A stretch of DNA of 64,000 bases, from contig JBCCVZ010000005.1 in assembly GCA_039194425.1 (NCBI GenBank), positions 293,144 through 357,143 of the forward strand, in the 5' to 3' direction. The notes beneath the pieces are model-generated. The model did no database searches, was not told the origin of the DNA, and was given only the letters and a program-made list of their open reading frames with translations. Positions 1-64,000 of the stretch are shown here, piece after piece. The first letter of the stretch is position 1, and each line of letters opens with the position of its first letter. The position numbers and the translations under genes were made by a program. The stretch comes from Acidobacteriota bacterium (GTDB lineage Bacteria > Acidobacteriota > Thermoanaerobaculia > Multivoradales > J023).

Positions 1-1
1 G

Positions 2-548
<547 letters not shown>

Positions 549-574
<26 letters not shown>

Positions 575-3002
575 TCTCGTCGCCTGGAGCATCGCCGGCC
601 TGATCGCGGTCGGCGTTCTGCTGTGGGCGACGCCACGGCTCCTGCCGCTGGCGCCGGAGCCGTGGACCATCTCGCGCCACGAGGCGCACTGGATCGCCCT
701 CGAGCGGCTGCGCGCCCTCGGGGAGCCGATCGCCGACGCCTACGTCGTCGAGCGCGTGCTCGGTGACATCGCCCTCGAGCGGCGGCTGCAGATCGATCTC
801 GGCGCCGGCGCGTCGGCCGAGCGGCTCGAGCGGTTCGCCGCGAGCCAGCTGGGCGATCGCCTGCTGGTCTGGGAAGTCGCCGTCTACGCGCCGGGGGCGC
901 AGGCCGGGGACTGGACCGACCGGGCCTGGATCAGCCTCGATGGCATGGTCACGATGCTGCGTCGTCGCGGACTGCCGGCCGACCCGCGCGCACCGAGTGA
1001 CGACGAGGCGCGCCGCCGCGCGCTGGAGCACCTGCGCGCTCAGGGCTTCGATCCGACATCCTTCACCGGCCAGCCGACGGTGCAGCGCGATCGATTGCCT
1101 GATCGCGAGCGGGTCTCGGTGCGCTTCGCGGTGCGCGAGCGGGTGCTCGACGAGCCGCGTCCTCACGGCTTCGAGGTTGTGTTCGAGGGCGCCGCGCTGC
1201 GCGGATTCCAGCCGTGGCTCGACGACCCGGCGATCACCGAGGTTCAGCGCGACGTCGCGCGCATGCAGATCGGCACCTACATTCGCTCCAGTCTCGGATT
1301 CTTTCTGCTGCCGCTGGTCGCGATTCCGTTCTTGCGCCGCTACCACGAGGGTCTGCTCGGCGTGCGGCGCGGCGTACAGATTTTCCTCGTCTGTTGTGGT
1401 TCGGGCGTCGTCTTCCTCGTCCTCTACGCCGAGGTCTTGTCGGCCGAGGGCGGCTTCGGCTTCGTCGAGCGCGAGCAGACGACCTGGTTGCTGGCGCTGC
1501 TGGTCTTCTCGCTGCAGCTGGTTCCCTATGCCGCCACCGGCATGATGGCGTGGTCGACCGGCGAGTCGTACGCCCGCGGCCTGTGGCCGCAGGATCTCGC
1601 CTCGGTCGACGCGCTGCTCGGCCTGCGCTGGAGCTCGGCGACGATGGCGCGGGCCGCTCTGCGCGGCGTCGCGGCCGGCCTCGTCGGCACCGCGGTGCTT
1701 TACGCCGGCGGCGTGATCGCGCGCCGCTTCGACGTCTGGCCGACCGCCGCCTACGTGTTCGGCAACAGTCTCGACGGACCGTGGCCCGGCGTGGTGCTGC
1801 TCACCGGCATCTTCGCCAGCGTCATCCCGCTACTGCTGGTCGCGTTCGTCTTTCTGCCGGCCTGGATAGCGTCGCATCTCGGCGGCCGACGCCTGGTCGC
1901 GGCGCTGGTCGCGTACGGCGCCCTGGTGGCGCTGATGCCGATGTTGATCGCGATGCCGCTCGGCGGCGGCTGGGTGCTGTGGGCGATCACCGCCGTTGTG
2001 CCGGTGCTGGCCTTCTACCGCGGCGATCTGCTCTCCGGGCTGCTCGCGTGTGTGACGATCCTCTGCGCGACGCAGGCGCTGCAGCTGGTCGCCGCCGAGG
2101 ACGTCGGCCTGCAGGTCCAGGGCTGGGCGGTGCTGCTGGCCGTCGGTGCGCCTCTTTGGGCCAGCCTGCGCAGCCTCGGTCGTGGCGCCGAGATCGAGTA
2201 CACCTGGGACGACGTGCCGCCGCACGTACGCCGTATCGCCGAGCGCGAGCGCCAGCGCGTCGAGCTCGAGACCGCGCGCGAGATTCAGAGCTCGATCCTG
2301 CCCGACGTGCCGCCACGGCTCGCCGGCGTCGAGCTGGCGCACTGCTATTTGCCGGCGTCGGAGGTCGGCGGTGACTTCTACGATGTCCAGGAGCTCGCCG
2401 ACGGCCGCCTGGCGGTGGCGATCGGCGACGTCGCCGGGCACGGGGTGTCGAGCGGCCTGGTGATGTCGATGGTGCGGGCGGCGCTGGCGGTCCAGCTACG
2501 GGTCGATCCGTCGGTCGACGCAGTGGTCGCGACTTTGAACCACATCGTCGTGCGCAGCGCGCGCCGTCGCCTGCTCTCGACTCTGCTCTACGCGGTTGTC
2601 GACCCGCACCGGGGGATCGTCACCTGGGCCAGCGCGGGGCACGTCTACCCCTATCGCCTCGCCGCGGAGGGCGGTGTCGAGGCGCTCGAATCGGCCGCCT
2701 ATCCGCTCGGCGTGCGCGATGCGCTCGAGCTGCCGGTGCGCGACGGTCGACTGGCGGCGGGGGACAGCCTCGTGCTCTACAGCGACGGTCTGGTCGAGGC
2801 GCGTGCCGAGGGGTCGGACGAGCTCTTCGGCTTCGAGCGCCTGGAGCGAACGCTACGCCGCGAAGGCGGTCGGGACCCGGCAGCTCTGCGCGACGCCGTG
2901 CTCGATGCGGTCGACGAGTTCACCCAGGGCGCGCCCCAGGAAGATGATCTCACCGTCCTGGTGCTTCGTCTCCCCGCGCCGCCGCACGCCGCGTCGCGCT
3001 GA
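549..3002 (+). CDS. Multi-TM membrane protein with C-terminal PP2C/SpoIIE (RsbU-like) phosphatase domain
   Basis: [37 protein letters not shown] and DDLTVLV motifs; many hydrophobic segments; start uncertain (26-bp overlap with icd). Confidence 0.88.
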
Positions 3003-3143
3003 TCCCGATCGAGCTAACTGCCGATCAAACAAAGGGCTCGGCGATCGGATGGACGTCGGGGGGATTGGAGTGCACGGCGCGACCTGATAGTCTTACCGCC
3101 TGCTTGCCGCCCCGTCCGCCCGCCGTGATCCACAGGAGACCCG

Positions 3144-4994
3144 ATGCCCAAGCAGGCCGTTCTCTACGACGAGAAAGCGATCCAAACGCTCGATCCGCTG
3201 ACCCATATCCGCAAGCGCACCGGCATGTACATCGGGCGTTTGGGCGACGGCACGGATCCCGACGACGGCATTTACGTGCTGCTCAAGGAGGTCGTCGACA
3301 ACGCCATCGACGAGTTCATCATGGGCAAGGGCAAGCGGATCGAGATCGAGCGCGACGGCGACACCGTGACCGTGCGCGATTTCGGACGCGGCATCCCGCT
3401 CGGCAAGGTGGTCGATTGCGTCTCGCGAATGCACACCGGCGGCAAGTACAACGACGACGTCTTTCAGTTCTCGGTCGGCCTCAACGGCGTCGGAACCAAG
3501 GCGGTGAACGCGCTGTCGACCGACTTCGAGGTCTGCTCGTGGCGCGAGGGCAAGTTCAAGCGCGCGCACTTCGTCCGCGGCAAGCTGCAGGCGGAGAAGG
3601 GCGGCAAGGAGACGACGGCGCGCGACGGCACGTTCGTGCGCTTCACGCCCGACCCCGAGATCTTCGGTGAGTACGGCTGGCGCGAAGAGCACATCGAGGA
3701 CCGTCTGCGCTACTACGCCTTCCTCAACACCGGGCTGACGCTGGTGTACAACGGTCGCGGCTTCGCGTCGAAGGGCGGCCTGCGCGACCTGCTCGCCGCG
3801 GAGCTCGGCGACGGTGAAGGCCACGGCGGCGGCGAAGGACGCGGCGACGTCGAGCCGCTCTACGACATCGTCCACACCAAAGAAGACAAGCTCGAGTTCG
3901 CCTTCACCCACACCAACAGCTACGGCGAGAAGTACTACAGCTTCGTCAACGGCCAGCACACGTCGGACGGCGGTACACACCAGAGCGCGTTCCGTGAGGG
4001 CCTGCTGCGTGGCATCAACGAGTTCGCCGGCAAGAGCTTCGCCGGCGCCGACGTGCGCGACGGCCTGATCGGCGCGGTGGCCGTGAAGATCCAGGAGCCG
4101 GTGTTCGAGAGCCAGACCAAGAACAAGCTCGGTTCGACCGACGTGCGGCCCTGGATCGTCGAAGCGACGCGCCAGTCGGTGATGGTGTGGCTGCACAAGA
4201 ACGCCGACGTCGCCGAGCGCGTGATGCGCAAGATCGAGCAGAACGAGAAACTGCGCAAAGAGCTGCACGCGGTGAAGAAGAAGGCGCGCGAGCGCGCCAA
4301 GGCGACGGCGATCCGCATCCCCAAGCTCACCGACTGCAAGATCCACTTCGACACCAAGAAGCCGCGCGCCGACGAAAGCACGATCTTCCTCACCGAGGGC
4401 GACTCGGCGGGCGGCTCGATGGTGCAGTCGCGCGATGTCGATACACAGGCGATCTTCTCGCTGCGCGGCAAGCCGCAGAACACCTACTCGCTCGACCGCG
4501 CCGCGCTCTACAAGAACGAAGAGCTGTACAATATCATGCGAGCTCTCGGCATCGAGGAGTCGGTCGACGACCTGCGCTACAACCGGGTCGTTCTCGCCAC
4601 CGACGCCGATGTCGACGGCATGCACATCCGCAATCTCTTGCTGACCTACTTCCTGCGTTACTTTGAAGAGCTCGTCCTGCGCGGCCATGTCTACATCTTC
4701 GAGACACCGCTCTTCCGTGTGCGCAACAAGAAGGAAACCGTCTACTGCTATAGCGAGGCCGAGCGCCGCGCCGCCACCGAGCGCCTGCGCGGCCCGGAGA
4801 CGACCCGCTTCAAGGGCCTGGGCGAGATCTCGCCGCACGAGATGAAGCGCCTCATGGGCGCCGACATCCGCCTGGTGCCGGTGCAGATCAAAAAGATGAG
4901 CGAAGTCACCCGCGCGCTCGAGTTCTACATGGGCAAGAACACCCCCAAGCGCAAGGACTTCATTGTCGAGAACCTGATCTCGGAGGCGGTGTGA
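3144..4994 (+). CDS. parE: DNA topoisomerase IV subunit B (type IIA, GyrB/ParE family)
   Basis: HIRKRTGMYIG, EVVDNAIDE, GLNGVG, TEGDSAGG, DADVDGMHI and RFKGLGE motifs; RBS AGGAG upstream; 616 aa. Confidence 0.9.
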   Translation: MPKQAVLYDEKAIQTLDPLTHIRKRTGMYIGRLGDGTDPDDGIYVLLKEVVDNAIDEFIMGKGKRIEIERDGDTVTVRDFGRGIPLGKVVDCVSRMHTGGKYNDDVFQFSVGLNGVGTKAVNALSTDFEVCSWREGKFKRAHFVRGKLQAEKGGKETTARDGTFVRFTPDPEIFGEYGWREEHIEDRLRYYAFLNTGLTLVYNGRGFASKGGLRDLLAAELGDGEGHGGGEGRGDVEPLYDIVHTKEDKLEFAFTHTNSYGEKYYSFVNGQHTSDGGTHQSAFREGLLRGINEFAGKSFAGADVRDGLIGAVAVKIQEPVFESQTKNKLGSTDVRPWIVEATRQSVMVWLHKNADVAERVMRKIEQNEKLRKELHAVKKKARERAKATAIRIPKLTDCKIHFDTKKPRADESTIFLTEGDSAGGSMVQSRDVDTQAIFSLRGKPQNTYSLDRAALYKNEELYNIMRALGIEESVDDLRYNRVVLATDADVDGMHIRNLLLTYFLRYFEELVLRGHVYIFETPLFRVRNKKETVYCYSEAERRAATERLRGPETTRFKGLGEISPHEMKRLMGADIRLVPVQIKKMSEVTRALEFYMGKNTPKRKDFIVENLISEAV

Positions 4995-5022
4995 GACGCA
5001 GACGCCACGAGAGGGCCATTGC

Positions 5023-5703
5023 ATGAGCTCGACCGTTCCGACCGAGCCTTTCGTCGCGGTGATCGGCGACCTCGTCGGCTCACGCCAGATCGAAGACCGT
5101 GCTGCGGCGCAAGAGCGGCTGGTCGAGGTGCTCGAGCTTCTGAACACGAAATACCGAGAGCACGTCGCCTCGCGCTTCGTGGTCACGTTGGGCGACGAGT
5201 TCCAGGGATTGCTCGCGATCGATGCGCCGGTCGACGGTCTCTGGTGGACCTACCAGCGTGAGATGCCCTACCCCACGCACTTCGGCTTCGGCTTCGGTAC
5301 CCTCGCCACTCCCCTCAAGGCCGAGGCGCTGGGCATGGATGGACCGTGCTGGTACGCGGCGCGGTCTGCCCTCGAGCTCGCTGAAGTCGAAGCTCGGAGG
5401 TTCACCGTCGAGATTGTCGGAGAACCAGCGACGTCGCGCCGACTCAACAAGATCATCTCGCTCATTGATCGAACGATGGAGCGCTGGACCCCGAAACAAC
5501 TCGATACTGTGCTCCTTCTCCAAGAGCTCGAGTCCCAGCTCGAGGTCGCCGAAAGTAGAGGTGTCAAGGCGCAAACGGTCAGTGGGTCGCTGGAAGCGAG
5601 TTTGGGACAAGACGTCCTGGACTCGATCAGCGGAGTGCTGGAATTGGCACAGTCCATCTCAAGAACCAGTCCATCTCAAGAACAACGAGTCGAAATCGGC
5701 TGA
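5023..5703 (+). CDS. SatD-family protein (nucleotide-cyclase-like palm domain plus C-terminal HTH)
   Basis: AVIGDLVGSR, TLGDEFQGLL and MDGPCWYAARSAL motifs; C-terminal WTPKQ...SQLEVAESRGVKAQTVS HTH-like segment. Confidence 0.8.
   Translation: MSSTVPTEPFVAVIGDLVGSRQIEDRAAAQERLVEVLELLNTKYREHVASRFVVTLGDEFQGLLAIDAPVDGLWWTYQREMPYPTHFGFGFGTLATPLKAEALGMDGPCWYAARSALELAEVEARRFTVEIVGEPATSRRLNKIISLIDRTMERWTPKQLDTVLLLQELESQLEVAESRGVKAQTVSGSLEASLGQDVLDSISGVLELAQSISRTSPSQEQRVEIG
5650..5683. repeat. Perfect 17-bp tandem duplication CAGTCCATCTCAAGAAC x2 near the satD 3' end
   Basis: Read directly from the sequence. Confidence 0.9.
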
Positions 5704-5848
5704 TCGAAAGTTAATCAGCCGAAATCGGCTGATCGAAAGTTAATCAGCCGAAATCGGCTGATCGAAAGTTAATCAGCCGAAATCGGCTGATGCGCCAAGA
5801 ATCAATCGAGCACGGCAGATTCAGTGAGATCGTCCGAATTCAGTTGGC
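5685..5848. repeat. Array of 20-bp palindromic units (ATCAGCCGA-AA-TCGGCTGAT) at 28-29 bp period; perfect 29-bp tandem core at 5691-5791
   Basis: Units start at 5685 (3 mismatches), 5714, 5743, 5772 (perfect), 5801 (14/20) and 5829 (13/20); spacers CGAAAGTTA x3, GCGCCAAGA, TCAGTGAG. Confidence 0.9.
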
Positions 5849-5878
5849 CCATCAACAACCTGCTGAAGACTTCGCCCG

Positions 5879-6679
5879 ATGAGCCCGCCATTGCCCACGA
5901 TCCTCCTCGTCGCTGCCTATGCCGTGACCGAGTATGGAGTTCCCCAGACTCCGGGACAACCGATCCGGCTCAAGGGGGCATTTTGGCGTGCCGGAGGATT
6001 CTTGGCGCTCGCCGGGGCTTTGATCGCGCCATGGCTGACGCCGGTGTCGATCGCGCTTCTCGGCGTCGTCGCGATCATCCGAGAGCTGTCTCGCTCTGGA
6101 GTCGCCTGGCTCGACAACCGGATCCCGAACCATCAGCTCTACTGGCAATCCGTCCTCCTCGGAATGCACCTTTTGCTTCTGCTGAGCTGGTTGAAGATCT
6201 GCGGCGAGCAGCTCGCACGCGACGCGCCGACAGGCTTCCGACGGGTTCTCGTCGAACCCCTTCTCGGATCGACGCTCCTCGAGTTGACGGGGCTCATCGT
6301 AGCCGTCGGGGGAGGGACCGTCTTCATCCGAACTCTGCTGAGCCAGATCGGGCGACCTCGGGAGGCCGACAGCCACAGTCAGCAAGCAAGCAGCTTTCCG
6401 GACGAGGAAGAGATCCGAATGGGCAGGATCATCGGCAACCTCGAGCGAGTTCTGATCTTCGTGCTAGCCCTGAACGGGCAGCTCGACGCCATCGGTCTCG
6501 TTCTCGCTGCGAAGTCCCTCGCCCGATTCAAAGAGCTCGAAGACAAGCGCTTTAGCGAGTACTACCTCCTCGGTACCTTGAGCAGCACGCTCTTCGCCCT
6601 GTTCGCGGCATGGTTGACCGCTGCGGCGACGGACGCGTTCTACCCCGGCGCACACGGAATTCTGACCTCCGTGCTGTAG
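5879..6679 (+). CDS. DUF3307-like integral membrane protein (usual SatD partner)
   Basis: Multiple TM helices; C-terminal GRIIGNLERVLI...AAKSLARFKEL...FSEYYLLGTLSS motif; lies directly after satD. Confidence 0.72.
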   Translation: MSPPLPTILLVAAYAVTEYGVPQTPGQPIRLKGAFWRAGGFLALAGALIAPWLTPVSIALLGVVAIIRELSRSGVAWLDNRIPNHQLYWQSVLLGMHLLLLLSWLKICGEQLARDAPTGFRRVLVEPLLGSTLLELTGLIVAVGGGTVFIRTLLSQIGRPREADSHSQQASSFPDEEEIRMGRIIGNLERVLIFVLALNGQLDAIGLVLAAKSLARFKELEDKRFSEYYLLGTLSSTLFALFAAWLTAAATDAFYPGAHGILTSVL

Positions 6680-6708
6680 CGGATGCCTACTCTCTCGAAA
6701 GGACTCGG

Positions 6709-8628
6709 ATGACCTACGTCGAGCCGCTGATGCGGCGCAATTTTCTCGAGTACGCGAGCTACGTGATCGTCGATCGGGCGATTCCGGATCTGCGCGACGG
6801 CTGCAAGCCGGTGCAGCGGCGGATCCTGTGGACGCTCTTTGAGATGGACGACGGGCGCTTCCACAAGGTGGCGAATGTGATCGGCGAGTCGATGAAGCTG
6901 CATCCGCACGGCGACGCGTCGATCGGCGACGCGCTGGTGGTGCTGGCGAACAAGGAGTACTTCATCGAGCGGCAGGGTAACTTCGGGAACATCCTGACGG
7001 GACACCCCGCGGCGGCCTCGCGCTACATCGAGTGTCGGCTCACCGACCTCGCCCGCGACACGCTCTTCCAGCCCAAGCTGACGCAGATGCAGGCGTCGTA
7101 CGACGGGCGCAAGGACGAGCCGGTCTTCCTGCCGGTGAAGCTGCCGGTGACGCTGATGCTCGGCATCGAAGGCATCGCCGTCGGTATGTCGACACGGGTG
7201 CTGCCGCACAACTTCGCCGAGCTGCTACAGGCTCAGATCGATCTGCTCGAGGGGCGTGGGGTCTCCCTGCTGCCGGACTTCCGGCAGGGCGGCCTGATGG
7301 ACGCGGAGGAGTACGACGAAGGACGCGGCAAGGTGCGGGTGCGTGCGCGGGTCGAGACGTCGAAGGATCGCAAGACGCTCACCATCCGCGAGATCCCGTA
7401 CTCGACGACCACCGAGAGTCTGATCGCGTCGATCGAGCAGGCGAGCCAGAAAGGCAAGATCAAGGTCGCCTCGATCGACGACCGCACCGCCGAGGACGTC
7501 GAGATCGTCGTCCACCTGCCGCGCGGAGTCTACGCCGACGAGGTCGAGCCGCGGCTCTACGCCTACACCCAATGCGAGGTCTCGATCACCTCGAACCTGA
7601 CGCTGATCTTCAACGACCGCCCGGCCGAGCTGTCGGTCACGGAGGTGCTCGAGGCGCTCACCACGCGCCTGCGCGACCAGATCCGCGCCGAGCTTCAGCT
7701 CGAGCTCGGCGAGCTCGAGGACCGCCAGCACTGGCTCACTCTCGAGCAGATCTTCATCGAGAACCGGGTCTACAAGCGCATCGAGACCGCCAAGACCGCC
7801 GACGCGGTACGCGCCGAGGTGTGGACGGGGATGAAGCCGTACGAGGAGTTCTTCGTCCGGCCGATGGTCGACGACGACGTCGACCGCCTGCTCAAGATCC
7901 CGATTCGGCGCATCTCGCTCTACGACATCGAGAAGTGGCGCAAAGAGATCGACGACATCGTCGCCCGCATCAAGACCACGCGTGGCAAGCTGAAGCGGCT
8001 GACGCGCACGACCATCACGTACCTCGAGGGCGTGCTGGAGAAATACGGCTCGCAGTGGCCGCGGCGGACGACCATCGAGAGCTTCGACGTGGTGTCGAAG
8101 AAGGAGGTAGCGCGGGCCAACCTCAAGCTCTCGTACGATCGCGAGACCGGCCTCTTCGGAACCGACGTCAAGGGGTCGGAGTTCGAGCTCACGCTCAGCG
8201 AGTACGGCAAGGCGCTCGTCGTGTCCAAAGACGAAGGCTGGTACAAGGTGGTCGGCGTCGAAGAGAAGGTCTTCGTCGGTCAGAAGGTGCTCGAGATCGT
8301 GCCGTTCGACGACGACCAAGGCGTCGTGCTCACCTACGTCTACCGCGACGCCGAGCGCAATGGCTGGGGCAAGCGCATCCACGTCACAGGGTTCATCCGC
8401 GACAAGGAGTACGACCTGGTGAAGGATCGTGACGGCAAGGTCGTGCGTTTGTGGGTCGGCGAGCCGGCGATCGAGGTGCACATGGCGTACGTGCCGAAGA
8501 AGCGCCAGCGAGTCAACGAGAGCACGTATGACCTGCGCGAGCTCCGGGTTGTCGGCCTGGCGGCGCGTGGCCAGCGGATGGCTCCGAAGCCGGTGCAACG
8601 CTTCAAGTTCCGCAAGGCCGGCGGCTGA
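6709..8628 (+). CDS. parC: DNA topoisomerase IV subunit A (GyrA/ParC family)
   Basis: EYASYVIVDRAIPDLRDGCKPVQRRIL, HPHGDASI, QGNFG and catalytic AASRYIE; start moved to ATG 6709 (AAAGGA upstream). Confidence 0.9.
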   Translation: MTYVEPLMRRNFLEYASYVIVDRAIPDLRDGCKPVQRRILWTLFEMDDGRFHKVANVIGESMKLHPHGDASIGDALVVLANKEYFIERQGNFGNILTGHPAAASRYIECRLTDLARDTLFQPKLTQMQASYDGRKDEPVFLPVKLPVTLMLGIEGIAVGMSTRVLPHNFAELLQAQIDLLEGRGVSLLPDFRQGGLMDAEEYDEGRGKVRVRARVETSKDRKTLTIREIPYSTTTESLIASIEQASQKGKIKVASIDDRTAEDVEIVVHLPRGVYADEVEPRLYAYTQCEVSITSNLTLIFNDRPAELSVTEVLEALTTRLRDQIRAELQLELGELEDRQHWLTLEQIFIENRVYKRIETAKTADAVRAEVWTGMKPYEEFFVRPMVDDDVDRLLKIPIRRISLYDIEKWRKEIDDIVARIKTTRGKLKRLTRTTITYLEGVLEKYGSQWPRRTTIESFDVVSKKEVARANLKLSYDRETGLFGTDVKGSEFELTLSEYGKALVVSKDEGWYKVVGVEEKVFVGQKVLEIVPFDDDQGVVLTYVYRDAERNGWGKRIHVTGFIRDKEYDLVKDRDGKVVRLWVGEPAIEVHMAYVPKKRQRVNESTYDLRELRVVGLAARGQRMAPKPVQRFKFRKAGG

Positions 8629-8644
8629 GGCAGGGCCCTGCCTC
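8627..8644. terminator. Perfect 18-bp palindrome GAGGCAGGGCCCTGCCTC at the parC stop (possible terminator hairpin)
   Basis: Self-complementary; no U-tract. Confidence 0.4.
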
Positions 8645-8681
8645 GCCAGGATCACCTGATAGACTCGCGGTTCGCCGCCTG

Positions 8682-9095
8682 ATGAATCCCGTTCCGATGG
8701 AGAGTTGCCCGCCGATGAGTGACGAGAGCTCCGCAGACCATGACTCCTCAGACCATGACTCCTCAGACCATGAAGAACGACGCAGCAGCCCGCGTGTCGA
8801 GAAGATCAACTTGGTGCAGGTGAGCCGCTTCGACGAAGAAGGGTTCCGCGCCGACCTGGCCGCCGGACGCACGGTGAACCTGTCGCGCGGCGGGGTTCGC
8901 ATCGAGCTTCACCATTCGCTGCCGCTCCGTTCCGAAGTGCGCATCGACGTCGCGGTCGGAGAGCAGGTGGTCGGCGTCGATGGCAAAGTCGTTCATCTGC
9001 AGGCGGTGGGCGAGGATCGCTGCGAGATCGGCATCGCGTTCGAGAATCTCGACGCCGAGACCGAGGCGCTGATCGCCGAGTACATCGACGACTGA
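8682..9095 (+). CDS. PilZ-domain protein (putative c-di-GMP receptor)
   Basis: ERRSSPR (RxxxR) and NLSRGG (D/NxSxxG) motifs; N-terminal DHDSS repeats from a 15-bp repeat at 8734-8773. Confidence 0.85.
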   Translation: MNPVPMESCPPMSDESSADHDSSDHDSSDHEERRSSPRVEKINLVQVSRFDEEGFRADLAAGRTVNLSRGGVRIELHHSLPLRSEVRIDVAVGEQVVGVDGKVVHLQAVGEDRCEIGIAFENLDAETEALIAEYIDD

Positions 9096-9101
9096 AGAAT
9101 C

Positions 9102-9133
9102 CGGCTGCGACGACCGGCCGATCGTCGCAGCCG
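9102..9133. terminator. 12-bp stem hairpin between convergent genes
   Basis: CGGCTGCGACGA / TCGTCGCAGCCG with an 8-nt loop. Confidence 0.6.
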
Positions 9134-9150
9134 ATCGGTCACCAGCTTGA

Positions 9151-9224
9151 AGGCACCCAGTCTCAAGGTGCTCAGCCTCAGGACACACAGCCTCAGGCCA
9201 CACAGCCGCAGGACACCCAGCTCA
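9151..9224. repeat. Degenerate 15-bp tandem repeat x5 (consensus about GGACACACAGCCTCA)
   Basis: Units at 9151, 9166, 9181, 9196 and 9211. Confidence 0.8.
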
Positions 9225-12200
9225 GGGCACGCGGCGCGTCAGCCACTCCTCGACGTAGCGCCGATGCTCCGGCGTCGTCGGGAACGCTTCGCCGTGTGCG
9301 TACGGGTAGGCGCTCATGGCGTGGAACGGCAGCGGCTCGACCTGCAGACCCTCTCCGGTGTTGCGATCGGCGTCTTTGTCCCAGCCGACGCTCTCGAGGA
9401 ACAGACTGCGTCGCCAGCCGTCGGCCGGCGGCGTCGCCGGTGCCTCGAAGACGAGATCGATCTCGTCGCCGGCGGCGAGGATCACGCTCAGGTCGTCGAC
9501 CGCGTCGAGCAGCGGACGGACGTCGCCGTAGCGCGTGTATGAGCCGGGGAAGGGGAGCCACGGCGACTCGCTGCGGGCACGGTGGTAATCGAACTCGTGC
9601 GGCGCGTTGGGCGCCCGGCGCACCGGCGCCGAGAAGCCGCGGAAGCGCAGGTCGGCGCGTGTTGGAGCCAGTCGTGCGACGACCTCGGGCGCATCGTCGT
9701 CCGGCTGGTCGGTCCAGGCGATGCGATCCCAGTGCAGCCAGAACGATGTCACCAGGCGCAGGCGATGCGCCACCGAACCGTCGGCAGAGCGCGGCAGCGG
9801 CGGCAGATCGACGACCATCGTCTTGGTCTTGCCGGCGGGGAAGCCGACGACGGCGTCGAGCATCCGCCAGGTGCCGTCGACCTCGACTTCGAGGCGCGGC
9901 GGCGTCCACGGGTAGTCGTCGCGCTGGGCGACCGCGAGGTTGAGGCTCGCGTCGGCGGGGAAGATCCAGCCGTCGAGATGGAGGCGGAGCGGCCGGTCGG
10001 CGCTCGCCTGCACCGCCGCGGCGCCGAGATCGATCGTGAAGGTCCACAGCGCGGCGACGCCCTGGTACGGCGACGGCGTGTAGCCGTCGGCGTAGACGTC
10101 GTCGCGTGTCCGCACGCGCTCCGTGACGTCGTGGCCTCGACCGTCGGCCGCATGCGCCACGGGGCGCAGCGCCCGGCTGCCGAGCACCGTCTCGGGGGTC
10201 GTCGCGCCGGGGACCACCTTGAGCGCGCTCGCCACCTCGACCTCGTCTGGATGATCGACCACCCACAGGCGGACGAAGTCGAAGAAGGCGGCCTCCCAGA
10301 GCTCTTCGGTGACGCGCAGGCGATACTGGCCGTCGTCGACGACCAGGTCGGGCAGAGCCACCAGCTCGCGCGGATCGGAATCGACCCAGACCCCCGGCGC
10401 GGCGGGGAGACCGATCGGCGACGCCCACAGCAGGTCGGTGCCGAAGGCGAAGCGCTCGCCGTCCCACACATAGACGAAGGGACAGCTGCCCTTGAGCAGC
10501 TGCTCCTCGACGATGCGCTGATTCCGCGCCACGTCGAGGCGATTCTGCGGCACACCGTTGGTCCAGACCACACGCAGCACGTCGGCGCTGGGCCGCTCGC
10601 CGAGGCCGAAGTGGACGACGTCGCCCCGCGCTTCGCGGAACTGGAACGCGCCGTCGTCGCGAATTTCGACCACGCTGCCGCGCCCCAGCACGTTGTTCTT
10701 CGAGTTGCCCTGGGCCAGGCCGCGCAGACGGACTGCGAGATGCCCGTAGGCGTTCTCGGCCTCTTCCATCAGCCGATTGGTCCAGCGCACCAGGCCGTCC
10801 GGGCCGGCAGCGACCAGGTCGAGATCGCCGTCGAGATCGAGATCGACGGCCTCGAGCACCGTCAGCCGGGGCGTGTCGCCTGCCTGCTCGACGGCCAGAG
10901 CGCGGAACGTGCCGTCGGCGGTCTGCTGCAGAATGCGCAAGCCGCCCGCCCCCACGACGGCGAGGTCGAGACGACCGTCGTTGTCGGCGTCGAAGGCGCG
11001 CACCGAGGCGACATCGCCCGCCGCAAGCTCCGCCGTCAACGGCCAGTCGACGAAGCGGCCGACATCGGTGATGCCGTGATTGTCGCCGGCGGCACTGTCG
11101 CGGGTCTCGTTGCGCCAGATCTGCAGGCCGTCCGGGCCGCCGGCGAGAATCTCGGGCAGGCCGTCGGCGTCGAGATCGGCGGTTTCAACGGCGCGCATCG
11201 CGGCGCCCGGGCGCAGGCCGGCGCGCGCCGTGCGGTCGTCGAATCGTCCCTGGCGCAGGTTGTCCAGCCACTGGACCCCGCGACGATGGGCGATCACCAG
11301 GTCGAGATCGCCGTCGCGGTCGAGATCGCTGGCACGGACGGCGTGCGCGTCGAGCCGCGGCAACGCAGGCAGACTGGCTGCGCCGACGGCGGTGAGCGGG
11401 CCGTCGAGGGCATTGCGATAGAGCTCGAGTGTGGCGACGCCGCCGGTCGCGTCGGGATCGCGGCGGCCGACGGCGACCAGGTCGAGATCGCCCTCGATGT
11501 CGAAGTCGACGGCTTCGAGTCCGCGAGCGCCGAGGTTTCCGAGGCCGAGGTCGTCGGGGGCGCGCACCAGCAGGTCGTCGCCGGCGCCGAGGTAGACCGC
11601 CCCGCCGCCCGGGAACGAGGCGATCACGTCGCGCCGGCCGTCGTTGTCGAGATCGATGGCGAGCAGTGTCGCGTCGTCGAGCGGCGGGGTCGTGTTCTCG
11701 TCCGTCGGCGTCGACGCGTCGGCGCTCAGCGGCAGCTCGACGGCGATCGCCCAGCCGGTGGCGGCGGTGCGCAGCTCGAGGCTGCCGTCGACGCGCAGGC
11801 GCGCGAGATCGGGCCGTTCATCGCCGTCGGCGTCGAGCACGGCCAGAGCCGTGCCGGCGGTCGGCCGATCGTCGAGCGACGCGGCGACGAAGCGCGGTGA
11901 GAGAGGCGGGCCGAAGGCCGTCGGCATCGTCTCGCCCTCGAACCGAAAAACCGGAATGCCCTGAATGCCGGTCTTCAGCTCGCGCAGGCTCTCGCGATAC
12001 ATCGGTGTCACTTTGAGCACATTTTCAAGGCGCACCGCGGGCACCCGAGCGGCGGCGAGGTCGTCGCCAGCGAGCGCCTCGACGACTCCGCCCATCGCGC
12101 GGACGGCCATCGCCTCGGCCTGCCAGAGCAGCTCGCCGATGCGCTGGTAGGCGGCCGTGGCGACGGCGCGGTCGTCGCGCGCGATCGCCTGCTGGCCGAG

Positions 12201-12743
12201 CTGCGACAGCACGACGACGTTCTCCGGCCGGCGCGCGGCGAGCCTCTGCAGCGTGCGCCAGGCGAGCGCGTCGCCGGCGTCGCCGCGCACGGTGGTGGCG
12301 AGCGAGTAGGCGGAGTAGAGAATCTCGAGATCGTCAGGCGCCGCGCGCGACGCCGCGTCGATCGTGGTGAGTGCCGTGTCGAGGTCGCCGCTCCACTGCT
12401 CGACCTCGGCGCGGATAGCGAGCAGGTCAGGGCGGTCGGGAGCGAGCTCGAGAGCCGTCTCGACGGCGCTGCGCGCGCCGTCGTAGTCCTGGCGCCGGAG
12501 CAGGGCGATGGCGAGGTTGGCGTGGCCGAGGGGCTCGTCCGGCCGAAGCGCGATTAGCTCGCGGTACACCGCCGCCGCCTCTTCGGGCGTTTCGTTCTCG
12601 AGCAGCGCCAAGCCACGATCGCGTAGCGCGTCGGCCTGCTGCGCGGAGTCGCGCGGGACCTCGGTCTGCGCCGAGCTGGGCGCCGCGACGATCGAACACA
12701 GTAAGACGGCGCCGAGGAGGTACGAGGCGGTGCGCGAAGACAT
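9222..12743 (-). CDS. Secreted TPR + FG-GAP/VCBS repeat + ASPIC/UnbV (CRTAC1-like) protein
   Basis: Signal peptide, N-terminal TPRs, repeated DxDxDGDLDL motifs, VHFGLG...VVWTNG and GSCPFVYVWDG; start set at ATG 12743. Confidence 0.85.
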   Translation of the reverse strand: MSSRTASYLLGAVLLCSIVAAPSSAQTEVPRDSAQQADALRDRGLALLENETPEEAAAVYRELIALRPDEPLGHANLAIALLRRQDYDGARSAVETALELAPDRPDLLAIRAEVEQWSGDLDTALTTIDAASRAAPDDLEILYSAYSLATTVRGDAGDALAWRTLQRLAARRPENVVVLSQLGQQAIARDDRAVATAAYQRIGELLWQAEAMAVRAMGGVVEALAGDDLAAARVPAVRLENVLKVTPMYRESLRELKTGIQGIPVFRFEGETMPTAFGPPLSPRFVAASLDDRPTAGTALAVLDADGDERPDLARLRVDGSLELRTAATGWAIAVELPLSADASTPTDENTTPPLDDATLLAIDLDNDGRRDVIASFPGGGAVYLGAGDDLLVRAPDDLGLGNLGARGLEAVDFDIEGDLDLVAVGRRDPDATGGVATLELYRNALDGPLTAVGAASLPALPRLDAHAVRASDLDRDGDLDLVIAHRRGVQWLDNLRQGRFDDRTARAGLRPGAAMRAVETADLDADGLPEILAGGPDGLQIWRNETRDSAAGDNHGITDVGRFVDWPLTAELAAGDVASVRAFDADNDGRLDLAVVGAGGLRILQQTADGTFRALAVEQAGDTPRLTVLEAVDLDLDGDLDLVAAGPDGLVRWTNRLMEEAENAYGHLAVRLRGLAQGNSKNNVLGRGSVVEIRDDGAFQFREARGDVVHFGLGERPSADVLRVVWTNGVPQNRLDVARNQRIVEEQLLKGSCPFVYVWDGERFAFGTDLLWASPIGLPAAPGVWVDSDPRELVALPDLVVDDGQYRLRVTEELWEAAFFDFVRLWVVDHPDEVEVASALKVVPGATTPETVLGSRALRPVAHAADGRGHDVTERVRTRDDVYADGYTPSPYQGVAALWTFTIDLGAAAVQASADRPLRLHLDGWIFPADASLNLAVAQRDDYPWTPPRLEVEVDGTWRMLDAVVGFPAGKTKTMVVDLPPLPRSADGSVAHRLRLVTSFWLHWDRIAWTDQPDDDAPEVVARLAPTRADLRFRGFSAPVRRAPNAPHEFDYHRARSESPWLPFPGSYTRYGDVRPLLDAVDDLSVILAAGDEIDLVFEAPATPPADGWRRSLFLESVGWDKDADRNTGEGLQVEPLPFHAMSAYPYAHGEAFPTTPEHRRYVEEWLTRRVP

Positions 12744-12751
12744 CGAAAGAC

Positions 12752-13282
12752 TCACCAGTTGACGAGAAAGGTGCACGAGGAGCCGCCGTCGCGCCGCGAC
12801 TCGGCCTGATGGTCGATGCGGACGTCGACCAGCGAGTCGGGCTCGAATCGCTCGACCAGGGCCTGGATCACGCCCTCGTCGAAATTGGGCGGGTACGGAG
12901 TGGTGGACACGATGGTGCAGCTGCGCTCGCCGGTCGCGATGTACGCGTAGTGACCGACGTCGCCACCCCGGTGCTCGCGCCGGTAGGCCTCGTCGAGAAC
13001 GTTGAACGCCTCTTCGAGATTGTGCACCTCGCTCGGCGCCGGGCCGGTGGCCGAGATGTGGCGGCCGATGGCGGTCACCGTGTTGGGACCGATGCGCTGC
13101 GCCACGGTGTCGAAGCAGCCGAGGAAGCGGTCGAGCGGATACCAGGACTCGGGCTGTGCTTCGCCGAGACCGTTGGCGCCGAGAATCTCGCGTGCCACCG
13201 TTTTGAAGGCGCCCATCACGCCGATGATCGAGAGCACGACACGTCCGCTGACTTCGGTCTTCGCATGGGCCTCGCTTGGCAC
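12752..13282 (-). CDS. Hypothetical protein, possible V4R/H-NOX-like ligand-binding fold
   Basis: Strong RBS (GGAGGAG) before GTG 13282; SWYPL, TPYP..FDEG and C-terminal SCTFLVNW pattern. Confidence 0.55.
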   Translation of the reverse strand: MPSEAHAKTEVSGRVVLSIIGVMGAFKTVAREILGANGLGEAQPESWYPLDRFLGCFDTVAQRIGPNTVTAIGRHISATGPAPSEVHNLEEAFNVLDEAYRREHRGGDVGHYAYIATGERSCTIVSTTPYPPNFDEGVIQALVERFEPDSLVDVRIDHQAESRRDGGSSCTFLVNW

Positions 13283-13506
13283 GAAATCTCCTCCCCTGGC
13301 TCGATTCGGCGGCGCCTCGCCGGCTCTCGCCGCGCTGCGCTCGATGGCTACACCGTGCAGCACCGCGCCCGATGTCGCCGCCAATCTAGCACGGAGATGG
13401 AGCCTTTTTCGGCCCCCGGCGAGAGCCCGGTGCGCGTGATATCTTGCGCCTGACACGCCCCACCTTGCCGCTCCCCGGCCCCAACGTTCCGCTGGAGAAT
13501 CCCCGC

Positions 13507-14592
13507 ATGTCCGAGCTCCAGACTCCGCTCCTCGACTGCCACCGCGACGCCGGCGCCAAGCTGGTCGAGTTCGCCGGCTGGACGATGCCTGTGCGCTATG
13601 CGTCCGAGACCGACGAGCACCATGCGGTGCGCGAGCGCGCGGGTCTCTTCGACGTCTCGCACATGGGGGAGTTGCACCTGCACGGTGCCGGCGCGGCCGA
13701 CTTCCTTCAGCGGCTGACGCCCAACGACGTCACCAAGCTCGCGCCCGGGCGCGCCCATTACAGCGCTCTGCTCACGCCCGAAGCGACGTACATCGACGAT
13801 CTCTTGGTGTATCAGCTGGGCGAGGACGATTACCTGCTGGTCGTGAATGCCGCAAACCGCGAGACGGATCTCGACTGGCTGCGTTCGCACCAGCCGCCGT
13901 GCGCTCTCGACGACGTCTCGGACGACTACGCACTGATCGCGCTCCAGGGTCCGGCGGCTCCGGGGATCCTGGCCGATCTCACCGAGGTCGATCTCGACGC
14001 CCTGCGCTACTACCACTTCGTGCCCGAGGCACGCGTCGCCGGCGTGCCCGTCCTGCTTTCGCGCACCGGCTACACCGGGGAAGACGGCTTCGAGCTCTAC
14101 CTCGCGCCGCAGCATGCGCCGGGAGTGTGGACCGCGCTGCTCGAGGTCGGCGCCGACGACTTGCTGCCCGCGGGCCTGGCGGCGCGCGATACGCTCCGTC
14201 TCGAAGCTGGGATGGCTCTCTACGGCCACGAGATCGACCGCACGACAACTCCCTACGAGGCCGGCCTCCGCTGGACCGTCAAGCTCAAGCAGGGCGAGTT
14301 CGTCGGCCGCGACGTGCTCGTCCGGCAGAAGGCAGAGGGGGTCGGGCGCAAGCTCGTCGGCCTCGAGGTGACCGGGCGCGGCATCGCGCGCCAAGGGCAT
14401 GCCGTGCTGGTCGACGGCGAAGAGGTCGGCAGCGTGTGCAGCGGCACGCGCAGCCCGACGCTCGAGAAAGTGATCGCTACCGCCTACGTGCCGACGGCGA
14501 GCGCTGAGGTCGGCACCGAGGTCGAACTCCAGGTGCGCTCGAGGCGCCTGCCGGCGGTCGTCGTGCCGCTCCCCTTCTACAAGCGAGCCTGA
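13507..14592 (+). CDS. gcvT: Glycine cleavage system aminomethyltransferase T
   Basis: FAGWTMPVRY, GLFDVSHMGE, SRTGYTGEDGFE and ARDTLRLEAG motifs. Confidence 0.96.
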   Translation: MSELQTPLLDCHRDAGAKLVEFAGWTMPVRYASETDEHHAVRERAGLFDVSHMGELHLHGAGAADFLQRLTPNDVTKLAPGRAHYSALLTPEATYIDDLLVYQLGEDDYLLVVNAANRETDLDWLRSHQPPCALDDVSDDYALIALQGPAAPGILADLTEVDLDALRYYHFVPEARVAGVPVLLSRTGYTGEDGFELYLAPQHAPGVWTALLEVGADDLLPAGLAARDTLRLEAGMALYGHEIDRTTTPYEAGLRWTVKLKQGEFVGRDVLVRQKAEGVGRKLVGLEVTGRGIARQGHAVLVDGEEVGSVCSGTRSPTLEKVIATAYVPTASAEVGTEVELQVRSRRLPAVVVPLPFYKRA

Positions 14593-14621
14593 GCTCGAGT
14601 ACAAGCGAGCCTGAGCTCGAG
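14578..14621. repeat. Perfect 22-bp tandem duplication spanning the gcvT stop codon
   Basis: TACAAGCGAGCCTGAGCTCGAG x2. Confidence 0.9.
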
Positions 14622-14663
14622 CCGGGCTCCGATCTGTTCAACAGCCACGCCCCAGGAGCGAGG

Positions 14664-15047
14664 ATGTACCCCGAAGAGTACCTGTACACGGAAGACCACG
14701 AGTGGATTCATGTCGAGGGCGAGATCGCGACTCTCGGCATCACCCAGCACGCCCAGAGCGAGCTGGGTGACATCGTCTTCGTCGAGCTCCCGGAGGTCGA
14801 CCAAGAGGTCGAGGCCGGTGATTCGATCGGCAACATCGACTCGTCGAAGACCTCGGCCGAGATTTTCACGCCGGTCTCGGGCGTCGTCGTCGAAGTGAAC
14901 GAGAGCCTCGACGAGGCGCCGGAGCAGGTGAACGAGAGCCCGCACGAGGCGGGTTGGATCGCCAAGATCCGCCTGAGCGCCGCGGACGAGCTCGAGGCCT
15001 TGATGAGCGTCGAGGCGTACGTGGAGTTCGCCGGCGACTCCGACTGA
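14664..15047 (+). CDS. gcvH: Glycine cleavage system H protein
   Basis: YTEDHEW, GITQHAQSELGDIVFVELP, lipoyl-Lys in SSKTS and GWIAKI. Confidence 0.95.
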   Translation: MYPEEYLYTEDHEWIHVEGEIATLGITQHAQSELGDIVFVELPEVDQEVEAGDSIGNIDSSKTSAEIFTPVSGVVVEVNESLDEAPEQVNESPHEAGWIAKIRLSAADELEALMSVEAYVEFAGDSD

Positions 15048-15058
15048 CGGCGCGCGCC

Positions 15059-15481
15059 GTGCAGCGCTTCGATCTTGTCGCTTCGGCGGCTTTCTCGATC
15101 CTCTGGTTGGTCACGCTCTGCGCCTACGCCGGCTGGCTGCCGGCAGGCGCCTTCTCGCTCGATCTCTACCGTCTCTTCAGCTTCGCCGGAGCTCTCGGCT
15201 GGCTGAGCGGCAACGTCTACATGGCGCGGCGCCGTCGCGTTCACCCCGCGCTGCGGTTCCAGCTGCTGCTCACCTACCTCACGGGTCCGCTGGCACTGCT
15301 CTTCCTGCTGCAGGCGCTGGCGTCCGATTCGCTGCAGCGCGAGGCACCGCTGGCGCCGGTGTACTCGGCGCTGATCTACTGGCTCTTCTTCCTGGTGCCC
15401 GTGACCCTGCGGCGGGTTCCCCTCGAGTCGCTGCGCTCGTCCGACGAGCGCGGGCGCGAGGGTGATTCGACAGGACAGTGA
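15059..15481 (+). CDS. Small hypothetical membrane protein (about 4 TM)
   Basis: Hydrophobic segments; follows gcvH; start GTG 15059 inferred. Confidence 0.6.
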   Translation: MQRFDLVASAAFSILWLVTLCAYAGWLPAGAFSLDLYRLFSFAGALGWLSGNVYMARRRRVHPALRFQLLLTYLTGPLALLFLLQALASDSLQREAPLAPVYSALIYWLFFLVPVTLRRVPLESLRSSDERGREGDSTGQ

Positions 15482-15526
15482 CTCGACGGGGCGGTGGCTC
15501 GAGCGGACAGTGACTCGAAGGGACAG
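15458..15526. repeat. Degenerate 16-bp tandem repeat x4+ (about GACAGTGACTCGAnGG) between convergent genes
   Basis: Units at 15458, 15474, 15490 and 15506. Confidence 0.7.
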
Positions 15527-15537
15527 GGCCGCGTCGC

Positions 15538-16581
15538 TCAGCGACGACCGGAGACGAGCATCGCGTCGCCGTAGGAGTAGAAGCGGTAGCCGCGCTCGAC
15601 CGCTTCGCCGTAGGCGGTGAGCACCCGCTCGCGCCCGGCGAGCGCGGAGACGAGCATCAGCAGAGTGGAGCGGGGCAGGTGAAAGTTGGTGAGAAGCAGG
15701 TCGACGACGAGGAAGTCGTCGCCCGGCTTGAGGAAGAGCTCGGTCCGTCCGGCGCCGGCGGCGACGCCCTCCCCGGAGGTGCCGCGTGCGGCGCGCGCGG
15801 CGGCTTCGAGCGTGCGCACGACCGTGGTGCCGACGGCGACGATCCGGCCACCGCGTCGCCGCGTCGCCTCGATCGCCGCCGCGGTTGCGGCCGGGACGTC
15901 GTAGCGCTCGGCGTCCATGCGATGTTCGGCGACCTCGTCGGCGGTCACCGGCCGAAAGGTCCCTGGGCCGACATGAAGCGTCACCGACGCGCGCTCGACG
16001 CCGGCCGCCGCGAGGCGCTCGAGCAAGACGTCGTCGAAGTGCAGTCCAGCGGTCGGTGCGGCGACGGCGCCGTCGTGGCGGGCGAACACGGTCTGGTAGG
16101 TCGTGCGATCGGCCGCATCGTCGGCGCGCTGAATGTATGGCGGCAGCGGCACGTGCCCGGCGGTGTCGAGATGTGGCTCGATCTCGACGTCGAAGCGCAG
16201 ACGCGTCATCTCACCGTCGCGGCCCAGGATCTCCGCCGTCGCCGGTGCGTCGTCGATTGTGACCCGCACACCCGGGCGGAGTCGCTTGGCGGGGCGCGCC
16301 AGGGCTTGCCACTCACGCGGCGCGGTTTTCTCGAGCAGCAGGAGCTCGGCTCGTCCGCCTCCCGGCCGACGGCCGAAGAGGCGCGCCGGGACCACCCGCG
16401 TGTCGTTGACCACCAGCAGGTCGCCCGCCCGCAGCAGCTCCGGCAGGTCGGCGACGCGGCGATGGCGCGCGGTGCTGTCGGGCGGCTCGTCGAGCACCAA
16501 CAGACGCGAGGTCCCGCGCGGCGCCGGCCGCTGGGCGATCGCGTCGTCGGGCAGCGAGTAGTCGAAATCGTCGGTCCGCAT
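15538..16581 (-). CDS. queA: S-adenosylmethionine:tRNA ribosyltransferase-isomerase
   Basis: PLPPYI, YQTVFA, AAPTAGLHF, TLHVGPGTF, TNFHLPRSTL and YRFYSYGDAM motifs. Confidence 0.97.
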   Translation of the reverse strand: MRTDDFDYSLPDDAIAQRPAPRGTSRLLVLDEPPDSTARHRRVADLPELLRAGDLLVVNDTRVVPARLFGRRPGGGRAELLLLEKTAPREWQALARPAKRLRPGVRVTIDDAPATAEILGRDGEMTRLRFDVEIEPHLDTAGHVPLPPYIQRADDAADRTTYQTVFARHDGAVAAPTAGLHFDDVLLERLAAAGVERASVTLHVGPGTFRPVTADEVAEHRMDAERYDVPAATAAAIEATRRRGGRIVAVGTTVVRTLEAAARAARGTSGEGVAAGAGRTELFLKPGDDFLVVDLLLTNFHLPRSTLLMLVSALAGRERVLTAYGEAVERGYRFYSYGDAMLVSGRR

Positions 16582-16603
16582 GAGGTGTCGGTCCGCATGA
16601 GGT
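16570..16603. repeat. Perfect 17-bp tandem duplication spanning the queA start codon and RBS
   Basis: GTCGGTCCGCATGAGGT x2. Confidence 0.9.
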
Positions 16604-16620
16604 GAGGTGCAGGGAGTGGC

Positions 16621-17604
16621 TCAGCCGGTTCGTGGGTCGAGCACGTCGCGCAGGCCGTCGGCGATCAGGTTGACGGCGACCACAGTGCCCACCAGGGCCG
16701 TCGCCGGAGCCGCGATCAACCACCACGAAGCGAGCGGATCATAGCGGGATTCGGCGATCATGCCGCCCCAGCTCGGGTCCGGCGCCGGCACGCCGAAGCC
16801 GAGGAACGAGAGCGACGCCTCGGCCAGGAGCAGGCCTGCGACCCGCAGAGTCGCCGCCACCGCCAGTGGCGTCGCGACATGCGGCAGGATGTGACGCGTG
16901 ACGACCCGCAGCGGCGCGACGCCGAGCCCGCGCGCGGCCTGCACGAACTCGCGCCGACGGAGGCCGGCGATCTCGGCGCGCGCCAGACGGGCGACACCGC
17001 CCCACGACGTGCAGCCGAGGAGCAGGACGAGGGTGAACGTCGCCGGCGGGAAGAGCGCGGCCAGCGCGATCAACAGCATGATCCACGGGAACGCGAGCAG
17101 CGCGTCGACGAGGCGCATCAGGATTGCGTCGACCCAGGCTCCGCCGAGCGCCGCCGCGGCGCCGACTCCGACGCCGACGGTGGTCGAGAGCAGCAGCGAG
17201 GCGAAGCCGATGATCAGCGACACGCGGGCGCCCCAGAGGCAGCGCGAGGCGACGTCGCGGCCGAGGCGGTCGGTGCCGAGCAGAAACCGCCGGGGGTCGA
17301 CGCTGCGCACGTCGGCCGCCGGCACGCTCTCGACGCGGCCCAGGCGATGCAGGAGCAGGCGGTCGCCATCGCGATCGATGCGCTCGGCGGCGCGGGTCTC
17401 GAAGGGCAGCTCCACGACGACTCGGGTGGCGCCCGGGGGCAGCAGGCGGGCCGCGACCGGGTCGATCTGGCGCACCGGGTCGAATGGTGAGAGCCACGGC
17501 GCGAGCACCGCCGCCACGGTGAGCGCGAGGAGCCAGGCGACGCCGGCGCGCACTTCGTAGGCGCCGCCGCGTCGGAGCTCGCGCTCGGCGCGGTCACCGG
17601 ACAC
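16621..17604 (-). CDS. Peptide/nickel ABC transporter permease (DppC/OppC-like)
   Basis: LLGTDRLGRD, EFVQAARGLG, EASLSFLGFG and DGLRDVLDPR motifs; start GTG 17604 inferred. Confidence 0.9.
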   Translation of the reverse strand: MSGDRAERELRRGGAYEVRAGVAWLLALTVAAVLAPWLSPFDPVRQIDPVAARLLPPGATRVVVELPFETRAAERIDRDGDRLLLHRLGRVESVPAADVRSVDPRRFLLGTDRLGRDVASRCLWGARVSLIIGFASLLLSTTVGVGVGAAAALGGAWVDAILMRLVDALLAFPWIMLLIALAALFPPATFTLVLLLGCTSWGGVARLARAEIAGLRRREFVQAARGLGVAPLRVVTRHILPHVATPLAVAATLRVAGLLLAEASLSFLGFGVPAPDPSWGGMIAESRYDPLASWWLIAAPATALVGTVVAVNLIADGLRDVLDPRTG

Positions 17605-18562
17605 GCTGGACTCGCGGGTCGATCCAGCCGTGGGCGAGGTCGGCGCCGAGGCCCCCGAGGATGACCAGCAGCGCCGAGAAACCGGTCGCCGCCAGCACCA
17701 GGGGAATGTCACGCTGCAGGATCGCCTGGTAGCCCAAGGTGCCGAGGCCGGGCCACGAGAACACCACCTCGAGCACCACGACGCCGCTGAGCAGCAGCGG
17801 CAGGCTGACGCCGAGGCGCTGGATCAACGGACCGAGCACGTTGGGCAGCGCGTGGCGCCAGAGCACGGCGCTCTCGCTCAGGCCGCGGGCGCGCGCCGCG
17901 ACGATGAAGTCTTGCTGCAGCACGTCGAGCAGACCGTTTCGTACGTGGCGCAGGACGCCGACGCAGCGGACCAGGGCGAGAGTCGCGGCGGGCAGCGCCA
18001 GGTGGTGGGCGAGATCGAGCAGGCGCGACCAGGGGCCGAGAAACGCGGCGTCGTCCGAGCTCATGTTGCCGGCGGGGAAGAGTGGCCAGCGCACCGCGAA
18101 GAGACCGAGCAGCACGAGGCCGACGAGAAACGCTGGCGTCGACGCCATGAGCAATGCGCCGGCGCGAAGCAGCCGATCGAATCCGCTGCCGGCGCGCCGC
18201 GCCGCCAGAAGACCAAGCGGCAGGCCAGCGAGGTGCTCGAGCACGAGCGCGCTGCCGACGAGCAGAATCGTCGGCCCGAGGCGCTCCAAGATCAGGTCGG
18301 CCACCGGTCGGCGCAGCGACAGAGAGCTCCCCCAGTCGCCGCGCAGCACGCCGCCGAGCCAACGCCCATACTGCACCAGGAGTGGCTGGTCGAAGCCGTA
18401 CAGCGCCTCGAGCGCCTGGCGCTGCTCCGGCCCCAGCTCGCGGTTCTCGAACAAGACCGCGGGCTCGCCGGGCGCCAGGTGGATGAGGAAAAACGTGCCG
18501 GTGAGAACCAGCCAGAGCAGCAGGAGCGACGCGCCGAGGCGGCGCAGGCCGTAGCCGAGCAC
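17594..18562 (-). CDS. Peptide/nickel ABC transporter permease (DppB/OppB-like)
   Basis: GDWGSSL, DFIVAARARGL and EVVFSWPGLG motifs. Confidence 0.92.
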   Translation of the reverse strand: MLGYGLRRLGASLLLLWLVLTGTFFLIHLAPGEPAVLFENRELGPEQRQALEALYGFDQPLLVQYGRWLGGVLRGDWGSSLSLRRPVADLILERLGPTILLVGSALVLEHLAGLPLGLLAARRAGSGFDRLLRAGALLMASTPAFLVGLVLLGLFAVRWPLFPAGNMSSDDAAFLGPWSRLLDLAHHLALPAATLALVRCVGVLRHVRNGLLDVLQQDFIVAARARGLSESAVLWRHALPNVLGPLIQRLGVSLPLLLSGVVVLEVVFSWPGLGTLGYQAILQRDIPLVLAATGFSALLVILGGLGADLAHGWIDPRVQRVR

Positions 18563-18584
18563 GATGCCCGCGGAGGCGCCGCGG

Positions 18585-20315
18585 CTACTCCGCGGCGCCG
18601 GAGGCCGGTTCGTTCGACGCGGAGTCGTCCGCGGCGAGTCGCCAGCGTGCCACGTGATGGAACGGGCTCACAGCGTCGGGCTCGACGTCGCGCAGCTCCC
18701 GGCGCGCGGCGAGCAGCCGCGGCGACGCGTAGATCAGGGTCTGAGGTTGGTCCTGGTGCAGGATCTCCTGCACCTCGCGGAAGAGCGGCAGGGTCTCGAC
18801 GACGTCCTCAGTCGCCGCGATCTCCTCGAGCAGTCGATCCATCTCGGGATTCGAGTAGCCGCCCCAGTTGAAGCCGTTCTCGCTCGCTCGCGTGTGGTAG
18901 TGAGGGCGCAGGTCGAAGTCGGTGCCGATCCCCAGAGCCTGCATCACGGCATCGAAGCGTTGGTTCTCCAACGGCTCGAGCAGGGCGTTGAACTCCATCG
19001 TCCGCGTCTCGACGGCGACGCCGATGCGCTCGAGCTGCGACTGCACCATAGTGATCACGTCGCGCCGAAGGTCGTTGTCGGCGTTGGTCATCAGCTCGAA
19101 GCGTAGCGGCTCGCCGTCGCGATCGAGCACGCCGTCTCCGTCGCTGTCGGTGAAGCCGCGCTCGGTGAGAATCTCCTGTGCCCGCTGCGGATCGTAGGGC
19201 CACGGCTCGAGCTCGTCGTGATGCACCCACGTGTCGGCGGCGAGCGGCGACGACGGCACGTCGGCATAGCCATAGAACAAGCTGTCGACGATCTGCTGCC
19301 GGTTGATGCCGAGGGTCAGCGCGCGGCGTACTGCCGGGTCGTCGAACGGTTCGCGCGTGGCGTTCCAGGCGATGAAGTAGTAGGCGCGCGGCAGGTACGA
19401 GAGAAGCTTCAGCTCCGGATCGTTCTCGATCGACTCGGCCTCGGCGGGACGGATGAAGTCGACGAAATGCACGCCGCCCGCGCGCAGCCGAGCGAGCTGG
19501 CTGGCGCGCTCGGGGATCACCTCGAAGACGACGCGCTCGGCCCCGGGCAGGCCGGGCTCGAAGTAGCGCTCGTTGCGGCGCAGCGTGATGCGCTGGGCCG
19601 GCTGCCAGGACTCGAGAGTGAACGGTCCGGACACCACCAGGTTGTCGACGAACCACTGCGACGATTCACGCCACTGCGAGAACGGCAGCTCGCCCCACAC
19701 GTGGCGCGGCAGAATCACGCCGAGGTTGAGGTCGAAGAGCTGGGTGGCGTACGCCTCGGTGAAGTGGAAGCGCACCGTCTTGGCGTCGACTACTTCGACG
19801 TCGCGGATCCGTGCCTTGACCTCGGCCGAGCTCCAGCCGACCTCGGGGCTGGTCTGTGCCTGCCAGGTGAAGTGCACGTCGTCGGCGGTGATCGGCGCGC
19901 CGTCGCTCCACACCGCTTCCTCGCGCAGAGTCACGGTCCAGCTGAGCCGATCCTCGGCCTGTTGCCACGACGCGGCGAGGAGTGGCACGAAGGTCGGGGG
20001 GCCGTCGCGGAAGTTCGTCTCTTCGTCGAACAGCGGGCGAAAGATCGAGAAATAGTGGATTGCCGAGTTGAGCTGGGTCGGCGGCGCGATCAGCTCGTTC
20101 ACGCCCTGCATGTCGACCCCGACGGCGATCACGATGGTGTCGTCCGTCGACGCCGCAGAGGTCTCCCCGTCCGGGGCCGTCTGCTCCGTCGGCGGGGTGC
20201 ACGCGGCACTGGCGCACAACAGAGCGAGGATGCACAGCGCGGCACACAAAGACTCGACGCGCTCGAGCAGGCGACGTGGCGAAGGCTTCTGGAGCATGTC
20301 TTGGGTTTTCACCAC
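18585..20315 (-). CDS. ABC transporter substrate-binding lipoprotein, family 5 (DppA/OppA-like)
   Basis: Lipobox-like SAAC; WSDGAPITADDV, SGPFTLESW and VRRALTLGINRQQIV motifs. Confidence 0.92.
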   Translation of the reverse strand: MVKTQDMLQKPSPRRLLERVESLCAALCILALLCASAACTPPTEQTAPDGETSAASTDDTIVIAVGVDMQGVNELIAPPTQLNSAIHYFSIFRPLFDEETNFRDGPPTFVPLLAASWQQAEDRLSWTVTLREEAVWSDGAPITADDVHFTWQAQTSPEVGWSSAEVKARIRDVEVVDAKTVRFHFTEAYATQLFDLNLGVILPRHVWGELPFSQWRESSQWFVDNLVVSGPFTLESWQPAQRITLRRNERYFEPGLPGAERVVFEVIPERASQLARLRAGGVHFVDFIRPAEAESIENDPELKLLSYLPRAYYFIAWNATREPFDDPAVRRALTLGINRQQIVDSLFYGYADVPSSPLAADTWVHHDELEPWPYDPQRAQEILTERGFTDSDGDGVLDRDGEPLRFELMTNADNDLRRDVITMVQSQLERIGVAVETRTMEFNALLEPLENQRFDAVMQALGIGTDFDLRPHYHTRASENGFNWGGYSNPEMDRLLEEIAATEDVVETLPLFREVQEILHQDQPQTLIYASPRLLAARRELRDVEPDAVSPFHHVARWRLAADDSASNEPASGAAE

Positions 20316-20396
20316 GCGACCCTATCGCCGCCCTCGGAGCGGGTCAACGCGGGCGCTGCTCGAGGCCTGCGTTCGGGTGCTGCTATTCTCCGCCCG

Positions 20397-21749
20397 ATGC
20401 CGATCTCGCGCTCCCCGGCGCCGTCGTCGAGCACCACCCGCCGGCTGGGCGTCGCGGCGGCGGTGTTCGGCCTCTTCGTCGTTTTCGACATTCTTCTCTT
20501 CGCCTTCCTCATTTTCGACTCGCTGTCGCAGCGCGAGCTCGAGAAGGTGCTGCTCGAAGCGCGCGAAGAAGCGCAGCCGATCGCCGCGGAGCTCGAAGCG
20601 CGCGCCGCCCAGCTCGGCGGCGACGATCTCTTCGTCGTCGTCAGCGTGGCGCAGGAGACGAAGACCTACATCGACTCGGTGCTCAGCCAGCGTCAGCTGG
20701 TGTCGAGCGTCGAGATCCGCGATCGCTCTGGGACGGTGGTCTACCAGCAGAGCGAAGAAGAGGATCTGCCGATCGAGCAGTCGCTGCCGCGCGTCGAAGT
20801 CGGACCTTCGGCCGATCTGCCGAACCTGCCGCCGGCGATTCAAGAAGAGGTCGAGGTGCCGATCGGTGATCTCGGCACGCTGGTGATCGGGCTCTCCGAT
20901 GAAGAGGTGCGGACCCGGATCGGTGTGTTGCGGCGCGATCTGATCCGGCAAACCTCGATCGTCGGCGGCGTGACGCTGCTTCTCTTGCTGGTCGCCATCG
21001 CCGGCTTCGTGCACCTGGTGAAGCGCTCACGGGCGCTCGAGGAACAGGCCGGGGAGTCCGAGCGCATGGCCTATGTCGGCACCCTGGCATCGGGCCTGGC
21101 GCACGAGATCCGCAGCCCGTTGAACTCGCTGAGCCTGAACATGCAGATGCTCGAAGAAGAGGCGCGGGAAGAGGGTGGTACGGCGGCGCAGCGGCGGCTC
21201 TTGGCGATCACGCGCGACGAGCTCGGTCGCCTCGAGCGCCTGGCCACCGACTTCCTCACCTACGCCCGCCCGCGGCCGACGGAGGTGGCGAACGAGCCGC
21301 TCGGCGATCTCCTCCGCCGCGCGGTCGGAGTGCTCGGTGGCGAGCTGGCGGCGCAAGGCGTCGACCTCGAGGCCGGCGACCTCACCGGCGGTGCGCTGGT
21401 GCAGGTCGACGGTGGCCAGATCGTGCAGCTGCTGCTCAACCTGGTGCAGAACGCGGCGGCGGCGACCGAGGAGCGCGAGGACCGCCGGGTCGAGCTCGAG
21501 GCGCGCATCGACGGCGGGCAGGCCGTGCTCGAGGTACGCGACAACGGCCGTGGCATCGCCGCCGAGGACCAGGAGCGAATCTTCGAGCTCTTCTACTCGA
21601 AGCGCAAGGGCGGCACGGGTCTGGGCCTGGCGATCGTGCAGCGCATCGCCGAAACGCACGGCGCCACGATCGAGCTCGAGTCCGCGCCGGGCGACGGCAC
21701 GAGCGTGCGCATCCGCTTTCCGCGCGAGGCGCTGGCCAGGGCACGCTGA
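20397..21749 (+). CDS. Membrane sensor histidine kinase
   Basis: Two TM helices; H-box LAHEIRSPL, N-box LNLVQNA, DNGRG and GGTGLGL; start set at ATG 20397. Confidence 0.92.
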   Translation: MPISRSPAPSSSTTRRLGVAAAVFGLFVVFDILLFAFLIFDSLSQRELEKVLLEAREEAQPIAAELEARAAQLGGDDLFVVVSVAQETKTYIDSVLSQRQLVSSVEIRDRSGTVVYQQSEEEDLPIEQSLPRVEVGPSADLPNLPPAIQEEVEVPIGDLGTLVIGLSDEEVRTRIGVLRRDLIRQTSIVGGVTLLLLLVAIAGFVHLVKRSRALEEQAGESERMAYVGTLASGLAHEIRSPLNSLSLNMQMLEEEAREEGGTAAQRRLLAITRDELGRLERLATDFLTYARPRPTEVANEPLGDLLRRAVGVLGGELAAQGVDLEAGDLTGGALVQVDGGQIVQLLLNLVQNAAAATEEREDRRVELEARIDGGQAVLEVRDNGRGIAAEDQERIFELFYSKRKGGTGLGLAIVQRIAETHGATIELESAPGDGTSVRIRFPREALARAR

Positions 21750-21780
21750 GGCGCGCGGCGAGCTGTGCCCTGCGGCCGAC

Positions 21781-21948
21781 TCAGTGCGCCGAGCCCATCA
21801 AGGCCTCGAAGTCGTCTTCCTTCAGGAAGGTGTCGACGTCCTCGTTGCCGCACATCAGGCACTGCGCCTCGGTCAGGTGGTCGTTCTCATACGTGAAGGT
21901 GTAGCACGGCGTCTCGCATTCGACGCAGACCAGGTATTCGGGCTCCAT
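21781..21948 (-). CDS. 55-aa zinc-ribbon-like small protein
   Basis: MEPEYLVCVECETPC...CLMCGNED: two CxxC pairs; acidic. Confidence 0.7.
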   Translation of the reverse strand: MEPEYLVCVECETPCYTFTYENDHLTEAQCLMCGNEDVDTFLKEDDFEALMGSAH

Positions 21949-22044
21949 CGGGTCCAGGCTCCATCGATCGTCTCGCGGGCGCAGGTCGAGCGCGCGCCGA
22001 CCTGTCGGGAGCATACCGCGCGGTGCGGACGCAGATCGGCCAGA

Positions 22045-22073
22045 TTGACGGAGCCGGCGAGTTTTTGTACTCT
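22045..22073 (+). promoter_or_regulatory. Sigma70-type promoter for the rplU-rpmA operon
   Basis: TTGACG-N17-TACTCT. Confidence 0.75.
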
Positions 22074-22340
22074 CTGCGTTCGCGCCGCCCGGCGTCGGTC
22101 GATCTCTGTCCGCCAGCACCGACCTCCGGGAGGTACCGACCCACGGCCTTGCGACGCCGGAGCGGTCTTGCCGGCGCGACCGCCGCAGCGCTCGGTCCTC
22201 AGCCAGAGGCCCGGAACCACAGCGGCTCCGACTTCCCGACCCGTCCACGAGACCAGCAGCAACGACCCAGACGCCGCGCGGTCGACCCGCGGGGTGTTTC
22301 GACGGCGCGCTCTCCGCGCCCGTCCGCAGGAGCAGGATTC

Positions 22341-22661
22341 ATGTTCGCGATCATCGAAACAGGTGGCAAGCAGTACCGCGTGGAGAAAGGCGACGTGCTC
22401 GACATCGAGCGTGTGGCCGGTGCCTCGGCCGACGCGCCGGAGATCGACTTCGATCGCGTTCTCCTGGTGTCGGACGGCGACGACGACGTGCGTGTCGGTG
22501 CGCCGGTCGTCGACGGTGCGAGCGTCAAGGGCGTTTGGCTCGACGACGTCCGCGGTCCCAAGCTCACTGTGTTCAAGTTCAAGCGGCGCAAGCAGTACCG
22601 TCGCAAGCGCGGTCACCGGCAGGACCTGCACCGCGTGCGCATCGAAGACATCCAGGCCTGA
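22341..22661 (+). CDS. rplU: 50S ribosomal protein L21
   Basis: MFAIIETGGKQYRV...FKFKRRKQYRRKRGHRQ. Confidence 0.97.
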   Translation: MFAIIETGGKQYRVEKGDVLDIERVAGASADAPEIDFDRVLLVSDGDDDVRVGAPVVDGASVKGVWLDDVRGPKLTVFKFKRRKQYRRKRGHRQDLHRVRIEDIQA

Positions 22662-22673
22662 GGGAGATTCACG

Positions 22674-22937
22674 ATGGCTCATAAGAAAGGTCAGGGCTCG
22701 AGCCGCAACGGTCGCGACTCGAATCCGAAGTTCCTCGGCGTGAAGCGCTACGGCGGCCAGGAGGTCACCGGCGGCACCATCATCGTTCGCCAGCGCGGTA
22801 CGCGGATCCGCCCTGGCGCGAACGTCGGTCGCGGCAAGGACGACACGCTCTTCGCTCTCGCCGATGGCACCGTCCGCTTCCAGGACCGGGGCCGGCGCGG
22901 CAAGTTCGTGCACATCGATCCGGCGCCGGCCGAGTGA
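22674..22937 (+). CDS. rpmA: 50S ribosomal protein L27
   Basis: [16 protein letters not shown]...IIVRQRGT...GKDDTLFAL. Confidence 0.98.
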
Positions 22938-24696
<1,759 letters not shown>

Positions 24697-24700
<4 letters not shown>

Positions 24701-25230
24701 ACCTTTTGGAGGATCAGACCATCCCCTCGACAGACCGCGTTTCAGAAGCCACCGAGTCGGTGTCCGCCACCGCGACCACGACGGTCGACGAGCCCACCGA
24801 CGACGCGCACCCCGAGGCCGCTCTCGCCGACGCCGAGCGCCGTCCGCGCACCCGCGCCGGGACGCTCGAGTCGATCGAGCAGGCGCGTTTGGCCGCAGAG
24901 GCAGCGCTCGACCGCCAGGCGGTCGACCTCAAGGTGCTGGAGCTCGCCGGGGTCAGCGACTTCACCGACTACTTCCTGATCTGTACCGGCAACAACGAGC
25001 GCCAGGTGCAGGCCATTGCCGACGCGATCGAGAAGAGCCTGCGAGATGCCAAGGTGAAGCCGCTCCACATCGAAGGCAAGAGCGGGGCACGGTGGGTCCT
25101 GCTGGACTACGGTGGTGACATGGTGGTCCACGTGTTCCGCGACGAAGCGCGCAGCTTCTACGACCTCGAGCGGTTGTGGTCCGACGCGCCGGATGTCACC
25201 GACCAGCTGGTCGAGGGCGCCGCCGGCTGA
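24697..25230 (+). CDS. rsfS: Ribosome silencing factor (Iojap)
   Basis: DYFLICTG, RQVQAIAD, WVLLDYG, VHVF and FYDLERLW motifs; low-complexity N-terminal extension. Confidence 0.93.
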
Positions 25231-26165
25231 GGCCAAGCCGGCAGGCGACGGAGACGCCGATCCCCAGCGCGCTCGAGGATCTGCTGCGCGACGCACCGGA
25301 CCTGCGTGCCGCGCTTCCGGGCATCGAGCGCGCCGCCGCCGTCGACGCGCCGGTGCTGCTGCTCGGCGAGCCCGGCAGCGGACGCACGACGCTCGCGCGC
25401 GCAGTACACCAGGCGAGCCGGAGAGCGAGCGGCCCGCTGGTCGAGGTCGATCCCGGCGTCGTGCCGGCCTCGCTCTTCGAGAGCGAGCTCTTCGGCCACC
25501 GTGCCGGCGCCTTCACCGGCGCGGCCGGTGACGTCGCCGGTCGCGTCGAGCGCGCCGAGCGCGGCAGCTTGGTCCTCGACCACGTCGAAGAGCTGCCGCT
25601 TTCCTTGCAACCCAAGCTGCTGCGCCTGCTCGCCGAGCACGCCTACACGCCGCTCGGCGGGCGCGAACGCCAGGCCGACGTGCGCTTCCTTGCCCTCGGC
25701 GCCGACGATCTCGAGCGCCGCGTTGAGCGCGGCACGTTCCGCGCCGATCTCTTCTATCGCCTCGAGGTCTTGGCCTTTTCCTTGCCGCCGCTGCGTCGTC
25801 GCCGGCGCGACCTCCCGGCGCTGATCGACCGCCTGCTCGCCGACCTCGCCGAGCGCTTCGGCCGCCCGCTGCCGCGCCTCGACACCGCCGACCGGCGCTG
25901 GATGCTCGAGCACCCCTGGCCCGGCAACCTGCGTCAGCTCCGTAACGTTCTCGAACGCGCCCTAGTGATCGCCGAGGGCGACGTCCTGGAGGTCGAACCG
26001 CCCACCGACTCCGACTCCGCCCCGCGCCCCCTCGCCGAGGTCGAGCGTGATGAGATCCGCCGCGCCCTCGCCCATACCCGCGGCCACCAGGGCCGCGCCG
26101 CCGCGCTCCTCGGTATCAGCCGCAAGGCCCTCTGGGAGAAGCGCAAGCGCTACGGTCTGCCGTGA
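25176..26165 (+). CDS. Sigma-54 enhancer-binding-type AAA+ regulator with Fis HTH, no N-terminal sensor domain
   Basis: ESELFGH, GAFTGA, FRADLFYRL and WPGNLRQL motifs; C-terminal HTH; start uncertain. Confidence 0.85.
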   Translation: MVRRAGCHRPAGRGRRRLRPSRQATETPIPSALEDLLRDAPDLRAALPGIERAAAVDAPVLLLGEPGSGRTTLARAVHQASRRASGPLVEVDPGVVPASLFESELFGHRAGAFTGAAGDVAGRVERAERGSLVLDHVEELPLSLQPKLLRLLAEHAYTPLGGRERQADVRFLALGADDLERRVERGTFRADLFYRLEVLAFSLPPLRRRRRDLPALIDRLLADLAERFGRPLPRLDTADRRWMLEHPWPGNLRQLRNVLERALVIAEGDVLEVEPPTDSDSAPRPLAEVERDEIRRALAHTRGHQGRAAALLGISRKALWEKRKRYGLP

Positions 26166-26272
26166 GATCATAGGGCTATTCGTGCCAACAGGAGTCGTTT
26201 CGCGTCAGTCTTCGAGAGAAGAAGACCGAGATCGTGGCGTCGGTTTGGGGGATTTGGTTGTCAGGAGGAGCA

Positions 26273-27574
26273 ATGGCCCAGTTTGCAGAGCGGAAGAACC
26301 CCCCAGACGTGCCGGGCGCGCTGCAGATCGACGAGGCTGCGCGCGACTGGCTGCAGTCGTGGACCGGCAGTCTCGGGCTCGACGGCGCTGGGCTCCGTCA
26401 TCGTTCGGGTGAGGCCAAGACCGGCGCTTCGTTTGTGCTCGAGCTCTTGCCCGACCCGCACGGCGCTTCGGGGGCGGCGGCTACTGGCGCGACGCCGGCG
26501 CATGAAGGACCGCTGCGGGTGACCTTCGAGGAAGAGGAGATTCTTCGACTGAGCGGCGACCTCTACGAGCGCCCGTCCCGCGATCGGTCTGGACGGGTCG
26601 GCGACCTCGCGGAGCCGCCCTGGTTCGCACGCTCGGCCTACCGCGTGTATCTGCGGGGTGTCGAGATTCGGGGTCGTGACACTGTCTTCAACTGCTTTCG
26701 GTGGCAGGATTCGGTGTGGGTCGTGTGCTCGGACCTCGTCTTGACGCAAACCAGCGTTCCGCCCTCGACCGAGTCGTTTCGAGACACGACCGCCGCTCTT
26801 CGAGGCGACTACATGCACGGTGCCGAGAGGGGAACGTTTTGCCTCGCTTGGACCGGTTCGGTCTTGCGGCGGGCTCTGGTCGAGATCGACAAGGTGACGG
26901 CGGTGGCCTGGCCCGACGCTCCGGATCCGGCGCGGACGATCGAGTCGGCTTTTCGCGCCGCCTCGTGGCGGGTCGAAGTCGAGCACAACTGCAGCTCGAT
27001 CGCTGACCCGCCGCACGGCGAGCTTGCGACGGACGAGTTCCTGAACGAGGCGGCCGATCGTTTCCGCAAGAAGCTCCCGGACACGGCCTGGCACTACTAC
27101 GTGCAGTGCCATCGCGGCCTGGCCGCGGCGCCTGACGGCTTCGGCCGATTGCTCAGCGACGGCGGTAGCGCGACCGAGCCCGCGCGCCAGGATGTCGTGG
27201 TCGCAGCCCATACTCGTTTGCCCCCGCCCCTGTCGGGACGCCTCCAAGATCAGCCGCTCTTGTACCTTCGTACCGTCGTCCACGAGCTCGGGCGCGCCGT
27301 GGGGTTCGATCGCAGCCCGGCGTCGGGCTGTACATTCATGCGCGATACGCGCCAACTGGTTAGCGCCTGCAAAACGGCCGAGTGGTCGTTTACCGAAGAG
27401 CAGATCCTGCTTCTGCAGCATCGACCCGACGCATGGATCCGACCGCATTTCCAGATGACGTCGGCCAAGGTTCCCCTGCCGACGAAGCTCGGGAAGTGCT
27501 TGCGGGGGTTGGTGGTGCGGTTGCGAAAGCGATGGCGCAAGCTGAAGCGCTTTGTGACGAGAGCCTCTCGATGA
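26273..27574 (+). CDS. Hypothetical protein with degenerate metzincin motif (pseudo-metalloprotease)
   Basis: RBS AGGAGG before ATG 26273; HELGRAVGFDR followed by a Met-turn-like TFM. Confidence 0.6.
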   Translation: MAQFAERKNPPDVPGALQIDEAARDWLQSWTGSLGLDGAGLRHRSGEAKTGASFVLELLPDPHGASGAAATGATPAHEGPLRVTFEEEEILRLSGDLYERPSRDRSGRVGDLAEPPWFARSAYRVYLRGVEIRGRDTVFNCFRWQDSVWVVCSDLVLTQTSVPPSTESFRDTTAALRGDYMHGAERGTFCLAWTGSVLRRALVEIDKVTAVAWPDAPDPARTIESAFRAASWRVEVEHNCSSIADPPHGELATDEFLNEAADRFRKKLPDTAWHYYVQCHRGLAAAPDGFGRLLSDGGSATEPARQDVVVAAHTRLPPPLSGRLQDQPLLYLRTVVHELGRAVGFDRSPASGCTFMRDTRQLVSACKTAEWSFTEEQILLLQHRPDAWIRPHFQMTSAKVPLPTKLGKCLRGLVVRLRKRWRKLKRFVTRASR

Positions 27575-30500
27575 AGCTCAGAGCACTCGCTGTCGTGCTC
27601 CTCGGCGCCACGTCGCTCGGTGCGCAGCCGAACGCGTTCAGCGCCGCTGAGATCGACCAAGCGATTGTCCGCCTGGCCGACGATGTCCGTTCCGACCGAG
27701 TGCTCGATCTCGAGTTTTGCCAACGTCTGCTCAAGCAGGTCGAAGTGCAGAACGGGAGGACGTCGAGCCGCTATGCACAGCTGCTCGAGCTGACCATCGA
27801 GGCGCGGATTCGGGACGGCGAGCGGCGCTCCGAGCAGCTCTTCGACATGGCGCTGGAGCTTGCTGAGCTCCGCGCGGTGACCAAGGACGAACAGCCGGAG
27901 TCCTACGCACGGGCACTGCATCTGCTCGGCCGCCTCGAGCAGCTCGGGGGTCGCTTCGACCACGCGCTTGAGTTTTACCAGGTGGCGCTCGACTTGCGGC
28001 GCACGCTCGACGGCTCGCCGCTTGAGATTGCGCGCACGTTCGAGAGCCTCGGCTCGGTACTCGACGATCTCGGCCGGCGCGCCGAAGCCCTGGAAATGCT
28101 CGAAGAGGCGCTCGAGATCCTCGACGCCGAGGGCGCGGGCGGCGAGGCTGCGCGGGTGCTCAACACGCTGGGCGGCACCCTGCATCGCCTCGGCGAGCAC
28201 GAAGAAGCCGCCGCGGCGTTCGCGCGCGCGATCGATGTCGGGCGCCAAGTGTTTGGCTCGCTACATCCGATCCAAGCGCGCAGCCATCACAACCTCGGCT
28301 ATGTTGCGCATGTCCTCGGCGACATCGAGCGCGCCGAGTCGAACCTGCGACAGGCGCTTGAGGTCCGAGTGCAGGTCCATGGCGAGGTCGACCCGGTGAC
28401 CGCCTCGAGCCAGGCGGCGCTAGGTGAGCTCGAGCACGACCGCGGGTTCTTGCACAAGGCACGAGAACATCTCGAGGCGGCCTGGGCGGCCCAGCGCGTG
28501 GGCCTCGGTGATGAGCATCCGCGCACCGTCGCCACCCTGTCGCGTCTGGGCGCTTTGCTCGCCGACCTCGGCCTCGGCGAAGAGGCCTTGGAGGCGCAGC
28601 TCGAGGCGCTGACGGTGTCGCGTCGGGTCTACCCGGGTGGCGATGTCTCTACCGCCGAGATCTTGCTCCGCTTGGCCGCTGTCGAGCGCGATCGCGGTGG
28701 GCTCGCGCCGGCGCGCCGGTATCTCCTCGAAGCTCAGGAGATCTATCGCCGAGGCACCAAGGATCGTCATGTCGGCGCAGCGCGCGTCGAGTGCCGGCTC
28801 GCCGCGCTCGACGAGGTAGCCGGCGACTCGGTCAAGGCGGCGCACGGCTTCGCCCTCTGTGACGCCCTACTCGCTCGACGAGACCTGGAGCACCCCGGGC
28901 GGATCGACTCTCTGCGGGGTCTATCGCGCACCGCACGTGAACTCGGGACGGCCAGCCGCTACCTCCAGCGTGCCGAGATCCTGGCTCGCTCGCTGGTCGG
29001 GGAGATCCACCCGCTGCGGAGCGAAATTCAGGTCGAGAAAGCAGTCTTGCTGGCGCGAGGCGGCGAGGTGACGGCGGCACTCGCCGAAGCGCTGACGGCG
29101 AGCGCGCGCGCGCGCCAGTGGGTGAGGATCGGCGTTGCCGGCCTGTCGCACCGGGAAGCGGACCGTTTCGAGCGCCTGGGGCGTCGCCCACTCGACCTCG
29201 TGGTCTCGCTCGCGAGGCGACACCCCGAGGTGTCCGTCGGGGCAGTTTGGGGCGAGGTGATCGCGGCGCGGAGCCTGGTGCTCGACACTCAGGTCTTTCG
29301 CGCGCGTCTAGGGCGGGAGTGCGCCGGTACCGCGCGTCGCGCCAAGCTCGAAGAGCTCGATCGGTCGACGCAGCGACTTGGTGCCCTCTGGCATCGCGGC
29401 TCGGGTGTCCTCCCGGAGGACTCGCGTGCTCGCCTCGCCACGAGTCTGCGGCGGCGCGCCGAATCACTCGAGCGTGATCTCGCCGCCGATCCCGACTGCC
29501 CCATGCCGGAGCTGCAGGAACCGAGCCTCGACGCCGTGCGCGAGCGTCTGCAGCAGGTTGGGGACGCGGCGATTCTCTTGGCGACCGCGCGCTATACCGA
29601 TCTGCTCGCGGACAGTGGCGCCGAGCGCGATCGCTACGCCGCCTGGATCGCGACGCCGGGCGCGATGCCGCTGTTCCTCGACCTTGGACCGGCCGCGGCG
29701 CTCGAGGAATCTATCGACACCTGGCGCAAAGTGATGTTGGGAGCGCTCGAAGGACGCGTCGACGAGGCCGAGGTCGAGGCCGCACGCGATGGTCTCAGCG
29801 CCCTGCTGTGGCGTCCCTTGGCACCGCATCTTGAGAGCCTGACTGCTGAACGAGCGAACGATCCCATCGAGCCCGCCGAGCGGCTGCTCTGGGTGCCCGA
29901 CGGCGCCTTGCGGGGCGTGGCGCTTCCCGCGCTACGCGATGAGCGAGGCCGAGATCTTCTCGACGTGTTACCTCCAGTCGTGCGCCTGGCGAGTGAGCGT
30001 GATCTCGTCGCCACGGTCTCACCCAAAGCCCACGGGCGAGGTCTGTTGGCTGTCGGTGCACCTCTCGCAGCGCCCATGGAGGTTGACACAGGCGCTGAGC
30101 TCGTCGATCCCGAAGCGCCGAGGCTACCCACGCTCGAGGGTGCCGAGGCCGAGGTGCATGCCATCGTACGGTTGTGGAACGAGAGCACTACGAACAGCGC
30201 CTCGGTCGCCGCTGTTCTCCTTGGCCCGACCGCGACCGAGGAAGCTGTACGGCGGCATGCGGTTGGCGCCGAGGTCTTGCATTTCGCCACCCACGTCACC
30301 CGAGTCGAGGTCGACGATCTACTGCTCGGCTCGGCTCTCGTGCTCACCGGCTTCGGCAGCTTCGATCGCTCCGGCCAGCCCGGAGACGACGGCTACTTGA
30401 GCGCCGCGGAAGTCGCCCGCCTCGATCTCGGCGCGACTTCTTGGGTGGTGCTCTCGGGCTGTGAGAGCTTCGGCGCGTTGCAGCGCGCCTTCCGTTTCGC

Positions 30501-30741
30501 CGGTGCGCGCGGACTGGTCACCAGCCTGTGGCCAGTCGGTGATCGCTGGGCGATGCAGTCGATGCGAGCGCTCTACCAGAGCTTCGTGCGTCATGGTGAC
30601 ATGCCGCTCGCAATCCGCGACGCAGCTCTCGAGGTGCGGGCGGAGTCTCTGCGCACGAGTGGTCGGAGTCTCCCGGAACGCTGGGCTGCGTTCGTTGCCG
30701 AGGTCGGAGATCCCGTGGTCAACCTGAGGAGGACACGATGA
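27571..30741 (+). CDS. Secreted TPR-repeat + CHAT (caspase-like) protease
   Basis: Signal peptide MKLRALAVVLLGA; TPR repeats (HPIQARSHHNLG, HPRTVATLSRLG); VPDGAL, HFATH, LSGC and SLWPV motifs. Confidence 0.88.
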   Translation: MKLRALAVVLLGATSLGAQPNAFSAAEIDQAIVRLADDVRSDRVLDLEFCQRLLKQVEVQNGRTSSRYAQLLELTIEARIRDGERRSEQLFDMALELAELRAVTKDEQPESYARALHLLGRLEQLGGRFDHALEFYQVALDLRRTLDGSPLEIARTFESLGSVLDDLGRRAEALEMLEEALEILDAEGAGGEAARVLNTLGGTLHRLGEHEEAAAAFARAIDVGRQVFGSLHPIQARSHHNLGYVAHVLGDIERAESNLRQALEVRVQVHGEVDPVTASSQAALGELEHDRGFLHKAREHLEAAWAAQRVGLGDEHPRTVATLSRLGALLADLGLGEEALEAQLEALTVSRRVYPGGDVSTAEILLRLAAVERDRGGLAPARRYLLEAQEIYRRGTKDRHVGAARVECRLAALDEVAGDSVKAAHGFALCDALLARRDLEHPGRIDSLRGLSRTARELGTASRYLQRAEILARSLVGEIHPLRSEIQVEKAVLLARGGEVTAALAEALTASARARQWVRIGVAGLSHREADRFERLGRRPLDLVVSLARRHPEVSVGAVWGEVIAARSLVLDTQVFRARLGRECAGTARRAKLEELDRSTQRLGALWHRGSGVLPEDSRARLATSLRRRAESLERDLAADPDCPMPELQEPSLDAVRERLQQVGDAAILLATARYTDLLADSGAERDRYAAWIATPGAMPLFLDLGPAAALEESIDTWRKVMLGALEGRVDEAEVEAARDGLSALLWRPLAPHLESLTAERANDPIEPAERLLWVPDGALRGVALPALRDERGRDLLDVLPPVVRLASERDLVATVSPKAHGRGLLAVGAPLAAPMEVDTGAELVDPEAPRLPTLEGAEAEVHAIVRLWNESTTNSASVAAVLLGPTATEEAVRRHAVGAEVLHFATHVTRVEVDDLLLGSALVLTGFGSFDRSGQPGDDGYLSAAEVARLDLGATSWVVLSGCESFGALQRAFRFAGARGLVTSLWPVGDRWAMQSMRALYQSFVRHGDMPLAIRDAALEVRAESLRTSGRSLPERWAAFVAEVGDPVVNLRRTR

Positions 30742-31109
30742 AGAAGGAAGAGGACAGACAAGGCGCAGGAACGCTGGCCAACCAGGAGGCGGCGGCTCCC
30801 GAGGCGTCGGTTTCCGAGACGAGAGAGACGCCCGCGATGTCGTTCGGGGCGCGGCAGCTGCGCAGCGAGAAAGGGCCGAGGAGCGTTCGCGTCGTTCACG
30901 CCGGCGATGGCAGGGCGACCCTGCTCATGCCCCGCGAGATGGTCGAGGCGTTGGTGGTGGGGTTGCAGGGCAAGGACTTGTCGGACCCCGGAAGCCTGCC
31001 TCCCGGCGTGTCTCTCGACGCCGAAGGCAACCTGGCTTTCTCGATGGGCGAGAGAAGTGTCACCTCGATGATCTCGTGGGCGCGGATCGACGACGTCTGC
31101 TTCCCCTGA
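30738..31109 (+). CDS. 123-aa small protein, candidate RiPP precursor
   Basis: RBS GAGGAGG; ATGA overlap with the CHAT gene; 8 bp upstream of the rSAM gene; C-terminus SWARIDDVCFP. Confidence 0.6.
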   Translation: MKKEEDRQGAGTLANQEAAAPEASVSETRETPAMSFGARQLRSEKGPRSVRVVHAGDGRATLLMPREMVEALVVGLQGKDLSDPGSLPPGVSLDAEGNLAFSMGERSVTSMISWARIDDVCFP

Positions 31110-31117
31110 GCCGGACG

Positions 31118-32149
31118 ATGACCACCGCGACCAGCCTCGATCCAGTCGCGTGGGACGATCGCTTGCCGTACCTGGCGAACGACGTTCTGCGCCTGATCGT
31201 GATGCCTACCGAGCAGTGCAACCTGCGCTGCGTCTACTGCTATGAGTCGTTCGAGATCGGCCGGATGGGCGACGATACCGCCCAGGGCATTCGGCGTCTG
31301 CTGACGCGGCGAGCGCCGGGCTTGAGCCGGCTGCGGCTCGACTGGTTCGGCGGCGAGCCGCTGCTCGCCGCCGACCGTATCGAGGAGATCCAGGAGCATG
31401 CGAGCGCGCTCGCGGCGCGCCACGGCTTCACGCTCGAGGCCGAGGCGACCACCAATGCCGTGATGCTCGACGCCGAGAGGCTGCACCGCTTCGCCGCGCG
31501 GGGGCTGCGCCGCTACCAGATCTCGCTCGACGGCCCGCCCGAGGAGCACGACCGCAAGCGCACCGGCGCCGGTGGTCGAGCGACCTTCGCGACCATCTGG
31601 CGCAACGTGCGGACGGCGCTCGAGAGCGATCTCGAGCTCGAGATCCTGCTGCGTGTGCATGTCGACCGCGACAACGCGGCGTCGATCCCGCGCCTGCTGG
31701 CGATGTGCCGCGACGAGCTGCCGTGGGACGAGCGGATTCGGCTCTTCCTGCGTCCGCTGTCGCGCCTCGGAGGGCCGAACGACGCGCGGCTGCGCATACT
31801 GGGGGCCGAGAAGGACCAAGTCCTCGCCGACCTGCGCGAGCAGGCGCGGCGGCTCGGCCTCGGCGCCGGCTACGCCGGGCCCGAGGGCGTCGCGGTGTGC
31901 TACGCGGCGGCGGCCAACGCCTTCGTCGTGCGTGCCGACGGCGGCGTGTCGCGCTGCACCGTGGCGCTGGACGACCCGCGCAATCGCATCGGTCGGCTCA
32001 CTCCCGAGGGCAGGCTCGAGCTCGACACCATGGCGCAGGAGCCGTGGCTGCGCGGGCTGCTCGACGGCGACGCGCGTGCTCTGACGTGTCCGCTGAAGGC
32101 CCTGCGCTCCGACACGGCCGGCGCTTCGCCGCTGCGCGTCGTGGCGTGA
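31118..32149 (+). CDS. Radical SAM enzyme with reduced SPASM/twitch-like C-terminus (putative peptide maturase)
   Basis: PTEQCNLRCVYCYE (CxxxCxxC), WFGGEPLL, TTNA and ISLDG motifs; C-terminal CYA...RCTV...CP. Confidence 0.9.
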   Translation: MTTATSLDPVAWDDRLPYLANDVLRLIVMPTEQCNLRCVYCYESFEIGRMGDDTAQGIRRLLTRRAPGLSRLRLDWFGGEPLLAADRIEEIQEHASALAARHGFTLEAEATTNAVMLDAERLHRFAARGLRRYQISLDGPPEEHDRKRTGAGGRATFATIWRNVRTALESDLELEILLRVHVDRDNAASIPRLLAMCRDELPWDERIRLFLRPLSRLGGPNDARLRILGAEKDQVLADLREQARRLGLGAGYAGPEGVAVCYAAAANAFVVRADGGVSRCTVALDDPRNRIGRLTPEGRLELDTMAQEPWLRGLLDGDARALTCPLKALRSDTAGASPLRVVA

Positions 32150-32161
32150 GCCCGAGCTCCG

Positions 32162-34423
32162 TCAGCGGGCCTGCCCGGGCGCCTCCGCGGGCGCGTCGGC
32201 CGGCGGCGGCAAGCAGTCGGCGAGGGCGCGCCAGGCGCGGCGGCGGCGGAGCGGGGCGAACGCCGGCTCGACCATGGCGAAGCTGAGCGCTTCGGCGGGC
32301 TCGTCGACGCAGGCGCGCTCGAGCAGTGCCTGGGCGGCGGTGCGGTCGCCGGCGAGCGCCGCCCAGAGGGCTTGCTCGGCGGCCACCGGGTGGCCGGCGT
32401 CGGCGGCGGCGCGCCACGCCTCACGCTGACGCGCGAGGGCCTCGGTGAGGCTCACCGGCGGCGGCTGGCCGTGCACCGAGAACGCGACTCCGAGGTGCTG
32501 CAGGGCCTCGTCGTCACGTCCCTCGGCGAGCAGGGCACGCACCAAGAGATCGTGGGCGGTGCGATGGTACGGGTAGAGCTCGAGAGTGTCGCGTGCGTGC
32601 TCGATCGCCTCGCTCGATCGGCCGGCGAAGTAGTCGAGCGCGATGTCGAGCGCCCGCGTTTCTGGCCCGAGGGGGTCGAGGCGGCGCGCCTGCTCGAGAT
32701 CGCGTCGCGCCGCCTCGTGCTGGCCGCGCGACGATGCGAGCGCGGCGCGCGCGAGTAGCGGCGGATGCCAGCCGGGTGCGAGCTCGACCGCGCGCTGCGC
32801 CTCGCGCGCGGCGGTTTCCCAGTCGTGGTGGAGCAGGCGGGCGACTCGGCACAGCGCCAGGTGCGCCGAGGCGAGCTCGGCGTCGAGCTCGAGGGCATGG
32901 CGCGCGGCCGCTTCCACCGCCGGCAAGGCGGCGTGCGGCGTTTCGCCACGCAGGCGCCAGTGTGCCTCGGCCAGAGCGGCGTGGGCGAAAGCGTGCGACG
33001 GCAGCCGGGCGGCCAGGGTCTCGAGCTCACGAAGCGCGCGTCGAGACGCCGCGATCTCGCCCTGGTAGAGGCGGCCGTAGGCGATGAGCAGGGCGACCCG
33101 GTCTTCCGCCGGCAGAGGATCGAGCGTCGCGGCGGACGGGGGCGGAACCGTCTGGGTCTGCAGCGCCTGAGCGACATGATTCGCAACCTCGTCGTACCAG
33201 GCCGGCAACTCGTCGAGCCGGGGCTCGAACGTTCCGGCCCACAGGTGCCGCGAGATCGCCGTGGGCTCGAGGCGTAGCGTGAGATGCAGGCGATCGCCGT
33301 GGCGTGCGAGGCGCGCACGCAGTACGTAGTCGGCACCGAGCGCCGGCCACGAGGCGTCCGATGCGACGGAGCGGCGGACGGTCGACGAGGCGAGAACGGT
33401 CGGCGCACCGCCGAGCCGCGCCGCCAGGCGCCGAGTCAGCAACTCGTGGACCGCGACGCCGAGAGGCTCGGTGTCAGTGTCGACTCCGACGATCTCGAAC
33501 GGCGCGATCGCGAGCATCGCTTCGGTCACCGTCGGCGCGGCAGGCGGCGACTCGTTGGGGCGCGCCAGCGCCCAGGTGACGATCAGGGCCGCGAACAAGG
33601 CGCCGACGGTGGGCACCAGGCGGTTCCACCGCCGAGCCCGCAAGGAGGCATCGATCGAGCCGAAGAGTCCGGTCGGCGTGAACGCGCCGTCGGCGCGGTC
33701 GGTCAGTGCCTCGGTTCCACGGTCTCGCGTGTCGGTCAGGCGTGGGGCGGGCACTCTGGGGCTCGAGCTGGTCGCGAGACCTTGTGGGCCGACGCCAGAT
33801 GGCGTGACGTCCGGAGGGTTGGCCGGGCGTGGGGCTACGATCCGTAGGTCTTCATCTCGAGAGTCTGCATCTCGAGAGTCGGCGGCTCGAAGATCGGCGG
33901 TCTGGCGATCGCCTCCGCGCGCGTCGGCGCTCGGTGGGTCCGCGGCTTGTCGGCTGTCGACCGCAACTGCGACTGCGTGCTTGGCGGTCGAAGACCCCAC
34001 GGGTGTGTCGAGCCCCTCGGAGCGGTCTGGCAAGAGCCTTTCGACTGCTTTCGGCGAGCTCGCTTGGACGCCGGCACGGGTGACCGGGGACAGAAAGCGG
34101 TAGCCGACCCGCGGCACAGTCTCGACGAAACGCGGCGCGCCCGCGTCGTCGTCGAGAGCCATGCGGATCTTGCGGATCGCGAAGTTGATGCCCTGGTCGT
34201 GGTCGAGATAGCTCTCACCACCCCAAATGTGCTCCTTCAGCTGCTCACGGCTGACGACGCGCCCGGCATTCTGCAACAGCAGCTCGAGCGCCCGAGCCGG
34301 CTGTGGCTGCAGCGCCACTGCCGCGCCGCGCGCCAGCAGGCGAGTCGGCCGGGTGTGCAACTCGAACTCGTCGAATCGGTAGATCGGCGGAGCGAAGTCG
34401 GTGGGCCTTCGGGTCGGAGCCAC
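32162..34423 (-). CDS. CadC/OmpR-type winged-helix regulator with TM, TolB-like and TPR domains
   Basis: YRFDEFEL, VVSREQL...IW, AIRKIRMAL and ETVPRVGYRF motifs; TM segment; TPRs; pentapeptide low-complexity linker. Confidence 0.88.
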   Translation of the reverse strand: MAPTRRPTDFAPPIYRFDEFELHTRPTRLLARGAAVALQPQPARALELLLQNAGRVVSREQLKEHIWGGESYLDHDQGINFAIRKIRMALDDDAGAPRFVETVPRVGYRFLSPVTRAGVQASSPKAVERLLPDRSEGLDTPVGSSTAKHAVAVAVDSRQAADPPSADARGGDRQTADLRAADSRDADSRDEDLRIVAPRPANPPDVTPSGVGPQGLATSSSPRVPAPRLTDTRDRGTEALTDRADGAFTPTGLFGSIDASLRARRWNRLVPTVGALFAALIVTWALARPNESPPAAPTVTEAMLAIAPFEIVGVDTDTEPLGVAVHELLTRRLAARLGGAPTVLASSTVRRSVASDASWPALGADYVLRARLARHGDRLHLTLRLEPTAISRHLWAGTFEPRLDELPAWYDEVANHVAQALQTQTVPPPSAATLDPLPAEDRVALLIAYGRLYQGEIAASRRALRELETLAARLPSHAFAHAALAEAHWRLRGETPHAALPAVEAAARHALELDAELASAHLALCRVARLLHHDWETAAREAQRAVELAPGWHPPLLARAALASSRGQHEAARRDLEQARRLDPLGPETRALDIALDYFAGRSSEAIEHARDTLELYPYHRTAHDLLVRALLAEGRDDEALQHLGVAFSVHGQPPPVSLTEALARQREAWRAAADAGHPVAAEQALWAALAGDRTAAQALLERACVDEPAEALSFAMVEPAFAPLRRRRAWRALADCLPPPADAPAEAPGQAR

Positions 34424-34647
34424 GTGTCTGCCTCCAGCGCGGTCCGGGTCGGGGCCCGGACCCAGCGGTCGACGAGAAGCACCGGTGGCGGTTGCGGCAC
34501 CCTCGTGTAGAGAAATAGCAATGTATCAAAATCTAAGGTCTCACATCGAGACCGAGCCGGGCAGAGCGGGTTTGTCGTCCTTTCGTGTACGATGAAGCCC
34601 GGTCTTTGTTGCACGAAAACTCTATCCCTGCTCGTATTATCCCTCTG

Positions 34648-35061
34648 ATGAGCAATTCACTCAACCGGGAGCTTCGTCCGCTCCTCGAGCCGGCCCACCG
34701 GCGACGCTTGATCCTCGAGGGGATCGAGCTGTTCAACACCGGCCGGTACTACGAGTGCCATGAAGCGTGGGAGACGGTCTGGCGTTCGACCACACCGGAG
34801 CCGAGAGATCTCTTCCAGGGGCTGATCCAGGTCGGTGTCGGCCTGTACCATCACCACGACCGCGGGCGTCCCGACGTCGCGCATCGCGTGCTGGGCAAGG
34901 GACAGCGCCGGCTCGAGACTCTCGCGAGCCCCTGTCTTGGGCTCGATCTGGAGCACTTGCTACGTCACGTGGTGGCCTGGCGACGCTGGCTGGCGTCACC
35001 CGACGGTGACCCGCCGCCGGCTCCGCGCGTGCGCGTCGTGCACCCGCGGGCGCTCTGTTGA
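34648..35061 (+). CDS. DUF309 domain protein
   Basis: GIELFNTGRYYECHEAWETVW...FQGLIQVGVGLYH. Confidence 0.85.
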   Translation: MSNSLNRELRPLLEPAHRRRLILEGIELFNTGRYYECHEAWETVWRSTTPEPRDLFQGLIQVGVGLYHHHDRGRPDVAHRVLGKGQRRLETLASPCLGLDLEHLLRHVVAWRRWLASPDGDPPPAPRVRVVHPRALC

Positions 35062-35116
35062 CGCCCGCCGTGGGGGCGGCGAAGCGAACGGGTGCTGCTG
35101 AGATATTCTGCGGCCG

Positions 35117-38100
35117 ATGGGATCTTTCGTCGTGACTTGGAGCTTCCGTGGCAGCAGGCGTGGGCCCGTGGAGGGGTTCGGTGGGGTCTGGGGCCTGGCC
35201 TGGAGCATGCTTTGCGCAATCCACCTGGTGGTGGTTTCCGCCGCCGCGCAGCAGCTCGACTTGCGACACTACGATCAGGCGGACGGCTTGCCGCAAAGTC
35301 AGATTCTGACCCTGGAGCGCGACCAGCTCGGCTACTTGTGGCTCGGCACGTTCTCGGGTCTGACGCGGTACGACGGTGCCGACTTCGATACCTGGACCAC
35401 CGACGACGGCCTGCGGGCTAACACAGTCTTTCAGCTCACGGTGGCCCCGGACGGTCGTGTGATCGTCCACTCGGCGGACTCTGTGTGCGTCGTCGACCCC
35501 GGGCGGCTCGACGTGATGCCGTCGGGCTCGGCCGGGGGCGACGCCATCGCGTGCCATCCGTTCGACCTGGGGTCGGTGCGCGGTCTGGCGATCGACCCCG
35601 ACGGAACGATTTGGGCTCCGACCGACCGTGGTCTCTTCGCGCTCGAGGTGCCGGGGCCGTCCGGCGGCGAAGCCAGCGAGCGTCTCTACGGTCTCGCCGA
35701 CGGACTGCCGAGCCTCGACCTGCGCGATGCCACGGTCGACGCCGACGGGACGGTGTGGATCGGCACAGCGGGTGGGCTCGTCCGCCTCGCCGCCGGTCGG
35801 TTCGAGACGGCCGACGGCGCCCTCGGCACGGCGGCGATCACGTTCGTCGCTCACGGACCGCCCGGTATCGTCGTCGGCACCGAGGACGCGGGGGTCTTCG
35901 TGCGCCGCGGCTCGGAGACCACCGCGGTGCCCCTGCCGGCCGTGGTCGAGGACACAGCCTTCTTCGACGCCGCGTTCGACCATTTCGAGCGCCTGTGGAT
36001 CGCCACCGGCCGCGGCGTCGTGCGTGTCGACGGGAACGACTCGCGTCTCTTCGGCCGGCAGAGTGGCCTGCCTTCGTCGTTGGTGCGCGAGATCGAGTTC
36101 GACGGTGAGCAGGTGCTCTGGTTGGGCACGGACGACGGTCTCGACAAGTTGGTGCCAGGGCCGTTCGCCACCTACGCGATGTCGGAGGGGCTGCCCAACC
36201 CGATGGTGCGGACGCTGGCCGTGGGGCCGCAGGGCCGACTGTGGGTCGGCACGCGCGACGGTGTCGCCGTCGGCGGAGTCGAGGGCTTCGACGAGATCCC
36301 GCTGCGCGGCATCGACGACCATCGGGTGTATGGCCTGGCGGCGGCGGAGGCCGGCATGCTGATCGGCACCCGCGACGGTCTTCTGTGGTGGCGCGGAGGC
36401 GAGATCGAGCGCCGCTGGCGCCGCGGCGACGACGGCTTGCAGAGCGACTTCGTGACCTCGCTCTTCGCCGACGGAGAGCGTGTCTGGGTCGGCACCGATC
36501 GCGGCATGGGGTGGTGGCACGAGGGGCGCTACGAGTTCCTCGACCGCCCTGAGCTGGCCGACTCGTTCGTGATGAAGATCCGGCGGGATCGTCGCGGTCG
36601 GCTGTGGGTCGCGACGACCTCGGGCGCCTTCGTCCTCGAAGCCCCCGAGCGCGGTGCCGACTCGCCGCTGCGCCGCCTGGGCGAGGCCGACGGGCTCACC
36701 CGGCAAGCGATCTGGGATCTCGATGTCGACGCCGAGGGCGGAGTTTGGCTGGCGACCAACGGCGACGGGGTGTTCCACGTCACCGCCGAGGAGGACATCG
36801 CACACTACGCGGTGGCCGATGGGCTCACCGACCCCTTCGTTTGGCAGAGCCTGGTCGACACCGACGGAGCGGTGTGGCTCTACACCAACCGTGGGCTCCA
36901 TCGCTTCGCCGGCGGCGAGTTCACGCATTTCGGCCCGGGCGAAGGCCTGAGCGTGCTCGAGGGAAGCGCCACGGCCTCGCTCGTCGGACCGGATGGGGCG
37001 CTGTGGTTCGGCACGCCGCGCGGCGTGGTGCGCTACGAGCGCGACCTCGCTCCGCCGCCGCTCGAGCCGCCGAGGGTGGTGATTCAGAGCGCTCACTCAG
37101 AGCGCCTCGGGCGGCTCGAGTCTGGGGCCTCGGTGCCCTGGAGCTTCGGCGGGTTCACGCTCCATTTCGCCGGTCTCTCGCTGCGCGACGAGGCGTCGGT
37201 GCGCTACCGCTGGCGCATTGTCGGCGGGGAGTGGTCGGAGGGTGCGTGGTCGGCGCCGGTGGTCGAACGCAGCCTGCGATTCGCCTCGCTCGCGCCGGGG
37301 CTCCATCGAATCGAGGTCGATGCGGCCAACGATGCCGGCTGGAGCGACGCACCGGCGCGTTTCGAGCTGCGCGTGACCCCGGCGCCGTGGCAGACCGTGC
37401 CGTTCCGGGTCGGCCTCGCGCTGGTGGCGGTAGGCATTGTGCTCGGCGCGGTCCGCCTCCGCATGCGCCGACTCGAGAACGAGCGCAGCCGCCTGGAGAC
37501 GCTGGTCGCCGAGCGCACCGCCGAGCTCGAGGCGAAGACTCGCTCGCTCGAGCGCGAGATCGGCGAGCGGACCGAGGCCGAGCGGGCGCGCCGGAGCCTC
37601 GAGGAACGCCTGCGCCAGTCCGAGAAGATGGAGGCGGTCGGCCGACTGGCCGGCGGTGTGGCGCACGACTTCAACAACTTGCTGACGTCAATCTACGGCT
37701 ACACCGAGCTTTTGCTCGCGGAGACCGAACCTGAGTCTCCCCAGCAGGTCGATCTCGAGGAGGTCCGGCGCGCCACCGAACGCGCGACCAAGCTCACCCA
37801 GCAGCTGCTCGCCTTCAGCCGTCGCCAGGTCATCGAGCCGGTGGTCCTGCACCTCGATCCGGTGGTGCTCGACTTGGTGCGCATGCTCGAACGGCTGCTC
37901 GGCGAGGACATCGATCTCGAGACCCGGCTCGAGGCCGATCCAGACCTGGTGCGGGTCGATCGCAACCAGCTCGAGCAGGTGTTGGTGAACCTGGCCGTCA
38001 ACGCCCGCGACTCGATGCCGCGCGGCGGCCGACTCGAGATCGGCACGCGCTTCGAGCCGGAGGCGCGCGGCGACTTCGACGGCGCGCCCGGTCCCGCCGT

Positions 38101-38740
38101 CGTGCTCGAAGTTCGCGACAGCGGAGAAGGGATCGAGGGGGAGCTGCTCGAGCACATTTTCGAGCCGTTCTTCACTACCAAGGAGCGCGGCCGGGGCACC
38201 GGCCTTGGCTTGGCGACGGTCTACGGCATCGTGCGGCAGAACGGTGGTGCGGTCGACGTCGACAGCACGCCCGGGCGCGGCACGACCTTCCGCGTCGTCT
38301 TGCCGGCCGCGGTCGGCGAGGTGGCCGAGCCGTGGAGCCGGCCTCGTCCGTCGGTCGAGATCGGGGGCGGTGAGGGGCTCTGCGTGTTGGTGGTCGAAGA
38401 CGAGCGGTCGGTGCGGACCTTGCTCGACAACCTCCTCGGCCGAGCCGGTTACCGTGTGACCACGGCGGCCGACTGCGCCGAGGCGTTGGCTAGTCTCGAG
38501 TCGATCGAGGAGCCCTTGAGCCTGCTGATCGCCGATCTCGTGATGCCCGGAGTCAACGGCCGCGAGGTCGCCGAACGGGTCGTCGCTCGCCGACCCGAGG
38601 CGCGGGTGCTCTTCATGTCCGGCTACCCGGCGAAGGTCCTCGGCCAGCGCGGCATTCTGCCCGCCGGCGCCGAGTTCCTGCCCAAGCCGTTCACTCCCCA
38701 GATGCTCTTCGATGCCGTGCAGGAGACTCTCGCGCGATGA
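35117..38740 (+). CDS. Hybrid sensor histidine kinase (beta-propeller Reg_prop repeats, Y_Y_Y, HisKA, HATPase, REC)
   Basis: Repeated GL..D..G.LW.GT motifs; LAGGVAHDFNNLL, NLAVNARD, PFFTTK, GTGLGL; REC motifs DLVMP and KPF; start may be downstream. Confidence 0.93.
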   Translation: MGSFVVTWSFRGSRRGPVEGFGGVWGLAWSMLCAIHLVVVSAAAQQLDLRHYDQADGLPQSQILTLERDQLGYLWLGTFSGLTRYDGADFDTWTTDDGLRANTVFQLTVAPDGRVIVHSADSVCVVDPGRLDVMPSGSAGGDAIACHPFDLGSVRGLAIDPDGTIWAPTDRGLFALEVPGPSGGEASERLYGLADGLPSLDLRDATVDADGTVWIGTAGGLVRLAAGRFETADGALGTAAITFVAHGPPGIVVGTEDAGVFVRRGSETTAVPLPAVVEDTAFFDAAFDHFERLWIATGRGVVRVDGNDSRLFGRQSGLPSSLVREIEFDGEQVLWLGTDDGLDKLVPGPFATYAMSEGLPNPMVRTLAVGPQGRLWVGTRDGVAVGGVEGFDEIPLRGIDDHRVYGLAAAEAGMLIGTRDGLLWWRGGEIERRWRRGDDGLQSDFVTSLFADGERVWVGTDRGMGWWHEGRYEFLDRPELADSFVMKIRRDRRGRLWVATTSGAFVLEAPERGADSPLRRLGEADGLTRQAIWDLDVDAEGGVWLATNGDGVFHVTAEEDIAHYAVADGLTDPFVWQSLVDTDGAVWLYTNRGLHRFAGGEFTHFGPGEGLSVLEGSATASLVGPDGALWFGTPRGVVRYERDLAPPPLEPPRVVIQSAHSERLGRLESGASVPWSFGGFTLHFAGLSLRDEASVRYRWRIVGGEWSEGAWSAPVVERSLRFASLAPGLHRIEVDAANDAGWSDAPARFELRVTPAPWQTVPFRVGLALVAVGIVLGAVRLRMRRLENERSRLETLVAERTAELEAKTRSLEREIGERTEAERARRSLEERLRQSEKMEAVGRLAGGVAHDFNNLLTSIYGYTELLLAETEPESPQQVDLEEVRRATERATKLTQQLLAFSRRQVIEPVVLHLDPVVLDLVRMLERLLGEDIDLETRLEADPDLVRVDRNQLEQVLVNLAVNARDSMPRGGRLEIGTRFEPEARGDFDGAPGPAVVLEVRDSGEGIEGELLEHIFEPFFTTKERGRGTGLGLATVYGIVRQNGGAVDVDSTPGRGTTFRVVLPAAVGEVAEPWSRPRPSVEIGGGEGLCVLVVEDERSVRTLLDNLLGRAGYRVTTAADCAEALASLESIEEPLSLLIADLVMPGVNGREVAERVVARRPEARVLFMSGYPAKVLGQRGILPAGAEFLPKPFTPQMLFDAVQETLAR

Positions 38741-39351
38741 CGCTGACGACGATCGAGCGCGCCCCGGGTCGCGCCGAGGCGCTGGTCCGTCGCTGGTACC
38801 AGCCGGTCCGCGGCTACTTCCGCGGCCTCGGCCTCTCGCTCGACGAGGCCAAGGACCTCACTCAGGAGACATTCTTGCGCGCCACTCGCGCCGCCGACGA
38901 CTATCGCGGCGGCCTCGACGAGGCGAGCTGGATCTTCACGATTGCCGACAACGTGTGGAAGAACGAGCTGCGGCGCCGCGGCGCGCAGAAACGTGCCGCG
39001 GACACGGTGTCGCTCGAGAGCAGCGCGCCGGGTGACTATGACGAGGGCGAAGCGTGGCTCGACCCACCGGCACCGGCCGCCGGGCCGCTCGATCGGGCGC
39101 TCGATCGGGAGCGTCGGGAGCGTCTCGAGAGCGCCATCGCCACCTTGCCGCCGCGGATGCGCCGCTGTTTCGAGCTGCGGTTCGTGGAGCAGATGAAGTA
39201 TCGTGAGATCGCCGCGCTCGAGCAAGTGAGCGAGAGCACGGTGAAAACGCAGATGTTCCAGGCGCGCCGCAGGCTGCGCGAGCTGCTCGACGACGACAGC
39301 GCGTTCGCCACGGCGGCCGACTCCCGCGACGACTTCGAGGAGGCGATGTGA
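38737..39351 (+). CDS. ECF-type RNA polymerase sigma factor
   Basis: DLTQETFL, WIFTIADN, LPPRMRRCFELR, YREIA and TVKTQMFQARRRL motifs. Confidence 0.93.
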   Translation: MTLTTIERAPGRAEALVRRWYQPVRGYFRGLGLSLDEAKDLTQETFLRATRAADDYRGGLDEASWIFTIADNVWKNELRRRGAQKRAADTVSLESSAPGDYDEGEAWLDPPAPAAGPLDRALDRERRERLESAIATLPPRMRRCFELRFVEQMKYREIAALEQVSESTVKTQMFQARRRLRELLDDDSAFATAADSRDDFEEAM

Positions 39352-40091
39352 GCACACCCTCCGAGCCTTGGCGTGACGCCTTGTCCGCCGTGTCCCGCGA
39401 ACGCGCCGCGCGTGCGCCCGAGGTCACGGTCGCCGAGCTCGTCGCCTACCGTCGCGGCCGGCTCGCCGAGGACGACGCCAATCGGGTGCGCGAGGCGCTC
39501 GCCGCGCAGGCGTCTCTGCGCGCGCTCTACGCCGCGGTGCCGGCGGACGACCCCGAGCCGGTAGTCGACGATCCCGAGGTCGACGCGGCGGTCGCGTGGC
39601 TCCGAGAGCAGTCGGAGGGCGCGGACCGGGTCGTCGCGATCGACACGCGGCGCAGCGGCACGCCTTGGCGCACGGTCCTGGCGACGGCCGCGCTCGCTCT
39701 GGTCGCGGTGGCGACGGTCTTCGTCTTCGGTCCAGGGGCCGAGAATCCGCGTTTTGAGTTGGTCTTCGGTGTGCAGGATGAGGGCGTCCGCGGAGGCGGG
39801 CCGACGGTAAAGACGATCGAGGTGGAGCCGACGCGACCGTTCGTTCTCGTCGTGCCGGACGACCTGCTCGACGACGGGTCGTGGCAGGTCAAGCTGTGCG
39901 GTCCGATCCAGCATGTGCCGAACCGCCCGGACTGCGACGATCCGATCCTCAAGCACCCGGTCGACGCCGAGCATCGGGAGGTCGAGGTCGGACCGCTCGA
40001 TGCCGGGTACTACGTCGTCTTGGTCGAGGAGACCGAGGGCGCGAAGTTCCATTCCATGGTTCTCGAGGTGGTCCTCGACGACGACCGATGA
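39348..40091 (+). CDS. Putative membrane anti-sigma factor
   Basis: Coupled to the sigma gene (GTGA overlap); ASD-like ELVAYRRGRL; single TM; C-terminal extracytoplasmic domain. Confidence 0.7.
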   Translation: MSTPSEPWRDALSAVSRERAARAPEVTVAELVAYRRGRLAEDDANRVREALAAQASLRALYAAVPADDPEPVVDDPEVDAAVAWLREQSEGADRVVAIDTRRSGTPWRTVLATAALALVAVATVFVFGPGAENPRFELVFGVQDEGVRGGGPTVKTIEVEPTRPFVLVVPDDLLDDGSWQVKLCGPIQHVPNRPDCDDPILKHPVDAEHREVEVGPLDAGYYVVLVEETEGAKFHSMVLEVVLDDDR

Positions 40092-43000
40092 TCGCGGACT
40101 GGCCTCGAGCAGGGCAGCACGCACTCCGCCGGGACCTCATGCGCCTGCTTGCCGGCCTCGGGCTCGTCGGCCTGGCTGCTGCTCTTGTCTGTGGTTCCGA
40201 GGAGCCGGGCGTGGGGCTCGAGCTCGGTCAGCGGGAGTCGACCCAGGCGCTAACGGCCGGCCAGCAGCGCGAGCATCTGGTGGATCAGAGTTCGGACCGA
40301 GACGAGTCGGTCGTCTGCTTTGTCCAGTCGTGGCGACCGCATCGCGTGGACGCGGCGAGTGTGCGCCGCGTCGGTGGGCTGACGCTGCTGGTGACGACGA
40401 GCTCGATTCTTCGCGTCGACGCGCTGGGCGACGCCGGCACGGGGGGCGAAGTCGATCTCCTGTGCTCCGCTGCCACGCTCGCCGCCGCGCGCCGGGTCGA
40501 GGCGCTCGGCGAGCTCCTCGACATCGCCGAACGCCTGCGCGCCATGCCTGTGTCGAACGTCGCGGCGGCGGACTGGATCGATCAGACCTACGAGGCCGTC
40601 GCGCACGGTTTGAATGGCCTCACCGACGCCGACGATTCCCGATGGTGGCGACAGGCGGCGGGGGAGGTGACGCTGCGGCGGGCTCGCTGGCGCGCCGTGC
40701 GCGGTCACGCCAAGCTCGCTGACGCGCTCTTCCGGCGCGCCGCCGACAAGCTGGCGGCGGGCGGCGCCGTCGAGCAGGGGCATGCGGCGCTCCTGGTGGG
40801 AGTCAGCGACTTGCGGCGTCTCGGTCGCCTCGAATTGGCCTGGAAGCTCGCGACGACCGCGGTCGAGCGCGCCGAGGCCCTGGCAGACGACCGCGACGTC
40901 GACCCCGACCTCGCGCTCGAGCTACAGGCTGCTGCGTACGATCGCCTGGCGCGAGTCGAGCTCGACCTGCGCGCGCTGCAGTCTGCCCTGGGGCACTACC
41001 GGCGTGCTCTGGCGCTCGACCAGCAGCGGATCAAGCGGCTGCTCGAGGAGCCGGACGGGTCTCACGCCGGGGCGTCGACGTCCTCTCGCCGTCGCTGTGG
41101 TGTTCCCGGAGCTCAGCTGCCACTTGAAACCGTGATGTACGAGGAGGCGTGCGCTTTCGACCTCGCGCCGGCCGCCTTCACGTCCGGAAAGGGCGGCGTG
41201 CCGGGGTCCGTCGACCTGGCGCGCCGCCATCGGCGGGTTGGCGTGGCGCACCTCCAGCTCGGAGACTTCGACGACGCCATCCACTCCTTCCAGTGTGCCC
41301 TGCACTGGCGGACCGCCGACACGCGGTGGAACACGGTCGCTGGCGCCTGCCAGGGACTTGCTGATGCAATGCGAGAGCGCGAGGAACTCAATACGGCGCA
41401 GCAGATTCTCGAGGTCCTGGTCGAGCAGCCGGGCTCGTCGGCCGACCTCGCCGATCGGGAGAGGCAGCTCGGCCTGCTCGCCTGCAATGACGCCGAGCGC
41501 TCACCGACGCAGCGCCTCGAGGCTGCGCGCGCGCATCTGGCGCGCTCGCTCGCTCACGCCGATCACGAAGCGCTGGGCGGTTTGCGGGTCGACCTGCAGA
41601 TGGAACGCGCCGAGCTCGAGCTGTCGTCGCCCTGCGCCGATCCGCGCGAGGGTGACCTCAAGAGCGCCGCACGGGCTCTAGCCGACGTGGCGTCGGCGCC
41701 GGAGTCCGTGCTGACGCCGGCCCGTCGTGCGCACCTCGACTTCCTCCAGGGACACCTCGCCGAGGCGCGAGGGGACCTCGAGACCGCGGCCGCTGGCTTT
41801 GCTGCTGCGGCCCGGCGCCTCGATCGACTGCTGTCCGCTCCCGACACGTCGCTCCACCGCGCCATCGCCTCGATGCACCGTGCCGCGCGGGGACGGGACG
41901 AGAGAGTCGATCTCGCGGCGCGTGCGCGGGTATACCGGGAGGCGGAGATCCGTCTGCGATTGCGGCGGGGTACCGCTGAGAGCTCCGAGGTGTCGGCGGC
42001 CCTGGCCGAAGAGACGGCCGCAATGGCGCTCGGCTGGATCGGGCGCTCGGAGCTCTGGTGGCAGGCACGCCGCGCAGCCCGGGGCGCAAACGAGTCGAGG
42101 GGGCATGCGGCGCTCTCCGCCGATCTCGCAGGGGACGAGCTCGCGGCGTGCGGCACCAAATCTGTCACCAAGGCCGACCACGCAACCGGGGGCGACGACC
42201 GCGCCTGCCTCGACGCACTGCGTGCGCGCCTGCCAGACGACACCACCGCGTTGGTCTACTGGTACGGCGAGTCGATCGTCTACGCCTGGGCGCTGCGCCG
42301 CGAGCGCGTGCACTTTGCCTCGCTCGAACGCTTGCCCCTCGACAAGGCTCTGGGCAAGCTGCAGAAGGCGATGCAACCAGGCGCCGAGGAGGACGAGTTC
42401 GATGAACCGCTCGACGCCCTCTCGGCACAGCTCCTGGAGCCCTTCTCTGACTCGATCGACGCCTCCGAGCGCCTACTCGTCGTCCTCGACGGACCGTTGC
42501 ACGGCGTCCCCGTCTGTGCCCTCCGGCGCACCTGGCGCGACGCGGACCCACCCCTCGGGGGTGAGCCCGCGCCGCCGCTGATCGCGAGTCACCGCGTCGA
42601 GCGCACCGCGTCGCTGCCGGTGCACCTGGCGGCGCCGCAGCGTCTGCACGAGGCTCCTGGCGCGGAACGCACCGCGCTCCTCGTCGCACCGTTCTACGAC
42701 GGCTCGAACCACTGGCGGCCCCTCGACGGGCCAGAGCGCGAGGTGGCGGAGCTGGCGCTGCGCCTCGAGCCGGCGGCCGAGGTCGAGGTCTTGCGTGGCG
42801 ACGCGGCGACCAAGTCCGCGTTCCTCGACGCGCTGCCGTCGGCGAGGTGGGTCCATTTCGCCGGCCACGCCGACGGTTCGCTGCGCCACGCCGACGACGC
42901 CGTGCTCGCCCTGTCGCCGGGCCCCGCGGGTGACCGCGAGCTCCGCGCGGCGGAGATCGCCTCGCTCGAGCTGAGCGCCGAGCTGGTGGTGCTCGCCGCC

Positions 43001-43300
43001 TGCCGCAGCGGCCTCGGCGAGGAGCTCGACGGCGAAGGACTCTTCGGCGTCGCGCGCGCCATGCGCCGCGCAGGCGCACGGGCCGTCGTCTCGACTCTTT
43101 GGCAGATCGACGACGAGGCGACCGTTCCCTTCGTCCTCGACCTCTATGACCGTCTGCTCTCCGGCGCGTCGCCGTCGTCGGCGCTGCGTCAGACGCAGAT
43201 CGAGGCCGCGCGGCGAGGCATGGCGACTTCGGTGTGGGCGGCGTTCGTGCTCGAGGGCGACGGAGCGCCGCCGCTGGTCTCCGACCCGTCGGGTTCCTGA
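40088..43300 (+). CDS. Exported TPR + CHAT (caspase-like) protease
   Basis: Hydrophobic N-terminus ending ALVC; helical repeats; LDGPLHGVP, HFAGH, LAACRSGLG...GEG, STLWQI and WAAF motifs. Confidence 0.9.
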   Translation: MIADWPRAGQHALRRDLMRLLAGLGLVGLAAALVCGSEEPGVGLELGQRESTQALTAGQQREHLVDQSSDRDESVVCFVQSWRPHRVDAASVRRVGGLTLLVTTSSILRVDALGDAGTGGEVDLLCSAATLAAARRVEALGELLDIAERLRAMPVSNVAAADWIDQTYEAVAHGLNGLTDADDSRWWRQAAGEVTLRRARWRAVRGHAKLADALFRRAADKLAAGGAVEQGHAALLVGVSDLRRLGRLELAWKLATTAVERAEALADDRDVDPDLALELQAAAYDRLARVELDLRALQSALGHYRRALALDQQRIKRLLEEPDGSHAGASTSSRRRCGVPGAQLPLETVMYEEACAFDLAPAAFTSGKGGVPGSVDLARRHRRVGVAHLQLGDFDDAIHSFQCALHWRTADTRWNTVAGACQGLADAMREREELNTAQQILEVLVEQPGSSADLADRERQLGLLACNDAERSPTQRLEAARAHLARSLAHADHEALGGLRVDLQMERAELELSSPCADPREGDLKSAARALADVASAPESVLTPARRAHLDFLQGHLAEARGDLETAAAGFAAAARRLDRLLSAPDTSLHRAIASMHRAARGRDERVDLAARARVYREAEIRLRLRRGTAESSEVSAALAEETAAMALGWIGRSELWWQARRAARGANESRGHAALSADLAGDELAACGTKSVTKADHATGGDDRACLDALRARLPDDTTALVYWYGESIVYAWALRRERVHFASLERLPLDKALGKLQKAMQPGAEEDEFDEPLDALSAQLLEPFSDSIDASERLLVVLDGPLHGVPVCALRRTWRDADPPLGGEPAPPLIASHRVERTASLPVHLAAPQRLHEAPGAERTALLVAPFYDGSNHWRPLDGPEREVAELALRLEPAAEVEVLRGDAATKSAFLDALPSARWVHFAGHADGSLRHADDAVLALSPGPAGDRELRAAEIASLELSAELVVLAACRSGLGEELDGEGLFGVARAMRRAGARAVVSTLWQIDDEATVPFVLDLYDRLLSGASPSSALRQTQIEAARRGMATSVWAAFVLEGDGAPPLVSDPSGS

Positions 43301-43310
43301 GGGGCCTCTC

Positions 43311-43334
43311 AACCTTTTTCTGGCGCCGGGGTCT
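43311..43334 (+). promoter_or_regulatory. Possible ECF-sigma promoter upstream of the 49-aa peptide gene
   Basis: AAC-N17-GTCT, a generic ECF -35/-10 layout; short motif, weak evidence. Confidence 0.35.
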
Positions 43335-43397
43335 CCGCCCCTGTGCGCCATCGAATCATGCCGCCCGGCGCCGCGGCACGACGGAAGGAGACCTCTC

Positions 43398-43547
43398 ATG
43401 CAGTGGAACCATGCGCAGACCTCGATGCTCGACCTCGCGGCCCCGTTCTTCGGTGATCCGCCCGACGATCCGCCTCCCGGTGGCGGCAAGCAGGGCATCG
43501 ACGGCGAAGCCGAAGAGTCTCCGGGCTCGAGCTCGAGCCCGGGCTGA
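43398..43547 (+). CDS. 49-aa acidic Pro/Gly/Ser-rich peptide
   Basis: Strong RBS GGAAGGAG 7 nt before ATG; MQWNHAQTSMLDLAAPFFGDPPDDPPPGGGKQGIDGEAEESPGSSSSPG. Confidence 0.65.
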   Translation: MQWNHAQTSMLDLAAPFFGDPPDDPPPGGGKQGIDGEAEESPGSSSSPG

Positions 43548-43614
43548 GCACGGACGATGAACGCACGCGGCGGCCCGCCTCGGCGCGCCGCCGCGTTCTT
43601 GGGGACCGGATTCG

Positions 43615-44994
43615 ATGAAGAGCCCTGCACGGGACCTGCCGACAGGACGCTGCCTCGCCGTCGACGCCGAGAGCGGCGACTATGCCTTCGCGCCGATGAC
43701 GGCGTCGGCGCTGGCGCGCCGCATCGCCGGTCGTCCGCTGTCCCGCCGGCCCGTGGCCTATGGCATCGCCGCCGGCGATCTCGCGGAGGCCGGATGGGGC
43801 ATGATCGTGCCCCACGACCTCGACCCCCACATCGACGAGGCCCTGGCGCCGCTCGTGGGTCGGCGCCGCGAGGAGACCGGCGACGCGCTCTATCGCCGCC
43901 TGGTTCACATCCCGGGGCGCCGAGCCGGCGACCTGTTGGCCTCCCTGCGCGCCGGACCCGGCCGCGTCGACCCCCGGCGCTTGCCGTACTACCTGTTGTT
44001 CGTCGGTGATCCGGAGTCGGTGCCCTACGGCCTTCAGCACGACCTCGCGATGCAGCATGCGGTCGGTCGGCTCGATCTCGCGACGCCCGACGAGTACGCG
44101 GCCTACGCCTCGACCGTGCTCGCCGCCGAGGACGCCGCGATCCGGCGCATCGACGAGCGCTCGATGGCCGTCTTCGCGCCGCGCCACGGCGACGACCCGG
44201 TGTCGCGCGTGTGCCGCGACGATCTCGCGCGGCCGCTGGCCGACGCGCTGCGCCCCCGTCTCGGCGATCGTCTCGAGGCCATCGTCGGCGACCCCGCTGA
44301 CCGTGATTGCTTCGATCGCCTGCTCGGCGCCGAGGGACCGTCGTTGTTGGTGGGTGTCGGGCATGCGCTCACCCTGCGCCTCGGCCGCCCCGGCAGGAGT
44401 GAGCGCCAGGGCGCGGTGATCGGAGCCGGCTGGGGTGGGCAGCAGGCCGGGCCGGTGCCGCGGGCGCTCTGCTTCGAGGCCGAGGACGTCGGCGCGCGGC
44501 GGCTCGAGGGGCAGATCGTCGTCCTGGTCGGCTGCTTTACCGCCGGCACGCCGCGCGGCGACTCCTACGCGGCGCCGGAGGCGGCGGAGAGCTTCGGCGA
44601 CGAGGCGACGCAGGGCGTGCGCGCGCTCGGCGAGGGTGCAGTGCTCGATCCGCCCTTCGTCGCCGCGCTGCCACGGCGCTTGCTCGCCGCCGGCGCGCTC
44701 GGCGTCATCGGCCATGTCGATACCGCGTTCGAGCACGGTTTTCGCTGGCCGGAGGGAGAGCCGCAGATCGGTGCCTTCCGCGAGCTCGCCGAGGCGCTGC
44801 TCGACGGTCGCCGGACGGGCCTCGCGATGGAGGCCTTCGGACAGCGCGCGCTGCACCTCGGCCAGCAGCTGCTCGAAGCGACGATCGGCCGCGGCGATCG
44901 AGCGGTCGACGAAATCTACCGCTGGATCGCGTACCACGACGCGCGTTCCTACGTGCTGCTCGGCGATCCGGCGGCGCGCTGGCCGCGCGGCTGA
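43615..44994 (+). CDS. Gingipain/peptidase C25-like (clan CD) cysteine protease
   Basis: PYYLLFVGDP and AVGRL motifs; putative dyad GVGHA / LVGCFTAG; terminal YVLLGDPA. Confidence 0.72.
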   Translation: MKSPARDLPTGRCLAVDAESGDYAFAPMTASALARRIAGRPLSRRPVAYGIAAGDLAEAGWGMIVPHDLDPHIDEALAPLVGRRREETGDALYRRLVHIPGRRAGDLLASLRAGPGRVDPRRLPYYLLFVGDPESVPYGLQHDLAMQHAVGRLDLATPDEYAAYASTVLAAEDAAIRRIDERSMAVFAPRHGDDPVSRVCRDDLARPLADALRPRLGDRLEAIVGDPADRDCFDRLLGAEGPSLLVGVGHALTLRLGRPGRSERQGAVIGAGWGGQQAGPVPRALCFEAEDVGARRLEGQIVVLVGCFTAGTPRGDSYAAPEAAESFGDEATQGVRALGEGAVLDPPFVAALPRRLLAAGALGVIGHVDTAFEHGFRWPEGEPQIGAFRELAEALLDGRRTGLAMEAFGQRALHLGQQLLEATIGRGDRAVDEIYRWIAYHDARSYVLLGDPAARWPRG

Positions 44995-45009
44995 TTTGGA
45001 CACCGCGCC

Positions 45010-47184
45010 GTGAGAGGTCGTCGCCCAGCCCCTCGACATCAGGGACCGAGCCGGCATGCCCTGCTCGTCGGCGTCGAACGATACCCGGGCTTCGACGACT
45101 CGGTGACCCTGCGTGGCTGCCGCAACGACGTCGCGCTCGTCGCCTCGGTGCTGCGTGAGCGCTTCGGATTCGACGACGGACCGCACGCGGGACGCTTCGA
45201 CGTTCTGCTCGACGAAGAGGCGACGCGCGATGCGGTGGTCGCGGCGCTCGGACGGCTCTTGCAGGCCATCGCGCCGGGCGATGTCGCCGTCGTCTACTTC
45301 AGCGGCCACGGCTCGCAGGTCACCGACCTCGAGGGCGACGAGGGCGATGGGCTCGACGAGACGCTGGTGCCCTTCGACGGCACGCGGCGGGGGCCCCATC
45401 GCGAGATCACCGACGACGAGATCCACGCCTGGCTCGCCGTCGCCGCCGCGAAGACCCACTTCGTCACCACGATCTTCGACTGTTGCCATGCCGGCAGCCT
45501 GTGGCGCCACCGCGGTCCGATGCGCATCCGCCGGGTCGCGCCCGATCGGCGCTCGGCGGTGGCGCTGCGGAGACCGCCGCGTCCTTCGTGGGCGCGCAGG
45601 ATGAGAAGGAGCCGAGCGGACGGAGAGATCGCGCCGGTCCTCGACCACGTCCATCTCGCCGCGTGCCGCGACGACGAGCTGGCCGGCGAGTTGATGGCGT
45701 CGCAGACCGGCTGCGGAGTCCACGGCGCCTTCACCTTCCACCTCTGCCGGGCGCTGCTCGATGCCCGGGGAGACGCCACCTGGCGCGACGTGATCGAATG
45801 CGTGCGCGGCACGATCGTCGCCCACCACCCCGCGCAGACTCCGGAGGTCGAAGGCGCGCGCGATCGCCTGCTCTTCGGCGTCGGCGACCTGCCGCCGCGG
45901 AAGCATGTCTTGGTGAGCGCCCGTCGCGAGCCGACACGAGCGAATTCGGCCGGCGCGTCGCCGAGGGTCGAGCTGGCGGCGGGTGCGGCTCTCGGTCTCA
46001 CCGCCGGCTCGCTCTGGCGGCTGACAGCTCCGGGATCGCGCGATGCCTCGACTCCGGTCGGACGGCTGCGCCTCGACACGGTCGGTGCCGCGCGCGCCGC
46101 CGGACCGCTGCTCGAGGAGAGGTCCGCGGGCCTTGTCGCTGCCGGCTGCCGCGCCTTCGAGGAGGCACACCACCACGGCGACCCGGTGCTCACGGTCGGC
46201 GTCGCCCGCCGCGGCGTGACGCGCCGCGAACTGCCCGCGTCGTCGCTGCGGGCGCTGGAGCGAAGCCTCGACGCGGCGCCGCTGCTGCAACGCGTCACGC
46301 TCGACGAGGCCGAGGTCCAGGTCTGGGCGCTCGGCCGTCGAGGCGGCGCGGCGGCGGACGATCCGGTGCCGCAGCTCGGCGCTCTCGGCGAGCCGGTGTG
46401 GGCGTTGGTCGACGCCGGTGGACGCCTGCTCGAGACGCCGCGTCCAGTCGTGGGCGATGCCGACGCGCAGCGGCTCGGCGTCATCTCGAGACTCGTCACG
46501 CGCCTGGTGCGCCAGGCGCGCTGGCGTCGCGCCTTGGCGCTCGAGAACCCCGATCCGTCGAGTCGCCTGCGCGGCCGCGTCGGCTTCGAGCTGCTGCGGT
46601 GCTCGGAGGACGGCTCGTGGGGTGTGTGGCCAGCGGGGGAGGATCCGTTCTACGACGAGGGTGGACGTTTGGCGTTCGCGCTCGAGAACCGCTCGGCCGA
46701 GCCCGTGTACCCGTACGTCGTCGATTTCGGGTTCACCGGCGGCATCGATCTGCTCTACCCGCCGCGCGGAGGCCACGAGCTGCTCGAGCCGGGTCTCGCG
46801 CTGAGTACCGGGGTTGCCTCGACGATCGCCGATCGCTCGATCCGGCTCGGCTTTCCGCGCGACTGGCCGCGCTCGGACGATCCGGCGACCGGCCGGCCGA
46901 CTCCCGGGCCTGGCGTACTCAAGCTCTTCGCCACCACGACGCCGGTCGATGTCGAGCTGCTGACCCAGCCCGTGCCGTGGCGTACGCGCCCCGGTGAGCT
47001 GGCGGGAACGGGCCGACGCGATCATCCCCTGGCCCGGCTGCTGGCGCTCGACGATGGGCTACAGCGCCTGCGCGGTTTCGAGCTCGCCGAGGATTCGGCG
47101 CGCGATGGCGGTGCGTGGGCCGACGACTGGACGACCGAGATTCGTCGCTACCTGCTCGTCCCGTGGGACGAATCAGCACGCTGA
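45010..47184 (+). CDS. Metacaspase (peptidase C14) with C-terminal DUF4384-like domain
   Basis: ALLVGV, LRGCRNDV, YFSGHGSQ, DETLVP, IFDCCHAG, HGAFT and QTP motifs. Confidence 0.92.
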   Translation: MRGRRPAPRHQGPSRHALLVGVERYPGFDDSVTLRGCRNDVALVASVLRERFGFDDGPHAGRFDVLLDEEATRDAVVAALGRLLQAIAPGDVAVVYFSGHGSQVTDLEGDEGDGLDETLVPFDGTRRGPHREITDDEIHAWLAVAAAKTHFVTTIFDCCHAGSLWRHRGPMRIRRVAPDRRSAVALRRPPRPSWARRMRRSRADGEIAPVLDHVHLAACRDDELAGELMASQTGCGVHGAFTFHLCRALLDARGDATWRDVIECVRGTIVAHHPAQTPEVEGARDRLLFGVGDLPPRKHVLVSARREPTRANSAGASPRVELAAGAALGLTAGSLWRLTAPGSRDASTPVGRLRLDTVGAARAAGPLLEERSAGLVAAGCRAFEEAHHHGDPVLTVGVARRGVTRRELPASSLRALERSLDAAPLLQRVTLDEAEVQVWALGRRGGAAADDPVPQLGALGEPVWALVDAGGRLLETPRPVVGDADAQRLGVISRLVTRLVRQARWRRALALENPDPSSRLRGRVGFELLRCSEDGSWGVWPAGEDPFYDEGGRLAFALENRSAEPVYPYVVDFGFTGGIDLLYPPRGGHELLEPGLALSTGVASTIADRSIRLGFPRDWPRSDDPATGRPTPGPGVLKLFATTTPVDVELLTQPVPWRTRPGELAGTGRRDHPLARLLALDDGLQRLRGFELAEDSARDGGAWADDWTTEIRRYLLVPWDESAR

Positions 47185-47207
47185 CCGCTCACAACCTCGG
47201 AGACGAC

Positions 47208-49184
47208 ATGAACAGTCCAGATGCGACGCGACAGGAACCAACATTCGCTGCGGCTCTCGAGCGCTACGCCACGTTCGACCTCTTCGTCACGCTCGAGCCC
47301 GAAGGATCGCGCTGGCGCGTGTCACACATCGACGACGGTCGGCTCGTCGAGACGCGCGTCGCTGCGCCGTTCGAGCCCGGCGAGCTCGACGACCTGCTGG
47401 AGCGTCTCGGCTGGTCGCGCAGTCGTGACGCCCGGCGCGAGGAGGCCGAGCCGCGCGCCGCCGCGATCGAGATCGGCGAACGCCTCTACCGCGCTCTCTT
47501 CGCCGCCGAGGTCGGCCGCTGTTGGCGCGCGGCTCGTCGACGTGCGCGGGAGGAGGCGAGTGGGCTGCGCCTGCAGCTGCACGGGCCCGAGCTCGACGCG
47601 CTGCCCTGGGAGCTGCTGTGCGACCCCGAGAGCCGAACGCTCCTTGCCGCGTCGGTCGAGACGCCGCTGTCGCGCGTGCCCGGCAAGCGCGCGGAGCGGC
47701 GGCTTCAGATCCTGGTCGAACCGCTGCGCGTTCTGGTCGTGGTCGCCGCGGGCGACCTCGATGTCGATGCAGAGATCGAGCGCATCGACGATGCACTGAA
47801 GCCCATGGTGGCACGGCGCCGCGTCGTGCTCGAGGTTCTGCGCCGACCGTCCGCGGACGCGCTGCGGGCGCGGCTGCGCGACAGCGAGAGCCCGGTGCAC
47901 GTGCTGCACTTCATCGGTCATGGCCGCTACGATCCGGACCAAGGCGAAGGCTGGCTGAGGCTGGCGGACGGCGCGGTCGACACGGAGGGCGTCGCGGCGG
48001 AGCCCGAGGAGGTCGACGCCGGGCGTCTTGCCCGCTGGATCGACGGCAGCGCCATTCGCTTCGTCGTGCTCAACGCCTGCGAGAGCGCCCGTCACGCCGG
48101 CAGCACGGCGCTGCGCGGCGTGTCGGAGGCGTTGGTGCAGCAGCGCGTGCCGGCGGTGCTGGCGATGAAGGCACGCATCGCCGACGATGTCGCCATCGGG
48201 TTCGCCGCGGCCCTCTACCGCGCTCTCGCCGCCGAGGCTCCGGTTGACGTCGCGGTCGCTGCCGCCCGCTCGCATGTTCTCGACCAGTGGACGACGAACG
48301 AATGGGCGCTGCCCGCGCTCTACCTCCACAGCGAGAATGCGCAGCTCTTCAGTCTCACCCCCCGCCGGCGTCGGCGGTGGGAGCTCTTCCCGGCCGGCGC
48401 CGTGGTCGGCGGACTCGTTGCTGCCTTAGTCGCCTGGTGGTTCTGGCCGCCTCCGGCGTCGGATCCGCGCTGCCCGTCGCCGCGCGGAATCCACCTTCCC
48501 ATGGTTTTCGTGGCCGCCGATGCCTTCTACATGGGGTCGGACGAGCGGTCCGACGAGAGGCCGATTCATCTTCAGACAGTCGAGCAGGATTTCTGCATCG
48601 GCCAGTACGAGGTGACCCGGGAGCAGTGGGGGCATTTCATGGGTGACGACGTGCCGGAGTTCCGGGAGGATGGTGCTGCGAACGAGCCCGTGCGATTTGT
48701 CTCGTGGAATCGGGCCAACAAGTTCATCGAGGCGCTGAACCGCGCTTCGAGTGGGGATCCATTCGATCTCCCGACGGAAGTGCAGTGGGAGTACGCTGCA
48801 CGTGCTGGCTCCGAGGATCTCTTCTTCTTCGGTGACGACCCGGAGCTCCTGCACTACTTTGGCAACTGCCGCAATCCTGTCAGCGACGACTATGAGGATG
48901 CCGTGGCACCGGTCGGCAGCTTCAACCGCAACGACTGGCATCTCTACGACGTCCACGGCAACGTCTCGGAGCTCACGAAGACCATCTATCGGCCCTACGC
49001 CGAGGGCCCGCCCAAGCCCGAGGAGCTCGAGGAAATCCGCTATGTCCGGAGGGGAGGAAGCTTCGACGTGATCCCGGACAGCTGCCGGCTCGCGCGTCGC
49101 TTCACCATCGACTCGGAATGGGTTCAGCGTGATGTCGGTCTTCGCATCGTCCGGACGGCGCTCGAACTCGACGACATCGAATAG
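47208..49184 (+). CDS. CHAT protease + TM + FGE-sulfatase (SUMF1/CLec) domain protein
   Basis: LPWELL, LHFIGHG and VLNACES motifs; RRRRR then TM; FYMGS, YEVT, LPTEVQWEYAARAG, DVHGNVSE and RGGSF motifs. Confidence 0.9.
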   Translation: MNSPDATRQEPTFAAALERYATFDLFVTLEPEGSRWRVSHIDDGRLVETRVAAPFEPGELDDLLERLGWSRSRDARREEAEPRAAAIEIGERLYRALFAAEVGRCWRAARRRAREEASGLRLQLHGPELDALPWELLCDPESRTLLAASVETPLSRVPGKRAERRLQILVEPLRVLVVVAAGDLDVDAEIERIDDALKPMVARRRVVLEVLRRPSADALRARLRDSESPVHVLHFIGHGRYDPDQGEGWLRLADGAVDTEGVAAEPEEVDAGRLARWIDGSAIRFVVLNACESARHAGSTALRGVSEALVQQRVPAVLAMKARIADDVAIGFAAALYRALAAEAPVDVAVAAARSHVLDQWTTNEWALPALYLHSENAQLFSLTPRRRRRWELFPAGAVVGGLVAALVAWWFWPPPASDPRCPSPRGIHLPMVFVAADAFYMGSDERSDERPIHLQTVEQDFCIGQYEVTREQWGHFMGDDVPEFREDGAANEPVRFVSWNRANKFIEALNRASSGDPFDLPTEVQWEYAARAGSEDLFFFGDDPELLHYFGNCRNPVSDDYEDAVAPVGSFNRNDWHLYDVHGNVSELTKTIYRPYAEGPPKPEELEEIRYVRRGGSFDVIPDSCRLARRFTIDSEWVQRDVGLRIVRTALELDDIE

Positions 49185-49247
49185 CCCTCGCGCGCTTGTC
49201 GTATGCTCGGGGTTCCGATCCCGATCCGCCAACCGTGGAGGCCCGCG

Positions 49248-50084
49248 ATGTTCCAGAGACTCTCCAACAGCTGGGAGCTGGTGAAGGCCAGCGCTCAAGT
49301 TCTCAAGGCCGACAAGGAGCTGATGGTTTTTCCGCTCCTCTCGTTCCTCGGCCTGGTCGTCACCTGTGTCCTCTTCTTCGTGCCGGCCTCCGCCTTCGCC
49401 TTTGGCGGCGAGGCCAGCCAGGCGATGGAAATCGTCGCCTACGTCGCGCTCTTCGTCTTCTATGTCGCTTCCACCTTCGTCGTCGTCTTCTTCAACTCGG
49501 CGCTGGTCGGCGCCGCGCTGATTCGGCTCGACGGCGGCGACCCGACGGTTGCCGATGGTCTTCGCATCGCACGCCAGCACCTCGGCTCGATCTTCGCGTG
49601 GTCGGTGCTCGCGGCCACCGTCGGCATGATTCTGCGCGCCGCGCGCGAGCGCTCGGGTGGCCTCGGCCGCATCGTCATCGGCATGGTCGGCCTGGCCTGG
49701 AACCTCGCTACGTTCCTCGTCGTGCCGGTGCTGGTGAACCGGGGCCTCGGTCCGATCGACGCGTTGAAGGAAAGCGCCACCCTGCTCAAGCGCACCTGGG
49801 GCGAGCAGATTGCGGGCAACCTCGGCATCGGTGCCGTGTTCTGGGTGATCGGCATCGTCTACACCATCATCGCCGTACCGATCGTGATCCTCGCCGTCGG
49901 CACCGGCTCGATGGCGGTGATCGGCGTCGCCGTCGCCCTGATCGGACTCGGCTACGCCCTGATCACCCTGGTCTCGGCGACCCTCAGCGGCATCTACTCG
50001 GCGGCTCTCTACCGTTTCGCCACCGAGGGTGAAGTCGCCTACCTCGACCGTCGCCTGCTCGAGAACGCCTTCGTCGCCAAGTGA
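49248..50084 (+). CDS. Conserved integral membrane protein (DUF6159-like)
   Basis: SWELVKAS..VL..DKEL, ATFLVVPVL, LKRTWGEQ and AALYRFA motifs; multiple TMs. Confidence 0.65.
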   Translation: MFQRLSNSWELVKASAQVLKADKELMVFPLLSFLGLVVTCVLFFVPASAFAFGGEASQAMEIVAYVALFVFYVASTFVVVFFNSALVGAALIRLDGGDPTVADGLRIARQHLGSIFAWSVLAATVGMILRAARERSGGLGRIVIGMVGLAWNLATFLVVPVLVNRGLGPIDALKESATLLKRTWGEQIAGNLGIGAVFWVIGIVYTIIAVPIVILAVGTGSMAVIGVAVALIGLGYALITLVSATLSGIYSAALYRFATEGEVAYLDRRLLENAFVAK

Positions 50085-50318
50085 GGGCGACCGGGTCTGG
50101 TGGGCCCCGAGTCTCTGCCCTGGCGACTCGGGCGTCGCGGCCCCTGGCGATCGGTCACGTCGCTGTCGACGGGTCGGGTGAATCGATATGGTGAGCGTCG
50201 GTCCCGGGGCGCATCGCGGGCGGTGTTCGGTCGAGAGAAATGACTTTCATCATGCGCTAAGCTACGGAGAGCGTGGTGCCTCGGACCGCCCACGACCGTC
50301 CTGTGTTCTTCGAGGGAG

Positions 50319-51026
50319 ATGCCCACCAGACCTTCGCAGCGCGCCGCTGCAGTCGTTCGCGTCCTGCTGGTCGACGATCACTCGATCGTCCGCCAGGGTT
50401 TGGCCTCGCTGCTGCTCGATGCGGAAGGCATCGAGGTCGTCGGCGAGGCGAGCGACGGCGACGACGCGGTCCAGGCCACGCGCCTGTTGCGTCCCGATGT
50501 CATCTTGATGGACTTGGTGATGCCTGGTCTCGACGGCGTCGCCGCGACCGCCGAGATTCGCGCACGTCACCCGAGCGCGCGGATCCTGGTCTTGAGTGGC
50601 TCGTCGGTGCGAGAGCGAATCCTCGCCGCCGTGCGCGCCGGCGCGGCAGGCTACATTTCGAAGACCGCGCCGAAACAAGAGCTCGTCGACGCGATTCGGC
50701 GAGTGCATCGAGGGCAGCGATCGATGCCGGCGGCGCTCACCGCCAGCCTGCTCGAGCGCTATCCGCCGGCGCAGCTGCAGGTCGAGCCCCTGACCCGTCG
50801 CGAGCGCGAGATCTTGGTCTTGGTGGCCAAAGGCTTGAGCAACCGAGACGTCGCCGATCACGCCGGGATCAGCGAAGCGACGACCCGCACCCACGTCGGC
50901 CGGATCTTCGGCAAGCTGGGCGTCAACAACCGGGTCGAGGCGACCCTCTGCGCTTTGCGCGACGGCTTGACGACACTCGACGAGTGCCTGGGGCTCGAGC
51001 GGTCCGAGCTCGACCGCGACGCCTGA
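50319..51026 (+). CDS. NarL/LuxR-family response regulator
   Basis: LLVDDH, DLVMP, LTRREREIL...GLSN and HVGRIFGKL motifs. Confidence 0.93.
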   Translation: MPTRPSQRAAAVVRVLLVDDHSIVRQGLASLLLDAEGIEVVGEASDGDDAVQATRLLRPDVILMDLVMPGLDGVAATAEIRARHPSARILVLSGSSVRERILAAVRAGAAGYISKTAPKQELVDAIRRVHRGQRSMPAALTASLLERYPPAQLQVEPLTRREREILVLVAKGLSNRDVADHAGISEATTRTHVGRIFGKLGVNNRVEATLCALRDGLTTLDECLGLERSELDRDA

Positions 51027-51084
51027 GCCGGCAGCCCGATCGCTCGCCGGCCGAGTCGTCGAGCACGCTGCTCCTCGACTCGCG

Positions 51085-53691
<2,607 letters not shown>

Positions 53692-53784
53692 GGCCTCCCG
53701 GGCGCCTGAGTTGATCGAGCATGGTACCAGGCCATCGGCCGACGGGACGGCCCGCCCGCCCCGCGACGCCGTACTTCGTCCCGC

Positions 53785-54387
53785 TCAGGCGGCGATGCGC
53801 AGCAGGTGGTAGCGCTGGTCGCGCTGCTCGACGACGAACAGGCCTTCGGAGTCGAGGCCGGGCATCGACTCCGGTGCCTGGACGCGCAGAGCCAGGCGCC
53901 GGTCGCCGCGCTCGGCCGACGCGTCCGGCAGGTGGCCGGGCGCGGCGCGTAGCGCGTCGAGCAGCATGAAGGCCAGGCGGAGGCACAGTTGACCCGCGGC
54001 CGACTCGGTCCCGATGCGCCCGGCCTCGGCGAGCAGCAGAACGAGGCAGCGCTCGAGATTGCGGCGATGGCGGCGCAGCGCCAGACGCCCTCGCGGGCCG
54101 CTGCCGACCAGGCGCTGCCAGGCGATCCGCTGGGCTTCCACGAGGCACAGCAGCCGTTCGATCTCGACCGCCTCGCGGCGTCGGCGCAAGGCATCCCAGT
54201 AGAGGCCGAGGAAGCGCAGCAAGCGCTCCGGCTCGAGCCGCTCGGCGGCGCCCGGCAGCAGCTCGGCGAACTGCTCGACGGCGCGCGCCACGTCGCCTGT
54301 GTGTGCCATGCGCCGCGCCTGGACGGCGCGGCGCTCGAAGGTGTGTTCGGAATGCGTCGATGGGCCGTAAGTCGAGCTCGATGTCAT
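53785..54387 (-). CDS. Hypothetical protein (200 aa)
   Basis: RBS GAGAGGA before ATG 54387; follows the crotonase operon; no recognised motif. Confidence 0.55.
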   Translation of the reverse strand: MTSSSTYGPSTHSEHTFERRAVQARRMAHTGDVARAVEQFAELLPGAAERLEPERLLRFLGLYWDALRRRREAVEIERLLCLVEAQRIAWQRLVGSGPRGRLALRRHRRNLERCLVLLLAEAGRIGTESAAGQLCLRLAFMLLDALRAAPGHLPDASAERGDRRLALRVQAPESMPGLDSEGLFVVEQRDQRYHLLRIAA

Positions 54388-54469
54388 GTCCGTTCCTCTC
54401 CGGAGTCGCGTTCCTGCTGTACAGAGAACGCGTAAACGGACGCTCGATGGGCTCACGGACGCCGTCGGA

Positions 54470-55249
54470 TCAGCGGCCCTTCCACTCCGGATTGCGCTTG
54501 GCGAGGAAGGCGTCGACGCCTTCCTGCTTGTCCTCGGTGGAGAAGCAGAGGCAGAAGAGATCGCGCTCGTAGAGGATGCCTTCCTCGATCGCCAGGCGCT
54601 CGCTGGCGCGCAGCGCTTCCTTGGCGACCCGCAGGGTGAGCGGGCTCTGCGCGGCGATCGACGCGGCGAGCTCGAGGGTCTTGGCGCGCAGCTCGTCGTG
54701 CGACACGACCACGTCGACCAGGCCGATCGACTGGGCTTCCTGGGCACCGATCATGTCGCCGGTGAGGGTCAGGCGCATCGCGTGGCCCATGCCGACCAGC
54801 CGAGGCAGGCGCTGGGTGCCGCCGCCGCCGGGAATCAGGCCGAGCTTGATCTCGGGCTGACCGAGGCGTGCCTTGTCGGAGGCGATGCGCATGTCGCACG
54901 ACATCGCCATCTCGCAGCCGCCGCCGAGGCAGAAGCCGTTGATCATCGCCAGCACCGGCTTGGGGAACGAGGCCATGACGTCGAAGACGCGCGGGAAGCG
55001 CATCGCCTCGCGCTGGTCGAACGGCGAGCGGCCCTCGAACTCCTTGATGTCGGCGCCGGCGACGAAACTCTTCTCGCCCGCGCCGGTGATCACCACGGCG
55101 CCGATCGAGTCGTCGCTTTGGACTGCTTCGAGATGCTCAAGCATCTCGTCGCGGACCTGCTGGTTGAGGGCGTTGAGCTTGTCGGGACGATTGATGGTGA
55201 GAACCGCGACGCGGCCCTCGTCTTCACGCAGGACGACGGGTTCGGTCAT
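54470..55249 (-). CDS. Enoyl-CoA hydratase/isomerase (crotonase)
   Basis: NRPDKLNAL, AGADI, GGGCE and GQPEIKLGLIPGGGGTQRL motifs. Confidence 0.93.
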   Translation of the reverse strand: MTEPVVLREDEGRVAVLTINRPDKLNALNQQVRDEMLEHLEAVQSDDSIGAVVITGAGEKSFVAGADIKEFEGRSPFDQREAMRFPRVFDVMASFPKPVLAMINGFCLGGGCEMAMSCDMRIASDKARLGQPEIKLGLIPGGGGTQRLPRLVGMGHAMRLTLTGDMIGAQEAQSIGLVDVVVSHDELRAKTLELAASIAAQSPLTLRVAKEALRASERLAIEEGILYERDLFCLCFSTEDKQEGVDAFLAKRNPEWKGR

Positions 55250-55282
55250 GGAGAGTCCTCCGAGTTGGTGGTCAACGAGGTG

Positions 55283-56104
55283 TCAACGATGGCGCCAGTC
55301 TGCCGGGCGCTTGTCGAGAAAGGCGGCGACGCCTTCGCGCAGATCGTCGGTGGCGGCGAGGTCTTCGCGGTAGATGCGCTCGCTCGCGGTGAGGGCGTCC
55401 TCGAGCGCCTTGCGCCGCGGGTCGGCGACGCGCAGTGCGCGCTTGGCGCAGGCGAGGACGGCAGCGCTCGAACGCCGCAGATGCTCGAGCAGGCGTTCGA
55501 GCTCGAGCTCGAGGTCGTCGTTGGCGAGCCGGTCGACGAAGCCGAGGCGCCAAGCCTCGTCGGCGTCGAGGGTGCGGCCGGTGAGCACCAGGTCGGCGGC
55601 GGCGCCGGGACCAATGCGGTGGGGTAGCACGACGGCGGCGAAGGGGGGAAAGCAGCCGAGCTTGATCTCAGGCTGGCCGAAGGTGCTCTTGCCGGTAGCG
55701 ACGACGAAATCGCAGCTCGCGGCGAGCTCCATGCCGCCGCCCAGGCAGTGGCCGTCGACGGCGGCGATGGTGGCGACGTCGAGCGCCAGCAGGCGACGGA
55801 GCGCGCGGTGAAAGATGCCGAGCATGGCGTCGATCTTCGACGGATCGTGGTCTTCGACGGCGACGCCGGCGGAGAAGGCGTGGCCGCCGGCGCCGCGCAC
55901 CACCAGCGCCTGCAGCCCTGCCGGGTCGAGGGCGTCGAGGGCAGCGTCGAGCCGCTCGAGCAGGTCGAGATCGAGCACGTTGAGCGGCGGCCGATCGATG
56001 ATCAGCGTCGCGATCCGGTCGTCGACGACGAGGTGCAGCGACGCGTCGTCGCCGGTGGGCACGTCGGGCGACGTCGGCTCGTCGGCTGTCGGACGGTCGG
56101 TCAC
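55283..56104 (-). CDS. Enoyl-CoA hydratase family protein (dienoyl-CoA hydratase-like)
   Basis: PPLNVL, FSAGV, CLGGGMEL and GQPEIKLGCFPP motifs; start GTG 56104 inferred. Confidence 0.85.
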   Translation of the reverse strand: MTDRPTADEPTSPDVPTGDDASLHLVVDDRIATLIIDRPPLNVLDLDLLERLDAALDALDPAGLQALVVRGAGGHAFSAGVAVEDHDPSKIDAMLGIFHRALRRLLALDVATIAAVDGHCLGGGMELAASCDFVVATGKSTFGQPEIKLGCFPPFAAVVLPHRIGPGAAADLVLTGRTLDADEAWRLGFVDRLANDDLELELERLLEHLRRSSAAVLACAKRALRVADPRRKALEDALTASERIYREDLAATDDLREGVAAFLDKRPADWRHR

Positions 56105-56117
56105 GAGGGTGCGGGGG

Positions 56118-57335
56118 TCACGCGTCGAGGCGCTCGACCAGCGCCGCCAGGCCGAGGCCGCCGGATACGCACAGCGTCGCCAGGCCGAGCCGCCCCTGGC
56201 GCTCGTCGAGGCCGTGAAGGAGGGTGACCAGGATGCGCGCGCCGGTGGCGCCGATCGGGTGTCCGAGGGAGATCGCACCGCCGTCGGGGTTGACGCGGGC
56301 CGGGTCGAACGGCAGATCGTGCAGGCAGGCGAGCACCTGGCAGGCGAACGCCTCGTTGAGCTCGACCTCGTCGATGGCGTCGGCCTCGAGGCCCTGACGC
56401 TCGAGCAGCTGGCGCACGGCGGGGACTGGGCCGATGCCCATGATGCGCGGCTCGACGCCGACCGTGGCGGTGTCGACCAGCCGGGCGACGACGCGCAGGC
56501 CGAGCGCATGCGCGGCCTCCGACGAGGCGACGAGCAGGGCGGCGGCGCCGTCGGTGATCCCGGAGGCGTTGCCGGCGGTGACCCGGCCGCCATCGCGGAA
56601 CACCGGCTTGAGCTTGGCCAGTGCCGCACGGTCGACGCCGTCCCGCGGATGCTCGTCGTGCGCGACGACGGTTGGCTCGTCGCGTCGCCGACCGGGCACC
56701 GTCACCGGCACGATCTCGCGCGCGAAGCGGCCGCGTGCGCGCGCTGTCTCACAGCGGTTCTGGCTGCCCACCGCCCAGACGTCCGAGGCGTCGCGGTCGA
56801 TGCCGTACTTCTCGGCGAGCTCCTCGGCGGTTTCGCCCATCACCAGGCCCGACAGCGGGTCGTTGAAGCCGTCGCGGTACATGCCGTCGACGATCTGGTC
56901 GTGGCCGAGACGCTGGCCCCAGCGCGCGCGCGGCAGGAGGTACGGCGTGTTCGACATGCTCTCGGTGCCGCCCGCGAGCACCACCCGCGCTTCGCCGAGG
57001 CGGATGGCGCGGGCGGCCGCGAAGACACTCTGCAGACCCGAGCCGCAGGCCTGGTTGAGCGTGAAGGCCGGGCGGTCGACCGGCACGCCGGTACGCGCCG
57101 CCACCTGGCGGGCCGTGTTCGGCCCGCCGCCGGCCTGGCGCGCGTGGCCGAAGATCACCTGGTCGACCGCGTCGGCGTCGAGCGCGCCGGCGTCACCGCG
57201 CGCCACCGCCAGGCAGCCGGCGGCGGCGGCCGACCCGAGGTCGGCGGCGGAGAGCGGCGCCAAGACGCCGCCGAATTTGCCGATCGGCGTGCGCACCGGC
57301 GCCGCCAGGACGATCTCGGGATCGTAGGCCTTCAT
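56118..57335 (-). CDS. Acetyl-CoA C-acyltransferase (thiolase)
   Basis: NQACGSG, NEAFA, GHPIGATG and LCVSGG motifs. Confidence 0.95.
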   Translation of the reverse strand: MKAYDPEIVLAAPVRTPIGKFGGVLAPLSAADLGSAAAAGCLAVARGDAGALDADAVDQVIFGHARQAGGGPNTARQVAARTGVPVDRPAFTLNQACGSGLQSVFAAARAIRLGEARVVLAGGTESMSNTPYLLPRARWGQRLGHDQIVDGMYRDGFNDPLSGLVMGETAEELAEKYGIDRDASDVWAVGSQNRCETARARGRFAREIVPVTVPGRRRDEPTVVAHDEHPRDGVDRAALAKLKPVFRDGGRVTAGNASGITDGAAALLVASSEAAHALGLRVVARLVDTATVGVEPRIMGIGPVPAVRQLLERQGLEADAIDEVELNEAFACQVLACLHDLPFDPARVNPDGGAISLGHPIGATGARILVTLLHGLDERQGRLGLATLCVSGGLGLAALVERLDA

Positions 57336-57372
57336 CGTTCGCGTTCCTACTGGCTTGCTGACCTGGCCTGGC

Positions 57373-58179
57373 CTACTTGGCCTGGAATTGCGGCTTGCGC
57401 TTCTCGACGTAGGCGGCGAGGCCTTCGCGCGCGTCCTGGCTCTCGAAGAGCTGCTGCTGCAGCTCGCGCTCGATCGCGAGGGCCGACTCGAAGGGCACTT
57501 CCCAGCCGCTCTGCACCGAGCGCTTGATGCGGCCGGCGGCCTTCGCCGCCTTGTTCGGCGGGCAGAACTGCGTCGCGTACTCGTGAACCTGGGTGTGGAA
57601 GTCGTCGAGCGACTCGGAGGCGAAGACCTGGTTCACCAGGCCGAGCTCTTGGCCGGCCTCGAAGTCGAGCAGATCGCCGGTCAGCATCAACTCGATCGAG
57701 CGGCTCTTGCCGAGCATGCGCGACAGACGCTGCGTGCCGCCGGTGCCCGGGAGCACGCCGAGATTGATCTCGGGTAGGCCGAGCTTGCCGGCGCCCTGAC
57801 GCGCGATGCGCAGGTCGGCGGCCATGGCGATCTCGAGGCCACCACCGACGGTGTGGCCGTTGAGCGCCGCGATCACCAGCTTCGGCGTCTGCTCGAGGCG
57901 ATTCAGCGTTTCGTTGGCGTGGAGGCAGAAGAAGTATTTGAAGGTCGGATCCGACTGCTGCAGCATGGCGATGTTGGCGCCGGCGCAGAAGAACTTTTCG
58001 CCGTTGCCGCGCAGCACGATCACGTGCACGTCGTTGTCGAACCGCGCCTTGAGGATGCCGGCGTCGAGATCGGCCATCATCTCGTGGGTGTAGGTGTTGG
58101 CCGGTGGATCGTCGAGGGTGAGGTAGGCGACGCCATCCTTGGTTTCGTAGTGCACGAGGGTCTTGCGCTCGTCGCTCAT
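57373..58179 (-). CDS. Enoyl-CoA hydratase/isomerase family protein
   Basis: FCAGANI, GGGLEIA and GLPEINLGVLPGTGGTQRL motifs; RBS AGGAG before ATG 58179. Confidence 0.92.
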   Translation of the reverse strand: MSDERKTLVHYETKDGVAYLTLDDPPANTYTHEMMADLDAGILKARFDNDVHVIVLRGNGEKFFCAGANIAMLQQSDPTFKYFFCLHANETLNRLEQTPKLVIAALNGHTVGGGLEIAMAADLRIARQGAGKLGLPEINLGVLPGTGGTQRLSRMLGKSRSIELMLTGDLLDFEAGQELGLVNQVFASESLDDFHTQVHEYATQFCPPNKAAKAAGRIKRSVQSGWEVPFESALAIERELQQQLFESQDAREGLAAYVEKRKPQFQAK

Positions 58180-58211
58180 GGGAGCTCCTTCGAGGTCGGT
58201 CGATTCGATGC

Positions 58212-58295
58212 GGACCAAAGTCTGTCGGGACCACAGTCTGTCGGGGACCAGAGTCTGCTGGGACCACAGTCTGCCGGGACTACAGTCTGCCGGGA
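58212..58295. repeat. 16-bp tandem repeat x5 (GGACCACAGTCTGYCG) upstream of the crotonase operon
   Basis: Units at 58212, 58228, 58245, 58261 and 58277. Confidence 0.88.
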
Positions 58296-58421
58296 GGGTC
58301 GGGCGAGAACCGCGCGGACGGAGTCGCGAGGATGCGAGGTCCGGAGGGTGGGAGCGGTCGGGCTGGATCTTCTCATACCGCCCGAGGCGCGTCGAGGCAC
58401 AGGCACTCCTTCCAAACGCAG

Positions 58422-58449
58422 CGAGGCCACCGCCTCAGCGGTGGCCTCG
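58422..58449 (-). terminator. 12-bp stem hairpin downstream of the IPTL-CTERM gene
   Basis: CGAGGCCACCGC-CTCA-GCGGTGGCCTCG. Confidence 0.6.
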
Positions 58450-58490
58450 AAGACACAGCGGTCAGCGCGTTCAGTCGGGCGCGTCGTCGA

Positions 58491-59360
58491 TCAGGCGCGT
58501 CGCCGGACCATGAAGAGAGCGGCCGCAGCGAGCAGAAGCGCCAGCGCGGTGAGGCCTCCCTGGCCGAGCGTCGGCACCTCGAGCGGGTTGGGCGGCGGGC
58601 CGCCGAGGTCACCGTCGGCGCAGTCGAGGATGGTGAAGTCGTCGATCAGCATCTGATCGGTGGTCGAGCTGCCGGCGAAGGAACCATTGAAGACGACCTG
58701 TTCGACCGTGCCGGCGAATCCGGGGCCACTGAAGAACTCCGTGCCGTTCAGGAAGAGCCGGAAGTCGAACGTCGTGCGGTCGACCGAGATGCCGAACTCG
58801 TTGTACTGGTCGAAGACCCAGGAGGTGCCCGTGGGCACGAACTGACCGCCGCCGATGTTGACGCCCGCGTCGATGGTGCCGTCCGGGTTGATCCGAACGC
58901 GCGTGTTGATGAAGCCGGCGGTGAAGCTCTGCGGGACGACCTCCCACGTCGAGTCGGTGCTCGTCCGGTTGAGGAAGATGTTCATCGTCGAGCACGAGAA
59001 GGGCTCGACACCGCCCACCAGGCCGGTGGAGAAGAGCTGGAGGTCGCCGTCGCCGGAGGCTAGGCCGAGCACATGCTGGGCGCCGGTCAGCGGCTGAGTG
59101 GTGTCGATGAACCACTCGTCCTCGAAATCGGCCCAGTTGTCCTGGCCGACGATCAGTCCTGTCGTGAACACGGGCGGCTCGAAGCTGGTCTCGTAGAGCG
59201 TAGTGCCGGCGATCTGGGCTGGATTGGCGATCGCCTTCGAGAAGTCCGTCGCCGAGAGCTCGGCAGGAGTGGCGCCGAGGGTCGCCGCGATCGAGAGGCC
59301 GATCACCAGGAAGAGCGCCAGGCCGAGCCGGCTGATACGAGCGTCGCGCTGAAAGTGCAT
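58491..59360 (-). CDS. Secreted surface protein with IPTL-CTERM sorting signal
   Basis: Signal peptide; C-terminal EVPTL + TM + RRR; beta-rich, Thr/Phe-rich body. Confidence 0.85.
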   Translation of the reverse strand: MHFQRDARISRLGLALFLVIGLSIAATLGATPAELSATDFSKAIANPAQIAGTTLYETSFEPPVFTTGLIVGQDNWADFEDEWFIDTTQPLTGAQHVLGLASGDGDLQLFSTGLVGGVEPFSCSTMNIFLNRTSTDSTWEVVPQSFTAGFINTRVRINPDGTIDAGVNIGGGQFVPTGTSWVFDQYNEFGISVDRTTFDFRLFLNGTEFFSGPGFAGTVEQVVFNGSFAGSSTTDQMLIDDFTILDCADGDLGGPPPNPLEVPTLGQGGLTALALLLAAAALFMVRRRA

Positions 59361-59496
59361 TCAAATCTCCTCGTGAGGAATGAAACGGTACTCGCGCAAC
59401 GTAGCGTCGACGGAGGGGGCTGACTTCTCCGTTCCTGCTCACTTTCGAGATGAGGAACCGTGTGGGCGACCGCGGAGGTGCGGTATCGTCCCGCCG

Positions 59497-61326
<1,830 letters not shown>

Positions 61327-61338
61327 GCGCAGGCCGGC

Positions 61339-62298
61339 TCAGGTTGGCAGGGGCAGCTCGAGCTGACGGACCGCGAGCTCGAGACTGGCCGGAAAGCGCA
61401 CGTTCCGGTCGTACCAGGCGCGCGCGGCGCCTGAGACGGCGGTGAGTGACGACGGATCGTGCCGCGCGGTCTCGAGCCGTGCAGCGAGCTCCGAGGCGAC
61501 CTCGTCGGGCGAGGACTTCTCGACATCGATCGCGACCGCCAGGTAGTGCACGTCGGGCTCGAGGGGATCGGCGAGCTGGTTCACCGGTCGGGGCATCAGC
61601 ACCGGGGTGCCGACGCCGAAGGCTTCGATCTCGCGGTGGCAGAGGACGCCGAAACCGGGCAGGCAGAGCGCGATCGGCGCCGCGGCGAGCTCGTCGAGGT
61701 AGCTGTCGTAGGGCACGGTGGTTTCGAAGTCCGGCCTCACGAGCCCGCGTGCGGCCAGCGCCTGGAGGATCGGGCGCCGATTCGCCCACGACGCGTTGCC
61801 TCGAAAATAGAGCGGTGACCTTGGGGCATCTCCGACCAGAGCGCCCGCTGCGTCGCGCGCGTCTCGTCGCCTGCGCAGCTCCCCGAGGCGCTGCTGGAAG
61901 GCGGTGGCGTGGGTCTCGAAGTAGGTCCACGGCACGACCTTCTCGCGCCCGCTGCCGGGGCCGAAGTGGCGCCGCTCCCACTGGCATTTCAAGACTCGGC
62001 GGCAGCGGCGGTCGGCGGCGAAGGCGTCGAGGTGGTTGGTGAAGGGGAGGGTCCAGTCGGTGCCGTCGAGCACCCAATAGTCCCGCGTCTGCCCGCCGCG
62101 CGGCCGGTCGAGGATCGCCAGGCAGTGGCTGAGCTCGATCGGGTGACGCCGCCCGAGCCTCCCGCGTGCGGCGAATCGGGGAGAGGAGCGGGCCTCGACG
62201 CGGGCGCCGCGGGTCTCGAGGTGCGCGGCAAAACGGTGGAAGATCTCGCGCTCCCAGACACCCGGGGTGTCGTCGTCGACGAAAAGGCGGAAGTGCAT
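61339..62298 (-). CDS. Putative glycosyltransferase (exostosin/GT47-like C-terminal domain)
   Basis: LYFRG, YLDEL...ALCLPG...CHREIEAFGVGTPVL pattern; start ATG 62298. Confidence 0.6.
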   Translation of the reverse strand: MHFRLFVDDDTPGVWEREIFHRFAAHLETRGARVEARSSPRFAARGRLGRRHPIELSHCLAILDRPRGGQTRDYWVLDGTDWTLPFTNHLDAFAADRRCRRVLKCQWERRHFGPGSGREKVVPWTYFETHATAFQQRLGELRRRRDARDAAGALVGDAPRSPLYFRGNASWANRRPILQALAARGLVRPDFETTVPYDSYLDELAAAPIALCLPGFGVLCHREIEAFGVGTPVLMPRPVNQLADPLEPDVHYLAVAIDVEKSSPDEVASELAARLETARHDPSSLTAVSGAARAWYDRNVRFPASLELAVRQLELPLPT

Positions 62299-62318
62299 AC
62301 GCTGTCGTCGCTCGAGAC

Positions 62319-63836
62319 TCAGCCGGCGTTCAGCCGCGGCAGGTGGTATTCGCCGAGATCGTCTTCGATCGCGACGCGGATGCCGTCGGTCCAGCGAATC
62401 CGTCGACGCGGCATGCTCTCCGGGTCCGCGGCCCGACGCAGGTCGTCGGCCGCCGCGTCGGCGTTCGGATAGGTTAGTGCCCAAAGGCGCAGCCAGCGGG
62501 TCGAGGTCTCGGCGGACCGGACGGCGACGAGCAGCAGATAGTGGCCGATGCCGGGCGGACGGTCCGGGTGGATCTCCGGGTCGCTCACGCGCACGCGCAG
62601 CGCGCGCCGGCGGACGATGTCGATCGCCGCGGGTGGACGCTCGAGCCGGGAGGCGAGCGCGGAGCGCAGCGCGCCGAGGTCGAACCCGAGGATGTCGACC
62701 GCGGCGTCGGTCGCGCGCGGCTCTCGCGGCAAGGCCTCGAACGCGTCGAGCACCTGAGGGACCGCGTCGATCGGCACCCCCTGCGAGTCGTCGGCCTCGG
62801 CGCCGACGCGCAGCAGTCGACGCGCCGCGGCGACCACCTCCGGCGTGGCGGTCGCCTCGTCGGTGGCATACAGCACGCGTCGGCTGGCGGCGGGTAGAAA
62901 CTCGGCCCAGCGCGGGCCGGCGTGGAAGGTCGCGAGCGCCGGCGTACCGAGGCTGAGGCACTCGGCGACCTGCATGAAGCCGTACTTCACCACGGCCAGG
63001 TCGGCGACGGCGAGCAGGCCGAGCAAGGTCGCCTCGTCGGGCGGCTCGAGGACTGCGACCGGGCCGTCGGGGGCGAGCGGCACGTGGGCCTCGAGCAGCT
63101 GATGGCGGCATGCGTCCGGGTCGCGTGCGCAGAACACGAAGCGGATCGTGGAGCGGTTTTCAGAGTCGGCCGGCTCGAGCAGCTGCACCGCCAGCGAGCG
63201 TGCGAGGGCCTCGACCTTGGCGTCGTAGGCGAGAACCACGATCAGCGGCGCGTCTCCAGCGTCCGCCTCGCGAGGCCCGAAGAGCTCGTCGACCCGGCGC
63301 TGAGCCGCCACCCGATCGCAGCGACCGAAGGGGGGCACCTGCAGCAGTCGATCGGACACGTCGCTCGAGGCGTGGTGTGCGCTCGGTCCCATCAGCACCA
63401 TGCCGTCGAGCATCGGGCCGAGCTCGCGCCACAAAGCCGCGTTGATCGCTGGCGCATAGGCGTTGTCGAGAACGACGACCGGAATCTCCGCCTCGACCGC
63501 GCACAGCGTCGCCTCGAGCAGCGCGCCGGCGAGCGGCGCCTCGCCGATCACGACGAGATCGGTGTCGAGCGAGCCCAGCAGTGCCAGGAAGGTGCGCCGA
63601 TTGTCTTCGATCGCAGCGCCCTCGGCGACGGTGAACGGCACGTCGACGAAGTGCAGCCGCCGCTCGGCCTCGCGCGTCGTCGCGTCGGCGTAGGCCTCGC
63701 GGCCGGTGCACAGCACCGCGACCTCGTGACCGCGATCCCGCGCGGCGAGCGCCAGGCGCAGGCAGCGCTTGTAGACGCCGATCAGGGCCTGGCCCTCGCG
63801 GGCACCGAAGCAGTAGGCGACGAAGAGGAGATTCAC
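62319..63836 (-). CDS. Putative GT-B fold glycosyltransferase-like protein
   Basis: LALAARDRGHEV, DLVVIGE, IPVVVLD and ADLAVVKYG...ECLSLGTP motifs. Confidence 0.55.
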   Translation of the reverse strand: MNLLFVAYCFGAREGQALIGVYKRCLRLALAARDRGHEVAVLCTGREAYADATTREAERRLHFVDVPFTVAEGAAIEDNRRTFLALLGSLDTDLVVIGEAPLAGALLEATLCAVEAEIPVVVLDNAYAPAINAALWRELGPMLDGMVLMGPSAHHASSDVSDRLLQVPPFGRCDRVAAQRRVDELFGPREADAGDAPLIVVLAYDAKVEALARSLAVQLLEPADSENRSTIRFVFCARDPDACRHQLLEAHVPLAPDGPVAVLEPPDEATLLGLLAVADLAVVKYGFMQVAECLSLGTPALATFHAGPRWAEFLPAASRRVLYATDEATATPEVVAAARRLLRVGAEADDSQGVPIDAVPQVLDAFEALPREPRATDAAVDILGFDLGALRSALASRLERPPAAIDIVRRRALRVRVSDPEIHPDRPPGIGHYLLLVAVRSAETSTRWLRLWALTYPNADAAADDLRRAADPESMPRRRIRWTDGIRVAIEDDLGEYHLPRLNAG

Positions 63837-64000
63837 TCGACGATTCTCGCAGATCCTTTGCACGGATCGCCTGGGACGCGGGTGGCGCGAGATGGACAGG
63901 CATTTGCCCCGGGGATCCGGAGGTTTGCGCAGCGGCGCGGCGAGCTCGCGGCGGCTGCGGCTCGCGTACGATTTGTTTTATTGCCTCTCTGACCATGGCT

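Follow-up and report, generated by a model that had tools for sequence, protein, structure and literature searches.

A CRISPR-free cassette of clan-CD proteases behind a split DdvS/DdvA-like sigma module in an uncultured Thermoanaerobaculia bacterium

The chromosome of an uncultured Thermoanaerobaculia (Acidobacteriota) bacterium carries a cassette of regulators and clan-CD proteases which, judging from its sequence and its recurrence, is real and conserved. The window analysed here is a 64,000-nucleotide stretch of one contig, and the features of the cassette and its edges are listed in Table 1. The cassette has two parts, a sensor-regulator and an output operon. The first comprises an ECF sigma, its single-pass anti-sigma and, from a gene of its own, a TPR-CHAT protease that is predicted to be exported and is probably lipid-anchored; this part corresponds to the DdvS/DdvA module of Myxococcus, the closest known system, in split form. 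The second is predicted to consist of an ECF-type promoter followed by genes for an acidic disordered peptide, a gingipain-like (C25-like) protease, a C14 metacaspase and a CHAT-FGE protein that spans the membrane. Known bacterial immune modules that signal through proteases are relatives of the cassette, which itself is CRISPR-free. The reading that we favour, with a confidence slightly above even, is that an envelope signal leads through TPR-CHAT-dependent loss of the anti-sigma to sigma-driven expression of the protease operon.

Table 1. Features of the cassette and of the genes at its edges, in window coordinates.
Feature	Position	Strand	Basis or details
Hybrid sensor histidine kinase	35117..38740	+	Pfam Reg_prop, HisKA, HATPase_c, REC
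ECF sigma, regions 2 and 4	38737..39351	+	Pfam; NCBIfam sigma70-ECF
Single-pass anti-sigma, 247 aa	39348..40091	+	Profile matches, one TM helix
TPR-CHAT protease	40088..43300	+	Pfam CHAT E 2e-49; alignment; signal analysis
ECF-type promoter-like motif AAC-N17-GTCT	43311..43334	+	11 nt past TPR-CHAT stop
Small ORF, 49 aa	ATG 43398 to stop 43547	+	GGAAGGAG 7 nt upstream
Gingipain-like (C25-like) clan-CD protease	43615..44994	+	Weak Peptidase_C25, AF2/Foldseek, dyad H250/C307
C14 metacaspase-like protease	45010..47184	+	Peptidase_C14 E 2e-24; PADLOC 'caspase' model
CHAT-TM-FGE	47208..49184 (alternative start 47115)	+	Pfam CHAT + FGE-sulfatase
DUF6159 polytopic membrane protein	49203..50084	+	Pfam, TM scan; starts 18 nt past CHAT-FGE

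The eight co-oriented genes of the original prediction are all present as forward-strand ORFs with the domains assigned to them (8/8, Pfam). The proposed chaining of the first four by 4-bp overlaps can be read directly from the sequence, as ATGA at 38737, GTGA at 39348 and ATGA at 40088, and the four clan-CD His/Cys dyads are found in the proteins to which they had been ascribed. The lack of a CRISPR-Cas system also stands, since TRF detected no CRISPR-like array in the window and a Pfam scan of 38 of its ORFs matched no cas family. No PADLOC defence model spans the cassette, beyond generic caspase and CHAT matches. The inclusion of the histidine kinase in the unit has to be withdrawn. In the window its gene and the sigma gene are coupled in translation through the first overlap, and its Reg_prop propellers are predicted by TM scan to be periplasmic, between TM 26-44 and TM 761-779; however, no kinase adjoins the sigma in the paralogous locus L006 or in the orthologous loci, and the kinase homologues of three congeneric genomes (41-45% identity) have no cassette downstream, which places the kinase outside the conserved unit. 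At the opposite edge, the DUF6159 gene is possibly co-transcribed with the cassette, but it is not conserved with it, having no match in the other cassette loci compared.

In the sigma tree, the cassette sigmas group in a clade of their own. This clade (support 95/82) holds 14/14 sigmas from orthologous loci and seven of the eight CHAT-linked sigmas of this genome, and none of its 16 other ECF sigmas. The next protein had been called an anti-sigma, and profile comparison places it in a bona fide anti-sigma family. Its predicted parts are cytoplasmic anti-sigma helices, a TM helix (110-128) and a beta-rich periplasmic domain of ~119 aa. The family profile matches ChrR (E 1.8e-6), RslA (3hug_B, E 1e-4) and the N-terminal domain of DdvA (8rlz, E 0.017); HLxxCxxC is present in 16/21 members (alignment, by eye), and 13/21 match Pfam zf-HC2. 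The window member is not among the latter: taken alone it has no Pfam match, and it is without the HxxxCxxC zinc ligands, both of which are counted against the favoured mechanism. A single-TM gene of ~235-300 aa lies between sigma and TPR-CHAT in 21/22 loci and overlaps the TPR-CHAT gene by 4 bp in 8/22.

The TPR-CHAT protein begins with a hydrophobic segment (residues 17-35) that ends in Cys35 and is followed by a poorly modelled region, a TPR solenoid and a CHAT domain (residues 773-1058, dyad H927/C972). Such a signal agrees with the earlier claim of export, and the protein is predicted to be exported or anchored, probably by a lipid. The hydrophobic segment occurs in 21/22 TPR-CHAT proteins, with a Cys after it in 15, and a canonical lipobox in just 3/22, the window copy being non-canonical. 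The AF2 model has a pLDDT of 69.6, with residues 35-137 modelled poorly, and its best Foldseek matches in the PDB are Csx29 (1.7e-14), DdvA (8rw5, 1.9e-14, 18% identity) and separases. Csx29 is also the best sequence-profile match of the CHAT domain (E about 3e-3).

The precedents named in the original prediction, type III-E and SAVED-CHAT, leave out the nearest one, DdvS/DdvA. In the account of PMC11506125, the TPR-CHAT of DdvA is proposed as a site-1 protease, and the RseP step is shown. In both systems an ECF sigma adjoins a single-pass anti-sigma that belongs to the zinc-finger anti-sigma class, the TPR-CHAT is periplasmic (a prediction for the window) and has a His/Cys dyad, the target promoters (candidates in the window) are of the AAC...GT class, and an RseP homologue is available, which in this organism is encoded in the genome; by model comparison, DdvA is among the top two PDB matches of the window protein. 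They differ in that DdvA is one polypeptide, whereas the window has two genes and a TPR-CHAT with its own signal or anchor, and in the loss of the zinc ligands from the window anti-sigma. At E up to 0.1, the CHAT profile does not find the DdvA sequence, and the likeness is therefore one of architecture and fold. The host is an Acidobacteriota bacterium, whereas the main text of PMC11506125 reports DdvA-like proteins just in Myxococcota and one Comamonas, and the neighbouring genes that may make up the regulon encode caspase-like proteases instead of CBASS or CRISPR-Cas.

The sigma and anti-sigma could also be an ordinary envelope-stress switch, with the TPR-CHAT lipoprotein as a co-expressed partner only, an explanation that is unlikely, though the likeliest of the alternatives. 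Some other site-1 protease would in that case cut the anti-sigma, and TPR-CHAT would act, for example, as a ligand sensor, as an RseB-like protector of the anti-sigma or as a protease that cuts different substrates in the periplasm. Protein binding is the usual role of TPR domains, and the window protein's N-terminal region is divergent; the dyad, however, is invariant in 22/22 aligned TPR-CHAT sequences, which argues for an active protease. In the experiments described in PMC11506125, DdvA with a mutated catalytic dyad still acted as a repressor of DdvS, and self-cleavage of DdvA was not seen upon phage infection, so that CHAT-mediated cleavage is unproven even in the model system. What speaks for a functional bond between anti-sigma and TPR-CHAT is that their order, with the frequent 4-bp coupling, is conserved across phyla and that they are a single polypeptide in DdvA.

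The output operon starts with the motif of Table 1, a -35/-10 ECF-type element located exactly at the promoter position proposed earlier. AAC-N17/18-GTCT is found within 100 nt past the TPR-CHAT stop in 8/22 loci, against a background of 63 in 958,194 nt (0.0066 per 100 nt); the binomial P is about 1e-12 for a motif defined post hoc and loci related by descent. It is seen too in L014 and L077. The exact motif is missing in 14/22 loci, some with a TAACCA...GTTCTCC variant. No copy occurs within 450 nt upstream of sigma in 21/22 loci, and thus no autoregulatory copy ties the motif to the cassette sigma. The DdvS promoters, as given in PMC6061681, belong to the AAC/GT class, as does the window motif.

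The first ORF past the motif is the small peptide gene, also foreseen in the original prediction, whose position is conserved: 18/22 loci have a similar ORF of 47-105 aa and low hydrophobicity after TPR-CHAT. The 49-aa product is acidic and rich in Pro, Gly and Asp, with one Lys and no Arg, and neither a TM helix nor a signal sequence is predicted in it. Its gene has a strong Shine-Dalgarno sequence, and a strong ribosome-binding site marks this first ORF of the operon in 18/22 loci, which allows an alternative for the downstream operon: the clan-CD proteases, rather than being executioners, would process a peptide precursor whose product is bioactive or serves as a signal or alarm peptide. 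Metacaspases and gingipains have Lys/Arg specificity, and the single Lys would offer one site to such a protease. Some copies are internally repetitive (about 6 repeats in L017, 3 in L062), and a stable hairpin lies past the peptide stop in 5/18 loci (z < -2), as it does past many precursor genes. Peptide maturation is nevertheless improbable: the sequence of the peptide is barely conserved across loci and has no signal for export, the cassette loci share neither a conserved exporter nor a conserved modification enzyme, and spending three large proteases of different kinds on a single small peptide would be uneconomical.

The gingipain-like protein has a weak Peptidase_C25 match (E 0.0027, 17.4 bits, under the 23-bit Pfam cut-off), and 18 of its 109 homologues carry a precomputed PF01364. 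Its dyad is invariant in 25 sequences, and the AF2 model (pLDDT 86.7, pTM 0.90) finds Kgp (6i9a, E 2.5e-8, TM 0.49) and RgpB as top Foldseek matches. The modelled catalytic-domain fold and the dyad are thus those of gingipains (MEROPS C25), while their signal peptide, pro-domain and secretion domain are missing. The C14 protein has its protease domain at residues 15-282, followed by a ~440-aa C-terminal extension that is conserved in cassette orthologues and matched in L009, L011, L001, L033, L049 and L010. Atlas look-alikes are DUF4384-type modules, a lead only. The C14 protein contains 'SGHG' and 'DCCHAG', and CHAT-FGE contains 'IGHG' and 'NACE', which we take to be catalytic motif pairs. 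For the last gene, ATG 47208 is a likelier start than GTG 47115. Its product has an N-terminal CHAT domain, an Arg run, TM 393-411 and a C-terminal FGE-sulfatase-like domain, and a TM helix separates the two domains also in 8/8 CHAT-FGE proteins of other loci. It is predicted to be receptor-like, with CHAT on the cytoplasmic side and the FGE-like (C-type-lectin-fold) domain outside. The C14 protein is predicted to be cytoplasmic, as is the C25-like protein, in which the TM scan shows no helix; the earlier placement of the caspases in the cytoplasm fails for CHAT-FGE. Fusions of FGE-sulfatase to caspase-family domains are already known, with 33/671 prokaryotic metacaspases listed in PMC3501461, but in the window FGE is joined to CHAT rather than C14, with the TM helix between.

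The order sigma, anti-sigma, TPR-CHAT, promoter, peptide, gingipain-like, C14 and CHAT recurs as diverged paralogues in the same genome, which has eight sigma/TPR-CHAT loci; L006 contains sigma, anti-sigma, TPR-CHAT, C25-like, CHAT and C14. The full set is also found in 5/40 fully flanked loci of other genomes (4 Acidobacteriota, 1 Myxococcota). The genes thus co-occur elsewhere, the test set by the original prediction, and recurrence in paralogous and orthologous loci places the arrangement far beyond chance. Of the 18 loci that have TPR-CHAT upstream and a flank of at least 7 kb, 13 contain the sigma, and in five it was not found. In three of the five, TPR-CHAT abuts the C25-like gene (0-41 nt), leaving no space for a promoter or peptide, and in sigma-less loci an anchored TPR-CHAT is coupled directly to a signal-less C25-like gene. 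The two genes are further tied together by L008 (1579 aa, no signal peptide) and P0043, in which TPR-CHAT is naturally fused through an acidic linker to a C25-like domain. If the two proteins act directly on each other, their different compartments are hard to explain. The distribution is patchy and diverges fast: the C25-like family occurs in 10/301 sampled genomes of the phylum, and identity within the genus is at most 44%, although the nearest RpoB relatives found, their genus not being given, are about 90% identical. Least probable is that island-like clustering made neighbours of two halves without a shared pathway, the sigma module controlling other genes and the caspase-like genes being an independently regulated paralogous repertoire: the 39 CHAT matches, 8 C14 matches and 5 C25-like copies of this genome make chance adjacency higher than elsewhere, many Chloroflexota and Actinomycetota loci have C25-like and CHAT genes and no sigma, and none was found in the five loci mentioned above, but the same order with the full set in five distant genomes, the sigma in most loci, its single clade, the motif at the junction of the halves and the fusions all speak against it.

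For the output half, the best precedent by analogy is the SAVED-CHAT to PCaspase cascade of the Haliangium ochraceum type III-B system (bioRxiv 10.1101/2023.06.23.546230), in which CHAT activates a caspase, many proteins are cut and the phenotype is abortive. There too, a CHAT and a C14-type protease are encoded with a sigma and a small protein, an inhibitor, which modulates the caspase. The window differs in having no SAVED domain, cyclase or CRISPR-Cas, an extracytoplasmic FGE-like sensor domain behind a TM helix on its second CHAT, an additional gingipain-like protease, a small protein that is disordered and acidic rather than of CI-2-like fold, and a classical membrane anti-sigma for its sigma. 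In type III-E Craspase, Cas7-11 works with the TPR-CHAT Csx29, Csx30/Csx31 and RpoE (PMC10028731 and others). Its TPR-CHAT is likewise thought to free an ECF-type sigma, and of all PDB entries, Csx29 matches the window model best; Craspase, however, works in the cytoplasm, is guided by RNA, depends on CRISPR and has Csx30 as its substrate, whereas the window protease is predicted to be exported and the sigma to be held by a membrane anti-sigma, and neither an array nor, among the ORFs scanned, a cas gene turned up.

Sequence analysis shows which genes the cassette contains, their catalytic residues, their predicted topologies, how far they are conserved, and the promoter motif; we infer all cleavages, the sigma-promoter link and the phenotype. 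In the favoured pathway, the periplasmic TPR-CHAT would be switched on by an envelope signal and, as site-1 protease, would remove or clip the periplasmic domain of the anti-sigma. RseP would then cut the membrane helix and free the sigma, which would transcribe the peptide-protease operon from the AAC-N17-GTCT promoter. CHAT-TM-FGE may be a second trigger, gated by a ligand, and activate the C14 protease, the C25-like one or both, a step modelled on SAVED-CHAT activating PCaspase, and the peptide may be a substrate or a brake. The output would most likely be growth arrest or death of the threatened cell, that is, defence.

The region at 35117–49184 carries eight ORFs on the plus strand, as the original prediction had listed them, in a window of about 70% G+C. 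The 4-bp overlaps by which the first four genes are chained (ATGA, GTGA and ATGA at 38737, 39348 and 40088) are real and can be read directly from the sequence. The His/Cys pair claimed for the four proteases is kept in all of them, namely TPR-CHAT, the C25-like (gingipain-like) protein, the C14 protein and CHAT-FGE. The dyad of TPR-CHAT (H927/C972) is invariant in 22 aligned sequences, and that of the C25-like protein (H250/C307) in 25. The C14 protein contains SGHG and DCCHAG, and CHAT-FGE contains IGHG and NACE, which we take to be their catalytic motif pairs. Translation of CHAT-FGE probably starts at the ATG at 47208.

Features of the cassette and of the adjoining kinase gene, in window coordinates
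Feature	Position	Strand	Evidence or remark
Hybrid histidine kinase	35117–38740	+	Pfam Reg_prop, HisKA, HATPase_c, REC
ECF sigma	38737–39351	+	Pfam Sigma70_r2/r4_2
247-aa protein, no Pfam family	39348–40091	+	Later assigned by profile to the anti-sigma family
TPR-CHAT	40088–43300	+	Pfam CHAT, E 2e-49
Promoter-like motif AAC-N17-GTCT	43311–43334	+	11 bases past the TPR-CHAT stop
Small ORF	43398–43547	+	ATG start at 43398; GGAAGGAG upstream
C25-like protein, 459 aa	43615–44994	+	Pfam Peptidase_C25, sub-threshold
C14 protein	45010–47184	+	Pfam Peptidase_C14, E 2e-24
CHAT + FGE-sulfatase protein	47208–49184	+	Pfam; FGE-sulfatase PF03781, E 1.5e-34

The occurrence of the cassette elsewhere was surveyed from the C25-like family as an anchor. 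With each species represented by a single genome, the family has at least 456 relatives, of which the best 79 were retained as loci; ORFs in these loci were homology-anchored and the gene families were scored with purpose-built HMMs. Among the best 79 of 456, a same-strand CHAT gene lies directly upstream in 23 of the 69 loci with at least 1.5 kb of upstream sequence, a sigma gene is present in 13 of the 18 upstream-CHAT loci with at least 7 kb upstream, and C14 follows directly downstream in 8 of 67. The full set of sigma, TPR-CHAT, C25-like, C14 and a second CHAT occurs in 5 of the 40 fully flanked loci from the same best 79 of 456 (L011, L017, L049 and L062 in Acidobacteriota, L044 in Myxococcota); most remaining loci, from Chloroflexota, Actinomycetota and others, hold C25-like and CHAT genes without sigma. 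Together with the paralogous locus L006 of this genome (contig 19), where sigma, anti-sigma, TPR-CHAT, C25-like, CHAT and C14 are found at 30–40% identity, these loci bear out the expected co-occurrence of the genes. The C25-like family itself is patchily distributed, being present in 10 of the 301 genomes sampled from the phylum, and it diverges fast: identity within the genus does not exceed 44%.

The histidine kinase, which had been counted as part of the unit, has to be removed from it. Its homologues (41–45% identity) occur in three congeners without the cassette downstream, it is absent from the orthologous loci, and the upstream neighbour in L006 is an NRPS-like gene. The DUF6159 gene and the NarL-type response regulator gene were also rejected as members, since they are not conserved at other loci. 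The cassette is flanked by the kinase and by this response regulator (50319–51026, REC + GerE). A DUF309 gene (137 aa, 34648–35061) lies 55 nt upstream of the kinase and is preceded by a long intergenic region, which adjoins the gene of a divergent 753-aa Trans_reg_C regulator (32162–34423, minus strand).

In three of the five loci without a detected sigma gene (L038, L042 and L060), an anchored TPR-CHAT gene is followed by the C25-like gene within 0–41 nt, with neither promoter nor peptide in between. This arrangement, in L038 and L060 with an antisense CHAT-FGE gene just upstream, may represent the system in a form that lacks the sigma. The two proteins are also found as natural fusions, in P0043 and in the L008 protein of this genome (1579 aa), in which there is no signal peptide and an acidic linker takes the place of the peptide gene. 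The L008 locus (contig 18, 150001–168000) contains ORFs at 3613–5523 (−), 5652–7700 (+) and 7667–12406 (+), and ahead of the fusion lie the genes of a CHAT-TM protein and, in divergent orientation, of an OLD-family ATPase (AAA_15 + OLD-like TOPRIM). Genes of OLD-family ATPases are common in defence islands.

Sigma and TPR-CHAT genes occur together in 22 loci, of which eight (the window and seven paralogues) belong to this genome and 14 to others. All eight loci of this genome have the sigma gene 3–4 kb upstream of the CHAT domain. In a sigma tree, one clade (support 95/82) includes 14/14 sigmas of the orthologous loci and 7/8 CHAT-linked sigmas of this genome, and 0/16 of the genome's other ECF sigmas. 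A single-TM gene of about 235–300 codons lies between sigma and TPR-CHAT in 21 of the 22 loci. In an alignment of the encoded family (A4), from which a spurious-looking candidate of L002 was omitted, HLxxCxxC is found in 16 of 21 members, and 13 of 21 match Pfam zf-HC2. Many members share an Arg-Gly some 25 residues past the TM helix, a candidate site of cleavage. Among solved anti-sigmas, the family profile matches ChrR (E 1.8e-6), RslA (1e-4) and the N-terminal domain of DdvA (0.017), the Myxococcus anti-sigma that forms a pair with the sigma DdvS. The window protein has a single TM helix (residues 110–128) and a predicted periplasmic domain of about 119 aa (residues 129–247); in A4 it has no His or Cys at the HLxxCxxC position, and Pfam gives no zf-HC2 match. 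Judged by profile, this protein belongs to a true anti-sigma family, as a member without the zinc site.

The TPR-CHAT proteins of these loci carry an N-terminal hydrophobic segment in 21 of 22 cases, followed by a Cys in 15 and within a canonical lipobox in only 3. They are thus predicted to be exported and probably lipid-anchored. The AF2 model of the window protein (pLDDT 69.6) has its best structural matches in Csx29 (E 1.7e-14), DdvA (8rw5, 1.9e-14, 18% identity) and separases. A CHAT-only sequence profile gives weak matches to Csx29 (about 3e-3) and separase (0.04), with DdvA absent from its matches; those of the full-length profile are dominated by TPR proteins. Single-sequence phmmer searches of PDB sequences with TPR-CHAT and with the C25-like protein gave no matches. 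Complex prediction of TPR-CHAT 190–1070 with anti-sigma 129–247 scored 0.22 against a mark of 0.32 and speaks neither for nor against the pair.

The junction between TPR-CHAT and the downstream genes is marked by the promoter-like motif. Across the window AAC-N17-GTCT is found at 3 sites versus 3.4 expected by chance. Within 100 nt past the TPR-CHAT stop, AAC-N17/18-GTCT is present in 8 of 22 loci, against a background of 63 sites in 958,194 nt (binomial P about 1e-12, for a motif defined after inspection and in loci that are kin). The junctions of L014 and L077 likewise contain the motif, and a TAACCA...GTTCTCC variant occurs in L053, L063 and L080. Upstream of the sigma genes the motif is absent in 21 of 22 loci, the sole match being in L072, and autoregulation therefore cannot tie it to the sigma. 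The DdvS promoters, GTAA-n16-CGT in the accessible part of PMC6061681, belong to the same AAC/GT class. The sequencing runs listed for the locus are DNA runs, with no RNA run among them.

Beyond the motif position, 18 of the 22 loci contain a small ORF that is furnished with a Shine-Dalgarno sequence. Its products (47–105 aa, low hydrophobicity) are rich in Pro, Gly, Asp, Glu, Ser and Thr and are acidic in 17 of 18; their sequence conservation is slight, with an aromatic-Pro/Gly...Gly-Asp/Glu patch recurring by eye, and those of L017 and L062 contain internal repeats. The misses are L004, L005 and L007, whose candidates are basic or hydrophobic, and L006, which has none. The window has a G+C-rich inverted repeat, and then GTTCTTGG, in the gap that separates the peptide ORF from the C25-like gene (43548–43614). 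A hairpin downstream of the peptide is not significant here (z −0.46) and is significant (z < −2) in 5 of 18 loci (L001, L018, L037, L053 and L080). In L051, L053, L063 and L080 the small ORF and the C25-like gene are separated by a further ORF of about 150 aa, whose N-terminus is hydrophobic and which contains the conserved stretch 'ERWIWWxYT'; the window has no such ORF.

The C25-like protein is modelled with confidence (AF2 pLDDT 86.7, pTM 0.90), and its top Foldseek matches in the PDB are the gingipains Kgp and RgpB (E 2.5e-8 to 5e-6, TM 0.45–0.49), followed by separase, Csx29 and DdvA. The Pfam Peptidase_C25 score is 17.4 bits, under the 23-bit cut-off; PF01364 is precomputed on 18 of 109 homologues and reaches 36.9 bits in the P0043 fusion. 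The model shows the catalytic-domain fold of gingipains, and the alignment their His/Cys dyad. Gingipains are secreted and have a signal peptide, a pro-domain and a C-terminal sorting domain, whereas the C25-like protein is a catalytic domain only, without hydrophobic N-terminus, signal or TM segment. The C14 protein is matched by the PADLOC 'caspase' model (E 1.3e-22) and shares with the cassette orthologues a C-terminal extension, about 440 aa long, for which Atlas look-alikes of the DUF4384-associated kind provide a lead only.

The last protein, CHAT-FGE (also CHAT-TM-FGE), had been placed in the cytoplasm, which its predicted topology contradicts. A TM helix (393–411) lies between the CHAT and FGE domains and is preceded by a run of Arg, so that CHAT is predicted to face the cytoplasm and the FGE-like domain the outside, as in a receptor. 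An interdomain helix is also found in 8/8 CHAT-FGE proteins from other loci. The FGE domain matches the NCBIfam models PvdO, GldK and EgtB far under their cut-offs. Because of its place behind the helix, and since the accessible part of PMC7159879 regards the FGE-like domains of conflict systems as binders, we infer that it may act as a sensor; the accessible main text of that paper does not mention sigma or CHAT. Caspase-FGE fusions are already known, according to the available part of PMC3501461.

The host is an uncultured acidobacterium and not a myxobacterium, as its RpoB shares 89–90% identity with proteins labelled as coming from Thermoanaerobaculia or Acidobacteriota MAGs. The genome (8.1 Mb, 47 contigs, 95% complete) has an unusual caspase-family load, with 39 CHAT matches, 8 C14 matches and 5 C25-like copies. 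Other window genes are housekeeping or regulatory, e.g., topoisomerase subunits, GcvT, QueA, Obg, an oligopeptide ABC system, enoyl-CoA hydratases and others. A second TPR-CHAT gene in the 27382–32149 region encodes 1119 aa (CHAT E 5e-36) without an N-terminal hydrophobic segment, and its TPR region is similar to NF040586, the TPR protein of the FxSxx-COOH system (E 4.5e-27, far under the cut-off). It is followed by a 123-aa ORF without family and a radical SAM gene (31076–32149), and these genes may form an independent module, of the CHAT or peptide-modification type.

The published systems found to be related are DdvA, Craspase, SAVED-CHAT and ECF54; PADLOC gave no system match for the cassette. 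In type III-E Craspase, Cas7-11 and a CRISPR array stand beside Csx29, and Csx30/Csx31 are the substrate-adaptor proteins. The locus had been described as CRISPR-free, which holds for the window: no cas gene is among the 38 ORFs scanned with Pfam and TRF detects no CRISPR-like array. An exact 29-bp tandem repeat (3.5 copies, 5691–5791; intergenic, of lower G+C, 61% around 4–6 kb) was ruled out as an array as it has no spacers, and genome-wide the only Cas1-like match is a weak one, located on a different contig. SAVED-CHAT/PCaspase shares with the cassette a C14-type caspase encoded with a CHAT protease, and the PADLOC 'SAVED_CHAT' model matches CHAT-FGE (E 9e-14) at residues 44–376, spanning the CHAT domain. 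That system depends on SAVED fused to CHAT and a cyclic-oligonucleotide source, whereas Pfam finds only CHAT and FGE-sulfatase here and no cyclase among the scanned ORFs. Lacking Cas7-11, a SAVED domain and a cyclase, the cassette is neither a Craspase nor a SAVED-CHAT system. ECF54 sigmas are described in the accessible parts of PMC8999054 and PMC7826278 as actinobacterial, with CHAT, subtilase and carboxypeptidase genes nearby and no anti-sigma; by this description the window sigma, which has one, is set apart.

DdvS/DdvA is the closest of these systems. An ECF sigma gene beside its anti-sigma is common to both, as are the TPR-CHAT fold and the His/Cys dyad, with the extracytoplasmic location predicted here from the N-terminal hydrophobic segment. 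In DdvA, TPR-CHAT is the periplasmic domain of the anti-sigma itself, whereas separate genes encode the two in 22/22 loci here, and the N-terminal zinc-binding CHCC/HxxxCxxC domain of DdvA is missing in the window copy. The regulon also differs: it comprises CBASS and type III-B CRISPR-Cas for DdvS/DdvA, and no cas or cyclase family is among the 38 window ORFs scanned. The cassette would work like DdvS/DdvA but lacks two defining features, the fused polypeptide and, in this copy, the zinc site.

The working steps proposed here are drawn from the parts, the topology predictions, the conservation and the promoter motif. The anti-sigma would keep the sigma at the membrane until an envelope signal switches on TPR-CHAT, which would clip the periplasmic domain of the anti-sigma and leave RseP, a homologue of which is encoded elsewhere in this genome, to complete the cleavage. 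For DdvA, site-1 cleavage by the CHAT domain ahead of RseP is proposed, not proven, and the signal is not known, as far as the accessible part of PMC11506125 goes. The freed sigma would then transcribe the peptide and three protease genes, a step that we regard as fairly probable. CHAT-TM-FGE would sense something outside and activate the C14 and/or the C25-like protease. The precedent for such activation is SAVED-CHAT, which activates PCaspase; the small inhibitor PCi belongs to that system, whose phenotype is abortive (bioRxiv 10.1101/2023.06.23.546230). The peptide may be a substrate or a brake. We lean slightly towards the scheme as a whole, from envelope signal to protease operon; defence or death as its output is a tentative assignment, at somewhat less than an even chance. 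The fusions of TPR-CHAT to the C25-like domain and their tight coupling suggest direct contact in some variants, and such contact with a signal-less C25-like protein fits poorly with different compartments.

The joint reading as a CRISPR-independent two-signal caspase cascade is unlikely to be right in all of its parts. The first signal would act through the periplasmic TPR-CHAT lipoprotein, which licenses transcription by destroying a separate anti-sigma. The second would be an external ligand, sensed by the receptor-like CHAT-TM-FGE and passed to cytoplasmic C14 and gingipain-like executioners, which a securin-like disordered peptide would restrain; death or arrest of the cell would be the outcome. 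On this view, DdvA and the fused TPR-CHAT-C25 proteins would derive by condensation from the modular scheme, and with 8 sigma modules and 39 CHAT genes in this one genome, each would be tuned to a cue of its own.

A split sigma/anti-sigma/TPR-CHAT module with a caspase operon was not found described in the literature, on which the supplementary tables of PMC11506125 (S7) and PMC7826278 (ECF groups) may bear. Two of the parts are new, namely the receptor-like CHAT-TM-FGE protein and the conserved, disordered peptide. Since protease and substrate are split into two polypeptides here, trans-cleavage is directly testable, unlike in the fused DdvA. The cassette would connect a sensor in the envelope with three different proteases of the caspase family, and would need neither CRISPR nor cyclic-nucleotide machinery for this. 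To our knowledge, Acidobacteriota are abundant and hardly studied for immunity or programmed death. If the cascade is true, bacterial protease-relay signalling would extend beyond type III CRISPR and into the Acidobacteriota.

Follow-up and report, generated by a model that had tools for sequence, protein, structure and literature searches.

The stretch of DNA analysed here, referred to as the window, comprises 64,000 nt from an Acidobacteriota bacterium (assembly GCA_039194425.1, contig JBCCVZ010000005.1, positions 293,144-357,143) whose own genome amounts to 8.1 Mb. Pfam annotation outlines one co-directional array on the plus strand that extends from a hybrid histidine kinase through a DUF6159 membrane protein. 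The stop of the kinase gene (35117-38740) overlaps with the start of an ECF sigma factor gene (38737-39351; Pfam Sigma70_r2 8.8e-13, Sigma70_r4_2 1.6e-17, Sigma70_ECF 2e-05), and these are followed by a gene for a 247-aa anti-sigma candidate (39348-40091) and by a TPR-CHAT protease gene (40088-43300, stop codon at 43298-43300; Pfam CHAT 2.4e-49 and TPR_1), the likely start of which, at 40088, overlaps the anti-sigma stop. Beyond the TPR-CHAT gene lie a small gene for a 49-aa peptide (43398-43547 with the stop included; ATG at 43398, TGA at 43545-43547), a gene for a putative gingipain-like (C25-like, clan CD) cysteine protease of 459 aa (43615-44994), one for a caspase-domain protein of 724 aa (45010-47184; Peptidase_C14 2.4e-24) and one for a 689-aa protein that combines a CHAT with an FGE-sulfatase domain (47115-49184; 2.6e-22 and 1.5e-34, respectively). 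The gene for the DUF6159 membrane protein is the next one in the array.

The 49-aa ORF is preceded by a Shine-Dalgarno sequence, GGAAGGAG (43383-43390, plus strand), that is placed 7 nt (ACCTCTC) before the ATG, and farther upstream by an AAC-N17-GTCT element at 43311-43334; on all three features the preliminary description was correct. The product, MQWNHAQTSMLDLAAPFFGDPPDDPPPGGGKQGIDGEAEESPGSSSSPG, shows an FFG, then DPPDDPPPGGGK, and then an acidic and Ser-rich tail. Asp and Glu together, Pro, and Gly each make up 16% of the residues, there is no Arg, and the single Lys (K31) precedes QGIDGEAEE. Export signals were judged throughout by hydropathy and by eye rather than with a dedicated predictor, and on this basis the peptide has no signal peptide, TM segment or hydrophobic N-terminus. 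It matches no Pfam or NCBIfam family. Nor does it resemble a double-glycine leader or a RiPP precursor, as the residues preceding its GGG are Pro/Asp and not hydrophobic, and Pfam revealed neither an exporter nor a RiPP enzyme among the genes scanned (35117-50084). The peptide is probably disordered.

The GC content of the three codon positions in the ORF is 0.68/0.58/0.80, compared with 0.65-0.80/0.45-0.56/0.82-0.88 in the neighbouring genes, i.e. the profile is coding-like and weaker than that of the neighbours. When the 314-nt gap in which it lies (43301-43614) was shuffled with dinucleotides preserved, a comparable ORF, defined as an RBS-like 4-mer, an ATG and at least 45 aa, appeared in 141 of 5000 shuffles (2.8%), so the ORF taken alone is only moderately unlikely to arise by chance. 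An Rfam search of 42800-44000 gave zero matches. A frameshift that would make the ORF part of the CHAT protein was considered and rejected, because the intervening stretch contains a conserved promoter and an RBS. All in all, it is very probable that 43398-43547 is a real small gene. It was overstated to call it hidden, as the preliminary description had done, since the exact peptide sequence is already predicted, without a name, both in a collection of 5.8 billion proteins and in the ESM Atlas.

The AAC (43311-43313) and the GTCT (43331-43334) lie just after the CHAT stop and belong to what looks like an ECF-type promoter at 43310-43334 (plus strand; -35 CAACCTTT, -10 GGGTCT). When the regions from the CHAT stop to the start of the ORF were aligned, cAACCTTT(T)-N-CGGGTC(T/C) was found a few bases past the CHAT stop in the window as well as in loci L024, L025 and L029. 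A regular expression taken from this alignment has 12 matches in five larger foreign loci (about 73 kb), all of them sites with the same 24-mer, as against 32 in the whole 8.1-Mb genome of the organism itself. In both L054 and L058 one copy is located upstream of the operon that holds the sigma, anti-sigma and TPR-CHAT genes and starts with a DUF1508 gene, a second copy directly follows the CHAT stop, and a third one lies farther downstream. A weight matrix was built from the 12 foreign sites only (training scores 26.4-36.1 bits), and it places the window site at 43311 at the top of the 8.1-Mb genome with 26.6 bits, followed by sites of 22.6, 21.0, 19.8 and 18.5 bits; this ranking is partly circular, as the seeding expression had been written with the window site in view, and the matrix also rewards positions beyond the expression. 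Sites of at least 18 bits stand ahead of the small ORF in L021, L022, L024, L025, L027, L028, L029 and L033. The possible ECF promoter of the preliminary description can accordingly be narrowed down to a predicted, conserved ECF-type element of 24 nt. For comparison, mutations have shown that AAc in the -35 and GT in the -10 region matter in DdvS-dependent and other ECF promoters (PMC6061681). A scan for sigma-70 promoters and terminators returned none. The matrix finds no second site of at least 12 bits in the window, hence none upstream of the sigma gene, which is therefore probably expressed from the promoter of the kinase gene. The same genome has a further, weaker promoter copy of 21 bits, which is found roughly 150 nt ahead of a type I-E cas3 operon.

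The genes upstream of the promoter have the features of a sensor module. The 247-aa anti-sigma candidate matches no Pfam or NCBIfam family, and it contains one TM helix (around residues 107-132) with some 115 aa beyond it. Counterparts with a single TM segment occupy the same position in L054, L055, L056, L058 and L061. Its cytoplasmic part has zero Cys, and no Cys/His zinc motif was seen in the N-terminal part. The N-terminus of the TPR-CHAT protein, RRDLMRLLAGLGLVGLAAALVC, is basic and continues into a hydrophobic segment (16-38) that ends in Cys, resembling a signal sequence with a lipobox. The same hydrophobic, Cys-ending N-terminus (e.g. LAGC, LIGC, VVAC) is present in 8 of the 10 non-fused TPR-CHAT proteins that were inspected. 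Because of this signal-like N-terminus and of the pairing with a single-pass membrane anti-sigma candidate, the TPR-CHAT protein of the module looks exported, that is, extracytoplasmic. The sigma factors of related modules are 36-46% identical to the one in the window. It is strongly indicated that the TPR-CHAT gene belongs to a sensor module of ECF sigma factor, single-pass anti-sigma factor and apparently exported TPR-CHAT protein, a split form of the DdvS-DdvA arrangement. The window contains a second TPR-CHAT gene (27382-30741), and the preliminary description had pointed out that both are immediately followed by a small ORF. This is loosely true, as a 123-aa ORF (30738-31109; ATGA overlap with the second TPR-CHAT gene, RBS GAGGAGGA, GC by codon position 0.64/0.52/0.84) does follow, but no likeness to the 49-aa peptide is visible by eye. 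The 123-aa ORF has no NCBIfam match and zero relatives in 60 related genomes.

As for the products of the genes downstream of the peptide gene, neither the 459-aa protein nor the caspase shows a signal, TM segment or hydrophobic N-terminus, as judged by hydropathy and by eye. A His...Cys catalytic dyad is evident in the 459-aa protein, where H250 (in a GHG context) and C307 (in an FGC..AGTP context) are invariant in 30 homologs. The Pfam family Peptidase_C25 (PF01364) is matched at E<=0.1 by 24 of 30 family members, the best at 6.7e-10; with 17.4 bits (E 0.0027), the protein encoded in the window does not reach the gathering cut-off of 23 bits. Its AF2 model (pLDDT 86.1, pTM 0.89) has Kgp and RgpB at Foldseek ranks 1-5 (E 1.2e-08 to 1.2e-06, TM about 0.46), and after these come separase (ranks 6-17) and Craspase. 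A sequence search of the PDB with the C25-like profile produced no relevant match. We regard the protein as a gingipain-like protease of clan CD, not a filed C25 member. Between the peptide stop and the protease gene, just ahead of the RBS of the latter, there is a GC-rich hairpin of about 13 pairs followed by UUCUU (43565-43601, plus strand). It has an MFE of -35.3 kcal/mol, with a z of only -1.6 against shuffles, which is not significant, and it was not detected by the terminator scan. The hairpin, which may be a partial terminator or attenuator, is not conserved: of 17 loci inspected, 4 have it, and at least 5 lack it or cannot form it. Similar hairpins were seen in L024, L037 and L040, and none is present in L022, L025, L027, L033 and L035, in which the ORF touches or runs into the protease gene.

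The gap between the CHAT stop and the C25-like start, a category that was defined in this analysis and that we call the slot, was examined in two samples. The family of the 459-aa protein is multi-copy in 41 of the 61 genomes searched, and the first sample consisted of the 30 best-per-genome loci in related Acidobacteriota. A CHAT C-terminus lies directly upstream on the same strand in 19 of these 30 loci, and in 15 of the 19 the gap contains, in sense direction, an ORF that starts with ATG, spans 30 aa or more and has an RBS-like 4-mer, as opposed to 0 of 19 in antisense. Such ORFs are also present in L027 and L033 if those overlapping the edges of the interval searched are counted; the CHAT protein of L030 instead ends in a fused acidic tail, and L032 has nothing in the slot. 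The second sample was made up of 80 named records, most of them belonging to Thermoanaerobaculia and Holophagales, with Chloroflexota, Nostoc and others represented as well; a separate CHAT gene lies upstream in 17 loci, 13 of which have a sense and 3 an antisense ORF. The two samples partly overlap, several loci being identical, so their counts are not independent. The slot peptides have a length of 32-98 aa, they are acidic and rich in Asp, Pro and Gly, and they always adjoin the C25-like gene. Many of them are built of D-P...DPK-x-GG-hydrophobic-acidic units, some with 2-4 in-frame tandem copies, and many lack Pro-Pro altogether. By its own criterion, the preliminary description would have been refuted had homologous loci lacked similar peptides; this is not the case, since small acidic ORFs of this composition fill the slot there.

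The peptides of two pairs of loci could be compared at the codon level, and both are under purifying selection. In L026 and L031, which belong to the same genus, the C-terminal 36 codons differ by 15.5 synonymous and 3.5 non-synonymous changes (pS 0.58, pN 0.043), i.e. the dN/dS of the peptide core is about 0.07. Divergence is seen in the first 22 codons, at the N-terminal end, and in the non-coding DNA on either side, and the pN/pS of the protease gene next to the peptide gene is 0.15/0.67. The respective values for L022 and L064 are 0.113/0.368 for the peptide and 0.072/0.193 for the adjacent protease gene. With two further orthologs from the protein collection, L026 and L031 form a four-member same-genus group with the invariant core PWRAG-DDPP.DPTQTDDTAKAGGGLPLEGADEPLD, the best-conserved portion of which, KAGGGLPLEGADEPLD, is free of proline and under strong purifying selection. 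The selection in the tested pairs and the invariant four-member core indicate that these slot ORFs are translated and under constraint. The names attached to slot-peptide members in the protein collection read 'hypothetical protein' and nothing else.

The window peptide is a small sense ORF with an RBS, it is located between a CHAT stop and a C25-like gene, and it is acidic and rich in Asp, Pro and Gly, all of which are features of the slot group. Its kinship to the other members in terms of sequence is suggestive, and statistically supported homology was not reached. No paralog was found in its own genome by tblastn, a six-frame search of 60 related genomes stopped at noise level (best E 0.0011), the 5.8-billion-protein collection returned only the peptide itself (1 member, 1 contig), and the ESM Atlas gave no other match either. 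With an HMM trained on DPK-x-GG units of other genomes, the window peptide was not retrieved from the six-frame translation of its own genome, and hhalign aligned the same-genus profile with it over 8 columns, with a probability of 6.7%; for these reasons we class it as a positional member of the group. The motifs that speak for a closer relationship were picked after the sequences had been seen. The 6-mer DPPDDP is common to the window peptide and two members of the same-genus group (blastp, E 0.013 in a single comparison), and it occurs once in the full six-frame translation of the window's own genome, namely in the window peptide. The DPP..GG motif proposed in the preliminary description as the hallmark of a peptide class is only partly confirmed in this way, as DPPDDP is shared but profile methods do not establish homology. 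A second expression, K.G.?[FMLIV][DE]G, matches the window peptide and three others, with a background of 43 matches in 15.4 M residues; it was likewise drawn up post hoc and we give it little weight.

A different view of the slot is provided by proteins in which TPR-CHAT and C25-like domains are fused into one chain. One is encoded in the same genome as the window (L053, 1579 aa) and seven are found in relatives. Their linkers of 50-100 residues are acidic and rich in Pro and Gly, and by eye they contain peptide-like words, e.g. DDPPIEKDAGGGGLLE. Further examples are DDPPIEKDAGGGGLLEPTG in the linker of L148 and GIDDEVPG...EPGKSGAFRFE in that of L053. The comparison of a fusion linker with the same-genus peptide profile by hhalign was not significant (E 0.17). 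In L023 and L063 the peptide-like repeats continue in frame into the C25-like ORF (603 aa). When AF2 was applied to a naturally fused TPR-CHAT-linker-C25-like protein (864 aa, alignment of 8 sequences), the domains folded, and the linker, that of the L053 fusion, was disordered (pLDDT 23-43), which gives no information on docking. The L053 protein has no signal peptide, and the fused forms may represent a different, cytoplasmic class.

It is strongly indicated by these observations that the peptide gene leads an operon (peptide, C25-like protease, caspase C14 protein, CHAT-FGE protein) under the ECF-type promoter. As to the function of the peptide, we tentatively favour the explanation that this first cistron of a sigma-dependent protease operon encodes a probably disordered substrate, pseudosubstrate or regulator of the adjacent gingipain-like protease, even though we hold it to be somewhat less likely than not. 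Against it speak the lack of sequence relatives of the window peptide in the genomes and collections searched, the profile and linker comparisons that were not significant, and the disorder of the linker in the AF2 model of the fusion. The partnership is proposed because of the constant adjacency of the two genes, because of the fusions, and because the single Lys stands in a K-x-G-hydrophobic-acidic context. The structural relatives of the C25-like enzyme cleave after Lys or Arg. In the proposed mechanism, an envelope sensor would free the sigma factor, the peptide and the cytoplasmic caspase-like proteases would then be made together, and the peptide would act on the adjacent protease as a substrate or pseudosubstrate. 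It might do so as a propeptide supplied in trans, as a securin-like brake, or as a decoy cleavage site, and it would correspond to the acidic linker between the TPR-CHAT and C25-like parts of the fused relatives.

The preliminary description had assigned the peptide to the other neighbour, the TPR-CHAT protease, for which it would be a ligand, a substrate or a feedback inhibitor; it could for instance be an exported, self-made signal that is bound by the TPR domain and loops back onto the sigma factor. The peptide gene does adjoin the TPR-CHAT gene, and a similar-looking segment is covalently joined to CHAT in the fused relatives, as is the acidic tail in L030. Acidic C-terminal tails are classic ligands of TPR domains. 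We nevertheless regard this partnership as unlikely, because the features of the TPR-CHAT protein point to export and no export signal is seen in the peptide or in the downstream proteases, the peptide having neither a signal peptide nor a double-glycine leader and the operon no evident exporter. In addition, the peptide gene lies on the far side of the promoter, which separates it from the CHAT gene, so the two would be expressed differently. The slot peptide keeps its place beside the C25-like gene in all cases, and the fused forms have no signal peptide and may be of the cytoplasmic class.

It is equally improbable, in our estimate, that the ORF serves as a regulatory leader in which DPPDDPPPG pauses ribosomes and, in concert with the hairpin at 43565-43601, tunes transcription or translation of the protease genes, the peptide as such having no role. 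Consecutive prolines are pause sites that depend on EF-P, the ORF is situated in the 5' part of the operon, and the strong GC hairpin with its UUCUU is placed between the ORF stop and the next RBS, with similar structures in three other loci. However, the weak z value of the hairpin and its absence from five loci do not fit a leader mechanism, many family members have no Pro-Pro, and what selection has preserved best in the same-genus group is the proline-free KAGGGLPLEGADEPLD.

Less probable still is that the ORF is an evolutionary leftover, a linker left behind when a formerly fused TPR-CHAT-C25-like gene was split, which is perhaps translated and has no function here. Fused forms exist, one of them in the same genome, the window peptide has no ortholog in which selection could be measured, and the GC of its third codon positions (0.80) is slightly under that of the neighbours. 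On the other hand, a leftover would hardly be expected to carry a strong RBS at ideal spacing with a conserved promoter directly upstream, to be matched by an occupied slot in most homologous loci with purifying selection in both testable pairs, or to be amplified into 2-4 tandem units with the frame preserved. Finally, that the ORF arose by chance in GC-rich non-coding DNA, with the promoter alone being functional, is very unlikely: the shuffles yield a comparable ORF now and then and no homolog of the window peptide was found in the 60 genomes or among the 5.8 billion proteins, but the bias for sense over antisense ORFs across loci, the coding-like GC profile and the rare DPPDDP that is common to same-genus slot peptides all argue for a gene.

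It is instructive to compare the locus with the DdvS-DdvA system of Myxococcus xanthus, in which an ECF sigma factor and a transmembrane anti-sigma factor with a periplasmic TPR-CHAT part control a CBASS/CRISPR-Cas island (PMC11506125, PMC6061681). DdvA is described as the sole characterised anti-sigma factor of the TPR-CHAT kind (PMC11506125). As far as these accounts go, the two systems share an ECF sigma factor, a membrane anti-sigma factor and a TPR-CHAT protein with a His-Cys dyad that is, in the window, apparently extracytoplasmic. Several sigma-dependent AAc...GT promoters occur within the one Ddv locus, as they do in L054 and L058; in the window one site reaches 12 bits or more. The sensor module of the window is a variant of the DdvS-DdvA kind, and it differs in several respects. 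Firstly, the 247-aa anti-sigma candidate and the TPR-CHAT protein are separate ORFs, while DdvA is one polypeptide. Secondly, the anti-sigma candidate has no N-terminal zinc-binding motif, unlike the DdvA-type module, and the TPR-CHAT protein has a signal- or lipobox-like N-terminus of its own. Thirdly, the place of CBASS and type III CRISPR as regulated neighbours is taken by a small peptide together with three clan-CD proteases; the available passages of PMC11506125 and PMC6061681 describe no small peptide gene for Ddv.

The protease half of the locus invites other comparisons. The gingipains (C25; PDB 4rbm, 6i9a, 4ief) have a fold like that of the 459-aa protein (Foldseek E 1.2e-08 to Kgp, probability 1.0), and their N-terminal prodomains inhibit the mature enzyme (entry 4ief, 'pro- and mature domains'). 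The similarity is limited, as the TM value is about 0.46 and the identity 12-13%, and the 459-aa protein has neither a signal peptide nor a T9SS C-terminal domain; the 49-aa peptide, for its part, is much shorter than a gingipain prodomain and unrelated to it in sequence. In the separase-securin pair (PDB 5u1t, 5mz6) a clan CD protease is held by a disordered pseudosubstrate, and the window likewise encodes a small, acidic and presumably disordered protein together with a clan-CD protease. This likeness is an analogy only, and no sequence similarity between securin and the window peptide was found. In Craspase, the TPR-CHAT protease Csx29 in complex with Cas7-11 cleaves Csx30, which holds an ECF-type sigma factor (PMC10028731). 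Craspase and the window are thus alike, according to that account, in that a TPR-CHAT protease is tied to the control of a sigma factor, and unlike in that the window locus has no CRISPR effector. The Craspase substrate is reportedly a folded protein of several hundred residues, as compared with the 49 aa of the window peptide.

A literature search turned up papers on DdvA/DdvS and on Craspase but no published description of the peptide or of the operon, and no publication that combines Peptidase_C25, CHAT and ECF was found. We may go one step further and speculate that disordered peptides derived from a linker and controlled by a sigma factor gate cytoplasmic caspase-like proteases, and that they make up an undescribed class, a bacterial counterpart of securin. 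The exported TPR-CHAT protein would sense an insult to the envelope (e.g. by phage) and free the ECF sigma factor, which would switch on the peptide and the proteases, possibly along with the type I-E CRISPR-Cas operon, and destruction or titration of the peptide would then commit the cell to arrest or death. In this full form the scenario is doubtful and we consider it improbable.

Among ECF modules with TPR-CHAT sensors, the one built on DdvA, a regulator of anti-phage systems, has so far been the only one characterised. The locus described here and its relatives provide a split DdvA-like sensor, a recognisable promoter, and an operon in which the gene for a small, fast-evolving and unnamed peptide precedes those for three caspase-like proteases. 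The promoter matrix offers a direct route to the regulon in uncultured Acidobacteriota. If the peptide is indeed a brake on the neighbouring protease or a substrate of it, it would point to a whole family of small genes listed solely as 'hypothetical protein', and it would give a handle on how caspase-like effectors are kept safe until they are needed.

The window encodes a hybrid histidine kinase that carries Reg_prop repeats (35117-38740), and its gene ends 4 nt into the ECF sigma gene, which starts at 38737. Given this overlap, the two-component sensor and the ECF module appear to form one operon and to be translationally coupled. Further downstream, between the stop of the 49-aa peptide gene and the RBS of the C25-like protease gene, there is a GC hairpin (43565-43601) with about 13 pairs and UUCUU directly after it; with this structure in place, transcripts of the peptide could outnumber those of the protease.

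The second TPR-CHAT gene of the window is also followed by a small ORF, of 123 aa (30738-31109), whose start overlaps the TPR-CHAT stop (ATGA); it has an RBS (GAGGAGGA) and coding-like GC, and is followed by a radical-SAM gene (31076 or 31118 to 32149). No family could be assigned to this ORF and no relative was found among 60 genomes.

In relatives, the slot between the CHAT stop and the C25-like start can hold tandem peptides: in six loci (L028, L033, L022, L027, L035 and L072) a unit of about 22 residues (e.g. DDGDPTSSDPKAGGFDGVGQHK) is present in 2-4 copies, an arrangement that resembles multi-copy peptide precursors. In two relatives a DUF1508 gene, absent from the window, lies immediately 3' of the upstream promoter copy, i.e. 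between it and the sigma/anti-sigma/TPR-CHAT genes (L054:9688-10098 and L058:6687-7013).

The same genome carries two more paralogous modules, L051 (G000:C19) and L052 (G000:C1), and the promoter motif of the window is absent from both. In one of them the C25-like protein's own N-terminus reads MSNSGGDPKSD, and in the other the slot is occupied by a 100-aa ORF with NDPPDNDYPKTG (L052:11408-11710). A TPR-CHAT-linker-C25-like fusion of 1579 aa without a signal peptide is also present (L053:7668-12407, G000:C18). Its neighbours, in a region that takes in L053:3614-5524, are an OLD-family AAA_15/TOPRIM protein and a further CHAT protein, and this company suggests a defence island.

Two further matches to the promoter matrix, both on the minus strand and outside the window, emerged from the genome-wide scan. 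The match ranked second (22.6 bits; L145, G000:C1:34332) has downstream of it a small frame with a signal-peptide-like start (MRTHTTRLIVLIALLLFMSPSAFA...) and an end rich in Asp/Pro. The third (21.0 bits; L144 about 6999, G000:C4:10998) lies about 150 nt upstream of a type I-E CRISPR operon with Pfam matches to Cas3_HD (2.6e-29), Cse2 and Cas7/CT1975. This position recalls Myxococcus, where DdvS controls CRISPR-Cas.
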